Below, piece by piece: positions 1 through 64,000 of a stretch of 64,000 nucleotides of DNA. Source of the stretch: Malacoraja senta (lineage: Eukaryota); assembly GCA_038087875.1 (NCBI GenBank), contig JAXLNO010004071.1, forward strand, positions 62,001 to 126,000. Reading direction: 5' to 3'. The translations under genes and the position numbers were made by a program. The notes under the pieces are model-generated. The model searched no databases and was not told the origin of the DNA. It was given only the letters and a program-made list of their open reading frames with translations. How positions within the stretch are numbered: the stretch's first letter is position 1; each line of letters starts with the position of its first letter.

Positions 1-939
1 CCGTTCTAGTTTAAAGTCTCCCCAGTAGCCTTTGCAAATCTCCCCGCCAGGATATTGGTGCCCCTCGGGTTCAAGTGCAACCCGTCCTTTCTGTACAGGT
101 CACTCCTTCCCCAAAAGAAATCCCAATGATCCAGAAATTTGAATCCCTGCCCGCTGCACCAGTTCCTCAGCCACGCATTTATCCTCCACCTCACTCCATT
201 CCTACTCTCACCGTCACGTGGCACAGGTAGTAATCCTGAGATTGTTACCTTTGTAGACCTTCTCCTTAACTCTCCTCCCAACTCCCTAAATTCTCCTTTC
301 AAGACCTCTTCTCTTTTTCTACCTATGTCATTGGTACCTATATGTACCACAACCTCAGGCTCCTCTCCCTCCGATTTCAGGATATCTTGGACGCGTTCAG
401 ACACATCCCTGACCCTGGCACCAGGGAGGCAAACTACCATCCGGGTCTCCTGACTGCGTCCACAGAATCGCCTATCCGACCCCCTAACCATAGTCCCCTA
501 TTACTATAGCCCTCCTCTTCTTTTCCCTACCCTTCTGAGCAATAGGGCTGGTCTCTGTGCCGGAGGCCCGGCCGCTGTTGCTACCCGCAGGAAGGCTGTC
601 CCCCTCAACAGTACTCAAACAGGAGTACTTATTTTCAAGGTGTACAGCCACTGGAGTACTCACTAGTCCCTGCCTCTGCCCCTTGCCCTTCCTAACTGTG
701 ACCCACTTGTCTGCCTCCCGTGGTCTTGGAGTGGCCACCTCTCTATACCTCTTTTCTATGACCTCCTCACTCTCCCTGATCAGACAGAGGTCATCGAGCT
801 GCTGCTCCAGGTTCCTAACACGGTCCCTTAGGAACCCCATCTCTACGCACCTGACACAGATGTGAACGTCTGGAGGGGTATCAGACTCCATGACCTCCCA
901 CATCTGACATCCAGAACAGTAAACTGCCCTGGCCCTCAT
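1..939 (-). mobile_element. CR1 LINE ORF1 (Cys-rich finger, coiled coil, SGNH/GDSL-like esterase), frameshifted near 490
   Basis: ORFs 484..939 (CSGC...CVRC, RVRNLEQQLDDL, AIVIGD) and 6..491 (VCLPGARV, VVVHIGTND, DGLHLN) together make the typical CR1 ORF1. The element continues beyond the window start. Confidence 0.9.
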
Positions 940-1001
940 ACTCCCCCCTTACCCTGGATACAATACAAAACTGGTGGAGGAAATCAGCAGGGATCCGACT
1001 C

Positions 1002-1105
1002 CCAATCAGCTGCTTTCTCTTTGTCCTCTTCCACCAATCAGCTGCTCTCTCTTTGTCCTCTTCCACCAATCAGCTGCTTTCTCTTGGTCCTCTTCCACCA
1101 ATCAG
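1002..1105. repeat. 32-bp tandem repeat (3+ copies) in CR1 5'UTR, each with CCAAT and CAGCTG E-box
   Basis: Units of CCAATCAGCTGCT(T/C)TCTCTT(T/G)GTCCTCTTCCA start at 1002, 1034 and 1066, with a partial unit at 1098. Confidence 0.85.
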
Positions 1106-1154
1106 AGGCTTCCCCACTTATAGGAAACTTGAATGGAACGTTGCAGTTTTGGCC

Positions 1155-1766
1155 CCGCGCTGTTTAACTACTCACTACCCGGACGCTGCTCCACCTCCTG
1201 CAACGGTCCCTGGGCGTCTGGAAAGCAAAGTCCCGCGCTGTTTAACTACTCACTACCCGGACGCTGCTCCACCTCCTGCAACGGTCCCTGGGCGTCTGGA
1301 AAGCAAAGTCCCGCGCTGTTTAACTACTCACTACCCGGACGCTGCTCCACCTCCTGCAACGGTCCCTGGGCGTCTGGAAAGTAAAGCCCCGCGCTGTTTA
1401 ACTACTCACTACCCGGACGCTGCTCCACCTCCTGCAACGGTCCCTGGGCGACTGGAGAGCAAAGTCCCGCGCTGTTTAACTACTCACTACCCGGACTCTG
1501 CTCCACCTCCTGCAACGGTCCCTGGGCGTCTGGAAAGCAAAGTCCCGCGCTGTTTAACTACTCACTACCCGGACGCTGCTCCACCTCCTGCAACGGTCCC
1601 TGGGCGTCTGGAAAGCAAAGTCCCGCGCTGTTTAACTACTCACTACCCGGACGCTGCTCCACCTCCTGCAACGGTCCCTGGGCGTCTGGAAAGCAAAGTC
1701 CCGCGCTGTTTAACTACTCACTACCCGGGCGCTGCTCCACCTCCTGCAACGGTCCCTGGGCGTCTG
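1155..1766. repeat. 78-bp GC-rich tandem array, about 7.8 near-identical copies
   Basis: CCGCGCTGTTTAACTACTCACTACCCGGACGCTGCTCC... recurs every 78 bp from 1155 to 1701. This matches the 26-aa repeat in ORF 1053..1961. Confidence 0.97.
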
Positions 1767-2245
1767 TTCCCCGTTCCTACTTTCTCCCCATATCCCTTGA
1801 TTTCATTAACCCTAAGAGCTAACTCTCTCTTGAATACATTCAGTGAATTGGTCTCCACTGCCTTCTGTGGGAGAGAATTCAACAGATTCACAACTCTCTG
1901 GGTGAAAAGGTTTTTCTCCATCTCAATTATAAATGGCCTACCCATTATTCTTAAACTGTGACCCCTGATTCTGACTCCCCCAACATGGAGAATATTTTTC
2001 TTGCATCTGTCCAATCCCTTATTAGTATTCTGTTTCTATAAGAGACCCTCTCATCCTTCTGAATTCCAGTGAATATAAGCCAGTCGATTCATTCTTGTAT
2101 CATATGTCAGCTCTGCCATCCCGGTAATTAACCTGGTGAACTTTGCTGGACTCCCTCAGTAGCTAGAATGTTCTTCTTCAAACTAGATGACCAAGACTGC
2201 ACAAAATACTCCAGGTGCAGTCTCACCAGGGCCCTGTATAACTGA
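1767..2245 (-). mobile_element. CR1 ORF2 3' fragment
   Basis: The reverse strand encodes GHSLRI...KNLFTQRVVNLLNSLPQKAVE, the same C-terminus as the other CR1 copies. Confidence 0.85.
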
Positions 2246-2559
2246 ATAGACTCTGGCATCAGGTATAAGAGTTGAGAAATCAAACAAAACATTGGTTAGG
2301 CTGCACATGGAGTATTGTGTAGAGTTCTGGTCGCTCCTCTACTAACGTTACTGTGTGGGGATCACTGGTCGGCGTGGGCCGAAGGGCCTGTTTCTGCAAT
2401 GTATCTCTAAACCAAAAAGGATGTGATGGCATCCAAAATAGTGCAGAAGGGTTTAGCCTGGTTGTTGCCTGGAATAGAGGTATGTGGTTATGTGAAGAGA
2501 TTGGATAGGCTGCATTTATTCTCACTAGAATGCAGGAGTGAAATAATGAGGGCTATAGA

Positions 2560-2880
2560 TTGGGTCAGAAGGAACTGCAGATGCTGGTTTAAACAGAAGA
2601 AAGACAAAAAGCTGGAGTAACTCAGTGGGACACGCAGTATCATTGGAGAGAAGGAATGGGTGATATTTCGGGTCGAGACCTTTTCGGGTTGAGACCCTTC
2701 TTCAGGAAAGATCTACAGATGCTGTTTTACACCGAATACAGACATAAAATGCTGGAGTAACTCAGCAGGACAGGCAGCATCTTTGGAGGGAAGGAATGAG
2801 TGACGTTTCTAAACATCATCCATTCCTTCTCACCAGAAATACTGCCTGCCCTGCTCCAGCATTTTGTGTCTATCTTTAGC
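2560..2880. mobile_element. Penelope-derived pseudo-LTR fragments, partly inverted
   Basis: GCTGGAGTAACTCAG...GCAGCATC...GGGTCGAGACCCTTCTTCAG modules, the same sequence that follows the GIY-YIG fragments at 21.8 kb and 28.1 kb. Confidence 0.7.
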
Positions 2881-3324
2881 GTATAGATAGGATAGAGAGT
2901 AACTGTCTCTTTCCCGGGGCAGTGGAGACTAGAACTGGAGGTTTAAGGTGATGGGAGAGAAATGTCAAGGGGATCTGAGCAGACGTTTCTCACCGCAGTA
3001 GTTATCTGGAATGAGCTGCAGGGGAGATGGTAGAGGCAGATATAATCACAATGTCTATAAAGCATTTGGACTTTTGGTAGGAAAGTCAGGGAGGGATAAG
3101 GGCGTAATTCATGTAATTGTAGATAAACATCTCGGTCAGCATAGACAAGATTGGGCAAAATGGCCTGTTTATATGCTGCAGGATTCAGTTTATTTTAAGA
3201 TTCTTTCTGTGGTTTTCATGTTGCTATCTCTTTTAGCCAGAATAAGCACTGAAAATGGCTCAAGCAGTCTACACCAGAGAGAACACAGCATGAACCAAAG
3301 AAGTGAGATATGTAAAATAGGTTC

Positions 3325-3641
3325 TTTAGTTTAGCTCCACAGCACGGAAACAGGCCTTTCGGCCCACCGAGTCTGCACCGACCAGCGACTAACCCGCACA
3401 CCAACACTATCCTATGTACACGAGGGACAATTTGACACATGCATCAAGCCAATTAACCTACATTCCTGCACGTCTTTGGAGTGTGGGAGGAAATCGAAGA
3501 TCTCAGCGAAAATCCACGCAGGTCACGGGGAGAACGTACTAACTCCGTACAGACAGCAGCCATAGTCAGGATTGACACCGGGTCTCTGGCACTGCAAACA
3601 CTGTAAGGCAGCAACTCTACCGCTGTGCCACTGTGCCGCCC
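3325..3641 (-). mobile_element. tRNA-derived SINE (HE1/V-SINE-like), full length
   Basis: The reverse complement starts GGGCGGCACAGTGGCACAGCGGTAGAG (A box), has the conserved GGTTTCCTCCCACACTCCAAAGAC-type core, and ends in a CTAAA tail. Confidence 0.85.
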
Positions 3642-3724
3642 TTATTGGTAACTTTGTGTGATCTCATTTTGTTAGGATGCAAATTCTATGGAAACGCTTT
3701 CTCAAAGACATAGATAATGATGTA

Positions 3725-4010
3725 GAAACAACGAACTGCAGATGCTGGTTTGTACCAAAGAGAGTCACAAAGTGCTGGAGTAACTCAACGGGTCAGAGGT
3801 GTTCTACAGCATCTCTGTAGAAAAAGGATGGGTGATGCTGGGTGAAGCTTCAGGTTGGGATCCTTCTTCAGACTGATGTATCGGGTTGGGACCCTTCTTC
3901 AGACTAACCCTGCTTGAGACTGAAGTAGGGTCCCGACCCAAAGTGTCATCCAGCCTTTTTCTCCAGAGATGCTGCCGGTCTCGCTGAGTTACTTTAGCAC
4001 TTTGTGTCTA
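3725..4010. mobile_element. Foldback Penelope-derived element
   Basis: CACAAAGTGCTGGAGTAACTCA near 3767 is inverted as TGAGTTACTTTAGCACTTTGTG near 3985, with degenerate hammerhead-like cores in the middle. Confidence 0.7.
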
Positions 4011-4533
4011 AGGTTGATAATGAGTTGTTCAATCCTGATTTTTTGTGATGTTAATTTCTGCATGTTCACAGGGCAGACTGTGAGAGTAAACAGTTGAAAA
4101 ACTAGTCTAGCAGGAAATGTGTGGTATTTGAGTAAGTGTGAATGTGGGGCCTCTCCAGTGAGATGATTGGGGAACTCCCTGACAAAGGGGGATGTGGTGA
4201 ACAAGTCACCAGGAGGTCATATCAAAGCAGAAGTTAAATGTTACATTGATATTTTTAGTCTGCTCTTGATGTACTGGCATGGTGCAATCCGATTTGGACA
4301 ACTTACTGAATATTGCAGCTGAAGATGGTATAGATATATAGCATTGGAACAGGCTCTTCAGCCCACCAAGTCCACGCTGAACAGCGATCACCGTACAGTA
4401 GCAATATCCTATAGACTAGCAACAATTTATAATCTTTACCAAACCCTATTAAACTACAAACTCATCTTAGGAGTGTGGGAGGAAGCTGGAGCACCCAGGG
4501 AAAACCCACAGGTAGAATGTAAAAACTCCATAT

Positions 4534-5011
4534 AGACTGATTCCTGGGATGGCAGGACTTTCATATGAAGAAAGACTGGATAGACTTGGCTTGTACTCGC
4601 TAGAATTTAGAAGATTGAGGGGGGATCTTATAGAAACTTACAAGATTCTTAAGGGGTTGGACAGGCTAGATGCAGGAAGATTGTTCCCGATGTAGGGGAA
4701 GTCCAGAACAAGGGGTCACAGTTTAAGTATAAGAGGGAAGTCTTTTAGGACCGAGATGAGAAAATCATTTTTCACACAGAGAGTGGTGAATCTGTGGAAT
4801 TCTCTGCCACAGAATGTAGTTGAGGCCAGTTCATTGGCTATATTTAAGAGGGAGTTAGATGTGGCCCTTGTGGCTAAAGGGATCAGGGGGTATGGAGAGA
4901 AGGCAGGTACAGGATACTGAGTTGGATGATCAGCCATGATCATATTGAATGGCGGTGCAGGCTCGACGGGCCGAATGGCCTACTCCTGCACCTATTTTCT
5001 ATGTTTCTATG
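4534..5011 (+). mobile_element. 5'-truncated CR1 (ORF2 end, 3'UTR, TTCTATG tail) inserted in a - strand SINE
   Basis: Near-identical to 12465-12942. SINE sequence resumes on both sides (4325-4533, 5012-5090). Confidence 0.9.
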
Positions 5012-5535
5012 ACAGCACCCATGGTCAGGATTGAACCTGGCGGTCTCTTGAGCTGTAAGGCAGTAACTCTACCGCTGTTCCACCGTGTCACCCTTTTGTG
5101 GGGGATCATGCAGAAGCCTCCTCGTGGCGATCCACGGAACCGACGACACGATGCACTCTGAGACGCATCGGGCGACGAATTTTGTCAACATGTTGGACGA
5201 TGACAGAAGCCAACAGTGAGCTACACCTTGTCTGACACACGAGCGAATGAACCCTTGTTAGACTAATCAACTGAAGGTTACGACATAAATATGATGTGAT
5301 GCAACTAATTGAGAGTGCAGCACAGAAACAAGCCCTTTGACCCATCAAGTCCATACTAACTATTTTGGGACCTGATCTCTTTTTATCTTCCTGATATTTC
5401 CAATACCTACCCCTAGATTTTACTCTTTAATGACACACGGAGCAATAAATGGTGGCCTGTGAACCAAATAACTGCCGTGATTTCCCTTTGTGGGTGGAAT
5501 ATCTGAATATCATATTTCCAAATGTTGATCAGTAA

Positions 5536-5832
5536 GGGCGGCACGGTGGGGCAGCGATAGAGTTGCTGCCTTAAAGTGTCAGAGCCCCGGGTCCGATCCT
5601 GACTATGGGTGCTGTATGTGCGGAGTTTGTACATTTTCCCCATGACCAATGGGTTTTCGCCAAGATCTTCGGTTTCCTCCCACACTCCAAAGACGTACAG
5701 GTTTGTAGGTTAATAGGCTTGATATAAATGTAAATTGTCCTTCGTGTGTACGATAGTGTTAATGTGCGGGGATCTGTGCGGACTCGGGCTGAAGGGCCTG
5801 TTTCCACACTGTATCTCTAAACTAAACTAAAA
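5536..5832 (+). mobile_element. tRNA-derived SINE (HE1/V-SINE-like), full length
   Basis: GGGCGGCACGGTGGGGCAGCGATAGAG head, GGGTCCGATCC B box, V-like core and (CTAAA)n tail. Confidence 0.88.
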
Positions 5833-6200
5833 TAATCGAAGTAAGCTTGACATTTAGAATCATATACAGCATAGAAACAGACACTTCAGCCCAGCTTATC
5901 TATGCCAGCCAAGATGCCTCATCTACCCTTGACCCACCTATCTATATTTTAGCTTAGTTTAATTTATTATTAATGTCACGTGTACTGTTTTGCAGTGAAA
6001 ATGTTTCTTGTGTGCTATCCAGTCAGTGAAAAAACTACATTACAATGAAGCCGTTCACAATCTATAGATACAGGGTAAATGATATCATGTTTAGTGCAAT
6101 GTAAATCCAATTGGTGTTTTGCTGATTTCCCTCCAAACCTTTCCTATCCATAGAAATGTTTATTACTTGACAATAATTGTATTATTTTATTTGTGTCTAG

Positions 6201-6459
6201 GGCCTCACACACTCCTATTACTACACCCTGAACCACGGGAGTACTCATCTACCGGAATATAGTGTCGTGGGTGTTCTGGACGGTTGTGAGATACAGTATT
6301 ATGACAAAAACATGGTCATTACAGTTCCAAGACAGAAATGGATGGCGGCTGCATTTGACAGGAATTACCGGGTAACAAATACGGTCTCTGAAACTGGTTT
6401 CCATGGAATCATCAAAGGGCAAGTCGATGAATGGACGCGGAGGCAGAATGAAACAGCAA
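6201..6459 (+). CDS. MHC class I-like heavy chain, alpha1 exon (apparent 2-bp frameshift near 6215)
   Basis: Acceptor TCTAG at 6200 and phase-1 donor GTTAGT at 6460. Encodes ...YYYTLNHGSTHLPEYSVVGVLDGCEIQYYD...PRQKWM...NY...RRQNETA, with class I alpha1 spacing (W51 to Y59, Y59 to N86) and an N86 sequon. Confidence 0.9.
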
Positions 6460-7338
6460 GTTAGTTCATTCATTTCTATACATTTGGAGTGTGATCAATG
6501 TTCATAAAAAAACATCTCAAAGAAATTTCTCGCTGTGCCAGAAACCCAGGTTTGATCCTGACTACACGTTCTCCCTGTGACCACAGATATTTCCTCCAGG
6601 TGCTCCGGTTTCGTCCCATATCTTGAAAACGTGAGAGTTTGTAGGTTAATTGGGCTCTGCAAATTACTCTTGTGTGCTGAGAATGGGTGAGAAAGTGGGA
6701 TTACATAGATGTGTAGGAAGGAACTGAAGATGCTGGTTTACAGCAAAGATAGGCACAATGTGCTGGAGTAACTCAGCGGGACAGGCAGCATCTCTGGATA
6801 CAAGGAATGGATGACTTTTCAGGTCAAGACCCTTCCTCAGACAGAGTGTTTCCCCTGACTTACTCCAGCATTTTGTGTCCATTTTGGGATAACATAGAAT
6901 TAGTGTGAAAGATGATCGATGGTTGGCATGGAATTGGTGGGCCGAATGGCCCGTTTCCATGCGGAGTCACTAACCTAAGAACTGCAGATGCTGCAAATGT
7001 GAAATAAAAACCAAAAATGCCATTGTCTGATGGCTTCATTGTCAGTTTATCACCATGGAAACCTGTCATTACCTTATCAGTGATACTCCCTATGTCCAAC
7101 CATGCCTCCCACTCCTGTCTGTAACTTACACATTCTCACAATTCTGAAGCATTAATTTTGTTTCTCTTTCCATAGGTTCTGTTGAACCTGCTGTGTGTTC
7201 CAGCATTTTACAAATAATTGAAATGATGGCGGCTTTTTGAATGGTTAAAATCCCTTGCGTACCTCACCAATTGTTTTTACTTTTATTGACAAATGTTGAA
7301 AGAAAAGTAGTGTGAAATATTTAAAGGATAACCTAAAT

Positions 7339-7558
7339 GGCATTGTGGTTCAGCCGTAGTGATACTGCTGTAGTGCCAGAGACCCAGGGTTGATCCTGGC
7401 CTCAGGTGCTGTCTGTACAGAGTTTGTACGTACTCCCCGTGACCTGCGTGGGTTTTCCCCGGATGCTCCGGTTTCCTCCCACACTCCAAGCCTGTATGCC
7501 AAAGGGGATCACTGGTCACTGTGGACTCTAAGGGCTGTTTTCGTGCTATATCTCTAAA
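7339..7558 (+). mobile_element. tRNA-derived SINE copy
   Basis: Same head, core and tail as 5536-5832, with internal deletions. Confidence 0.75.
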
Positions 7559-8599
7559 TTATCTTGGGCACCAATTGTAAAGTAAGCTGTCCAAATCCGT
7601 CTGCACCACACTTGTATATCCATATAAATTGCAATTGGACACGTTTTATATTGTAAATCAATAAGTCCTATCACCATTACTGTGTTAATTCAATGACATT
7701 CGTAGTGTACCATTGAACAAAGCAGGACTAGGCGTGAGGGAACCATTGTGAGGTGGGGGGTGGGGGGGGGGGACAAAGGAGGACCTGGTGTGGGAGCCTT
7801 GATAACTTTGTCGGTGCCCTTTATGTGAAGAATCTTGACATACGTTGGGTTTACAAAACAAAGAATTTCACTGTGACTTGTCACATGTCACTATAAAGTG
7901 TCATTCATTCATGATTAATTATTTCTGAAAACATTGCTTTTTGTTACCTCTTCGGTTACACATTAAACACATTATATTATTAATCTTTAACTGGACTAAA
8001 ACAGGGTGAGGGTACAAACAGGGAACAATACGTCAAAATATTATGCACTGGGCATAATTTCTATCAATTTTCCACATCTTGCAATATTTATTATTATTTT
8101 CAAATTATATGTGAATACATGTGAATGACGTTTATTACATTATCATCTGATTCATTGAACCATGTTTATTGAATCATATTGCCTTCAAAAATATTTTTTT
8201 TATTTGCATTATTTATGGTGCACATATTATCTGCAACATTGTTATGTTTATGAGATTTATGAGCATATTGTCGGGGCTCAAGGGTGTGAACAAGAGGGAG
8301 AGATTGGGCAAGCCAGGGCTTTATTCCATGGAGCACAGGAGGCTGAGGGGTGATCATATAGTGGTGCTTAAAATCATGAGGGGAATTGATAGACTGTATG
8401 CCCAGAGCCTTTTACCCAGAGAAGGGGAATAAAATAACCAGAGGACATGGGTTTAATGTGAGAGGGGGGAAGATTTAATTGGAACTTGGGGGCGATCTTT
8501 GTGCTCAGAGAGTGGTCAGCATATGGAATGACCTGCCAGAGAATGGAGTTGCGGCAGGTACAATAACAATATTTAAAAGACACATGGACAGGGACATGC

Positions 8600-9082
8600 A
8601 TAGGTAGATAAAAGTGCTGGAGAAACTCAGCGGGTGAGGCAGCATCTACGGAGCGAAGGAAATAGGCAACGTTTCGGGCCGAAAACCCTTCTTCAGACTG
8701 ATGTGAGGGTGGGTGGGAGGGGGGGGGGGGTGGGGCGCAGGAAGAAGAAAGGAAAAGGTGGAGCCAGTGGGCTGAGGGAGAGCTGAGTAGGGGAGGAGAA
8801 AGTAAGGACTACCTGAAATTAAAGAAGGCAATGTTCATACCGTTGGGGTGCAAACTGCCCAAGCGAAATATGAGGTGCTGCTCCTCCAATTTACGGTGGT
8901 CCTCACTCTGGCCATGGAGGTGGCCGAGGGCAGAAAGGTCGGATTTGGAATGGGAGGGGGGAGTTGAAGTCCTGATCCACCGGGAGATCAGGTTGGTTGT
9001 TGCGAACCGAGCGGAGGCGTTCGGCGAAACGATCGCCAAGCCTGCGCTTGGTCTCACCGATGTAGAGCAGCTGACATCTAGA
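8600..9082 (-). mobile_element. Penelope-like element 3' end: GIY-YIG C-terminus plus pseudo-LTR with hammerhead core
   Basis: ORF 8809..9111 ends HRKLEEQHLIFRLGSLHPNGMNIAFFNFR. CTGAAGA...GAAACGTT lies on the - strand at 8667-8696. Confidence 0.85.
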
Positions 9083-9988
9083 GAGAAACGTTTTGAATGA
9101 TGTCTACCCATTGCAGGGTAAATGGGACTAGCTTAAATGGGGTATCTTGATTAGCTTGGATACGTTGGGCCAAAGGGCTTGTTTCCCTGCTGTGTGACTC
9201 TCTATGACTGCTTATAGCAAAGAGCGCTGATGCCTCACAGCTCCAGTGATCCGTGTTCAATCATCTCCAGTGCAGTCTGTGTGGAGTATAAGCATTCTCC
9301 CTGTGACAATGTTTGTTCTCCAGTTTCCTCCCACATACCAAAATGTGCTGATTTAGTAGATTAAGCCACCGCTGCAAATAGGTGGATTTGTGGCATTGAT
9401 AGAAATGAGGAAGATCCGTTTTGGGGGAAATTAGTGGTGGAATGGTTTTGTTCTCTGGGCTAGAGTGGGCTCAGGAGGCTGAAAGGCCTCTTTCTCTGTC
9501 ACATGGATTGATGGGCAGTTATTTATCCTTGAACTGCCTTCTTTCTCATTTTAGTCAACAGTGTAAAATTGAAGTAATTGTCTGGATTGAACTATTTAAC
9601 AATTGTAGATGAAAGGAAGAGCAGAGGCTGCTTTCCTCCACACACAAAGTGCTAAGGAACTCAACGGGTCAAGTGGCATCTTTGGAGAACATGGGAAGGC
9701 AGATATTCCGCGTGAGGATCCTACTTCAGACTGAAGTTGGGTCACATTAGAACATGCTTTGTACTCACACTCGCAGTCCAGTGTTAGTTTTCAAGGATTT
9801 TTTGTTATTCACAGCTTGTAGTTGTTACATATTCAGCAGAGAGAAGACGAGACAAACTAAAGCACCTGCAAAACACAACTAAAAGACCGCAGAAAGAAGC
9901 TTGAAAAGAAGGCTCTTATCTAAACAACGTACTTTCAAGAGAGAGTTAGATTTAGCTCTTAAGGCTAAAGGAATCAAGGGATATGGGG

Positions 9989-11754
9989 AAAAGATTAGTT
10001 AAAACAAATGTAGGTCCCTTGCAGTCAGAAACAGGTGAATTGATCATGGGGAACAAGGACATGGCAGACCAATTGAATAACTACTTTGGTTCTGTCTTCA
10101 CTAAGGAAGACTTAATTAACTGCCGAAAATAGCAGGGGACCGGGGCTCAAATGAGATGGAGGAACTGAGTGAAATCCAAGTTAGCCGGGAAGTGGTGTTA
10201 GGTAAATTGAATGGATTAAAGGCCGATAAATCCCCAGGGCCAGATAGGCTGCATCCCAGAGTACTTAAGGAAGTAGCCCCAGAAATAGTGGATGCATTAG
10301 TGATAATTTTTCAAAACTCTTTAGATTCTGGAGTAGTTCCTGAGGATTGGAGGGTACCTAATGTAACCCCACTTTTTAAAAAGGGAGGGAGAGAGAAAAC
10401 GGGGAATTACAGACCAGTTAGTCTAACATCGGTAGTGGGGAAACTGCTAGTCAGTTATTAAAGATGGGATAGCAGCACATTAGGAAAATGGTGAAATCAT
10501 TGGACAAAGTCAGCATGGATTTATGAAAGGTAAATCATGTCTGACGAATCTTATAAAAAATTTCGAGGATGTAACTAGTAGAGTGGATAAGGGAGAACCA
10601 GTGGATGTGTTATATCTGGACTTTCAGAAGACTTTCGACAAGGTCCCACATAAGAGATTAATATACAAACTTAAAGCACACGGTATTGGGGGTTCAGTAT
10701 TGATGTGGATAGAGAACTGGCTGGCAGACAGGAAGCAAAGAGTAGGAGTAAACGGGTTCAGAATGGCAGGCAGTGACTAGTGGGGTACCGCAAGGCTCAG
10801 TGCTGGGACCCCAGCTATTTACAATATATATTAATGATTTGGACGAGGGAATTGAATGCAACATCTCCAAGTTTGCGGATGACACGAAGCTGGGGGGCAG
10901 TGTTAGCTGTGAGGAGGGTACTAGGAGGCTGCAAGGTGACTTGGATAGCCTGGGTGAGTGGGCAAATGCATGGCAGATGCAGTATAATGTGGATAAATGT
11001 GTGGTTATCCACTTTGGTGGCAAGAACAGGAAAGTAGACTATTACCTGAATGGTGGCCGATTAGGAAAACGGGAGATGCAACGAGACCTGGGTGTCATGG
11101 TACACCAGTCATTGAAAGTAGGCATGCAGGTGCAGCAGGCAGTGAAGAAAGCGAATGGTATGTTAGCATTCATAGCAAAAGGATTTGAGGAGCAGGGAGG
11201 TTCTACTGCAGTTGTTCAGGGTCTTGGTGAGACCACACCTGGAGTATTGCCTACTGTTTTGGTCTCCTAATCTGAGGAAGGACATTCTTGCCATAGAGGG
11301 AGTACAGAGAAGGTTCACCAGACTGATTCCTGGGATGTCAGGACTTTCATATGAAGAAAGACTGGATAGACTCGGCTTGTACTCGCTAGAATTTAGAAGA
11401 TTGAGGGGGGATCTTATAGAAACTTACAAAATTCTTAAGGGGTTGGACAGGCTAGATGCAGGAACATTGTTCCCGATTTTGGGGAAGTCCAGAACAAGGG
11501 GTCACAGTTTAAGGATAAAGGGGAAATCTTTTAGGACTGAGATGAGAAAAACATTTTTTACACAGAGAGTGGTGAATCTCTGGAATTCTCTGCCACGGAA
11601 TGTAGTTGAGGCCCGTTCATTGGCTATACTTAAGAGGGAGTTAGATGTGGCCCTTGTGGCTAAAGGGATCAGGGGTTATGGAGAGAAGGCAGGTACAGGA
11701 TACTGAGTTGGATGATCAGCCATGATCATATTGAATGGCGGTGCAGGCTCGAAG
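9989..11754 (+). mobile_element. 5'-truncated CR1 ORF2 (RT), frameshifted; 3'UTR cut short
   Basis: KSPGPD, NYRPVSLTS, YLDFQKTFDKVPH, GVPQGSVLGP and KFADDTK motifs across ORFs 10156-11706. Confidence 0.95.
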
Positions 11755-12942
11755 ACTTTCAGAAGGCTTTCGACAAGGTACCACATAAGAGATTAGGATA
11801 CAAACTTAAATCACACGGTATTGGGGGTTCAGTATTGATGTGGATAGAGAACTGGCTGGCAAACAGGAAGCAAAGAGTAGGAGTAAACGGGTCCTTTTCA
11901 CAATGGCAGGCAGTGACTAGTGGGGTACCGCAAGGCTCAGTGCTGGGACCCCAGCTATTTACAATTTATATTAATGATCTGGACGAGGGAATTGAAAGCA
12001 ACATCTCCAAGTTTGCGGATGACACTAAGCTGGGGGGCAGTGTTAGCTGTGAGGAGGATGCTAGGAGATTGCAAGGTGACTTGGATAGGCTGGGTGAGTG
12101 GGCAAATGTTTGGCAGATGCAGTATAACGTGGATAAATGTGAGGTTATCCACTTTGGTAGCAAAAACGGGAAGGCAGACTATTATCTAAATGGTGGCCGA
12201 TTAGGAAATGGGGAGATGCAGCGAGACCTGGGTGTCATGGTACACCAGTCATTGAAAGTAGGCATGCAGGTGCAGCAGGCAGTGAAGAAAGCGAATGGTA
12301 TGTTGGCCTTCATAGCAAGAGGATTTGAGTATAGGAGCAGGGAGGTTCTACTGCAGTTGTACAGGGTCTTGGTGAGACCACACCTGGAGTATTGCGTACA
12401 GTTTTGGTCTCCAAATCTGAGGAAGGACATTATAGCCATAGAGGGAGTGCAGAGAAGGTTCACCAGACTGATTCCTGGGATGTCAGGACTTTCATATGAA
12501 GAAAGACTGGATAGACTTGGCTTATACTCGCTAGAATTTAGGAGATTGAGAGGGGATCTTATAGAAACGTACAAAATTCTTATGGGGTTGGACAGGCTAG
12601 ATGCAGGAAGATTGTTCCCGATGTTGGGGAAGTCCAGGACAAGGGGTCACAGCTTAAGGATAAGGGGGAAATCCTTTAAGACCGAGATGAGGAAAAACTT
12701 TTTCACACAGAGAGTGGTGAATCTCTGGAACTCTCTGCCACAGAGGGTAGTTGAGGCCAGTTCATTGGCTATATTTAAGAGGGAATTAGATGTGGCCCTT
12801 GTGGCTAAAGGGATCAGGGGGTATGGAGAGAAGGCAGGTACGGGATACTGAGTTGGATGATCAGCCATGATCGTATTGAATGGCGGTGCAGGCTCGAAGG
12901 GCCGAATGGCCTACTCCTGCACCTATTTTCTATGTATCTATG
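11754..12942 (+). mobile_element. Second 5'-truncated CR1 directly in tandem; open RT C-terminal frame
   Basis: Restarts at DFQKAFDKVPH and runs through FADD to GYGEKAGTGY*, then the 3'UTR and TTCTATG-like tail. Further tail fragments extend to about 13105. Confidence 0.95.
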
Positions 12943-13587
12943 AAGGGCCGAATGGCCTTCTCCTGCAACTATATTCTGTGTTTCTATGTTTCTAAAAGCA
13001 GGAATGGGTTACTGATTCTAGATGCAGGCATGATCATATTGAATGGCGGTGCTGGCTCAAATGGCCGAATGGCCTATTCCTGTGCCTATTTTTCTATGTT
13101 TCTATAATTAGTATACATTCGGCTAATTGTGGTGTTTCTTGAAAACACGAAAACGAGAGAATGTAAAGGATCTGCAGAACAACTAAAAGACTGCAGAAAG
13201 CAGCTTGAAAAGGAGGCTCTTCATCTATACAACATAAGTATGTTTTATTCAGCTATCATTGTTTGTAGAGTTTCTTATTGGAATGAAAACATCATCCAAG
13301 TTTTGACCCTTCCTTGTTACTCCTGGTCCCAGGGGAATGGTTGGCATTAGCTCATTACCTTCATCCTAATAAAGGGTTGTTGTTCACAGTTGTGCCTAGG
13401 TTTTTATCAGTTATAACCTTGAGTTCACAAACTGTTCTTTGTCTGGGCTAAAGTTCACAGACTCTCCTTTTCAAGGAGTGAGCAGTTTTAAGCAAACTGA
13501 CTTCAGCAAATCCTTACAAATTCCATCACCCCCCCCCCCCACTTTGATTCATCAATCAATGCCAGAGGGAATGAATCATCTAAGTAA

Positions 13588-14269
13588 AGGGGCCTGTCCC
13601 ACTTACGTGTCCTTGGCACGCATATTACGCGTTGAGCCACGATGGTCCGGCGAAGGTCGGGCGCGATTACATGCGTACGTACAGCCGTCTGGAGCGCGTG
13701 ACGTCATTTGAAGATGGACACAAAGCTGGAGTAACTCAGCGGGATCGGCAGCATCTCTGGAGAGAAGGAATAGATGACGTTTCATGTCGAGACTCTTCTT
13801 CAGTCTGAAAAGAAGGGTCTTGACCCGAAACATCACCCATTGCTTCTCTCCAGAGATGCTGCCGGTCCCGCTGAGTTACTCCTGCATTTCGTGTCTATCT
13901 TCAATTTTCTTGGCCCCGCTCTGGGAGTAGAAGTGGGGGCGGATCTGGACCGCAACGGCCGTGAGCCCCAGGCCGAGTTCGGCGATCGTTTGCCTGCTTC
14001 TGCTCCTGTTGAAAGTGAGACTTTGCGTCGCGCCAGGGTCTTGGGCCTGTCCCACTTTGGCCGTCAGTTCCGCGACAGGCCGTTGGCGCGCGAAGGTTTC
14101 GTTCACTACAAAATTATTGGAGCCCCGCGCGATGTCGCGCACAACTACATACCCCTCCGCGCTTCTCAGTGAGACCGGTCCCGCGCGGCCATACGATGCC
14201 CGTGAGCCTCAACGCGACCACGAGGTCGCATAATTTGTGTGCCAAGGACACGTAAGTGGGACAGGCCCT
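13588..14269. mobile_element. PIF/Harbinger-type MITE with about 42-bp TIRs and TAA TSD
   Basis: Left end AGGGGCCTGTCCCACTTACGTGTCCTTGGCAC; right end GTGCCAAGGACACGTAAGTGGGACAGGCCCT. TAA at 13585-13587 and 14270-14272. Confidence 0.8.
13710..13902. mobile_element. Palindromic Penelope pLTR-derived element nested in the MITE
   Basis: About 93-bp inverted arms centred on TTCAGTCTGAA (13799-13809). Confidence 0.8.
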
Positions 14270-15292
14270 TAAAAATACCAAGGAAGGGTAGCGCAGCTAC
14301 ACATCACTGGATATCTTTAACCTGTTCAATCACTGGATATCTTTAACCTGTTCAATGCCACCGCCGAGTACACTAAGGATCATGGCCAATAGTGAAAAAT
14401 AAACTTGGCAGTGAACAGCTTAATGGTCTCCATATTTTAGAGAAAGCCTTCAATGCCCATGAGGGGTGAGCCTTATTATATCTATGTTTCTCTAAATATA
14501 GGAAGCACTTTTGTGGTAAAAGATGGGGCAGCTCGGGCCTCGAAAAGATCCAACCTTATGTGCAGCTTTACATTTGTTTATATGCAATAAGCAAAAAGAA
14601 CACAATAGAAGATAAAACATGATAATAACTATAAGCAAAGCCAAGAGATCGTGGCCTTACACGAGTTGCTGCCTTGCAGCACCTGAGACCCGGGTTTGAA
14701 CCTGACTACGAGTGGTGACTGTACGGAGTTTGCATGTTCTCCCCGTAACCTGTGTGGCTTTTCTCTGAGATGTAGGTAAATTGGCTTGGTATAATTGTAA
14801 ATTGTCCCTAGTATGGGCTGAAGGGCCTGTTTCAGCAATGTATCTCCAAAGCAGTGGTTCTTAACCTGGGGGTCATGACCCCCACGGGGGTCACTTGGGG
14901 GTTTTCCGGGGGTCATGAAGGGGTTGTAAAGAACATCAATTTGTTGAGCCTATTTTGAGGAACCTAACAAAGGTACATACCACACACAGTATTTTGTTCA
15001 CGAATGCGCGTACGTATACACAGGGCCTATGAGAGGGGGGTGCAGGGGGTACATCGTACCCGGGCCCAGAGTCCAATAGGAGCCCGGGAGCTGAAGGAGG
15101 GGGGGTGGGAATTTCGTGAAATCTCAGAAAATGTTTGCATATATTTTGTGAAGACTAGCATTCACATTTTGTGCCTTCAGAGTTTTATATATCGTAATTC
15201 GTAGAAATTGTGATCCATAATATAGCAGGGAATTTTAACTGGCGGGTGTGTGGTCGGGGTAACCTGATTAAAAGAGGGGGAAGGGGAAGAAC

Positions 15293-15540
15293 CATCACTA
15301 CTCATGGGTCTTCCCTGTAGGAGGAGGGAGAGCACTAGGACCCAACAGAGTCATCACTACTGATGGATCTTCCCTGTAGGACAAGAAGGGGGGAGAGCAC
15401 TAGGACCCAGCAGAGTCATCACTACTGATGGATCTTCCCTGTAGGAGAAGGAGGGGGGAGAGCACTAGGACCCAGCAGAGTCATCACTATTGATGGGTCT
15501 TCCCTGTAGGAGGGAGGGGGGGAGCACTAGGAACCAGCAA
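15293..15540. repeat. 60-65 bp tandem repeat, 4 copies
   Basis: CATCACTACTGATGGATCTTCCCTGTAGG...GAGCACTAGGACCCAGCAGAGT starts near 15293, 15352, 15417 and 15482. Confidence 0.85.
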
Positions 15541-16020
15541 TCAGACCATGTGCTGTCTGCATGGTTTAGGTTGTGGGCCTGGTGCTATGCTGGGAACTCT
15601 GGTGAGGTGACGGGTCTGGCCCGCTGGTGGCCGGTGGAGAGGCGAGGGTCGGCAGAGTCGCTGGTGGAGGCCCGTGGGGAGCTGGAGTAGAGATATGGGC
15701 AGCAGCATCATTGGCTTTCTGAAGACAGTGAAGGTCGGCGACAGTGGCTGCGGTGGCCTCGCCCGGGGAGGTGGTGAGAGTCGGCAGCCGCGTCTGTTTC
15801 AGTGGTCCGGGCCTGGGTTTGGGTCAGTGTGTGGATGGGTGTGTGTGAGTGAGTGGGTGAGGGTGTGTGTATGTGTGTGGATGTGTGTGGCTGAGTGCGT
15901 GGGTGAGGGTGTGTGTATGTGTGTGGGTGTATGTGAGTAGGTGAGTGAGTGTGTGTCTGAGTGTATGTGTGTGTTAGTGGGAGGGTGAATTTTATAAATG
16001 AAGTTAAAACCATTAGATCT

Positions 16021-17182
16021 AATAATAATAATAATAATAGATTTTATTTATATAGCGCTTTTCAGGACTCAAAGTCGCTTTACAATTGAGAGTCAGGAAT
16101 AAACAAAACAAAATAGAGCAGTAAGACAAAGGGGGGGGGGGAACATGGGACTAAGGGTATGCAGAGGTGAAGAGATGGGTCTTGAGGCGGGACTGGAAGA
16201 TGGTGAGGGACTCAGAATTTCGGACCGGTTGTGGGAGGGAATTCCAGAGCCTGGGAGCTGCCCTGGAGAAGGCTCTGCCTCCAAAAGTGCAGAGGTTTGA
16301 TTTCGGAGTGGAGAGGAGACCAGCTGATGTGGATCTGAGGGACCGTGAGGGTTGGTAGGGGGAGAGGAGGTCAATGAGATAAGGGGGGGCCAGGTTGTTG
16401 AGGGCTTTGTAGGTGAGGACCAGGATTTTGTAGGTGATCCGGTGGGAAATGGGAAGCCAGTGAAGTTCTTTGAGAACTGGGGTGATGTGGTGCCAGGATT
16501 TGGTGTGGGTAATGAGTCGAGCGGCTGCATTTTGGACCAGTTGAAGTCGTTTGATGCTGCTGGAATTGATTCCGAAAAGAAGAGAGTTACAGTAGTCCAG
16601 TCGGGAGGAGATGAAGGCATGGATGAGTCTTTCAGCAGCGGGGGGTGTGAGAGACGATCTGATTTTTGCAATGTTGCGGAGGTGAAAAAAGGATGTTTTG
16701 ACAACATGGCGGATGTGAGGCTCAAGGGAGAGGGTTGAGTCAAGGATCACGCCAAGGTTGCGTGCCTGAGGAGATGGGGAGACAGTGGTGCCGTCGATAG
16801 TGAGAGTGGGGTTGTTAATTTTAGTGAGTGTTGATTTGGAGCCAATGAGGAGAAATTCTGTTTTGCTACTGTTTAATTTAAGGAAGTTGAGTTGCATCCA
16901 AGATTTGATGGCTGATAGGCAGGAGTTGATATGGGAGAGAGGGGGGTGGTGGGGGGACTTGGTGCTGAGATAGATCTGGGTGTCATCAGCATAGCAGTGG
17001 AAGTCCAGGTTGAAGTGACGGAGTATATGACCAAGGGGGAGGATGTAGATGATGAAGAGGAGGGGACCAAGAACGGAGCCTTGGGGAACGCCTTGAGTGA
17101 CAGTGGCTGTGGCAGAGGTGTGGTTATGGAGAGAGATGAAGTGGGATCGGTTGGAAAGGTAAGAACGGAACCAGCTGAGTGC
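16021..17182 (-). mobile_element. 5'-truncated L2-type LINE
   Basis: ORF 16151..16897 (LKLNSSKTEFLL, RNLGVILD, SRLDYCNSLL, LQLVQNAAAR, AFSRAAPRLWNSLP) and an (ATT)n tail. AGATCT flanks both ends (16015-16020, 17183-17188). Confidence 0.92.
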
Positions 17183-18456
17183 AGATCTGTTGAACTTGTT
17201 AACAGACTATTGACTTGGTAACCTGTTTCCAAATGTTTGTGTTAGCTTCAGAATACTATTAACAATTCCAGCAACAGTAGCTTCTGCAGAGAGGTCATTT
17301 AGCAAACTCAAGCTGATTAAGGTCGACAATGTCTCATGAACGTCTTGTGGATTTGGCCAGGCTAAGTATTCAAAGTTAAAGTCAGTTTTATTCATCACAT
17401 ACACCCGAAGGTGCAGTGAAGTGAATTTGCCAGCAGTGATACACGTAAAAAGAACACACAATACACAATAAAATTGAACACAAACATCCACTACAGCATT
17501 TTTCACTGTGGTAGAAGGCAACAAGTTTCAGCCAGTCTTCCTCCTTTGTTCACCCGTGTTCGGAGCCATAACCCCTCCGTAGTCGCATCCAGGGACGGCC
17601 CGATGTACAAGGCCCTCTCGTCGGGATGATCCAAACTCCGACGTTGGGACGAACAAACACACTCTGCGGCTTGGAGGTCCCGACTCGGCACTTTCCTGCT
17701 GGAGACCGCAGCTTCAGGATGTGAGCCAGCGGTTCGAGCTCGTCTCTGGTGATCCCCGGCGAGGGATCCCAGGATCCGGATGGTAAGTCCACGCCACGCC
17801 CGCGGTTAGAAGCTCCGCAGACCACAGCTCCACGGTGTCAACGTATTGAATCAATAGTATTGAATCATACATTGCCAGAACAATACATTTTTATGCTGTG
17901 ATTTGACATTTTTCACAAAAAAGGCCAGGAAACCTCTTTATATAAAATAAATTTATATAATAAATCTTTTACTTTTTACAAATAATTATGTCTTTTGATG
18001 ATATGAACTGCATTGAAACATAAAAAGATGTTTCAATGTGAATTCTTTCTCCTTATCTGTATTGTAGCATAAACAAAGATGTTCAAAACAAAGCTAGATT
18101 AAATGCTGGAGAAACTCAACGGGTGAGGCAGCATCAATAGAGTGAAGGAAAACAAATGAGCTTTCTGATCCTTTTATTTTATTTATACTTATTTATATTT
18201 ATCATGGAGGGTGTATAGGGACATAAGGCCTCAAATGCAGAAAATCAACAGAGCGCCCCATCCCACCCCTCTCTCATCTTCCATACCCCTTTTTGCCGTG
18301 CAGTCTCCAGCTCATGGCATAAAACTGTAGCATAGTGGATAAAAACAGGATGACTAATGGAGAAGGGAATGAGGCCCAAAATAAACTTTGTACCCACTGA
18401 TAAAATTCCTCTCAGGCCCTGCGTATACACGCACAAACAGTGTGTGTTGTGAACCA

Positions 18457-20222
18457 TGTCTTCCAAGACGCGCACGTATAGTGAAACATTTCTCAAGTTG
18501 GGCTTCACAAGCATTGTTCAAAATCCGTGGTCAAGCCGCGATGTGTTCTCTGTGCCAAGGTTTTGAGTCACGAGAGCATGAAGCCCAGCAAACTGAAGAT
18601 CCATTTGGAGTCTTGTCACAGTAACCTGGCGGGGAAGAGCGGGGACTATTTCAAACGAAAAGAAGCCATACTCAAGGGATCCCACATCTATTCAATGGGT
18701 AACTGTGCTCATCAAAATGAAGCAGCGTTGGAGGCTTCATACCGGATTGCTTATCGAATCGCACAGACTAAGAAACCTCACAGCATCGGTGAAGAGCTTA
18801 TCAAGCCACGCCTTCTCGAAACAGCGAAGTTGGTGCTGGGGGAAGAGCAGTCAAACAAGTTCAGGCAGATTTCCCTTTTGAATGACACAGTCAAAAGTTG
18901 AATCTCGGATATGAGTAATGATATTCTGCTACAAGTAGTGAGGGCTGTGACGAGCAGTCCAGTGTATTCACTGCAACTGGGAGAGTCAACAGATGTTGCC
19001 TCATGTTCCCAACTGCTAGTCTACGTTCATTACCTCAATGGAGAAGCCATGCGGAGGAGTACCTGTTCTCGGACCCATTGGCTACTACCACTCGGGGAGA
19101 AGATGTGTTCAGAATGCTGGAAGCCTTCCTCATCAAACATGAGCTTGGTGGGAATGCCTTGTCGGGATGTGTACAGTTGGGGCACCTTCCATGGTCAGCT
19201 GCAGATCCGGTTTCCAAGCCTTCGCGAAGGATGTCGCTCCCCATGTCTCCTTCACCCACTGCATGATACATCACCATGCTTTAGTGATGAAGACTCTCCC
19301 TCTTGGTCTTCGAGAAGTGCTTTCAGATGTGGTGAAGATTGTGAACCACATCCGAGAGAGTGCAACAAACTCAAGAATCTTCAAAGCGATGTGTGAAGAA
19401 ATGGGCGCCGATTTCACTATTCTGTTATTCCACACAGAGGTGCGCTGGCTTTCGCACTGGTAAATTTCTCAATCATGTGATTCAACGTTGAGAGGAAATA
19501 GCGCTGTTCTTGGAGAGAAGGGGTACTGAGAAGGAGAATCAGCTTCATGAAAAGATGCAGGTTGAACTGTTCGTGATGAAGGTTGCTTACTTGGCTGACT
19601 TCTTCGCTGAGGTGAATTCCTTGAACCTGTCACTTCAAGGAAACCTCCCAATGGCAAAGTGGCAGCATTCAGGAGGAATCTTTACCAGAGAAGAGTCCAG
19701 GACGGTGACTCAACTATCTTCCCTGAGATGACGACTCTCCTGGATGCTACGCCTGATGCTGAATGCCACTTCCATGAGGAGATCTCAACCCACCTTCTGG
19801 CAATTAGTGAAGCCATCGAATGTTACTTCCCCAGACTGGACGACCGCTCTCGTGATCAGTGGATCTTCCGACCCTTTTCCGTTGAAGGCGGTGCCATCAG
19901 TGATACTGATGTGACAGCGAAGGTTGAATTTTACCGAATTTGTGAAGATGCGCAGCTCAAGAGTGACTTCATGGAACAAGAGCTCGCCACGTTTTGGCTG
20001 AAAGTGAAGGACTGTCCTGCTCTTTCGAAGAGGGCCCTGACCCTATTGGTCCAGTCCCCCTCAACCTCTCACTGTGAGGGTGGATTCTCCACTATGGTAA
20101 CTCTGAAAACGAAGGTACGCAATAGGCTTGTGATCGACACTGACATGAGATGCTGCCTGTCGAGCATTCGTGCTCGTTTTGATTGCCTGATGACTGCGAA
20201 GCAATTTCAGCCATCCCATTGA
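18457..20222 (+). pseudogene. Degenerate Buster/ZBED5-SCAND3-like hAT transposase
   Basis: BED finger CVLC...HLESCH, LQLGESTD (first catalytic D apparently G), HCMIHHHAL, EVRWLS and CEGGFS, split over at least 6 frames with stops. Confidence 0.9.
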
Positions 20223-21261
20223 CTGAGCATTGGCTGACATGTTTTAATAAATCGGGCTGTTTTTTTTCAAATTTTGTTTTAGAGGTCACGGTACTGATCA
20301 AGAATGCCCGATGGGGTCGTGGGGCCAAAAAGATTAAGAACAACTGCTCTAAAGCTTAAAATTAAAGGGGCTAATAAAGGCCACAAAGTGGCTTTAGTGA
20401 GTCGGATTACAGAAAATCCCACATCTTTTTCAAGGTTTCATGGTTAGTTTATTGTCACATATACCAATTAAGGTACATTGAAATGCAGACTACCATACAC
20501 CATACTAAAAAAAGCAACAAGACACACAATAACATAAAAGTTAACATAAACATCCACAACAGAGGAGCCCGCACGTTCCTCACTGTGATGGAAGGCAATA
20601 AAGTCTAATCTCCTTCCTCTTTATCTCCTGCGGTCGGGGCAGTCAAACAATCTGCAGTCGGTGGTCGAAACCCCCATTGGGGAATCGAAACTCCCACATC
20701 GGAGCGGTCGGAGCGGTCGAAACTCCTGCGGCTTGGAGGTCCCGGATGTCGGTCTCGACCTGGGACCGCGGGCTCCGCGATGTTAAAGTCTTGCAGGCTC
20801 TCACAGTTGGAGCCCTAAAGTCGATCCCCGACAGGGATCGCGAGCTCCATGATGGTAAGTCCACAGGCTCCTGCGATGGATCTCCCGGTCGATCTCTAGC
20901 AAAGGCCGCCATTCCTCAATGTTAGGCCGCATTGTGGACGGAGATACGATACAGAAAATATCGCATCAACGTCGAGGTAAGAGATTAGGAAAAGTTTCCC
21001 ACAACTCCCCCAACCCCCCCCCCCCAAAACAAGCAAAAGAACACGAAAGAATATACATTTAACACATACAAAATGGACACAAAGAAGGAAGGGACAGACA
21101 TACTGTTGGCGAGGCAACCATTGCAGCAAAAGGTGGATTGCTTAAGGATATAGAAGGGAATATGTGCTTGGAGTTTGTGGATATAGGCGAGGTTTGGTTT
21201 CACCAAGGAAGACATGGAGAATAGTAAGGACTATTAATAGTACGTACATCATAAAATCCTC

Positions 21262-22045
21262 CATCATTTTTGCCACCTCCAACGGGATCCCACTACTGAT
21301 CACATCTTCCCATCTCCACCCCTTTCTGCTTTCCGCAGAGACCGTTCCCTCCGAAACTCCCATGTCAACTTGTCCCTTCACACCCAAACCACCCGCTCCC
21401 CGGCTACTTTCCCCTGCAACCGCCGGAGATGCAACACCTGTCCCTTTACGTCCCCCCTCGACTCCGTCCAAGGACCAAAAGTCTTTCCAGGTGAGGCAGA
21501 AGTTCACTTGCACCTCTTCCAACCTCATCTACTGTATCCACTGTTTCAGTTGTCAACTTCTCTACATCAGTGAGACCAAGCGCAGGCTCGGCGATCGTTT
21601 TGCTGAACACTTCCCCTCAGTCCGTCTTACCCTACCCGATCTCCCGGTGGCTCAGCACTTCAACTCCCCCTCCCATTCCCAATCTGACCTTTCTGTTCTG
21701 GGCCTCCTCCATTGTCAGAGTGTGGCCCAGCACAAATTGGAGGAACAGCACCTCATATTTCGCTTTGGTAGCCTATACTCCAGCGGTATGAACATTGACT
21801 TCTATAACTTTCGATAGCCCTTGATTTCTCTCTCCATCCCCTCCCCCTTCCCAATTCTCCCACCAGTCTTACTGTCTCCGCCGACATTCTATCTTTGTCC
21901 CTCCCCTGACATCAGTATGAAGAAGGGTCTCGACCCAAAACGATGCCCATTCCATCTCTCCAGGGAAGCTGCCTGACCCGCTGAGTTACGCCAGCATTTT
22001 GTGTCTCTCTTCGATTTTAACATCTGCAGCATCTGCAGTTCTTTC
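21262..22045 (+). mobile_element. Penelope-like element: GIY-YIG endonuclease region and pseudo-LTR
   Basis: FTCTSSNLIYCIHC...LLYISETKRRLGDRFAEH...PVAQHFN...KLEEQHLIF in ORF 21164..21817. Confidence 0.88.
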
Positions 22046-22169
22046 TTACACATGGAGAATCAATGTGGAGAATGCTAACATGCAGGGACACTTTGAAGTT
22101 AAGCAAGAAGGAGATGTTGGATCACTTGAAGAGAAATGTGGATAAATCCTCAGGACAGAGGGGTGTAGT

Positions 22170-22600
22170 GGATGATAATAATAATCATTGAAAACATTAG
22201 TGCCGTGCTGGTTTCCGACGGGCACGGTGACGGATGCACCACACATCTCTCCTTCATGCAACTGGCAAGCGCCTTTTTTATCTCTACACATGCGTCTTCC
22301 ATCAACGTCTTCACCATCATCTTGATTGGCCATCCTGGGTCAAGTCTTCCATGGGTGGGTTCCCACAGCACAACCTTGTTCGCTGGCATTTCTGGGTAAC
22401 GGAGCCAGTGACCTGCGAGCCTCATCCTTCTCAACGTGATCTTCTCGGTCAGAGGTGGATTCTCCCCATAGAGCTGGGCGTTGGTGATGTGGTCCCTCCA
22501 TCTGACATTTTAAACTTTTCCGAGCATTCGGGTGTAGGTACCATCAAGAGACTAGGACAGTGCTGGAGTGAGAGTCCATGCATCACACCCATACAATAAT
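22170..22600 (-). mobile_element. RTE-like LINE 3' fragment
   Basis: RLAGHWLRYPEMPANKVVLWEPTHGR...GWP..MVKTL is an RTE-type C-terminus. (ATT)n tail at 22172-22186. Confidence 0.7.
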
Positions 22601-22786
22601 ATGGTCTCTACAGTTGTACGGAAGGCCAAATATTCAGGCTGTAGTTCAGTGACAAGTAGAGTTGTCACAGGGATCTATGCTGTGACCCTTGCTACTTGTG
22701 ACATATATAAATAACTTGTACCCTGGTGTTCAGAAATTACCCAGTCATAACAATTAATCAAATAATGATTTTTATTTTTATTTCAG

Positions 22787-23062
22787 ATTATCACTACGTT
22801 CAAGGACAGTTTGGTTGTGAGGTGGACGATCACAGTCCCACTGTAGGGATATTGAAGTTGGCTTTTGATGGAAGATATGCATTTAGTTTTGATAAGGACA
22901 AACTAAAGTGGACGGTGCATGATCCAATAGCTGAGCCCTTCAAAGAGAAATGGGACAAGAATGAAAAAATGAACCGTTATTTCAAGAGCTTGTTAGAACA
23001 TGACTGTGTGGATCTATGGCTTACATACTATGCAATTGGAAAGACATACATGACCAGAAAAG
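22787..23062 (+). CDS. MHC class I-like heavy chain, alpha2 exon
   Basis: TTTCAG acceptor and GTGAGT donor; 276 nt, phase 1-1. Encodes YHYVQGQFGC...AFDG...W...KEKWD...LLEHDCVDLWLTYY with the C101-C164 pair. Confidence 0.95.
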
Positions 23063-23399
23063 GTGAGTTCAGAACAAAGGATGTTGTTTTGTGATGGTAG
23101 GCAATGAGTAATATTTCACTCTGAGGCAATGAGTCATATTATCTCTGACCCAATCATGACAGAGGGAAAGGTCATTCGGCCCATTGATTCTATGCTAGTT
23201 TTCTATGCAATGTCGACAAACCGTTCCACTGCTCTCTCTCACAACTTGCACTCAGCTCCCTCGGATTCTCCTTACATTCAGCTCCACGACGGATAATTTG
23301 CAATGTCCAACTAACTCACTGGCACGTCTTTGGTATATGGGACAAAATTGGAGCACATGGAGGAAGCCAACTGAGTCATAAGGTCATAAGTGATGGGTG

Positions 23400-23720
23400 C
23401 AGCATTAGAACATTCGGCCCATCAAGTCGACTTCGCCCGTCAATCATGGCTGATCTATCTCTCCCTCCTAACCCCATTCTCCTGCCTTCTCCCCATAACC
23501 CCTGACGTGCATACTAATCAAGAATTCAAAATATCCATTGACGGACTCCACAGCCTTCTGTGGCAAATAATTCCACAGAATCACCACCCTCTGACAAAAT
23601 AAATTCCTCCTCATCTCTTTCCTAAAGGAATGTCCTTTAATATTGAGACTATGACCTCTCGTCGTAGACTCTCCCACCATTGGAGACATCCTCTCCACAT
23701 CCACATCTATCCAAGCCTTT
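23400..23720 (-). mobile_element. CR1 3' fragment
   Basis: ORF 23468..23704 (TRGHSLNIKG...FCQRVVILWN). Confidence 0.8.
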
Positions 23721-23721
23721 C

Positions 23722-24990
23722 ACTATTTTTTAAATTTATTTTAAATATTTTTATTAGAAGCATGTGCATATCATAATACAAACATTTCTTATATATCAAT
23801 CCTACTTTGCTAATAGGTGGGAGTCCAGCTATCAAAATAATAGTGGTCCTCCTTTATCAATTGTATATTAAATCAGCTTCTATTTAGTTTTGTTTTATAG
23901 ATAGAAAGTGAGAAATTTAAAAGCATGATAAAGAAGAATGGAATAATTTACCAATAATACAACTTTGGAGATAGGTCCGTAGGTTATAAAGCATAACTAT
24001 TCATCTAATCCTGAGCTTGGATTTCAGTCAGATTCCCATGCTGAACCAATTTACCCTTTCAAAAAATCAATACATGGAGACCATATTCCATTAAATAATT
24101 CATGTTTGTCAATTAAGACAAGTCTAGTTCTTTCCAAATGTAAGGTCTCTGACATTTCCATAATCCACATTTTAATTGTGGGGTTTATAGGACCTTTCCA
24201 AAATTTTAATATTAATTTTTTCCCAATTATTATACTATAATCAAGAAAGCTTCTTTGGTTTATTGTAAGTCTTAGGCTTTGTTCTGATGTTCCTAATATT
24301 ATTAGTTTTGAGTCGGGATCCAATTGGGTATTGACTACTTCAGAAATTATTCTGAAAATGTCCTTCCAGAAATTTTTGATTTTTGTACAATTTACAAAGG
24401 TTAGCCTCTAAATGCTGGCATTTATCACAAATAGGAGAGATATGTGGGAAGATTCTATTTAATTTTGTTTAAGAATAATGTAATCTATGTAATACTTTAA
24501 ATTGTATTAAGGCATGTCTGGCATTTAACGAGCATTGATGTATATATTGTAGACTTTCGTCCCAAATATCTTTCGTTATGGGTTGGCCTAATTCATTTTC
24601 CCATGTGTGTCTATATAAATCCGTTGGCAGGACCTCACTATCTAAGAGGGTATTATAAATATGAGATATTAATTTTTCTGTATTAGGATGTTTATTCAAA
24701 CATTCATCAAGGATTTCTGGTTCCCTAGTTCTGTAATCTTGTGTATTTGATTTAATGTAATCTCTAAGTTGTAAATATCTGAAAAAGTTATTTGAGTGTA
24801 GTCCGTAAATCTGTTGTAACTCCTGAAATGAAAGAAAAGTGCCTTTCCTATAAAGATGACCCATCTTTTTAATGCCATAATTTTTCCATTGTGTAAAGCC
24901 TTTATCCAACATGGAAGGTTTGAATAAAGGGTTGTTTATAATGGGGAGACAGAGTGATAAATTATCCAATTTTAAAGTATTTTTTAATTG
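23722..24990 (-). mobile_element. 5'-truncated L1-clade LINE (ORF2 C-terminus)
   Basis: ORFs 24469..24969 and 24051..24323 (FFRYLQLR, IQFKVLHRLHYS, KLILKFWK); T-rich tail at about 23725. Confidence 0.85.
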
Positions 24991-25661
24991 TTTCCAAATT
25001 CGTATACCACTATATATTATATGATTTTCACTATAGGTTTTTTAATGCAATTTTGTGGGAGCAAACATAATCGAACCAATTTCAAAAGCAAACAGTCTTT
25101 CACTATTTTGTATGATTCAATGAGGTCCCCCCTTATGCTTCTAAACTCCAGCAAGTACAGGCCCACTGACATCAAATGGTCATCATATGTTAACCCATTC
25201 ATTCCTGGGATCATTCTTGTACTCCTCTGGACCCTCTCCAGAGCCAGCACATCCTTCCTCAGATATGGTGCCCAAAATTGCTCACAATGCTCCAAATGTG
25301 GCTTGACTGGTGCCTTATAGAACCTCAGCATTGCATCCCTGTTTGACAGGGAGAAAATGCAATTGATGTCTTTCATATTAGTTAACCATGGATTTTCTTG
25401 ACCACAGTTGACAGCCCCTAATGGGATTGCATGTCTATCACACATCTCAAAAGAGCACAGCGTTAAGCTTCGAAGGGCAAAATTTACACGAGATGTGCAG
25501 GTCAAGTGTTTTTTTGCACAGAGAGAGCTTGATACCTAGAATGCGCTACCAGGAGTGGTGGTAGAGGAGGAAATGATAATGGTGCTTAAGAAAGTTTTGG
25601 ACAGGCTCGTGGGTATGCAGGGAATACAAGAATATGGATCACATGCAGGCAGTGGAGATTA

Positions 25662-25943
25662 GTTTTGGTTTAGTTTAGAGAAACAGGAACCTTGGGCCAC
25701 TGAGTCCACACTGACCAGCAATTGCCCATTCACTATTTCTGTCCTACACGCTAGGGACAATTTACAGAAGCCAATTAACCTGCATGTCTTTTGTATTTGG
25801 GAGGAAACCGGAGCCCCCAGAGAAAACCCACAGGGTGACAGAGAGAACGTACAAACTCCGTCCAGACAGCATTCTAGTCAGGATCAAACCCGGGTCTCTA
25901 ATGCTGTAAGACAGCCACTCTATCAATGTGCCTCTGTGTTGCC
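25662..25943 (-). mobile_element. tRNA-derived SINE copy
   Basis: Reverse complement of the HE1-like head, core and tail. Confidence 0.75.
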
Positions 25944-27811
25944 TTAGTTTAACTTGGTATCCTGTTCCACATGGACATTGCAGGCTGAAAGTCCTGTTCT
26001 TGTACTGTTCTATGTTCTATATATTCTCATTGGACAGGGCAGGGATATGTTTTCCACTCCTCCAGCCTCCAGGTTGAATACTTCCTCCCAGTTTAAATCT
26101 GATTCAATTAGTCAATCCATTTCTCCCTCCGCTCCTGCCCTGCTCCCCATTCTATATTTTGAAGTAGTCATTCCCTTTTTCGCTCCCTGGTCTGTCTACT
26201 ATCCCCACAACTTTCCTCTACTTTCCTGTCTTGGTGCAAGCAACATCCATCCATTTACCACTTTCCATAGACCCAGGCAGTTCTTCAAAGTGAAACAGCG
26301 TGAAACACAAGCACTTCCAGTCAAATCTACTACATTTAGTTTTCATTACGTAATCTTCCACAACGCATCAATGAAACAAATAGAATGGCTGCTTTCTGGA
26401 GAACCCGCATTCAATCCATGGGACTTTCTAAGATTCCTAATTCCTGCCACTCTAATTCTCCATTCAACACCCACCATGATCCATCCATCTGTACCTCTAA
26501 CACTAGGATAACAAGGGTGAAAGTAGCCTTGAGGACCAACAACTCAGCTTCTGTCTGGACATGTTGCAGCCTTTCAAACTCAATTCCACATTCAACGAGT
26601 TGCATTCCCTGTCGATAAAAGAACTGGTCATTTCAACTGTTAAGTTGAAGACAGAAAGACAAGATGCAAGAAGTATGAAGCAGGATCCCAAGCTGAAACA
26701 TTACGTAACCATGTCTTCCAGATGCTGCCTGAACCACTGAGTTACACCTGCACGTTTTTGTGTTTTTTTTAATTACAGTTAAGTTATCCACCTGCCAAAT
26801 CAGGACAGCCTGACCTACTTGAGTACTGCAGTATGTCTGCATTTTATATAACTCTGTTTAATTTCATGCATGCAGAGATGCAGTGAAATGGTTCGGATGG
26901 AACAGCAGATGCTGGACACCCCGTCCCTTCTCTCCAGAGATGCTGCCTGTCCCGCTGAGTTACTCCAGCTTTTTGTGTCTATCTGCAGTGAAATGGTTGT
27001 TCTGCATTCTCTCCAGTCAAGTCATACTGTACATAAGTACAATTCGTCCTCTTCTGGAAAAGCACGCAGAGATCCACCACATTTCAGGACTATCTTGCAG
27101 CTTCCAAGTCTCTGAAAAGTCTGATTTTGCCCCAAGGAAATACCCAATTTCTCATATTCTCATGTTAAGGCCCAGTGTCATAACAGCACTGGATTGATGA
27201 AGTAGAGGCGCCTGCCTCAGTTTAAGATTTTCTGTTTCAAGATGTGATCGAACCCTCGTCACTGGAATTGTGTCGCAGTGCCACCCATTACGTATCAGTC
27301 CCAATTATCTTTCAACATGCTGGAATCACTTGTTTTTTAATCCTTTTTAGACTTTTTTCATGAATTGTTCAGCATAAACAGTTATGCTACAACAGTTAAG
27401 CGCAGCTACCACTTAGTTCCAGAGACGTAACAACACAAGAGATAGTGTTGCAGGGCTCTCGCTTAACTTTTTTTCCCTGTTGCCAGCCGGGCAACCTCGG
27501 CAGCTTTTTAGGTTGCCAAATGACAGCTTAGGTGGTCATTTAAGATGGCTTGCATGACGCGTGCGATAATGTGCTCAGATGAAGTGCGTAGATACCAGTC
27601 AGAATTATGGTCAATGAAACATTCACATATTATTTCTGCTTCAAATAAAGTCACAAACTAAACATATTCACCAATGAAGACATGATATATACCACAATGA
27701 CATGCATCAAAATTACAATACAGTATCTCATCTCTGTTTACACGTTGCAATGAATGCAATTTATATTATCTCTTTCCACTTCCAAACAAAAATATGGTTA
27801 TTCAGCGTATG

Positions 27812-28268
27812 ATCAACCTCGGTGAGACCAAGCGCAGGCATGGCGATCGCTTCGCACAACACCTCCACTCAGTTCGCAATAACCAACTTGATCTCCTGGT
27901 GGCTCAGCACTTCAACTCCCCCTCTGATTCCGAATCCGACCTTTCTGTTCTGGGCCTCCTCCATGGCCAGAGTGAGGCCCACCGCAAATTGGAGGAACAG
28001 CACCTCATATTTTGCTTGGGTAGTTTACACCCCAGCGGTATGAACATTGGCTTCTCCAATTTCAGATAGTCCTTGCTTTCTCCCTCCCCCTGCCTCCCAT
28101 TCTCAGCTCTCCCACACCCTACTGTCTCTGCCTCTTCCTTTCTTTTTCGCCCCCCACCCCTCCCGACATCAGTCTGAAGAAGGGTCTCGACCCGAAACGT
28201 CACCTTTTTCCTTTGCTCCATAGATGCTGCCTCACCTGCTGAGTTTTTCCAGCATTTGTGTCTACCCA
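27812..28268 (+). mobile_element. Penelope-like element 3' end (GIY-YIG C-terminus plus pseudo-LTR)
   Basis: LGETKRRHGDRFAQHL...HRKLEEQHLIFCLGSLHPSGMN in ORF 27794..28069. Confidence 0.88.
28170..28204 (+). ncRNA. Minimal type I hammerhead ribozyme motif in Penelope pLTR
   Basis: CTGAAGA-A-GGGTC-TC-GACCC-GAAAC-GTC has the catalytic boxes, a perfect stem II, a palindromic ACGU helix III and a predicted cleavage site after C28201. Confidence 0.7.
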
Positions 28269-29930
28269 TTCACACAAGTTCTGTTATCCCACTTTCCTCA
28301 CCCACTCCTGCACATTAGGGGCAATTTTACAGAGACAAGTTAACCTACAAAGCCAATGCGTCTTTGGGATGTGGGAGGGAACCCACATGATTGCAGGGAG
28401 AATGTGCAAATTCAACACAGACAGTGCCCGAGAACAGGATCGAACACAGGTCTCTGGCGTGTGAGGCAGCAAATCCACCAGCTGTGCCATTATATTTTAT
28501 TTTCCAACACACAAAAAATTATACGTTGATAACTTTGGTTACTAAAAAAAAGAAACTATCCATTTTCAGTCTTAAATCTCTAAGTGACGCTATGTCCCAC
28601 TTTACAGCTACTGTATGCTTAAATCAGTTCAAGGATATTGGGGCAGTACATTGCCCATAAATTGGCTGCCTAATATTGCCAGAGACCCAGAATTGATCCT
28701 GAATATGGGTGCTGTCTGTGTGGAGTTTTGTTTTCTCGTTTATAACATTGTTTACAGAGTACTATGTTTACATATTCTGTTGTGCTGCTGCAAGTGAGGA
28801 TTTCATTGTTCTAACTGGGACGTGAGAGAATAAAACAGTCTTGACTTACGTTGCTGATGTGTGGGATAGAACTAGAGTACGGGTGATCGGTGGTCGGCGT
28901 GGACTCAGTGGGCCGAAGGGCCTGCTTCCACACTGTATCTTTAAATTAAACTAAAAACACTAAAACCAGAGGAAATGTAAAGAAGGGTTTCTACCAGAAA
29001 TGTCACCCAATTTTTTCTATCCAGAGATGCTGGCTGCTCCATGGAGTTCCCCCGCACAATTAAAGCATGGAATAGTTGTCACCCTACTATAGGTACCCAA
29101 CCAGACGCAACTAAATTTAAGGTAGTTTTTTTCCCCCAAGAACCCTTTTTTGCTTAAGTCCAAGTCAAGAGTCAAGAGAGTTTTATTGTCATGTGTCCCA
29201 GATAGGACAATGAAATTCTTGCTTGCTGCAGCACAACAGAATATGTAAACATAATACAGAACAGGAGATAAAAGTTCAGTGTGTCTCTATACTATAGACC
29301 ATATATATACACAATAAATAAACGGATAAAATGCAATAGGCTGTTATTTTTCAGTTTGGAGTTTGGTGGTGGTGGGTCCACCAGTTTAAATTCCATTTCG
29401 AATATTTTTGGAGGACCTGGAAACCAAGAAGCAAGACTTACTCCAGCTGATGCAGCGACCAGACAGCAATGGCGGCCAGAACTCCCACAATGCAAAGGGA
29501 GGGAGAAAGTGGCCGACGCCGACCAGTTGCCGTGGCAGTGCGCATGTGCAGGGCTCGGCGGCCGGCCTTGCTGAGCGGAACCCGAGACCTGGACACGGAT
29601 GGCGGGCGGGCAGGTGTCCCGGTTGCTTGCCAAGCCGGGCAAAATGGCATGGCTTTTAGGTTGCCATTGGCACCGGGCAACCGCTAATTTCGAGCCCTGT
29701 GTTGGAAGAATGATCAAACTCACACATAGTGGTTAAAATCCATAGTCTTTTATTAGTAACTCTGCAGAGGAAACACAAGGTGCTTTCTTCTCAGCATGCT
29801 TACTACCAGTCTACCAGAGAGAGAGATAGAGAGAGAGCTGTCTAATAAGCCTGTGGGCGGAGCCACAGTATGAGTGACACTAATCTACAGATAGGCACAG
29901 GGATAAGTTGCGGTTTATTATTGCCACGTT

Positions 29931-30198
29931 TAGTTTCGAGGTACAGCATGGAAATAGGCCCTTTGGCCCACTGAACCTGTGCTGACTAACGACCACCCAA
30001 ATATTAGTTCTATCCTACACACTAGGGACAATTTACAGAAGCCAAAAAACTTACAAACCTGCACGTCTTTGAATGTGACGGAACTGTAGCACCCGGAGAT
30101 AACTCGCATGGTCACAGGGAGAATATATGAACTCTATATAGACAGCACCCATTGTCAGCATTGAACTTTGGTCTGTAGTACTGTAAGGCAGCAACTTT
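29931..30198 (-). mobile_element. tRNA-derived SINE copy
   Basis: Reverse complement of the HE1-like SINE. Confidence 0.75.
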
Positions 30199-31485
30199 CC
30201 AGGTACAGTTCCATGATATCCAATTGGATGAGATAACGACATACATATATATGATCAAGTCAACTCAAGTACTGTAGGTAGAGCAAAGGGGAAGGTACAG
30301 ACTGTGGCATATAGTTCTCAGCAATGTAGCACACCAGTTCCATTAGATATGAGTTTCGACTCAAAACGTAACACATTCCTTCTCTCCAGAGATGCTGCCT
30401 GACCCGTTGAGTTACTCTAGTATTTTGTGTCTATCTGCGGTTTAAACCAGCATCTACAGTTCCTTCCTGCATAGTTCCATAAACAAAGTCCACTGTCTGT
30501 AATGGGGTAGTGGTCAATTGGACAGAACCCTAGCTTATGGAACGATCATTCAGAAGCCTGATTTTCTCCTCGGTTATCAAGTTTCTGAGTAAGCCATTTG
30601 GTCCTCTAACCTGCCCACCATTCAATATGACCATGGCTGACGTTCCTCAGGCATCAACTCCTGATCGGTGCCAGTTCCTCATTGCACTCAATTCTCCAAT
30701 CTTTCAAAAGTTTAACTACCGCCACATTAAATACTTCCAATGATTTTGTCTTCACAAATCTCTGGGGTCAAGAGCGCCAGAGAATGACCACACTCTGCAA
30801 AAAGAGATTTTGTAAACAAATGACTGGTCTCTTTTATCTCTTATTGAAGAGGAGAGAAAATACTGCCAATTTTAAGCTTGTCCCCTCCCCAATTGACCCT
30901 CATTTCGTAACTTGTCAATTATTTATTATTGTCAATAATATGCCATAGTGAAAAGATTTGCCGTTGGTATTAGTTTATTATTGTCACGTGAACTGAGATA
31001 TAGTCAAAAGTGTGTCTGTGTTATCCAATCAGATCATACTACACATGTGCAATCAAGCCATCCACAAGTAGAACAGTGCCAAGAAAAAAATACTCAGAGT
31101 GCAGAATATCGGGTTACAATATCATAGCATTACAGTTACAGAGAAAGTGCAGATCAAAAAGATTTGCAAGGATCACAATGAGATTGGTTGGAAGATCAGG
31201 GCAACATCTTATCTTACATGAGAATCATCCAGTAGTCCAATAACAGCGGGGAAGAAGCTGTTCCTGAATTTAATGGTACGTGCTTTCAAACTTTCTTGTG
31301 TACTGTCTTAACAGGGAGCGTACAATCCCTTTTAAACCACGTGGTTGGTTGATGGTGACGAAAGAGGCAAAATGGGGCAGATGTAGACAGTAACTTGGTG
31401 GTTGTAGTAGACTGAAGAATATTTTGTGGTGGGTGACTGTGCAAGTTTTACTGAAGATGAAAATAACCATCTTACTGTCTTGTAG

Positions 31486-31752
31486 TTTCCCCTGAGGTCA
31501 CTCTCGCTGCCCGCCCTGAAGATCATTCAGTCCTGTACTGCACTGTGTTTGGATTTTACCAACCGGCCATCAATGTCAGCTGGTTGCAGAATGGTCAACA
31601 TGTCTCTGAGACCAAATCTTCTGGGGTCATACCCAACAACGATGGAACATATCATCTAAAGTCTGTCCTTCAGTATGATCCGTATGATGGGAAACAGTAT
31701 TCCTGTCATGTCGATCACAGGAGCCTGCCCGGTGGGAAGACCATCATCTGGG
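31486..31752 (+). CDS. MHC class I-like heavy chain, alpha3 (Ig C1) exon
   Basis: TGTAG acceptor and GTAAGA donor; 267 nt, phase 1-1. Encodes VSPEV...LYCTVFGFYQPAINVSW...PNNDGTYH...YSCHVDHRSL...IIW. Confidence 0.95.
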
Positions 31753-32045
31753 GTAAGAACGTTAAATATTCTTTCATAGATAATCATTATCTTCTGTTGT
31801 ATCCATTTTAACCATTGTGACTACATCCCATATTCCAAGATGCTTAAACTTTCTTTGTTTAGTGGTTTTGCTCTAAGCAATCACATAATCAGCACCCACT
31901 CTCCACATGAGCAGAAGACTTTGTCAACAGAACATTTATCAAAAATAAATAAATAACTAATATACAAGGAAGGAGTATTTGAGATTCTCAGTGGTGGAAC
32001 TGAAATCCATGAAAGGTATGCTTAAATAATAAATGAATCTTTCCT

Positions 32046-35000
32046 CATGATGTGATTAACAGCAAGGCACTGGGGGAGTACATGCCCCAATGCGAATCAG
32101 TGGTCCAAAGTGGAAATGATTGAGAGCTTTGTGTTCCTTGGCATGAATATATCCAATATTCGGTCATGGACTGGCCACATAGCCAAGGGGGCACACCGAC
32201 ACCTCTACTTCCTCAGGAGACTGAGAATATTCATCATGTCTCTGGTGACTCCAGCAAACATCTATAGATGCTGCTAGAGACAGCATGTTGTTGGGTTGCA
32301 TCACATCTTGATTTGGGAACTGCACTGCCCAAGACTGCAAGAATATACAAAGAGTTAAAGATCATCACACAGGCCAGACTTCCCACTATTGATGGTTGCC
32401 TTGGATACCGAGACGTATCCCACCCCGGTCATTCCTCCTTCCTGCTCCCATCAGGCAATAGGTACAGAAAATTGAAAATATGCACTGCCAGACTCAGGAA
32501 CACCCCCTTTCCATCTCTTATCAGGCTTCAGAAGGGTCCTTCCATAATGTAGGTTTAATGCCCGATTCACCTCAACCTCATTGCACATTGAACATTGTCT
32601 ATGGAACTGATGCGTTACAATGCTGAGAACTATATTCTGTACTCTGTATCCTCCTCTTTGCTCTATCTATTGTTTTTTAGTTTTTTATTTATCTATAGTA
32701 TTATCTAATTTGTTTGGATAGCATACAAAACAAACCTTTGCACTATCTTGAAACATCTGGCATTAATAAAACTAAACCTAATGAAGTAAGTTCTGTGACG
32801 CAAGTTACAGCTTCAGCAACAAAAAAATATAACTGCCTGACAAACAGCGATCGTAGTAGTTTGATTCCAGGTATGCTGCACTAACCCACACAAATGTTCA
32901 CTTTTGAAGATTCCCTCGAACAATGCACAAATAAGGAATCTGATGTTTCACTCTGAAGACTGTTGACATACTCCAGAACTTAATTTTCAACCTATCTATG
33001 TATCATCAGCAATCTAGGCTACAGCACCACCAGGCCCTTCATCTGCTCTTAATACTAACGATAAGTAGTTCACTTTCTTGCATTGATTCCCATCCTGCAG
33101 TTGCAGTTTCCCAACTTAAACACTCCTTTAAGACTCTGCTTGCTCTTAATTGTTTTTCCATTCATGCTAATTATTACCCCCAATGTCATAAGCCATTTGC
33201 CTTTGCATCACTTGATCAGATATCTTATGAAAATCCAGATATTCTGGCGACATCTGGTGGTCAGGCCACTTATTGCTAGAACCCTCGTCAGGGGAGCAGG
33301 GACTATCATGTGACAGGGTTTTGGTGGGAGTTGGTGATGAGTTAATCGCCAGTCAACTGGTGCGCCCGATTATAACGGTGGGAACTTTGCTCAAGTCCTT
33401 ACTAAACGCGAGTGGGCCAAAACTGTATTTCTTAAAAAAACATTGATTTGTTCACGACGCTTGGATCTCTACAATATATTGTATTTCTTTTGTTTCTCAT
33501 TCCAATTTTGTTACCTATTCTGCTTTTCCATCATTTTGTTTTTAAATTTTAGGCTGTGCACACCTGCAAACTACTGCTGCTCAAATATACATTGTCTACG
33601 GGTTCCTGTTGCATTTTCAAAGAATTCTAATCAATTTCTCAAACAAAGTTTGAAGAAGGGTCCGTAAACGAAATGTCACCTGTCCATGTGTAGGGAGAAA
33701 TTGCAAATGCTGGTATACACCGAAGATGGACACAAATTGCTGGAATAACTCAGCTGGTCAGGCAGCATTTCTGGAGAAAAGGAATAGGTGATGTTTCGGG
33801 TCACGATCCTTCTGACTGAGTCCATGTTCGCCAGAGATGTTGCCTATTCCGCTCAGTAACTCCAGCATTTTGTGTCTATCATGTATATTCTTTCCACTGA
33901 CTGGTTAGCATGAAACAAAAGCTTTTCACTGCACCTCAGTACTCGTGACAATAAACTAAACTAAAGCTTTTGTATAAATCAGTATCTGCATCTCTTTCTT
34001 TCTACAATTTTCCTGTTAATGCACTTTATTGTTTTGTTATTACTTAAATGTTCTGCCATTACTGAAAGGAATCCAACATTTTCCCCAAAACAGATGATAG
34101 TTTATATAGGGTTAAAGCTTTCTGCTTTCAATTCACCTTCTTTCTTGAATTAAGTTGTGGCTGTGATGGTGCCATAGATCATAGAGTTGTACAGAACATA
34201 TATTGTCCCTTTGCCATGTTGCAGAACTCCATGATGTGATTAACAGCAAGGCACTGGGGGAGTACATGCCCCAATGCGAATCAGTGGTCCAAAGTGGAAA
34301 TGATTGAGAGCTTTGTGTTCCTTGGCATGAATATATCCAATATTCGGTCATGGACTGGCCACATAGCCAAGGGGGCACACCGACACCTCTACTTCCTCAG
34401 GAGACTGAGAATATTCATCATGTCTCTGGTGACTCCAGCAAACATCTATAGATGCTGCTAGAGACAGCATGTTGTTGGGTTGCATCACATCTTGATTTGG
34501 GAACTGCACTGCCCAAGACTGCAAGAATATACAAAGAGTTAAAGATCATCACACAGGCCAGACTTCCCACTATTGATGGTTGCCTTGGATACCGAGACGT
34601 ATCCCACCCCGGTCATTCCTCCTTCCTGCTCCCATCAGGCAATAGGTACAGAAAATTGAAAATATGCACTGCCAGACTCAGGAACACCCCCTTTCCATCT
34701 CTTATCAGGCTTCAGAAGGGTCCTTCCATAATGTAGGTTTAATGCCCGATTCACCTCAACCTCATTGCACATTGAACATTGTCTATGGAACTGATGCGTT
34801 ACAATGCTGAGAACTATATTCTGTACTCTGTATCCTCCTCTTTGCTCTATCTATTGTTTTTTAGTTTTTTATTTATCTATAGTATTATCTAATTTGTTTG
34901 GATAGCATACAAAACAAACCTTTGCACTATCTTGAAACATCTGGCATTAATAAAACTAAACCTAATGAAGTAAGTTCTGTGACGCAAGTTACAGCTTCAG

Positions 35001-36419
35001 CAACAAAAAAATATAACTGCCTGACAAACAGCGATCGTAGTAGTTTGATTCCAGGTATGCTGCACTAACCCACACAAATGTTCACTTTTGAAGATTCCCT
35101 CGAACAATGCACAAATAAGGAATCTGATGTTTCACTCTGAAGACTGTTGACATACTCCAGAACTTAATTTTCAACCTATCTATGTATCATCAGCAATCTA
35201 GGCTACAGCACCACCAGGCCCTTCATCTGCTCTTAATACTAACGATAAGTAGTTCACTTTCTTGCATTGATTCCCATCCTGCAGTTGCAGTTTCCCAACT
35301 TAAACACTCCTTTAAGACTCTGCTTGCTCTTAATTGTTTTTCCATTCATGCTAATTATTACCCCCAATGTCATAAGCCATTTGCCTTTGCATCACTTGAT
35401 CAGATATCTTATGAAAATCCAGATATTCTGGCGACATCTGGTGGTCAGGCCACTTATTGCTAGAACCCTCGTCAGGGGAGCAGGGACTATCATGTGACAG
35501 GGTTTTGGTGGGAGTTGGTGATGAGTTAATCGCCAGTCAACTGGTGCGCCCGATTATAACGGTGGGAACTTTGCTCAAGTCCTTACTAAACGCGAGTGGG
35601 CCAAAACTGTATTTCTTAAAAAAACATTGATTTGTTCACGACGCTTGGATCTCTACAATATATTGTATTTCTTTTGTTTCTCATTCCAATTTTGTTACCT
35701 ATTCTGCTTTTCCATCATTTTGTTTTTAAATTTTAGGCTGTGCACACCTGCAAACTACTGCTGCTCAAATATACATTGTCTACGGGTTCCTGTTGCATTT
35801 TCAAAGAATTCTAATCAATTTCTCAAACAAAGTTTGAAGAAGGGTCCGTAAACGAAATGTCACCTGTCCATGTGTAGGGAGAAATTGCAAATGCTGGTAT
35901 ACACCGAAGATGGACACAAATTGCTGGAATAACTCAGCTGGTCAGGCAGCATTTCTGGAGAAAAGGAATAGGTGATGTTTCGGGTCACGATCCTTCTGAC
36001 TGAGTCCATGTTCGCCAGAGATGTTGCCTATTCCGCTCAGTAACTCCAGCATTTTGTGTCTATCATGTATATTCTTTCCACTGACTGGTTAGCATGAAAC
36101 AAAAGCTTTTCACTGCACCTCAGTACTCGTGACAATAAACTAAACTAAAGCTTTTGTATAAATCAGTATCTGCATCTCTTTCTTTCTACAATTTTCCTGT
36201 TAATGCACTTTATTGTTTTGTTATTACTTAAATGTTCTGCCATTACTGAAAGGAATCCAACATTTTCCCCAAAACAGATGATAGTTTATATAGGGTTAAA
36301 GCTTTCTGCTTTCAATTCACCTTCTTTCTTGAATTAAGTTGTGGCTGTGATGGTGCCATAGATCATAGAGTTGTACAGAACATATATTGTCCCTTTGCCA
36401 TGTTGCAGAACTCCATGAT
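32046..36419. repeat. 2184-bp direct tandem duplication (32046-34229 / 34230-36413)
   Basis: Identical ORF translations offset by exactly 2184 bp (32268/34452, 32998/35182, 33083/35267, 33443/35627). CATGAT occurs at all three boundaries. Confidence 0.97.
32050..32780 (+). mobile_element. Rex1/Babar-like LINE 3' fragment (duplicated at about 34234-34964)
   Basis: Decayed coding sequence resembling LYFLRRLR...IYRCC.E....GCIT..FGN...LLPSG.RYR, typical of the Rex1 RT C-terminus. Confidence 0.65.
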
Positions 36420-36632
36420 TCAAAACAACATATTTATATATGTTGAAAAGTGCCAAAGATAGACACAAAATGCTGGAGTAACTCAGTGGTCAGGTAGCAT
36501 CTCTTGAGAAAAGAAATAGGAGGCATTTCGGGTCGAGACCCTTCTTCACCCTGAAGTCTTCAGACAGTGCCAATCTATTTAGCTGCACAGCTTAACAAAT
36601 GATATGTAAAATTATGCATTCTTATTTTTCAG

Positions 36633-36740
36633 AAGGAAATGGGAAGAAAGACAGGCACATAGGCCTTATTGCCGTGTGTGTGCTGATATTGCTGGCTATT
36701 GTCTTGGCAGTAATTGTTTGGTGGAGAAAAAAGAGGAGAG
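36633..36740 (+). CDS. MHC class I-like heavy chain, connecting peptide/transmembrane exon
   Basis: TTTTTCAG acceptor and GTAAGA donor; 108 nt, phase 1-1. Encodes EGNGKKDRHIGLIAVCVLILLAIVLAVIVWWRKKRR, a hydrophobic span followed by a basic stop-transfer signal. Confidence 0.9.
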
Positions 36741-37380
36741 GTAAGATGGAAAAATTGTGATGAACTGTTGCTAGTAAAGGTATTGGGCTTGAAGAAATGA
36801 TCGATCTCAAGTAGGATAAGGCAGCAGCTACACTTCAAATGCTTCGACAGTCACCACTGTCAACTAGCCTTTGTGCTGTTGTTAAATGTTTCTGATGATC
36901 AGATATTTGAAAATTGTGAATTCAGTGTAAAAAAAAAAGTTAAACATTATGGATTCACTGCACCAAATCCTAGAGATATCATTGAGTCATTAAAAAGTAC
37001 AGCATGGAAGCAGTCCTTTCGGCCCACCGTGTCCATGCCAACCACCAACCACCTGTTCTCATGAATTCTATCTCATTGCACCTTCTCATCCAGTCACCCA
37101 CCCACTAGGGGCAATTTACAGTGGCCAATTAAACTATAAACTGATACATCTTAGGATGTGTGAGGAAACCGGAGCCCCTGGAGGGATCCAATGCGGTTAC
37201 ACGGAGAACGTGCAAACTCCACATAGATGGCACTCAAGGTCAAAATTGAACCCGGGTCTGTGTCGCAGTGAGGCAGCAGCTCTACCAGTTGTGACACTGT
37301 GCTGCTCTGTTGGGGGCTCGCACTGTTCATGATCCAAGTCAGTTACGAGGCAGATTGGTTGCAGTTTAACATTTACTAGT

Positions 37381-37677
37381 TTTGTTTAGTTTAATTTAGA
37401 GATACAGTGACGAAACAGGCCCTTCGGCCCATCGAGTCTGCGCTGACCAGTGATCCCCGCACATTAACACTATCCTACACACACACACACACCATGCCAA
37501 TTAACCTACATACCTGTACGTCTTTGGAGTGTGGGAGGAAACCTTAGATCTCGGAGAAAACACACGCGGTCATGGGGAGAACGTACAAACTCTGTACAGA
37601 CAGCATCAGTAGTCGGGATCGAACCCGGGTCTCCGGTGCTGCAAGCGCTGTAAGGCAGCAACTCTACTGCTGCACAC
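37381..37677 (-). mobile_element. tRNA-derived SINE copy (further copies at about 36993-37307, 37865-38095, 38562-38790)
   Basis: HE1-like head, core and tail. Confidence 0.8.
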
Positions 37678-40067
37678 AGTAGCTGCCACCAAGGCCGCTG
37701 TTGCTGGAAGACTCTATGTTTCTATGACTCAAAATTAAGTGGGATTGTGAGTAGTGGGAGAAATGGTTCAAAGTGGAAAGTCGAATGAATGAGCAACAAC
37801 ATGACAGGTGGACTACAATGTGAAACAGGGCAGCACTGAGTCAGAGACCTTAATTAAATACCGACATCTGTGGAGTTTGCATGTAGTTCCTGTGACCATG
37901 TGCGTTTCCCCAGGTGCTCTGGTTTCCTCCCACATCCCCAAAACATGGTTTGGAGGTTAGTTGTCCCTGGATTGTGCATGATACAATGTGGGGAGAGCTG
38001 ATGAGAATGTAGGACAAATGTAGGATTAGTGTACATGAATGGTTGGTGCAGGTCAGTGGGACAAAGGCCATGTTTATATATTTCCATGACTCTTTATGAT
38101 GTAGATGCTGACTATTTTTTAATTATAAGATTGGAAAAGACTGTGAGGGATGGTGCTAGAGTAACTCAGCAGGTCAGGCAACATATAGGTGACATTCTGG
38201 TTCGAGACTCTTCAGGCAAATTACAATGGGTATTCCTCCGCTTAAGTCTGAAAGTAGTGCACAGATGCACCTCGACCACTGACGTGCTCAACAAGTGCCC
38301 CAATGAGTTGAATTAAAGTATGTTTGGAGTAACATGCAGCAGTCCTTAAAATCTACAATTTCCTAAATCCCAAGAGAGCTGGATGATCAGGGTTTTAGTG
38401 TAAATTCAGTCATCTATATCACTGGTTTCTTGCCTGTGATCACACTGTTGTAAGATATATTCTGGTGATGAATTGCAGTTCACTTTCCTCCTGTGTAAAG
38501 GAGTTATTGTGTTGAATATAACAAGTGGAAGGGAAAGTCAGTGTAGGATTTAGAGTTTGTATGTAATGCAGCATGGTAGTGCAGCTGGTAGAACTGCCTC
38601 ACAACGCCTGAGACCCAGGTTCAATCTGGACCTCGGGCACTGTCTACGTGGAGTTTGCACAGGTGTGCAGGTAATCATCCTCGGTAAGTCACCCTGACAG
38701 TGTAGGGGGTGGATGGGAAATCTATTATGAATGGGTGATTGCTGGTTAGTATGGATTTGGCGGCACAAATGGCCTGTTTACACACTGTATCACTGTTTTC
38801 AAGAGAGAGTTAGATTTAGCTCTTAGGGCTAAACGAATCAAGGGATATGGGGGAAAAGCCAGATCGGAGTACTAATTTTAGATGATCAGCCATGATTATA
38901 TTGAATGGCGGTGCTGGCTCAAAGGGCCGAATAGCCTATTCCTGCACCTATTTTTTTATGTTTCTATCTTTCTATTAAATAAACTATATTGGAAGACAGA
39001 AGGTATTGACTGATGCATCTTCACGCCAGCTGTAAATGTCATAAACTGAGAATTGATTGCAAATGTTATACAATATTATAAACTAAACTGGGTGATCAAA
39101 ATGTCAAGATGGATGAAGAGCAGAGTTTTCATTGAAATAACAGACGTGCTGCTTTCTCGAGCACTTGGCCTTGGTTGTGTAATATTTCCTCTTCAAAATA
39201 CAATGTTCCCTGGCATTGCTGGTCTGAGACACCATTCAGCAAGTATATTTCCTGAAACGGAGGTTCTGCTTTCATGATATCAAGATGCCTAACAGCTCCA
39301 GCACCCAGATCAGAACCAAGTCATTTCTCACCTTGCCAAAACTAAGAATGCAGCAACAATTTAGTTATTGAACATCAACGACATGCATATTTGAACTGAG
39401 GCAATGGTTAGCTTATTATCACTGTAAACCAGTCATGGTCATGGGTCTGCCATTGTGGTCACTATTAGTGAGGGTGATTAACTGTCATTTAGCAGTGAAA
39501 CGGAAAAGAATTGGCTTTTCAAGCCCACGGAGCCATAGAGTCATACGGCATGGAAATGGGCCCATTGCCTCAACTTGGCCATGTCAACCAAGATGCCATG
39601 TTTGAACTACTACTTTCCTGCAATTGACCCATATCTCACTGAACCTTTCCTATCTACAGTATGTACCTGTCCAAGTGTGTTCTAAAATGTTTTTTAATAC
39701 CTGCCTCAACTCCTTCCCCTGGAATGTTCTTCCATATTTCCACTTCCTCTGGTTCCAAGTAACTCGTTTCCTTCTCACCTTAAACCTAAGTCCTCTGGTT
39801 CTTGATTACATAAGGCTGGTTAAAAGATTCTGTGCATTCAATCTAACTATGCTCCTTGATTTTATAAATTTCTATAAGATCACCCCTCAGCCTCTTGCGT
39901 GCCAAGGACTAAAGTCCAAGCATTCTCATCCTCTCCCTGAATCACAGGCCCTGTTAATGACATCCTTCCGATAGTGGAGTGACCAAAACTTAACACAATA
40001 CTCCAAATGTGACCTCACCAACATCTTGTACAACTGTAGCAGAACATCCCAACTTTTTTATTCAGTA

Positions 40068-43000
40068 CCTTTCTTTTAAAATCTTTTTATTGTTTTTTTT
40101 CCAAAAAACAAAAACAAAAATAAAACATAAAAAACAGAGCAAAAAGAATAATGATAAACATAACAATGGTATTGATACATAGGGATCAGGATTACATTAA
40201 TAACAGGTATAAACTAATATGAGACCAGTGTCAAAATACCCAATGAATATAGACCTCTCCGTCTCTATGTAAATATAGTTAAATCTTTAAAAGGAAACAT
40301 AAATGTAAAAAAAAAGCAAAGATAAAAAGACAAAAAGAAAAACAAAAAACAAAACCCCCCTAAACTAAAAAAAAATTAAAAAAATTGGATAATAATAAAA
40401 TAAGAATAAAAATAAAATAAATAAATAAAAACAAAACAGAGCAAACCCGAATCTGAACTGAGAAATTCAACAATTTAAGTCTGTTTGTCGTCAAGTCCGT
40501 TCCACTCTATGAAGGTAAAATAATTTTTATAACGGTTAAAGAGGGAACAATTTATGTTGTATGAAAGTGTTCAATAAATTTTCCCCAAGTCTTATCAAAT
40601 TTAACCAAGGGTTCAACAATGTCACCTGATTTTTTCTAAATTTAAACATGATATCGTTTCAGAATACCACTGGAGTGTGGTCGGAGGGTTGGAATCTTTC
40701 CATTTAATGAAAATAAATCTTCTGGCAATTAATGTGGTAAAAGCAATCAACCGATGGGTGGAGTGGGACAAATGAATAGAATCTAACATTGGTAACCCAA
40801 AAATTGCAGTAATAGGATGAGGTTGTAAATCTATACCTAAGACTACCGAAATAGTATCAAAAATTTATTTCCAATATTTTTCCAAAAGAGGGCAGGACCA
40901 AAACATATGGGTCAGTGATGCCACTTCAGAGTTACATCTGTCACAGGTAGGATTTATATGACCATAAAAACGAGCTAACTTATCTTTTGACATATGAGCT
41001 CTGTGGACCACCTTGAATTGTATCAAAGCGTGTCTTGCACACATTGAAGAGGTATTAACTAATTGAAGGATCCTCTCCCATTTCTCTATAGATAAAGACA
41101 TTTGGAGTTCTCTTTCCCAGTCATTCTTAATTTTATCAAATGTATCTATTTGTAATTTTAAAATCAACTCATGAATAATCGTTATTAATCCTTTCTGATA
41201 AGGGTTCAACTGTAAAAAAAAATCCAAAATTTCGGGTTGATGTGGTAGCGGAAAAAGAGGTAGTTCCTTTTGTCTAATTTGTAAATATCTAAAAAAGTGT
41301 GAATTAGGTAAGTTATATTTATTGGAGAGTTGTTCGAAAGACATAAAACAACCCTCCAAAAACAAATCACGAAAAGCTACTAATCCCTTCCTCTTCCATA
41401 ACAAAAAAACTTGATCAGTACTAGATGGTTGGAAGAGAAATTTGGATAACATCAGATAGTCCAAAAAACTTATGAAATTGAAACCGTATTCGGAACGTAT
41501 GTCTTATTATTGGGTTCATCATATATTTATTCAATCTCGTAATTGTAAAAGGTAACGAGGTCCCTAGAATAGAAGCCAATTATAGCCCTTGTAAGGAATC
41601 ACGTTCTAGGTTTATCCATCCAGGGCATTGGGTATCTTCTAAATCTTTTGTCCAAAATGTTAAATAACGAACATTGACTGACCAATAGTATAGTCTACGG
41701 TTCGGCAATGCCAAACCACCAACTTTTTTTGATTTCTGTAGGTATTTTTTACCTAGTCTGGCATTTTTATTCTGCCATATATATGAAGAAATTTTAGATC
41801 TATAATATCAAAGAAAGATTTGGCAATAAAAATTGGTATCGTCTGAAATAAATACAGAAATTTAGGTAAAATGAACATTTTAATAGTATTGATTCGGCCA
41901 ATTAAGGATAAGGACATTGGTGACCATTTAGTGAACTGATGTTTAATATGGTCAATTAAAGGAATAAAATTAGCTTTAAATAAATCCTTGTGTTTATTGG
42001 TGATCTTAATACCTAAATAAGTAAAACTTTCGGTAGTCAATCTAAATGGAAACTGTCCATAACTCGAAACAAAATTATATAATGGGAAAGCTCACTCTTA
42101 CTAAGATTTAGTTTATAACCAGAAAAACTACTGAATTGATTAAGTAATGCTACTATTGCCGGAATAGATTTCTCAGGGTTAGAAATAAATAATAACAGAT
42201 CATCTGCATAAAGAGATAGCTTATGTGTCTTATTCCCGCGGACAATACCAAAAATATTAGGGGATTCCCTAATAGCAGTGGCTAAGGTTTCCAAAGCAAT
42301 ATCAAATAGTAAAGGACTTAAGGGACAGCCCTGTCTCGTACCTTGAAAGAGCCTGAAAAAGGGGGATCTCTGATTATCAGTAAATACAGAAGCCTGAGGT
42401 ATAAGATATAGCAGTTTGATCCAAGAGATAAATTTTGGACCAATCTTAACTTTTTCAAGTATATTGAATAAGTATTCCATTCTACTCTATCAATAGCCTT
42501 CTCGGCATCAAGTGAGATGACACATTCTGGGGTTTTATTAGACGCTGTATATACAATATTTATTAATCTCCTAACATTAAAGAATGAGTAACGATTTTTA
42601 ATAACACCTGTCTGATCTTCAGAGATAATTTGCAGTAAAATCTTTTCCAATCTCATAGCTAATATTTTGGAAAGAATTTTAAAATCTACTTTTAACAGTG
42701 ATATAGGTCTATATGATGTCACTTCAGTAGGGGCTTTATCTTTTTTTTTAATTAAAGAAATAGAAGCTTCATAAAAAGATTGTGGTAATCTATTCCTTAA
42801 AAAGGCTTCTTTAAATACCTTGCATAGCCATGGAGACAATAAATTTGAGAAATGCTTTAAAAATTCTACTGTAAACCCATCTAAACCGGGAGCTTTACCA
42901 GAATTCATTGAAAAAATTGCTTTCTGTATTTCTTCTTCCGTGATGGGTTCATCTAACAACAGAGACTCATTGTATGGTAAATTTGGTAAGTTCAGTTTCT

Positions 43001-46000
43001 TTAAAAACTCATGCATTATATTGGAATCAGTAAGAAAATCTGATTGGTATAGGGAGGTATAAAATTCCTGAAAGGATTTATTAATTTCGTCATGGTCTAC
43101 AGTTACTGTACCATCCCGTTTACACACTTTAGTAATCTGACGCTTGGCCAACACTGCTTCAATTGATTAGCAAGTAATTTACCAGATTTTTCGCCATTTA
43201 TATAAAATTGACTTTTGGTTTTAAGTAACTGGTTCTCAATCGGTGATACTAATAACAAATCATATCTCAATTGAAGTTCAACTCTATTCTTATAGAGCTC
43301 TAAACTAGGAGCTTTTGAATATTTTGTATCAATTTCTTTAATCTCGTCAGCCAATGTGCGTATTTCTTTTTGTGTTTGTTTTTTTAATCCCGCGGAGTAT
43401 GAAATAATTTGTCCACGAATATATGCCTTAAAAGCATCCCAAACTATACCATTGGATATCTCTTCATTAGAGTTTGTCAAGAAGTAAAAAGCAATCTGAT
43501 CTTTCATAAACTTAATAAAGTTTAAGTCTTGAAGCAAAGTAGCATTAAATCGCCATTGTTTAGCACTAAACTTGGAATCAGGTAGTTTGATCAATAGTTT
43601 CACTGGTGCATGATCAGAAATAGCAATTGCATCATACTCACATGCAATGACCGATGGAACTAGCTGAGAATCTAGTATAAAATAGTCGATTCTAGAATAA
43701 CTATGATATACATGAGAGAAAAATGAAAATTCTTTGTCATTTGCGTGTAAGAATCTCCAAATTTCTAACATTCCCGAGTCAAGTAAAAAAGAATTAATAA
43801 AATTAGCTGATTTATTTGGAAGCACATGATCAGATGTAGACCTATCAATCGAGGGATTCAAACAACAATTGAAGTCTCCACCCATTATTAAAAAGTGTTC
43901 ATTTAAATTAGGAAAGGATGCAATTAACTGTTTAAAAAACTCAGGGTGATCAATATTTGGTGCATAGACATTCACCATATGACATTTTGCCTATAAAGGA
44001 CACTGGTAATCACCAAGAATCTGCCATATGGATCAGAAATTGTTTCATGGTGAACAAACGGAATTGAGGAGTCAATAAAAATAGAGACTCCTTTCACCTT
44101 AGCCTGTGAATTTGAATGAAACTGCTGTCCTCTCCAAAACTTGAAAAATCGTGACTTGTCATCTTGCCTTACATGAGTTTCCTGAACAAAGATAATCTGA
44201 GCAATTAGTCCGTGAAGAACTTTAAAAATGTCCTCTTAATGGGATGGTTCAAGCCATTCACATTCCATGAAAGGAAATGAGTAACTTTATCCATATTGCT
44301 TGTAAAAAATCATGTGGGATGTAATGGGTTAATTTCTTGAAGCCTAAAAGTTCATAATACTGGAAGAAGAAAAATCTAGGGCGGAGCCAGAAGTGACGAT
44401 ATTTCAGCCAATTTTGTAGTTCAGAATTTGCACAAATGGAGATCACAAAATAGGGAACAAAAGACCCCTCCCCCCTCCCCCCTCCCAGCCCTGTAGAACC
44501 CCAAACTGACCAAAAGACAGTCAGCAAACTACCTAATCCCCTCCCCAATCCCATCTCTCCCAGTAACAGCGCTCAGCATAAAATGAATAATATTTAACCA
44601 CTACGTCATAACACATTTGTTATTATCTCTTTGAGAGAGAAGGAAAAAAAATACAGACTGGCATGGAATGCTGCTTTTTATTATCCAAGGTCAAAATATG
44701 AAAAACAAGAACTGCGTTCTCTTAGTTTGTCTAACGACAGGGGAACACGAATTAACAAAGAAATTCTTAAAAGAATATATATAAAAGAAAAACAACTCGT
44801 CCAGTTAAATTCTTAATCATTACCAAACGAAATGTTGTCAAAATAGGAACAGTAAATCTCCAATTATAACTTAATCAGCTATCAATTACTCCCCTTCCTC
44901 GTCGTAGCTCTTCAGACGCAGCTTGAGGACTGTTAAAAAATCGAAAGTTACCATTGAAAAGCCGAATACGCAATCTAGCTGGAAATAATAGAGCTGGGCG
45001 CAGTTTTTTCTTATACAAATCAGACATTACATTATAAAAAGTCTTTCTTATTTCCAAAAGCTCGTAACTATAATCAGGTACAACCCGAAACTTATATCCT
45101 TCATATTCAACCACACCCAACATTTTTGTTGCCTGGAGAATATTCATCTTCATTTGAAAAAAATGAAACCGAATGATCAAGTGTCTCGGTTTATTACCGG
45201 ATTTCTTCCCAATCCTGTGTGCCTTATCCATGAACGGAAGGTTTTCATTGTGCTCAATGTTGAATGTTTCCTTTATCATTTTAGAAGCATATTTTATAAC
45301 GTTATTTCCTTCTTGGCCTTCCGGCAAACCAACAATTCGTAAATTCAAATGACGGCTTCTGTTTTCTAAGTCCATATTTTTAGACTTGTATTGCTGAAGT
45401 GTTTTCATTCATTCTCCGTTCCAATTTTTCAATCTTCAAATCTCTCTCCTGTCCGAGGGTGCGCAAGATATCAATTTGATCCTTTTGTTCACGAAGTTCA
45501 TCTTGTAACAAAGAGTTTTCCTTGGACTTCCTTCAAAGTAGTGGAGTTGGGGATGGCATCAAACAGGAAATTAGAAATGCGTGCAACAAAGGTAAAACAG
45601 TTATAATGGGTGACTTCAATCTACATATAGATTGGGTGAATCAAATTGGCAGGGGTGCTGAGGAAGAGGATTTCTTGGAATGTATGCGGGATAGTTTTCT
45701 AAACCAACATGTAGAGGAACCAACGAGAGAGCAGGCTATTCTAGATTGGGTATTGAGTAATGAGGAAGGGATAATTAGCAGTCTTGTTGTGCGTGGCCCC
45801 TTGGGCAAGAGTGACCATAATATGGTTGAGTTCTTCATTAGGATGGAGAGTGACATTGTTAATTCAGAAACAAAGGTCCTGAACTTAAAGAAAGGTAACT
45901 TTGAGGGTATGAGAAGTGAATTGGCCAAGATAGACTGGCAATTGATTATTAATGGGTTGACGGTAGATATGCAATGGAAGGCATTTAAAGACTGCATGGA

Positions 46001-48475
46001 TGAACTACAACAATTGTTCATCCCAGTTTGGCAAAAAAATAAATCAGGGAAGGTAGTGCATCCGTGGATAACAAGGGAAATCAGGGATAGTATCAAAACA
46101 AAAGATGAAGCGTACAAATTAGCCAGAAAAAGCAGCCTACCAGAGGACTGGGAGAAATTCAGAGTCCGGCAGAGGAGGACAAAGGGCTTAATTAGGAAAG
46201 CGAAAATAGATTATGAAAGAAAACTGGCAGGGAACATAAAAACTGACTGCAAAAGCTTTTATAGATATGTGAAGAGAAAAAGATTAGTTAAAACAAATGT
46301 AGGTCCCTTGCAGTCAGAAACAGGTGAATTGATCATGGGGAACAAGGACATGGCAGACCAATTGAATAACAACTTTGGTTCTGTCTTCAATAAGGAAGAC
46401 ATAAATAATCTGCCGGAAATAGCAGGGGACTGGGGGTCAAATGAGATGGAGGAACTGAGTGAAATCCAGGTTAGCCGGGAAGTGGTGTTAGGTAAATTGA
46501 ATGGATTAAAGGCCGATAAATCCCCAGGGCCAGATAGGCTGCATCCCAGAGTACTTAAGGAAGTAGCCCCAGAAATAGTGGATGCATTAGTGATAATTTT
46601 TCAAAACTCTTTAGATTCTGGAGTAGTTCCTGAGGATTGGAGGGTAGCTAATGTAACCCCACTTTTTAAATAGGGAGGGAGAGAGAAAACGGGGAATTAC
46701 AGACCAGTTAGTCTAACGTCGGTAGTGGGGAAACTGCTAGAATCAGTTATTAAAGATGGGATAGCAGCACATTTGGAAAGTGGTGAAATCATTGGACAAA
46801 GTCAGCATGGATTTATGAAAGGTAAATCATGTCTGACGAATCTTATAGAATTTTTCGATGATGTAACTAGTAGAGTGGATAAGGGAGAACGAGTGGATGT
46901 GTTATATCTGGACTTTCAGAAGGCTTTCGACAAGGTCCCACATAAGAGATTAGTATACAAACTTAAAGCACACGGTATTGGGGGTTCAGTATTGATGTGG
47001 ATAGAGAACTGGCTGGCATACAGGAAGCAAAGCGTAGGAGTAAACGGGTCCTTTACACAATGGCAGGCAGTGATTAGTGGGGTACCGCTATGGCTCAGTG
47101 CTGGGACCCCAGCTATTTACGATATATATTAATGATTTGGACGAGGGAATTGAATGCAACATCTCCAAGTTTGCGGATGACACATCGCTGGGGGGCAGTG
47201 TTAGCTGTGAGGAGGTTGCTCGGAGGCTGCAAGGTGACTTGGATAGGCTGGTTGAGTGGGAAAATGCATGGCAGATGCAGTATAATGTGAATAAATGTGA
47301 GGTTGTCCACTTTGGCGGCAAAAACAGGAAAGTAGACTATTATCAGAATGGTGGCTGATTAGGAAAAGGGGAGATGCAACGAGACCTGGGTATCATGGTA
47401 CACCAGTCATTAAAAGTAGGCATACAGGTGCAGCAGGCAGTGAAGAAGGCGAATGGTATGTTAGCATTCATAGCAAAAGGATTTGAGTATAGGAGCAGGG
47501 AGGTTCTACTGCAGTTGTACCGGGTCTTGGTGAGACCACACCTGGAGTATTGCGTACAGTTTTGGTCTCCTAATCTGAGGAAATACATTCTTGCCATAGA
47601 GGGAGTACAGAGAAGGTTCACCAGACTGATTCCTGGGATGTCAGGACTTTCATATGAAGAAAGACTGGATAGACTCGGTTTGTACTCGCTAGAATTTAGA
47701 AGATTGAGGGGGGATCTTATAGAAACGTACAAAATTCTTAAGGGGTTGGACAGGCTAGATGCAGGAAGATTGTTCCCAATGTTGGGGAAGTCCAGGACAA
47801 GGGGTCACAGTTTAAGGATTAAGGGGAAATCCTTTAGGACCGAGATGAGAATTTTTTTTTCACACAGAGAGTGGTGAATCTCTGGAACTCTCTGCCACAG
47901 AAGGTAGTTGAGGCCAGTTCATTGGCTATATTTAAGCGGGAGTTAGATGTGGCCCTTGTGGCTAAAGGGATCAGGCGGTATGGAGAGAAGGCAGGTACAG
48001 GATACTGAGTTGGATGATCAGCCATGATCATATTGAATGGCGGTGCAGGCTCGAAGGGCCGAATAGCCTACTCCTGCACCTATTTTCTATGTTTCTATGT
48101 TTCTAATTTGGTCGAAACTCCTTTCACCATTTCTTCCAAACTGCCAAATCTTGTTTTCATTTCATTTTTCAGCTCATTTTTCAATTCATCGTTCATTTTC
48201 GATATTGCTTCTATGATGCTGGAATCAGAAGCTGCAGCTGTGGTTGTGGCTTTTCCCCAGTTCCTTCTTTGGGGATCCTCCTTTCCTTCTTGTCTCCATC
48301 CTTTTCACGATTAAGGCGTGTAAAAGTGTTATCAACACTTTATGAACAGTTAGACGGTGTCTTGAAGTCAAATAGTCACCAGTAACATTGAAAGAGTGGT
48401 CAGTGGAAGTTAAAAGTTAAGGGAGCAAACGAGTTTGCAACCTTACAGCATGCTGCTGCTAGGAGAGTCTAGTTA
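40068..48475 (-). mobile_element. Near full-length degenerate L1-clade LINE (5'UTR, ORF1, spacer, ORF2 EN-RT, A-rich tail) interrupted by a CR1
   Basis: ORF1 pieces 48299-48105 and 45535-44875 (DLENRSR..NLRIVGLPE). ORF2 starts near 44294 (SWNVNGL), with GGDFN, SRIDY, SDHAP, APGLDG, YRPISLL, SLDAEKA, GTRQGCPLSP and LYADD. Confidence 0.93.
45536..48105 (+). mobile_element. 5'-truncated CR1 ORF2 (EN C-terminal part plus RT) with 3'UTR, inserted in L1 ORF1
   Basis: IMGDFN, AILDWVL, SDHNMV, KSPGPD, YLDFQKAFD and KFADD motifs, with stops and frameshifts and a (TTCTATG)n tail. Confidence 0.95.
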
Positions 48476-49169
48476 TTGACATGTTATTGATGTTCATGAT
48501 TATTCTGTTCTTTGTGCCTGGCCATTTTGACTTTGTCACATTTTACTTGGTTTATGATATTGTACAAGATTTGCAATCACACCTCCAAATTGACTAAAAT
48601 TATCCCAATTAACTAAATGCCTACTATGGCATTTAACTTATTGCATTATATTCAGTGCAGGGTAGAAGCTGCAGTTTTTTAAAAGGGCAAGTTTTAATTA
48701 CATACTATGTGGTGTGTTCAAGTTCAAGTTCAAGAAGTTTATTGCCATGTCAACAAGTTGATAGGAATGTGTCTTGGTTCGCTCTCAGACAAATACAATT
48801 CAGTACAATACATCCACCACATACACCACAATAAATAATAAATAATACAGACAATATCGTACGAAGGACAATATATACAGGAAGGACAGTGTGTGCCTGG
48901 AAAGCACTGCCAGGGATGGTGGCGTCTGGCGTGCACCTTCGTGGGTGCATGGAGATGCAGGGGTTTGAGGGACATGAATCATTTGCAGGCAGATGCTGCC
49001 TAACTGGTGTCTGTCCGACTCATCTGGAGGGATCTGATGGTCAGGCAGGGAATATTTCCAGTGACCCAATGGTGCTGAGTTCGCTGAATTTTACGATGAA
49101 TGGGAATGCCCCTGTAATAGAGGAACAGGTCCTTTGTCCAACAACGTTTGTGCTGAACATGACGCAACC

Positions 49170-49685
49170 TGAGGCAGAGTGGCGCTGCTCATAGAGCTGC
49201 TGCCTCAGTGCGTCATAGACGTCAGTTCAATCATAACCTCGGTTGTCTGCTGTGTGAAGTTTGCATGTATTCCCTATGACCGCATGGGTTTCCACTGTCC
49301 TCCAGTTTTCACACACATACTAAAGATGCCAGGTTTATGGGTTAATTGGTCTCTGTAATTTGACCCTAGTGTGGAAGCGAAAGTTAGATAACATAGAACT
49401 TGTGTGAACGAAACTATTTGAAGGAGTATTGAGTTTTTTGTTTAGTTTAGAGAGAGAGCATTGAAACAGACACTTCGGCCCCACTGAGTCCGCACCAACC
49501 AATGATCACCCACATAAGCTAGGAACACAAGTCAATTAACCTACAAACCTGCACATCTGTCTTTGGAATGTGGGAGGAAACTGGAGCACCTGGAGAAAAC
49601 CTATGCAGTCACAGGGAGAAGGTACAAATTCCATACAGACATCACCCGTGGTCAGGATCAAACCCAGGTGTCTGGCGCTGTGCCT
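49170..49685. mobile_element. Two SINE copies in opposite orientation (about 49170-49420 +, about 49435-49685 -)
   Basis: HE1-like core on both strands, joined at their tails. Confidence 0.65.
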
Positions 49686-50839
49686 CTATATCTGGAAGGA
49701 AGATGTTATGTGGGATGAATCAACAGTTAAAGCGAATAAACTAGTTGCATCTTTCTGAGTTCTGTTCTCTGCTATGCCATTTCTTTGTTGTCTAATATTT
49801 AATTTCCCTCCTCAGATTATCAAAATATTCAACCAAAGCAGAACGTGCACTGCTAACCAATCGCTGAGTAGAAGATTTCATGGATGTGATTAAAATGCAG
49901 GAACTGAAATAAATGGAAAAAGTTAAATTAAGTTTATCAAACATGACAGAAATTCTCAATAGTCTGCCCTGCATTTGTACAAATTAGAGCTATCTAGCAA
50001 TTTATGTTGATAACAGCTGATATAACTGAGGCCTCAACTCCTTTACTGTGCTTATTCCACATAAGACACAATTCCCTGTTCTTTTAGAATATATCCACGC
50101 ATTATCCATCAATTCACCACCACATCATGCCTCTTTAATACATTCATAAGGTTAGCTCTGTTTCTTGTCATCTCCAAGGGACACAGAACCAGTGATTTCA
50201 GCCATTCATGGTTAGGCAACACTTGCTTATTCCAGAAATCTCTTCTAGCTGATATCAAATATTAATATATCCTTTCTTAAATTTGAGGACCAAGCTGCGC
50301 ACAGTGCTCCTGGTTTGTCCTTAGCAACATCATGTACCATAATTACAATAGTAACCTACTTTGAACGCCAATATGCTACTCACCTTCTGCGTTGCGTGCT
50401 GCATCTACCTGCTGGCTTTTTGTTTTGCACTTTAAGCACTTGAATCTCTTGTACTCCACTCATTTGCTATCTCACTCCATTTAGATAATAGCTTCTTTGA
50501 ATTGCTCTTACCAGAGTGTGTGAGCACATATTTTCCATCATTAAACTCCATTTGCCCTGTTTATGTTCATCTAACAAAGAGTCATGGAGACATATAGCAT
50601 GGAAGCAGGTAGTTCAGCCTAATGCTCCAAGCTGAACAAGATGCTACATCTAGGTTAGTCACATTTGGCAGTGTTTGGCCCACTTTCCTCTCAACATGTT
50701 CTATCCATGTACCTGTCCAAGTGTCTTTTCAATGTTGTTATTCTGCCTTCGCTGGCAGCTCATTCCATACACCCAGTAACCTCTTAGTAGAAAAGGTTGC
50801 CTCTCAGGTTCCTACTAAATCTTCCTCCTCACCTTAAAC

Positions 50840-51453
50840 CGAGGGGTGCAGTGCTGCCGGAGCTCACCTGAGCACCGATCCGGCACCTCTGTTAAAGAAA
50901 AAATAAACAGCGTGGAATTTTAACTAGCGGATGTGTGGTCGGGGTAACCTGATTAAAAGAGGGGTAAGGGGAAGATCCATCACTACTGAGGTTCCCTGTA
51001 GGAGGAGGGGAACACTATGATGCAGCAGAGACAGACCATGTGATGTGTGCATCGTTTGTGGTTGTGGGCCTGGAGCTGAGCCTGGAACTCTGGTGGGTGG
51101 GTGAGTGGGTGGGTGTGTAGGTGAATGGGTGTGAGGGTGAGAGTGTGTGAGTGTGTGTATGTGTGTGTGTGAAGGCCCAGAGCTGCAGGATAGTCAGGGT
51201 GAGTCGGTGTCTTGCCGGCACCTCTGTAAAAATACATGATAACCGTATTTTTCTTTACTTGCTTCATAATTATATTTCATGATAATCAGTGAGTGCAACC
51301 GTGCAATATTTTGTCATAATTAAATTAAGTATTATATGTTTTAATGTACTAGCTATACACTGGGATGTAGTAATAGGCTATAATCATGTTTGACCCTCTA
51401 GGGAGACTAGCTTGCCCCCCCCCCTCTCCAGCAAAATCTGAAATGCCCCTGTT
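50840..51453. mobile_element. Non-autonomous element sharing an internal module with the 15021-18421 element
   Basis: GAATTTTAACT(G/A)GCGG..GTGTGGTCGGGGTAACCTGATTAAAAGAGGGG at about 15231 and about 50915. The right end ATGCCCCTG is TIR-like; the left TIR was not found. Confidence 0.5.
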
Positions 51454-51669
51454 TGACAGCTCCGACACCTAAAAAATTAGCATTGAACACTGCTTAAACC
51501 TGTTTTTGCTGGTTCTTAATTACCCTACCCTGGGTAAAATAAATCCTGATCAATCGCCCTCATGATTTTAGAAAGCTCTCTAAGCACCAATTAAATGGTT
51601 TCAATTATAGATAGAGTAAGACTTTGTGGTTATTTCCAACAAGAATTTTAGACTAAAGAAAGGCCAGTG

Positions 51670-52100
51670 GAAGTACTTGGTCAAACAGCATCTGTGGAGG
51701 CAAATGACATATACCAACATTTCAAGGCAAGGCACTGCATTAGAATTGAAGGAGAGGATGGGAAGATTCTAACAGTTTGAAGGAGGAATGGGGCAGAGGC
51801 TGGTAAGTGGCAGGTGGAATCAGCTGGGGAGGGGATGATGGGCAGATGGAGCAAAGTTGGTGTATGGGTGGTTGTGGGAGAACAAATGAACACCAGTGGT
51901 ATGGATAAGCTGAAATGTGAAAACTTTATATTCATACCATCGGCTTGTAAGTTACCCAGGTGGATTATCAGATATTTTACTTAAAACTTTCTGTGCCCAA
52001 GGTTAACGACAGATGGGTGAGTGTGAGAGTGGGAAGGGGTATTAAAATACCATACAACAGATCTCAGGATGATCTTTACTTCAAAGGGATGTGCTCTACA
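51670..52100 (-). mobile_element. Old Penelope-like GIY-YIG/pLTR remnant
   Basis: The reverse strand CTGGGTAACTTACAAGCCGATGGTATGAATATAAAG parallels LGSLHPSGMNI of the younger copies. Confidence 0.55.
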
Positions 52101-54045
52101 AAATGGTTGACATCTAAGCTAGTTTCTCCACAGTGTGAGTAATGAATGCAGTAGAGAAAGTTGAAAGAGGTGCAAGTGAACCTCTGACTCATTTGAACAG
52201 TTTATTCTCCTGTTCTTCATCTCTTCCTCCTCCTCTCCTACCTGTTTCCATCTACCCATTATCCTCTCCCCATCTGGTTCTACGTTTGATCTACCAGCCT
52301 CTGTCCTATCCCTCCCTGATTGCTATATATTGGCAACTCATCCTCTTCCCTCACAGGCCTGGTGCAGGTTCTTGACCCTATTTGTGACATCAACCATTTG
52401 TCCCAATAATTTTGCTTGAGCCATTGAATGCTTTCAGTCTTCTGTTTTTAGTTGCAGATTCCATTAGCTACAGTCATTATTGGATAGAATATATTTTGTT
52501 TTAACACTGCATTTAGTCTGAGACACAGCACCAATAAATGTTGTTACATAACGCTTGGTTATTTGATGATGTCAAAAGTCTTGATTGTTTGTACTTTGTA
52601 CATTTCTAATCTAATGCAGAGAATTTATCATCCATAAGAATATAAAATTTTCCACGGTGATTGGTGGTACAGTGATCAAGTTCATTTTATGTGGCTCATT
52701 TGGTACAAGTTCTGCTCTTGAGATTTCACCTAATAATAGTTGCCTGTAGAATGTGCTTGATGAATAGACCATTGCGTATAAGATTTTTGGAAATAGATTG
52801 GCATGAAATCCAAGTAAACACATTGGATTGCACCCTGTTGTTATAGTGGCTTCATGTTGCGAAGTAAAGGCAAGATATATGGAATGTGCAAGATACAATA
52901 TGAAAGATATAATATGCAAGGCGCAAAATTAAATTGTTGTTAAGAAAATGTAGGGCCTCCATTTATTTGCAACAGCATCAATCACAGTTATCTTACGTCA
53001 AAGTTGATTTTGTATTTTTTAAAGAATGAATGGGAACAAAATGATCAAAAATGAATTGGCAGTCAAAGTAATACAAGGTTGTAGTGGAGACAAGTGTGAA
53101 GGAACAGGCCACTCTGCCGATCCTGCCAATACTGCTGCATATAGTCCACATGACCCTCTTCCCACCTTATGCGATCTGCAACATGGTTGGCAAGTCTATG
53201 CTGGATTCTCCAATGTAGAACCGACTATTCTTTTCTCTTTTGTGTTTGCCCAGCCTTCCCCTGAATGCAATTCATTGATCTGGATCCTCATTCTCACCTG
53301 TATTGGGTGGGAGGGGAGGAGAGGGAGCATTCTCTGTCGAATTCCCTGCTGGATTTTATGGTGGAAATGTTTTCACCATAGTGATTCATTTAAAAGCTTT
53401 ATGTATTTTAATATCTCCCTTCAGCCACTTCTCAAAGGGGTGGAGGGCAGGGGGTGGATGACTTACCCAGGGACATTTGATGACCGTGTTTTGTTTATTT
53501 TATCCAAACATTTTTTAATATAGATTAATATAGTGTTTTTTTTTGTATCTTGGGTAAGCACATTGAAATAGAAATGGATGGCGTGTTCAGAAAATTATTT
53601 CTGATTTGTCCTTGCTTTGTGAACACCAAACCAATGTATGCATCTGCAAAAAGGCATTGGCACCAGGGTCTCGGTTCCTTTTAAGCATCCCAGTTATCAT
53701 GTTCTTCGATGCAGAGGAAATGTGGCCACGATAAATACAAAAATGTTGAAATGCAGAATATAAAAGTAATAGGAATTCAGGCATTTGAGCCTCAACTATT
53801 ATTCCATGTGATCAATTGTGACCTAAAATTTATACCTTGATCCTTTTATTTCTCTGATCCTTTGACCATACAAATAACATATAACTCTTTGTATAAATTC
53901 AATGATCTGTGTTCAACTGCTTCCAGTGGTATAACATTCCACACCTTCATCATTCTGTGGGAGAAGTAATCGCTCTTCATCTCAACTTGAAGCCTGATCA
54001 TCAGATTGTGACCACTGGGTCCTGAACTGACCGGATTTCCCTCTT

Positions 54046-54203
54046 NNNNNNNNNNNNNNNNNNNNNNNNNNNNNNNNNNNNNNNNNNNNNNNNNNNNNNN
54101 NNNNNNNNNNNNNNNNNNNNNNNNNNNNNNNNNNNNNNNNNNNNNNNNNNNNNNNNNNNNNNNNNNNNNNNNNNNNNNNNNNNNNNNNNNNNNNNNNNNN
54201 NNN
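54046..54203. other. Assembly gap (158 N)
   Basis: Run of N. Confidence 1.
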
Positions 54204-56299
54204 TTTCTCTTTTCTCGTTTGTACTATGTTTACATATTCCATTGTGCTGCAGTGAGTAAGAATTTCATTGTACTATCTGGGACATATGACAATAAAACAC
54301 TCTTGACTCTCTTGAATCTGTACATACCCATAAGAATGTTGTAGTTAATTTTGAATGGTCCTAATCACAATGTAAAACTAATCGCCCAAATCGCCCTTCA
54401 TACATTAGTCCTCCCATACCTGAAATCTGATGAACCTTCACAGCACTCCCTCTATAACAAGAACATTCTTCCTAAGATCAGGAGACTAAAACTGCAGATG
54501 CCATGGTCTTGGCAAGCACATTTCTCAGAATAACATGATGTATCTTTAGAAAGGGATAAGGAGGAATCTCAAGAGTCAGAGGGTGGTGAATCACATATTA
54601 AGTTCTTGGAGCTCTGGAAAATTATCAATCTTTGAATGGAAGAATGGATAGGGAGGCTGCTCACTTTGCTGGAGGGTTTGAGAGCGGACAAGGAATTCTA
54701 TGCAACGTGCGTTTGGAATTTCAAGTGTATGGCACGTAGATGTTGTGTAATTGGCTCCATTATGCCCTTAGTGCATTGGAAAAGGTAAACGGGGTTTTCA
54801 CCTAAGATTACATTTTCTGCTAACTGCACTTTATGGTAAGCAAGTAGGCTGGCTTTGGGAAACAATTAGATGATTGAGGGCTCACTTAGAATAACTGGGA
54901 AATTATGGAGCAGCCTACAAGGATATTTATTGTAGCTAAAGGATAAGTTAAACCTTTCTTTTCTCCGAGACATGCAAGAATAGCTCGGTGCTTGATTTAA
55001 TGCAGAATCTTTGAAGGACAGTGGCTGGGCCCGCAAGATCTCCACACCAGCCATCATAAATAGGAGTCTCCAATGGGCAGAAGACTGTGAGACTTGAAGG
55101 TATTTGCCACGGCTTCTATCATTTAACACATTCTGAAAGCCATGAGATTCGTTGCTTTTTTAATGCTTTATCTTGTAATTTGACATAATAAAGATAGTCA
55201 TTTGTACCCTTGAAATTTTCTTTCTCCGTTCATTGATCCAAACCCTATTTATGTTTCATCACAAAGAGAGAATTGGATAAACTAATTGTGAGCAAAAACA
55301 CGCAAAACTACAGTCGAAGGGCTGGGGTTGAACAAGTGATTTTCTCCAGTAGAGAGGTGGCATTGGCCTGATAGGATGAATGGTCTCCATCAGCACAGTA
55401 AACATTTAAATGATCCATTGTTTTGTATTTATCATCGTATATCAAATAAACTTAGGGATACGGAAGGAGAAATATTTTGGCCTGTTTATATGGTGCAAAA
55501 TAACCCACCCCAGAACAATAAATAGTTGTGAATTTACACTTAATATTATCTGTCACTGAAGCAGAGTGCAGAGGTTCTCAAATTAATTTAAGAAATTGTA
55601 TTAAGGCGACTGTATAGAAAATGGTGGGTATTGCTTGGCTGCAAGATGGGAGTAGTATTGTAGTGGTAGTGATCAGGTGTTTTGATGGCAGTGATCATAA
55701 TTTAGCATGATTAAAGTAGCAATGTACACTAGGAATGCAGGTTCGCAGCTGAGGTGAAAACATTTCCAAGACTGCAACATAATTTAACAGAAATGTAATA
55801 CAAAATGTAATAAAATAGGGCAATTAAATGGTAACAGTTAACAGATCTCTGGGGATACTAGAAACTGCAGATGTTGGATCGTTGAGCAAAACTGTTGGAG
55901 GAACACAGTGGGTCAGGCAACATCTGTGGGATGGAATGAACCAACGACAATTCAGGCTGGAACTCTTGTTCAGACTGGTGACTTCAAAACGTTGTCAGTC
56001 GATTCCCACCACAGATGCTGCCTGACACACTGAATTCTTCATGCACTTTGTTTTTAACACATCAGCTGGAAAGAGTCCAGAGAAGATTTACAAGGAGACT
56101 TGATAGTGGCATTTGAAGTCTTTAGAAAGGCATAGATATGCAGGGAAAGGAGGGATATGGAACATGTGTTGGTGGACGAGATTAGTTCAACTTGGCATCA
56201 CCTTTGGAACAGAAGGTGTGGCCCCAAGGGCCTGTTCCTATGCTGAACTGTTCTGCAAGTCACTGAGTCTATGTTCAGGGAGGGTGAGGTTGAGAAGGC

Positions 56300-56960
56300 T
56301 CTGATTTCAATAGAAAATAGGTGCAGGAGTAGGCCATTCGATCCTTCGAGCCAGCACCGCCATTCAATGTGATCATGGCTGATCATCCCCAATCAGTACC
56401 CCGTTCCTGCCTTCTCCCCATATCCCCTGACTCCGCTATTTTTAAGAGCCCTATCTAGCTCTCTCTTGAAAGCATCTACTGCCCTCTGAGGCAGAGAATT
56501 TCACAGACTCACCACTCTCTGTGAGAAAAAGTGTTTCCTCGTCTCCGTTCTAAATGGCTTACTCCTTATTCTTAAACTGTGGTCCCTGGTTCTGGAAATG
56601 TGGCCCCTGGTTCTGGATTTCATTCCTTAGAGTGCAGGAGGATGGGGTGATCTGAAAGAGGTTTACAAAATTATGTGAGCAATCAATCAGGTAAATGCGC
56701 TTGAGTTTTTTGCCCACAATAGGGGACTCGAGAACCAGAGGATATAGATTTACGGTGAGAGGTGGGTGAGTGTGGAGATTTAATAGGAACCTGGGGATAA
56801 CATTTTTACACAAAGAGTGGTGGGTATATGGAACAAGCTGCCAGAAGAGGAGGTTGAGACAGGTACTATCATAACAATAAATATACAATTGGACAGGTAC
56901 ATGCATAGGATAGGTTTAGAGGGTTATGAGCCAAGCGTGGGGAGTTGGGACTAATGTAGA
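56300..56960. mobile_element. CR1 3' fragments in opposite orientations
   Basis: A - strand tail piece at 56300-56600 and a + strand piece at 56620-56960. Confidence 0.7.
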
Positions 56961-58123
56961 TGGGGCATGCTGTGCCGAAAAGCCCGTTTCGACGCAGTCT
57001 TACTAGGGGCAATTTACAGGGGGCAATTAACCTATAAACCTGCACGAGTTTGGAATGTGGGTGGAGACCAGCGCCCGGAGAAAACCCACGTACGACGTTC
57101 ACACAGACAGCATCCGTAGTCGGGATCAAACCCGGGTCTCTGACGCTGCGAGGCATCCGTTCGACTGCTGCGAATTTTGTTTGTATTTTCTGATTTAAAT
57201 CAAAGATGTTGGTATAGATATGAGTTCCATGTTTAGGAAATGTGTGAATGTCAGCAAAGTTGTTTGCAGGTGTAGTATTAGGCAAGATGTAAACTGCCTT
57301 GACATTCAATAACATTACCAAGCTAACTCCTCCGCCATCAATCTCTGTTCAAATAATAATTGAATCACCGTCTTTTTGACCAGACAGTAGGACTCGCGTG
57401 AACTTGGAAGCTGCAGGGAAAATGACTAATTTGGACTGGTGTTACTTTTGGCCACTGAATGGAAGATTATAATCATTTTCCTCTGGACGGTGGAATCAAC
57501 ACCCTTTCGCTTTCCAAGCGGGCAATTAGTGCTGTTCTCCCTTTGAAATCTACCGTGTAAAAATAGCACCTGCAGATCAAGATCCAAATTGACCGCCATT
57601 CTGATTTGGAAATATGTCCTGATCCTCAGTATTGCAAATGCCGAATCGCCCCACGCCGACAGAATATTGTACTGGCGCATGGAGGTCTTCAGCGGTGGAA
57701 AAAAGGATGGCTCTTCACCACGTAGATGAAATGTGCATGTACCTTTAACATAGTGACCTCACCACTACTAACCACTCCCCACATCACTGGTATAATTACA
57801 ACCTTCCCACCCAGTTCTCTCTCTCTCTGGTTCCAGTGACAGACCACGGACAGCTAGGGCAGCAAAGTATGTGTATTATGAATAAACAGTAGTAAAGATA
57901 CAGTGCATTATGACCCATCTTTACATTCACCACGTAGTCAAAGGCAAAAAGGAAATTTTAATACAACCTTGCTACCTGCTTAAAATAAACACTGGGTGCT
58001 GCAATCGATAGATACAACGTGTTGGTTTATTATTGACACGGGTAACTAGATACAGTGAAAACCCCTTTGCGTGGCATTCAGCCAAATCATACTATGCATG
58101 AATACAATTAAGCCATACATAAT

Positions 58124-58681
58124 TGTGAGATGCAAAATCACAAACGCTTTTAGAGACAAAGTCGGCAAAGAAGCTTTTTATTTAAATCATATTCTGCAGA
58201 ATAGGTGCGTCTCCTCTGATGTCCCCTAGAGGCACACCGAGGATCGGGATGTCTTCTATCTTTATACATTTCATGGGTATCATTGTCACACCCTCATCCC
58301 TCCCCATTGTGCTTCTTCCAATCATAACATAAAGCCCACATTCCCACGAGAACATCCTGGAACGTCCACCCGACGTCAAAGACACCTCCCATATCATGCA
58401 TCGCATGTGCATTTAAATTAGGCATCTTGTCATAGTGGCTGTGTGTACATATTCATGTAAGTTCATTAGGCATGCGCAGATATGTTTGACCTTATGTACT
58501 TTCTCCCTTTCTACTTACTTCTCAAATCTTCTGCTGAATTTGCTACTTTTTATCTAGAATTTCTCTCTGTTCTATATATCGTTATTTTCTATTTTACCAG
58601 CAGTCTGGCTTCTGCTGACACCACAAGCCATTGTTCTATCCCTAGTCTAAATCAACCATGTCTGTTAACTCTTTCCTCACA
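58124..58681 (-). mobile_element. ERV 3' LTR (558 bp)
   Basis: Terminal IR TGTGAG...CTCACA. The polypurine tract AAAAAAGAAAAGGGTAGAT lies immediately upstream on the - strand. TATAAA is near 58262 and AATAAA near 58180 (- strand). A near-identical copy starts at 63721. Confidence 0.92.
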
Positions 58682-58717
58682 ATCTACCCTTTTCTTTTTT
58701 GCTACGCAACCTTTGAT

Positions 58718-60625
58718 TTATACTATATCTTCCTTTTCTAATGCTAGCAGCAGATTCTTCACCTCCCTATCCCACTCTCGTTGGTTATACTGTGTTCTGA
58801 AGGCCATCATGGTGGCACGCTGTTCTTTGTCAGGGCTGTTTCTATCAATCGCTGAGCCAATCCCCGGACGCAGGGAATGATACAACATCCGAACAAACAC
58901 AGAAACTCCACCATGACTACCACTGCTGTTAGAGCTGAGGTAAAGATGTGCTTCCATTTCCCAAACCAGGAGTCTAGAAACCCAGTCCAGGAGTTGTCTA
59001 CTCCAGAGTTCTCAGCCAATTCGATAGTCAGAGAGGTGAGACCTGCTAGGGCTCTTGACACTGACCCATCCGGAGCAGTGTTGTTGGGGATGAATGTGCA
59101 ACATTGTTCGCCAAACATTACACATACCCCTCCCTTCTCAGCCAGTAGCATGTCCAAGGCCATGCGATTTTGCCAGGCTATTTGGCTGGTAGCTGTCAGT
59201 TGTTCCCGTAATCCTTCAACTGCATCTCGAGTGTAATTTATAAAGCGTTGTTGATTGTAGTATAGGTAGTTGATCCAGTCCACATTTTTATTAATTGTGG
59301 ACCACCAGAAGAGCATGGACTCAAAGCCCGCAGCTATCTGGTTTCTGGCTTTGAATTCATCGGGTACCCCTCTTGTCAGCCCTATCGCATCTATATATAT
59401 ATGTGTGTGTCGAATGATCCTTTCACCCCTCTCTTTTGTCGTTGGCTTCCGTCATTGAGTTCTACAGCATGTTCTACTGCTATGGTGAAGGGCATCATCA
59501 GTTGTGTGAGGGTACAGGTTCCCGTCCATGACCCCGGTAACCGGGGCCACAGGGTATTCTCCCCGCACCACCACCAGATATCGGCTCTACTGACTATCTG
59601 TTTTTTTAGCCAGGAGCTATTGAACAGTGGTCCCTGTTCCTCAGCCGTTATGTTATACGTCTGATTGCAGTTGAGCACCTTCCCCATATCCTGTCCCTCT
59701 GGGTTATTTCTTGTATAGCACTCAAACCCCTCCTCCCCAAGAGGACTGGTAAATGGAGGAGGTCGAGGGTCTTCCCTTCGGCCCTTCGTATTGTTGTTGC
59801 TGGTCGGAAATAGGTAATGATAACTCTGGCATATCACATTCTTTGGTAAGAGGGGATTCGTGAATAGCTGTAGTATACATGACATAGCCCTAGGTGTTCT
59901 ATTCCAATTCAGGGGAAATGGTACTGGGACCAGCTGAGGCCAACTCCGGCGCAGGTGTAACAATTGGTTCATTGCATACTTCTGGCTGTGTACATCATCC
60001 AGGCAAGCAAGGTGTTGGCTCCTTTTCCCCCTGTTGGTATTCCCTTCTCATATAACTGCTTTAATCCTGTTTCTCCTTCTACTATCATTATCTTCAGATC
60101 CTTAGACTCATTCTCCCTGGTGACTTTGCTGACTACTGGTGGTGCTGGTGTTGCCCCGGGATCCCTATTCTGACTGTCATCTATCTTGAACACCTTTCCC
60201 CTATCCTCGTATCTTACCATCTCCCCATCCCGCTTCACTTCTATCTCAAACTTCAGACATGTGTCCTTCCCTGTTCTATCTGCACATATCCAATACCTAC
60301 CACTTTCCTGCATTTGAACACTCTGTATGCTCACATATATGCGTCCTGGCAATTTCTCGTTCGGGTTTTGATATATTTTCCACCTATCAGTTTGATAGGT
60401 GGTTCGATGCCACCCATATTTTGATGAAGTAAACACCGCGTGCCAATCTTTACAGGGATGGGTGCATACATACATTCTATAGCCACACCACCATTTTCCT
60501 TTACATACATCAAATGGGATGGTGGTGGACTTTCTATTCTGTGGTATTGTGATTTTTATACATGTTATATTACTCATGAGTTGGGTAACCACCCAACACA
60601 CGACCCACCAACACGAAATCTTCAT
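58718..60625 (-). pseudogene. env: ERV envelope, gamma-type, disrupted
   Basis: Signal peptide MKISCWWVVC, SU CYTC (59951-59962), furin site RQKR, ISD WQNRMALDMLLAEKGG, CX6CC (CVMFGEQCC) and a TM helix. There is one stop and about 3 frameshifts. Confidence 0.93.
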
Positions 60626-62982
60626 TTTTCCCGCGGGTTCTTGGTAAATATTAAAGTCAATGGTTCCTCTCCTTTGCGCACAGTCCACGGGCTGATATTG
60701 TCTGGTGGGGCCTCCACAGGACCCTTAACTCTACTTGCGTGTGTCCACCCTTTCTCTTTTGTTCGTACTGCCGTCTCGGTGATTAGTAACACCAGGTAGG
60801 TTCCAGTCCACTTAGGTTGCAGCTTTTCTTCTTTCCACGTTTTTATTAATACCCAGTCTCCAGCCTTGACTGAGTGTATCGGGAAGTCCAGTCGTGGGCT
60901 CTAGGCCAGCAATCCTTTATTTTTTAGTTCTGCAAGAGATTGGGACACTGCCAGTAAATAGTTTTTCAGGAACACATCGTTCCCTTGCATTGTTGGGACT
61001 CCTTCTATCTTCCCTAAGTATGGGAGCCCGAATAACATTTCATATGGTGATATCCCTATGTCTTTTTCCATCTATGCACCTGGAGGATCCATCTATAAAC
61101 CACCGGCTGCCCTCAGCCAGAGGTTGCTCTTCTAAGTCTTCTCTACTTTTTGTCTGTAAATGTATTATTTCACTACAGCATTGTACTGGGTCCTCTTCCT
61201 CGTCGCCCTGTTTCTCTGGTGGATACAGGAATTGGGACGGGTTATGGTTCTTATCTGTAATTATTGTCAAATCGTCTTTTTCCATCAGGATGGCCTCATA
61301 CTTTAAAAGTCTGGAGTCTGTTAACCATCTGTTGGATTTCTGAGTGAGTATGGTTCTTACTGTGTGTGGCGTAGAAACAACCAGTGCACCTCCAAAGGTT
61401 AATTTCCTACTTTCTTCCACCAATATTGCGGTAGCTGCTACCGCTTGTATGCATCCCAGCCATCCCCTGGAGACTGGATCTAACATTTTTGAGAGGAAGG
61501 CCACTGGCTGTCGAATTCCCCCTCTCTTCTGGGTGAGTACCCCTAGTGCCACCCCCTTGTCTGAATTTACAAACAGGTGGAAAGGTTGTCCTACTGAGGG
61601 CAGAGCCAACACGGGGGCAGTAATCAGGCTGTTCTTTAATTTCCCAAATTCCACCTCCTATTCTGGGGTCCACTGAACGTTGTCTTTCTCTTCTCCCAAT
61701 TTAGCATACAGGAATTTCACTTGTCTGGAGTAATCATCTATCCTCAGTCGACAGGATCCTATCAATCCCAGGAATTTTCGGATCTCTTTCTTATTCTTTG
61801 GTAGTGGTACTCCCGTGATCCCAACTATCCTTTCGGCGTTAATTCGTCTCTTTCCACCACTTATCAGATGTCCCAGATATTTTACCTCTTGTTTCACAAA
61901 TTGAAGCTTGTTACGGGACACTCTTAACCCCTTCCTCCCCAAGAAGTTTAACAGGCTTATCGTGGCTTCCCTTACTTCCCCTTCTCTCCTGACAAAAGGA
62001 GGTCATCCACATACTGTAATAATCGCGTTTCCCCATGACCTGGGAAATCCTCCAGTACCTGCTCTAAAATTTGGCCGAATAAATTTGGTGATTCTGTAAA
62101 ACCTTGAGGGAGCACCGCCCACCGGAATTGTTGCTTTCGCCCGGTATTTAGGTTTTCCCACTCAAGGGCGAATAAGTCTCTGCTCTCTGTTGCCAGCGGA
62201 CAGCTCCAGAGGGCGTCCTTTAAATCTACCACACTAAACCATTTGTGGCTTGGGGGTATTCGTCCCATGATGGTGTAAGGGTTAGGCACTACCGGGTGTC
62301 GGGCTTGGACCACCTTGTTTAGTTCCCTCAAATCCTGTACGAGTCTAAACGTCCCGTCGGTTTTTCTGACTGGTAGGATCGGAGTATTGTAGGGGTACAT
62401 ACATGGTTCCAATACCCCGGCCTTCAATAAATTCTCAATGATTGGTTGTAAGCCTTTCCGTCCCTCGGTCGAAATGGGGTATTGTCTTACTCGTACTATG
62501 TCGGCACCGTCTTTTAATACTATCTGTAGAGGGGGTATTTGCAAACCTCCTCTGTTTCCTTCCTTGGCCCATACTTGGTCATTAATTCTTTGCTCATCCG
62601 CCTCTCTTAGAGTATACAACTGGACCACTGTCCTTCCCTCTACCGGTGCTGTGCCTATCCCCAATTGTATTTGTAAATCTCTGCCCATTAAATTTATACC
62701 AGCCCGAGGTACTAAGATTAAGTCCTCTACTGCCTCCCGGTGTCCATACCTTACATTCACGCCTCCTATCTCGGGAGCTACCATTACAGTCCCCCCTACT
62801 CCAGTAATTTTAATTCTTCCTTGTCCTGCCTTCATACCTATTGTTACTTTCGTTACACTTGATCGCTCCGCTCCTGAATCTACCATGAACACCGTATCTT
62901 CTCCCTGGGGTCCTATTTTTAAATTTACCAAGGGTTCCCTTCTATAGTCCCCCGACCCCAGGGACGGGAACCCCTGACCCCC
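60625..62982 (-). pseudogene. pol: ERV pro-pol (protease, RT, RNase H start, integrase C-terminus), frameshifted and internally deleted
   Basis: VDSGA protease, LPQGF and YVDDLLL RT, WFIDGSS RNase H, then directly SPYEMLFG and GDWV...W.G.Y of the integrase C-terminus. Confidence 0.95.
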
Positions 62983-63720
62983 CTATTCATTCTCCATCAT
63001 ACTGTACGTACGGGACTCCGCTACACGCTCAGGGCACTCCCTTTTGAAGTGTCCTTCCTTATTACAAAAATAACATATTGAAGGTCCTGTCTTCCAACCT
63101 TGTCCCGTACTCGTGTTTCCCCGGCCCCTGCCGAATCCTTCTCCATATCCTTCTTCATATCCCCCTCTTCCACGGCCTCTGCCGCGTCCTCTTCCCCTGC
63201 CTCGGGAGTAACTCCCTCGCCATCCTGTACCTCCCTTGTCCTGGTCTACTACTTGCTTTACTGCCTGCAACATAATCTTTGCCTTTCCCTTCTGTTTTTC
63301 CTCATCCCTTCGCACGTACACTTTCTGGGCCTCCGTAAGTAACCGAGACAGTAGTTTCTCATTCCAATCATCCATCTTTTCTAACTTCTTCCTTACATCA
63401 GGCCAGGATTTGATCACGAAATTGGCCCTGAGCAGTTGTTGTCCTGCCTCTGAGTCCGGATCTATTCCGGAATACTGTTGCATGTTATTCCTGAGTCTTT
63501 GAAGGAACGCTGTCGGGGCCTCATCTTTTTGCTGTCCATTCTCAAATGCTCGTTCAAAATTCTGTCCTTTGGGTACTGCCTCTCTTATCCCTTTTAGAAT
63601 TATATCCCGCAGGTCCCTCATATTCCCTCGTCCTGCTGCTGTTCCCTTGTCCCAATCTGGGTCTTGTACTGGGAATTTATCTGCCGCCGCCGCATTTTGC
63701 TGCCATGGCGGGTTCTCCTG
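62983..63720 (-). CDS. gag: ERV gag C-terminal half (capsid, MHR-like region, RG-rich linker, single CCHC knuckle)
   Basis: KFP..DPDWD, QKDEAPTAFLQRL and CYFCNKEGHFKREC. The TAG stop is in frame with pro; the N-terminal half is absent. Confidence 0.9.
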   Translation of the reverse strand, partial: QENPPWQQNAAAADKFPVQDPDWDKGTAAGRGNMRDLRDIILKGIREAVPKGQNFERAFENGQQKDEAPTAFLQRLRNNMQQYSGIDPDSEAGQQLLRANFVIKSWPDVRKKLEKMDDWNEKLLSRLLTEAQKVYVRRDEEKQKGKAKIMLQAVKQVVDQDKGGTGWRGSYSRGRGRGRGRGRGRGGYEEGYGEGFGRGRGNTSTGQGWKTGPSICYFCNKEGHFKRECPERVAESRTYSMMENE

Positions 63721-64000
63721 TGTGAGATTCAAAAATCACAAACGCTTTTAGAGACAAAGTCGGCAAAGAAGCTTTTTATTTAAATCATATTCTGCAGAAT
63801 AGGTGCCTCTCCTCTGATGTCCCCTAGAGGCACACCGAGGATCGGGATGTCTTCTATCTTTATACATTTCATGGGTATCATTGTCACACCCTCATCCCTC
63901 CCCATTGTGCTTCTTCCAATCATAACATAAAGCCTACATTCCCACGAGAACGTCCTGGAACGTCCACCCGACGTCAAAGACACCTCCCATATCATGCATC
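63721..64000 (-). mobile_element. Second ERV LTR copy (partial, runs off window)
   Basis: Matches 58124-58402 with 4 substitutions and 1 indel by eye. Confidence 0.92.

Follow-up and report, generated by a model that had tools for sequence, protein, structure and literature searches.

A probably inactivated skate copy of the MHC class I-like gene UGA in Malacoraja senta

Gene layout in the window

The window, that is, the whole 64,000-nucleotide stretch of Malacoraja senta DNA analyzed here, contains exons 2 to 6 of a UGA gene; the leader exon lies upstream, outside the window (Table 1). Collinearity with the comparison loci L001 and L005 suggests that the leader is some 10-20 kb away from the upstream edge. 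No flanking gene was found inside these 64 kb. The alpha1, alpha2, alpha3, and transmembrane (TM) exons had been placed correctly on the + strand by an earlier, sequence-only reading, and all four have canonical AG/GT splice sites. That exon set was nevertheless incomplete: besides the leader, it lacked the last coding exon, which encodes DYQNIQPKQNVHC followed by a stop, with DYQNI at 49816-49830.

Skate orthologues, listed under automatic names, are found in Amblyraja radiata (XP_032898133.1), Leucoraja erinacea (XP_055521885.1), and Rhinoraja longicauda (P0168). They share 89-92% protein identity with the window, the same six exons, and collinear introns of 85-92% identity. The Leucoraja-type gene was seen as spliced mRNA in two cDNA contigs (L002 and L004), in which the homologous exons are joined at exactly the predicted borders, including that from the TM exon to the last exon. 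In intron 3 of the window, moreover, a 2,184-bp segment that Amblyraja has once is exactly duplicated in tandem.

Table 1. Coordinates of the UGA exons, splice sites, and private changes in the window
Feature	Position	Strand	Details
Alpha1 exon, UGA lineage	6201..6459	+	259 bp vs 261 bp in all orthologues; E 1.6e-33 to 9CH4_A
Alpha1 splice sites	acceptor AG 6199-6200, donor GT 6460-6461	+	canonical
2-bp deletion plus substitution	6213..6214	+	orthologues ACTGATCTAT, window ACTCCTAT; alignment to Amblyraja
Premature TAG	6260..6262	+	in frame with a leader exon ending in phase 1
Private W60R	CGG 6369..6371	+	TGG in orthologues and read contigs
Alpha2 exon	22787..23062	+	276 bp, phase 1 to phase 1; Pfam MHC_I E 4e-13
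Private L176M in alpha2 exon	ATG 23050-23052	+	comparison with orthologues
Alpha3 (C1-set) exon	31486..31752	+	267 bp; Pfam C1-set E 5e-19
Private Pro>Gln in FYP motif, alpha3 exon	CAA 31560-31562	+	comparison with orthologues
Connecting-peptide plus transmembrane exon	36633..36740	+	108 bp; RKKRR at end
Last coding exon	49816..49856	+	(D)YQNIQPKQNVHC plus TAA; Tyr-x-x-Ile sorting-type motif

HLA numbering was mapped via nurse shark UAA (6LUP) and verified on 16 landmark residues. On this numbering, the residues listed by the sequence-only reading were all recovered: the fold hallmarks N86 (NET), C101/C164, and the alpha3 Cys pair; the retained anchors Y7, Y59, R84, K146, W147, and Y171; the replacements T143F, Y159L, W167L, W60R, 123A, D122Y, and Q115K; and the DGC cysteine in alpha1, FYQ in alpha3, and a cysteine in the TM segment.

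Assignment to the UGA lineage

Sequence comparison identifies the gene as a skate member of UGA, a previously described MHC class I-like lineage of sharks and rays. Each extracellular exon, searched singly, matched chain A of PDB entry 9CH4 (E = 1.6e-33, 1.1e-34, and 8.8e-34), and the next class I chains in these exon-wise searches followed at only 1e-6 to 1e-12. This entry bears the title "Crystal structure of shark nonclassical MHC CLASS I, UGA," and the whole of 9CH4 aligned with a Stegostoma orthologue (P0176; E = 7e-170). In a tree built without named UDA or UFA references and without CD1 sequences, the window fell inside a shark-and-ray clade of 16 rows that has an SH-aLRT of 100. Its branching order among the skates is (Rhinoraja,(window,(Amblyraja,Leucoraja))). 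UAA together with the sequences derived from it formed a separate clade, far from this one. The anchor string in the window, YYRAFKWLY, follows the UGA pattern YY-x-[AIV]-[FLM]-K-W-L-Y, which is present in the window and 13-15 orthologues, and not the classical YYR[FY]TKWYY, of whose nine anchors the window keeps six. With the 9CH4 protein, a nurse-shark-type UGA, the window shares the clade, the anchors, the DGC cysteine (lineage-wide as well), K115/Y122, and a short Yxx[IV] tail common to the whole UGA clade. Residue 84, in contrast, is R in skate UGA and Q, K, or E in sharks. Grouping with the 9CH4 protein, the groove signature, and a short tail on a separate last exon were thus all found. 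The sequence-only reading had called the gene nonclassical, which the 9CH4 matches, the tree, and the anchor pattern bear out; its statement that the lineage could not be assigned is superseded, since the exon matches, the tree, and the title of 9CH4 all give UGA.

It is extremely unlikely that the gene instead belongs to classical UAA, to UDA, or to a previously unseen class I lineage. Such a reading could draw on the six retained classical anchors, which classical UAA (6LUP, Triakis Trsc-UAA) has in common with skate UGA together with the fold hallmarks and exon phases. Against it stand an identity to UAA of only 31-36%, a UAA clade that lies apart in the tree, a closest solved structure that bears the name UGA, and the replacement of T143, Y159, W167, and F123 in the window. 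The sequence-only reading had proposed a phylogeny as its own check, and the outcome did not refute its nonclassical call: the window lies outside the UAA clade, and a proper alignment does not restore T143 or Y159. As to the named lineages, classical UAA was rejected on the six of nine anchors and this position in the tree. UDA, which is reported to retain eight of the nine anchors, was rejected on the anchor count (six here). UEA was rejected because it is reported to be confined to sharks. UFA was also rejected as the identity of the window gene.

As regards linkage to the MHC, the chromosome-scale contigs listed for UGA and for UAA-type proteins are of equal length in each of seven further species. 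In the portion of the Verissimo 2023 supplement covered here, genes bear only the label "MHC-Ib," and no table is for a skate.

Reading frame, private changes, and read contigs

The alpha1 exon is 261 bp long in Amblyraja, Rhinoraja, Leucoraja, and the two cDNA contigs, and in the skate orthologues the frame that starts in the leader stays open; the 259 bp of the window reflect a complex change, GAT to C, and not a homopolymer slip. At this site, ACTGATCT is the form without the deletion and ACTCCTAT the form with it. The leader donor is of phase 1 in three skate genera and in cDNA, and the leader phase of the window copy is taken from these orthologues, its own leader exon being outside the window. 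From a phase-1 leader, the frame into the window alpha1 exon reads PHTLLLLHPEPREYSSTGI, and the 2-bp loss therefore brings the true frame to a stop at the premature TAG; with 2 bp lost at mature codons 5-6, translation would end 20 codons into alpha1. Read in phase 0 from 6201, the entire alpha1 exon is free of stops. Because this open frame, which the sequence-only reading used, begins exactly at the splice site, the frameshift was hidden, and the "spliced product" described there is not confirmed as intact. No frame-restoring cryptic acceptor was seen near alpha1 when the sequence was read by eye, use of any acceptor further upstream is barred by a TAG that stands in frame at 6198-6200, and no alternative first exon was found in the 6.2 kb upstream of alpha1 within the window. 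The alpha2, alpha3, TM, and tail exons are open, with all splice sites intact. Given the deletion and the stop, and with the leader phase of the orthologues, the open frame from leader through tail that marks a functional gene was not found.

Three replacements, W60R, FYP>FYQ, and L176M, are private to the window and fall at sites invariant in 13-16 orthologues, the other skates each having 0-1 changes of this kind; UGA elsewhere lacks both these replacements and the frameshift. As judged from the alignments, they look like decay and not like design. The window branch carries 11 nonsynonymous to 3 synonymous changes, compared with 13:10, 17:12, and 17:14 on other branches, an excess that is not significant (Fisher p = 0.15), and the pairwise dN/dS values of the window (0.37-0.56) lie within the range of other skate pairs.

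The sequencing-run records list no run as RNA, and the library type of the read contigs is not stated. Because the flanks are repeats that drew more than 100,000 contigs, depth is uninterpretable. An intact version, about 98% identical to the window, is present in public runs (X4 and X5), and the alpha1 sites 6254, 6369, 6436, and 6449 tell it from the window version: read contigs carry intact GAT, TGG (W60), and ATG (M80) codons, and a contig of run X5 differs from the window by an AT put in behind 6214 and by 6214 C>G. Run X4 contains two versions that differ by about 2%, and a 101-nt contig from this run is identical to the window, two window-private bases included, so that the window haplotype is real. 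X4 could be the source sample, and an assembly error at 6213/6214 is possible; no contig was found that unambiguously spans this site with the deletion, the X4 evidence being no more than a depth of 25 for sequence lacking the insertion.

The frameshift, together with the replacements at invariant sites, makes a recently inactivated copy or null allele the most likely reading, and we regard the window as probably holding exons 2-6 of such a disabled UGA. It is rather unlikely that the gene is an intact and working UGA, the missing 2 bp being a fault of assembly or consensus or else offset by a different first exon, and the private substitutions being tolerated alleles. The open exons 3-6, the canonical splice sites, the unraised pairwise dN/dS, the frame open from 6201 across alpha1, and the want of an independent read clearly showing the deletion all speak for it. 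Yet the lesion is complex and coincides with the three private replacements at invariant sites, the X4 contig matches the window haplotype including other private bases, the phase-1 leader donor is conserved in three genera, and the TAG ahead of alpha1 bars an upstream acceptor. The co-occurrence of two versions in X4, along with three UGA copies in sawfish, would also suit a diverged UGA paralogue with a new role, an altered groove rim (R60) and alpha3, and a first exon of its own. This is quite improbable, as the 6.2 kb upstream hold no such exon and the private changes lie in structural residues, namely W60 and the proline of FYP, and not in variable ones that face the ligand. Similarly slim is the chance that the copy is live via an unseen phase-0 first exon and yields a second UGA-type molecule of skates; in such a young paralogue, R60 on the alpha1 helix, a different N-terminal strand, and the altered alpha3 would shift ligand or receptor contact.

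Groove, tail, and meaning of a probably disabled UGA copy

UGA is an already named nonclassical lineage with a solved structure, and the groove features seen here are not new. Its lineage-wide signature consists of F/L/M143, L159, L167, A/I/V123, K115, and Y122, with Y7, Y59, K146, W147, and Y171 kept. The "remodelled groove" of the sequence-only reading is therefore real at 143, 159, and 167 and at 115, 122, and 123 but is UGA-wide, while W60R and FYQ are private to this copy. Mean Kyte-Doolittle hydrophobicity at groove positions is 0.45 in UGA versus -0.08 in classical molecules. An intact UGA would be a class I heavy chain of the beta2-microglobulin type, in which Phe, Leu, and Ala in place of T143, Y159, W167, and residue 123 would yield an aromatic and aliphatic groove floor and may favor a hydrophobic ligand. 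The nonclassical ligand suggested from the sequence fits the lipid binding, of CD1d type, that a review citing a personal communication reports for UGA (PMC12562908). A literature search found no primary paper on UGA lipid binding, the basis being this review and the PDB title.

The skate UGA tail reads RRDYQNI, a CD1b-like motif, and extends 8 residues beyond the Yxx[IV] motif. The CD1b tail contains YQNI. CD1b/c/d resemble UGA in having a class I-like heavy chain, a hydrophobic groove, a cytoplasmic Tyr-x-x-hydrophobic motif, and reported lipid ligands, and the Tyr-x-x-Ile/Val of the short UGA tail may route the protein through endosomes, as in CD1b/c/d. CD1 nonetheless lacks Y7, Y59, K146, W147, and Y171, all five of which UGA keeps. 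After 9CH4, the best matches by structure and sequence were chicken BF2, shark UAA, ZAG, and MR1, not CD1, and the 50 best Foldseek hits to a model of the Amblyraja orthologue (of moderate quality, pLDDT 69) included no CD1 entry.

In annotation, the locus should appear as a UGA copy with a frameshift or as a null allele and not as a new antigen-presenting gene. What had appeared to be a remodelled groove is for the most part a set of characters typical of UGA, an old class I lineage that would present lipids and not peptides and that skates carry with a CD1b-like sorting tail. Disabled and intact versions only about 2% apart could help to find out if skates can do without UGA or differ in its copy number.

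An expressed class I lineage already named UGA

For each extracellular exon of the window gene, the best match among solved chains was 9CH4_A (E 1.6e-33, 1.1e-34, and 8.8e-34), whereas the next class I chains, including those of shark UAA (6LUP) and MR1, matched only at E 1e-6 to 1e-12. The entry is titled "Crystal structure of shark nonclassical MHC CLASS I, UGA" (release 2026-03-18; retrieved by Foldseek with the model of the Amblyraja orthologue), and 9CH4 matches the zebra shark orthologue P0176 over its full length (E 7e-170). In a maximum-likelihood tree of 53 class I proteins, the window product fell inside a 16-row clade (SH-aLRT 100), nested as (Rhinoraja,(window,(Amblyraja,Leucoraja))). 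The sequence-only reading had called the gene non-classical, which these matches and this position bear out, and had held that its lineage could not be assigned by eye; the same evidence assigns it to UGA. Placement within classical UAA, which would have told against that reading, does not hold: all UAA and UAA-derived sequences formed a clade apart, and the window product was 31-36% identical to UAA proteins. The gene is almost certainly a member of the UGA lineage, a family that database searches recovered, always under automatic names, from skates, sawfish, stingrays, manta, and at least seven shark genera.

Sister to the UGA clade (SH-aLRT 95) was another class I-like gene, represented by Leucoraja protein P0015. 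This very different gene (36% identical to the window product) is probably a neighbour of UGA in Leucoraja; its recorded contig equals in length the one that carries a UGA copy (JAMYXN010000384.1), and it comes under the next accession number. Seven species (sawfish, horn shark, basking shark, Mustelus, Hemitrygon, Mobula, and zebra shark) have their UGA and UAA-type proteins listed on chromosome-scale contigs of equal length, a pattern that would fit MHC linkage of UGA there; in Amblyraja the listed contigs are of unlike length (40.6 Mb and 33.3 Mb).

Two cDNA contigs of the Leucoraja-type gene, L002 (3,455 nt, SRR11241640) and L004 (1,435 nt, SRR13269316), each hold a complete 334-residue frame in which the homologous exons abut at exactly the predicted borders. 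The other outcome that would have counted against the sequence-only reading, exons left unjoined in cDNA, is thus dismissed for the lineage, with RNA from relatives rather than from the window copy itself.

Gene structure and surroundings

Features of the window. The first four exons listed were located by stop-to-stop ORF listing and by reading the DNA.
Feature	Position	Strand	Remarks
alpha1 exon	6201-6459	+	canonical AG/GT borders
alpha2 exon	22787-23062	+	canonical AG/GT borders; phase 1; Pfam MHC_I, E 4e-13
alpha3 exon	31486-31752	+	canonical AG/GT borders; phase 1; Pfam C1-set, E 5e-19
TM exon	36633-36740	+	canonical AG/GT borders; phase 1
Fifth coding exon	49816-49856	+	(D)YQNIQPKQNVHC then TAA; cctcag acceptor; found by tblastn with the closest full-length relative
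LINE-type retrotransposon copy	9988-12942		RVT_1 and endonuclease-RT domains
LINE-type retrotransposon copy	40625-44235	minus	RVT_1 and endonuclease-RT domains
LINE-type retrotransposon copy	45480-48105		RVT_1 and endonuclease-RT domains
Run of 158 N	54046-54203
Endogenous retrovirus, gamma-retrovirus type	about 58810-63735	minus	several separate ORFs

The fifth coding exon, absent from the earlier model, lies 13 kb beyond the TM exon. A Pfam search of the exons did not recognize alpha1, which is too divergent for the model. Nothing similar to the leader exon was found within the 64-kb window; judging from two collinear skate loci, its expected place is 10-20 kb or so upstream of position 1.

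No further cellular gene was found in the window, the remainder of which is transposon sequence. LINE-type copies occupy the introns and 3' flank; those at 10-13 kb and 45.5-48.1 kb belong to one family, with several copies also in the Amblyraja and Leucoraja loci. The retroviral ORFs encode Gag_p30 with a zinc knuckle, protease and RT, RNase H, and a TLV_coat-type env fragment. Within the alpha3-TM intron, 32046-36419 is an exact tandem duplication (100% identical, period 2,184 bp) whose homologue occurs only once in the Amblyraja locus (L001, 75728-78418), so that it is either a very recent event or an assembly artefact. In Rhinoraja, UGA is followed about 9 kb downstream by a GPR139-like receptor gene (L003, 50032-50927), which several automatic Leucoraja gene models (P0152 and P0173 among them; at most 663 residues) fuse to UGA; no copy was found in the 14 kb that follow UGA in the window.

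A 2-bp lesion in alpha1 and a second, intact version

The alpha1 exon measures 261 bp in three skate genomes and both cDNA contigs, as against 259 bp in the window, where alignment places the change at 6213/6214 (orthologue ACTGATCTAT, window ACTCCTAT). The leader exon of Amblyraja, Leucoraja, and Rhinoraja ends in GCAG/GTAAGT or GCCG/GTAAGT (the slash marking the exon border), that is, in phase 1, and in a skate mRNA contig the junction is CTTGCAG/GGCCTCACACACTGATC. With the leader phase taken from these orthologues, the window frame runs PHTLLLLHPEPREYSSTGI and then meets a stop at 6260-6262. The frame read earlier, GLTHSYYYT, is in phase 0 and starts exactly at the acceptor, just past the in-frame TAG of the splice site, and the exon therefore looked open. 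Because that TAG sits in the splice site, an upstream acceptor offers no rescue, and the only AG in the exon's opening 40 bases is out of frame.

With changes polarized against Rhinoraja, the window branch carried 11 non-synonymous and 3 synonymous changes (other branches, 13:10, 17:12, and 17:14), an excess that is not significant (Fisher p = 0.15). Three replacements fell at residues invariant in 13-16 orthologues (W60R, L176M, and the proline of the C1-set FYP motif), compared with 0-1 in each of four other skate sequences. Pairwise dN/dS was 0.37-0.56, no higher than for other skate pairs. Gene death, if real, is recent.

Contigs from two public sequencing runs, X4 and X5, bear on the same exon; these are Logan contigs, and their depth table was swamped by repeat-rich flanks. 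An X5 contig (6084-6265) has AT inserted behind 6214 together with C>G at 6214, giving the intact GAT version. At four sites, X4 and X5 contigs show the ancestral base: T at 6369 (TGG, W60), T at 6436 (M80), A at 6254, and C at 6449. A 101-nt X4 contig (6407-6507) matches the window without a difference and carries its private bases 6436C and 6449T. There is thus a second version that differs by about 2%, is intact at these sites, and in X4 occurs beside the window's version. No contig among those aligned to the window clearly spans the deletion at 6213/6214. The two versions are either alleles or recent duplicates. The window gene is real, and it is probably a recently frameshifted copy or null allele.

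Groove residues, tail motif, and likeness to CD1

HLA numbering was mapped onto nurse shark UAA by landmarks and verified on 16 known residues; under it, every substitution named in the sequence-only reading proved correct. At nine anchor positions (7, 59, 84, 123, 143, 146, 147, 159, and 171), the residues are YYR[FY]TKWYY in classical molecules, shark to alligator, YY[RQKE][AIV][FLM]KWLY in UGA proteins, and YYRAFKWLY in the window. T143F, Y159L, W167L, 123A, Y122, K115, and the DGC cysteine are common to the whole UGA clade. Over 42 groove positions, UGA is somewhat more hydrophobic than classical molecules (mean Kyte-Doolittle 0.45 versus -0.08), with a conserved Phe/Leu/Ile set at 70, 73, 74, 99, 114, 116, 118, 124, 143, 156, 159, 160, and 167.

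UGA and UFA are described in a 2025 review as CD1-like genes, single- or low-copy, that occur in sharks and rays, and the review gives as a personal communication that lipid ligands are indicated by crystal structure and mass spectrometry (PMC12562908); a literature search found no primary paper on UGA. Nearly all UGA members carry Tyr-x-x-Ile/Val at the cytoplasmic end, as DYQNI in skates and AYNAV, GYNVI, or DYNTV in sharks. Motifs of the Tyr-x-x-hydrophobic type route CD1b/c/d through endosomes. The UGA tail thus resembles those of CD1b/c/d in motif type, although CD1 was missing from the best structural matches to the Amblyraja orthologue model (Foldseek). Because its tail motif is of the endosomal type of CD1b/c/d, the UGA lineage plausibly works like CD1, a proposed likeness of function of which orthology to CD1 forms no part.
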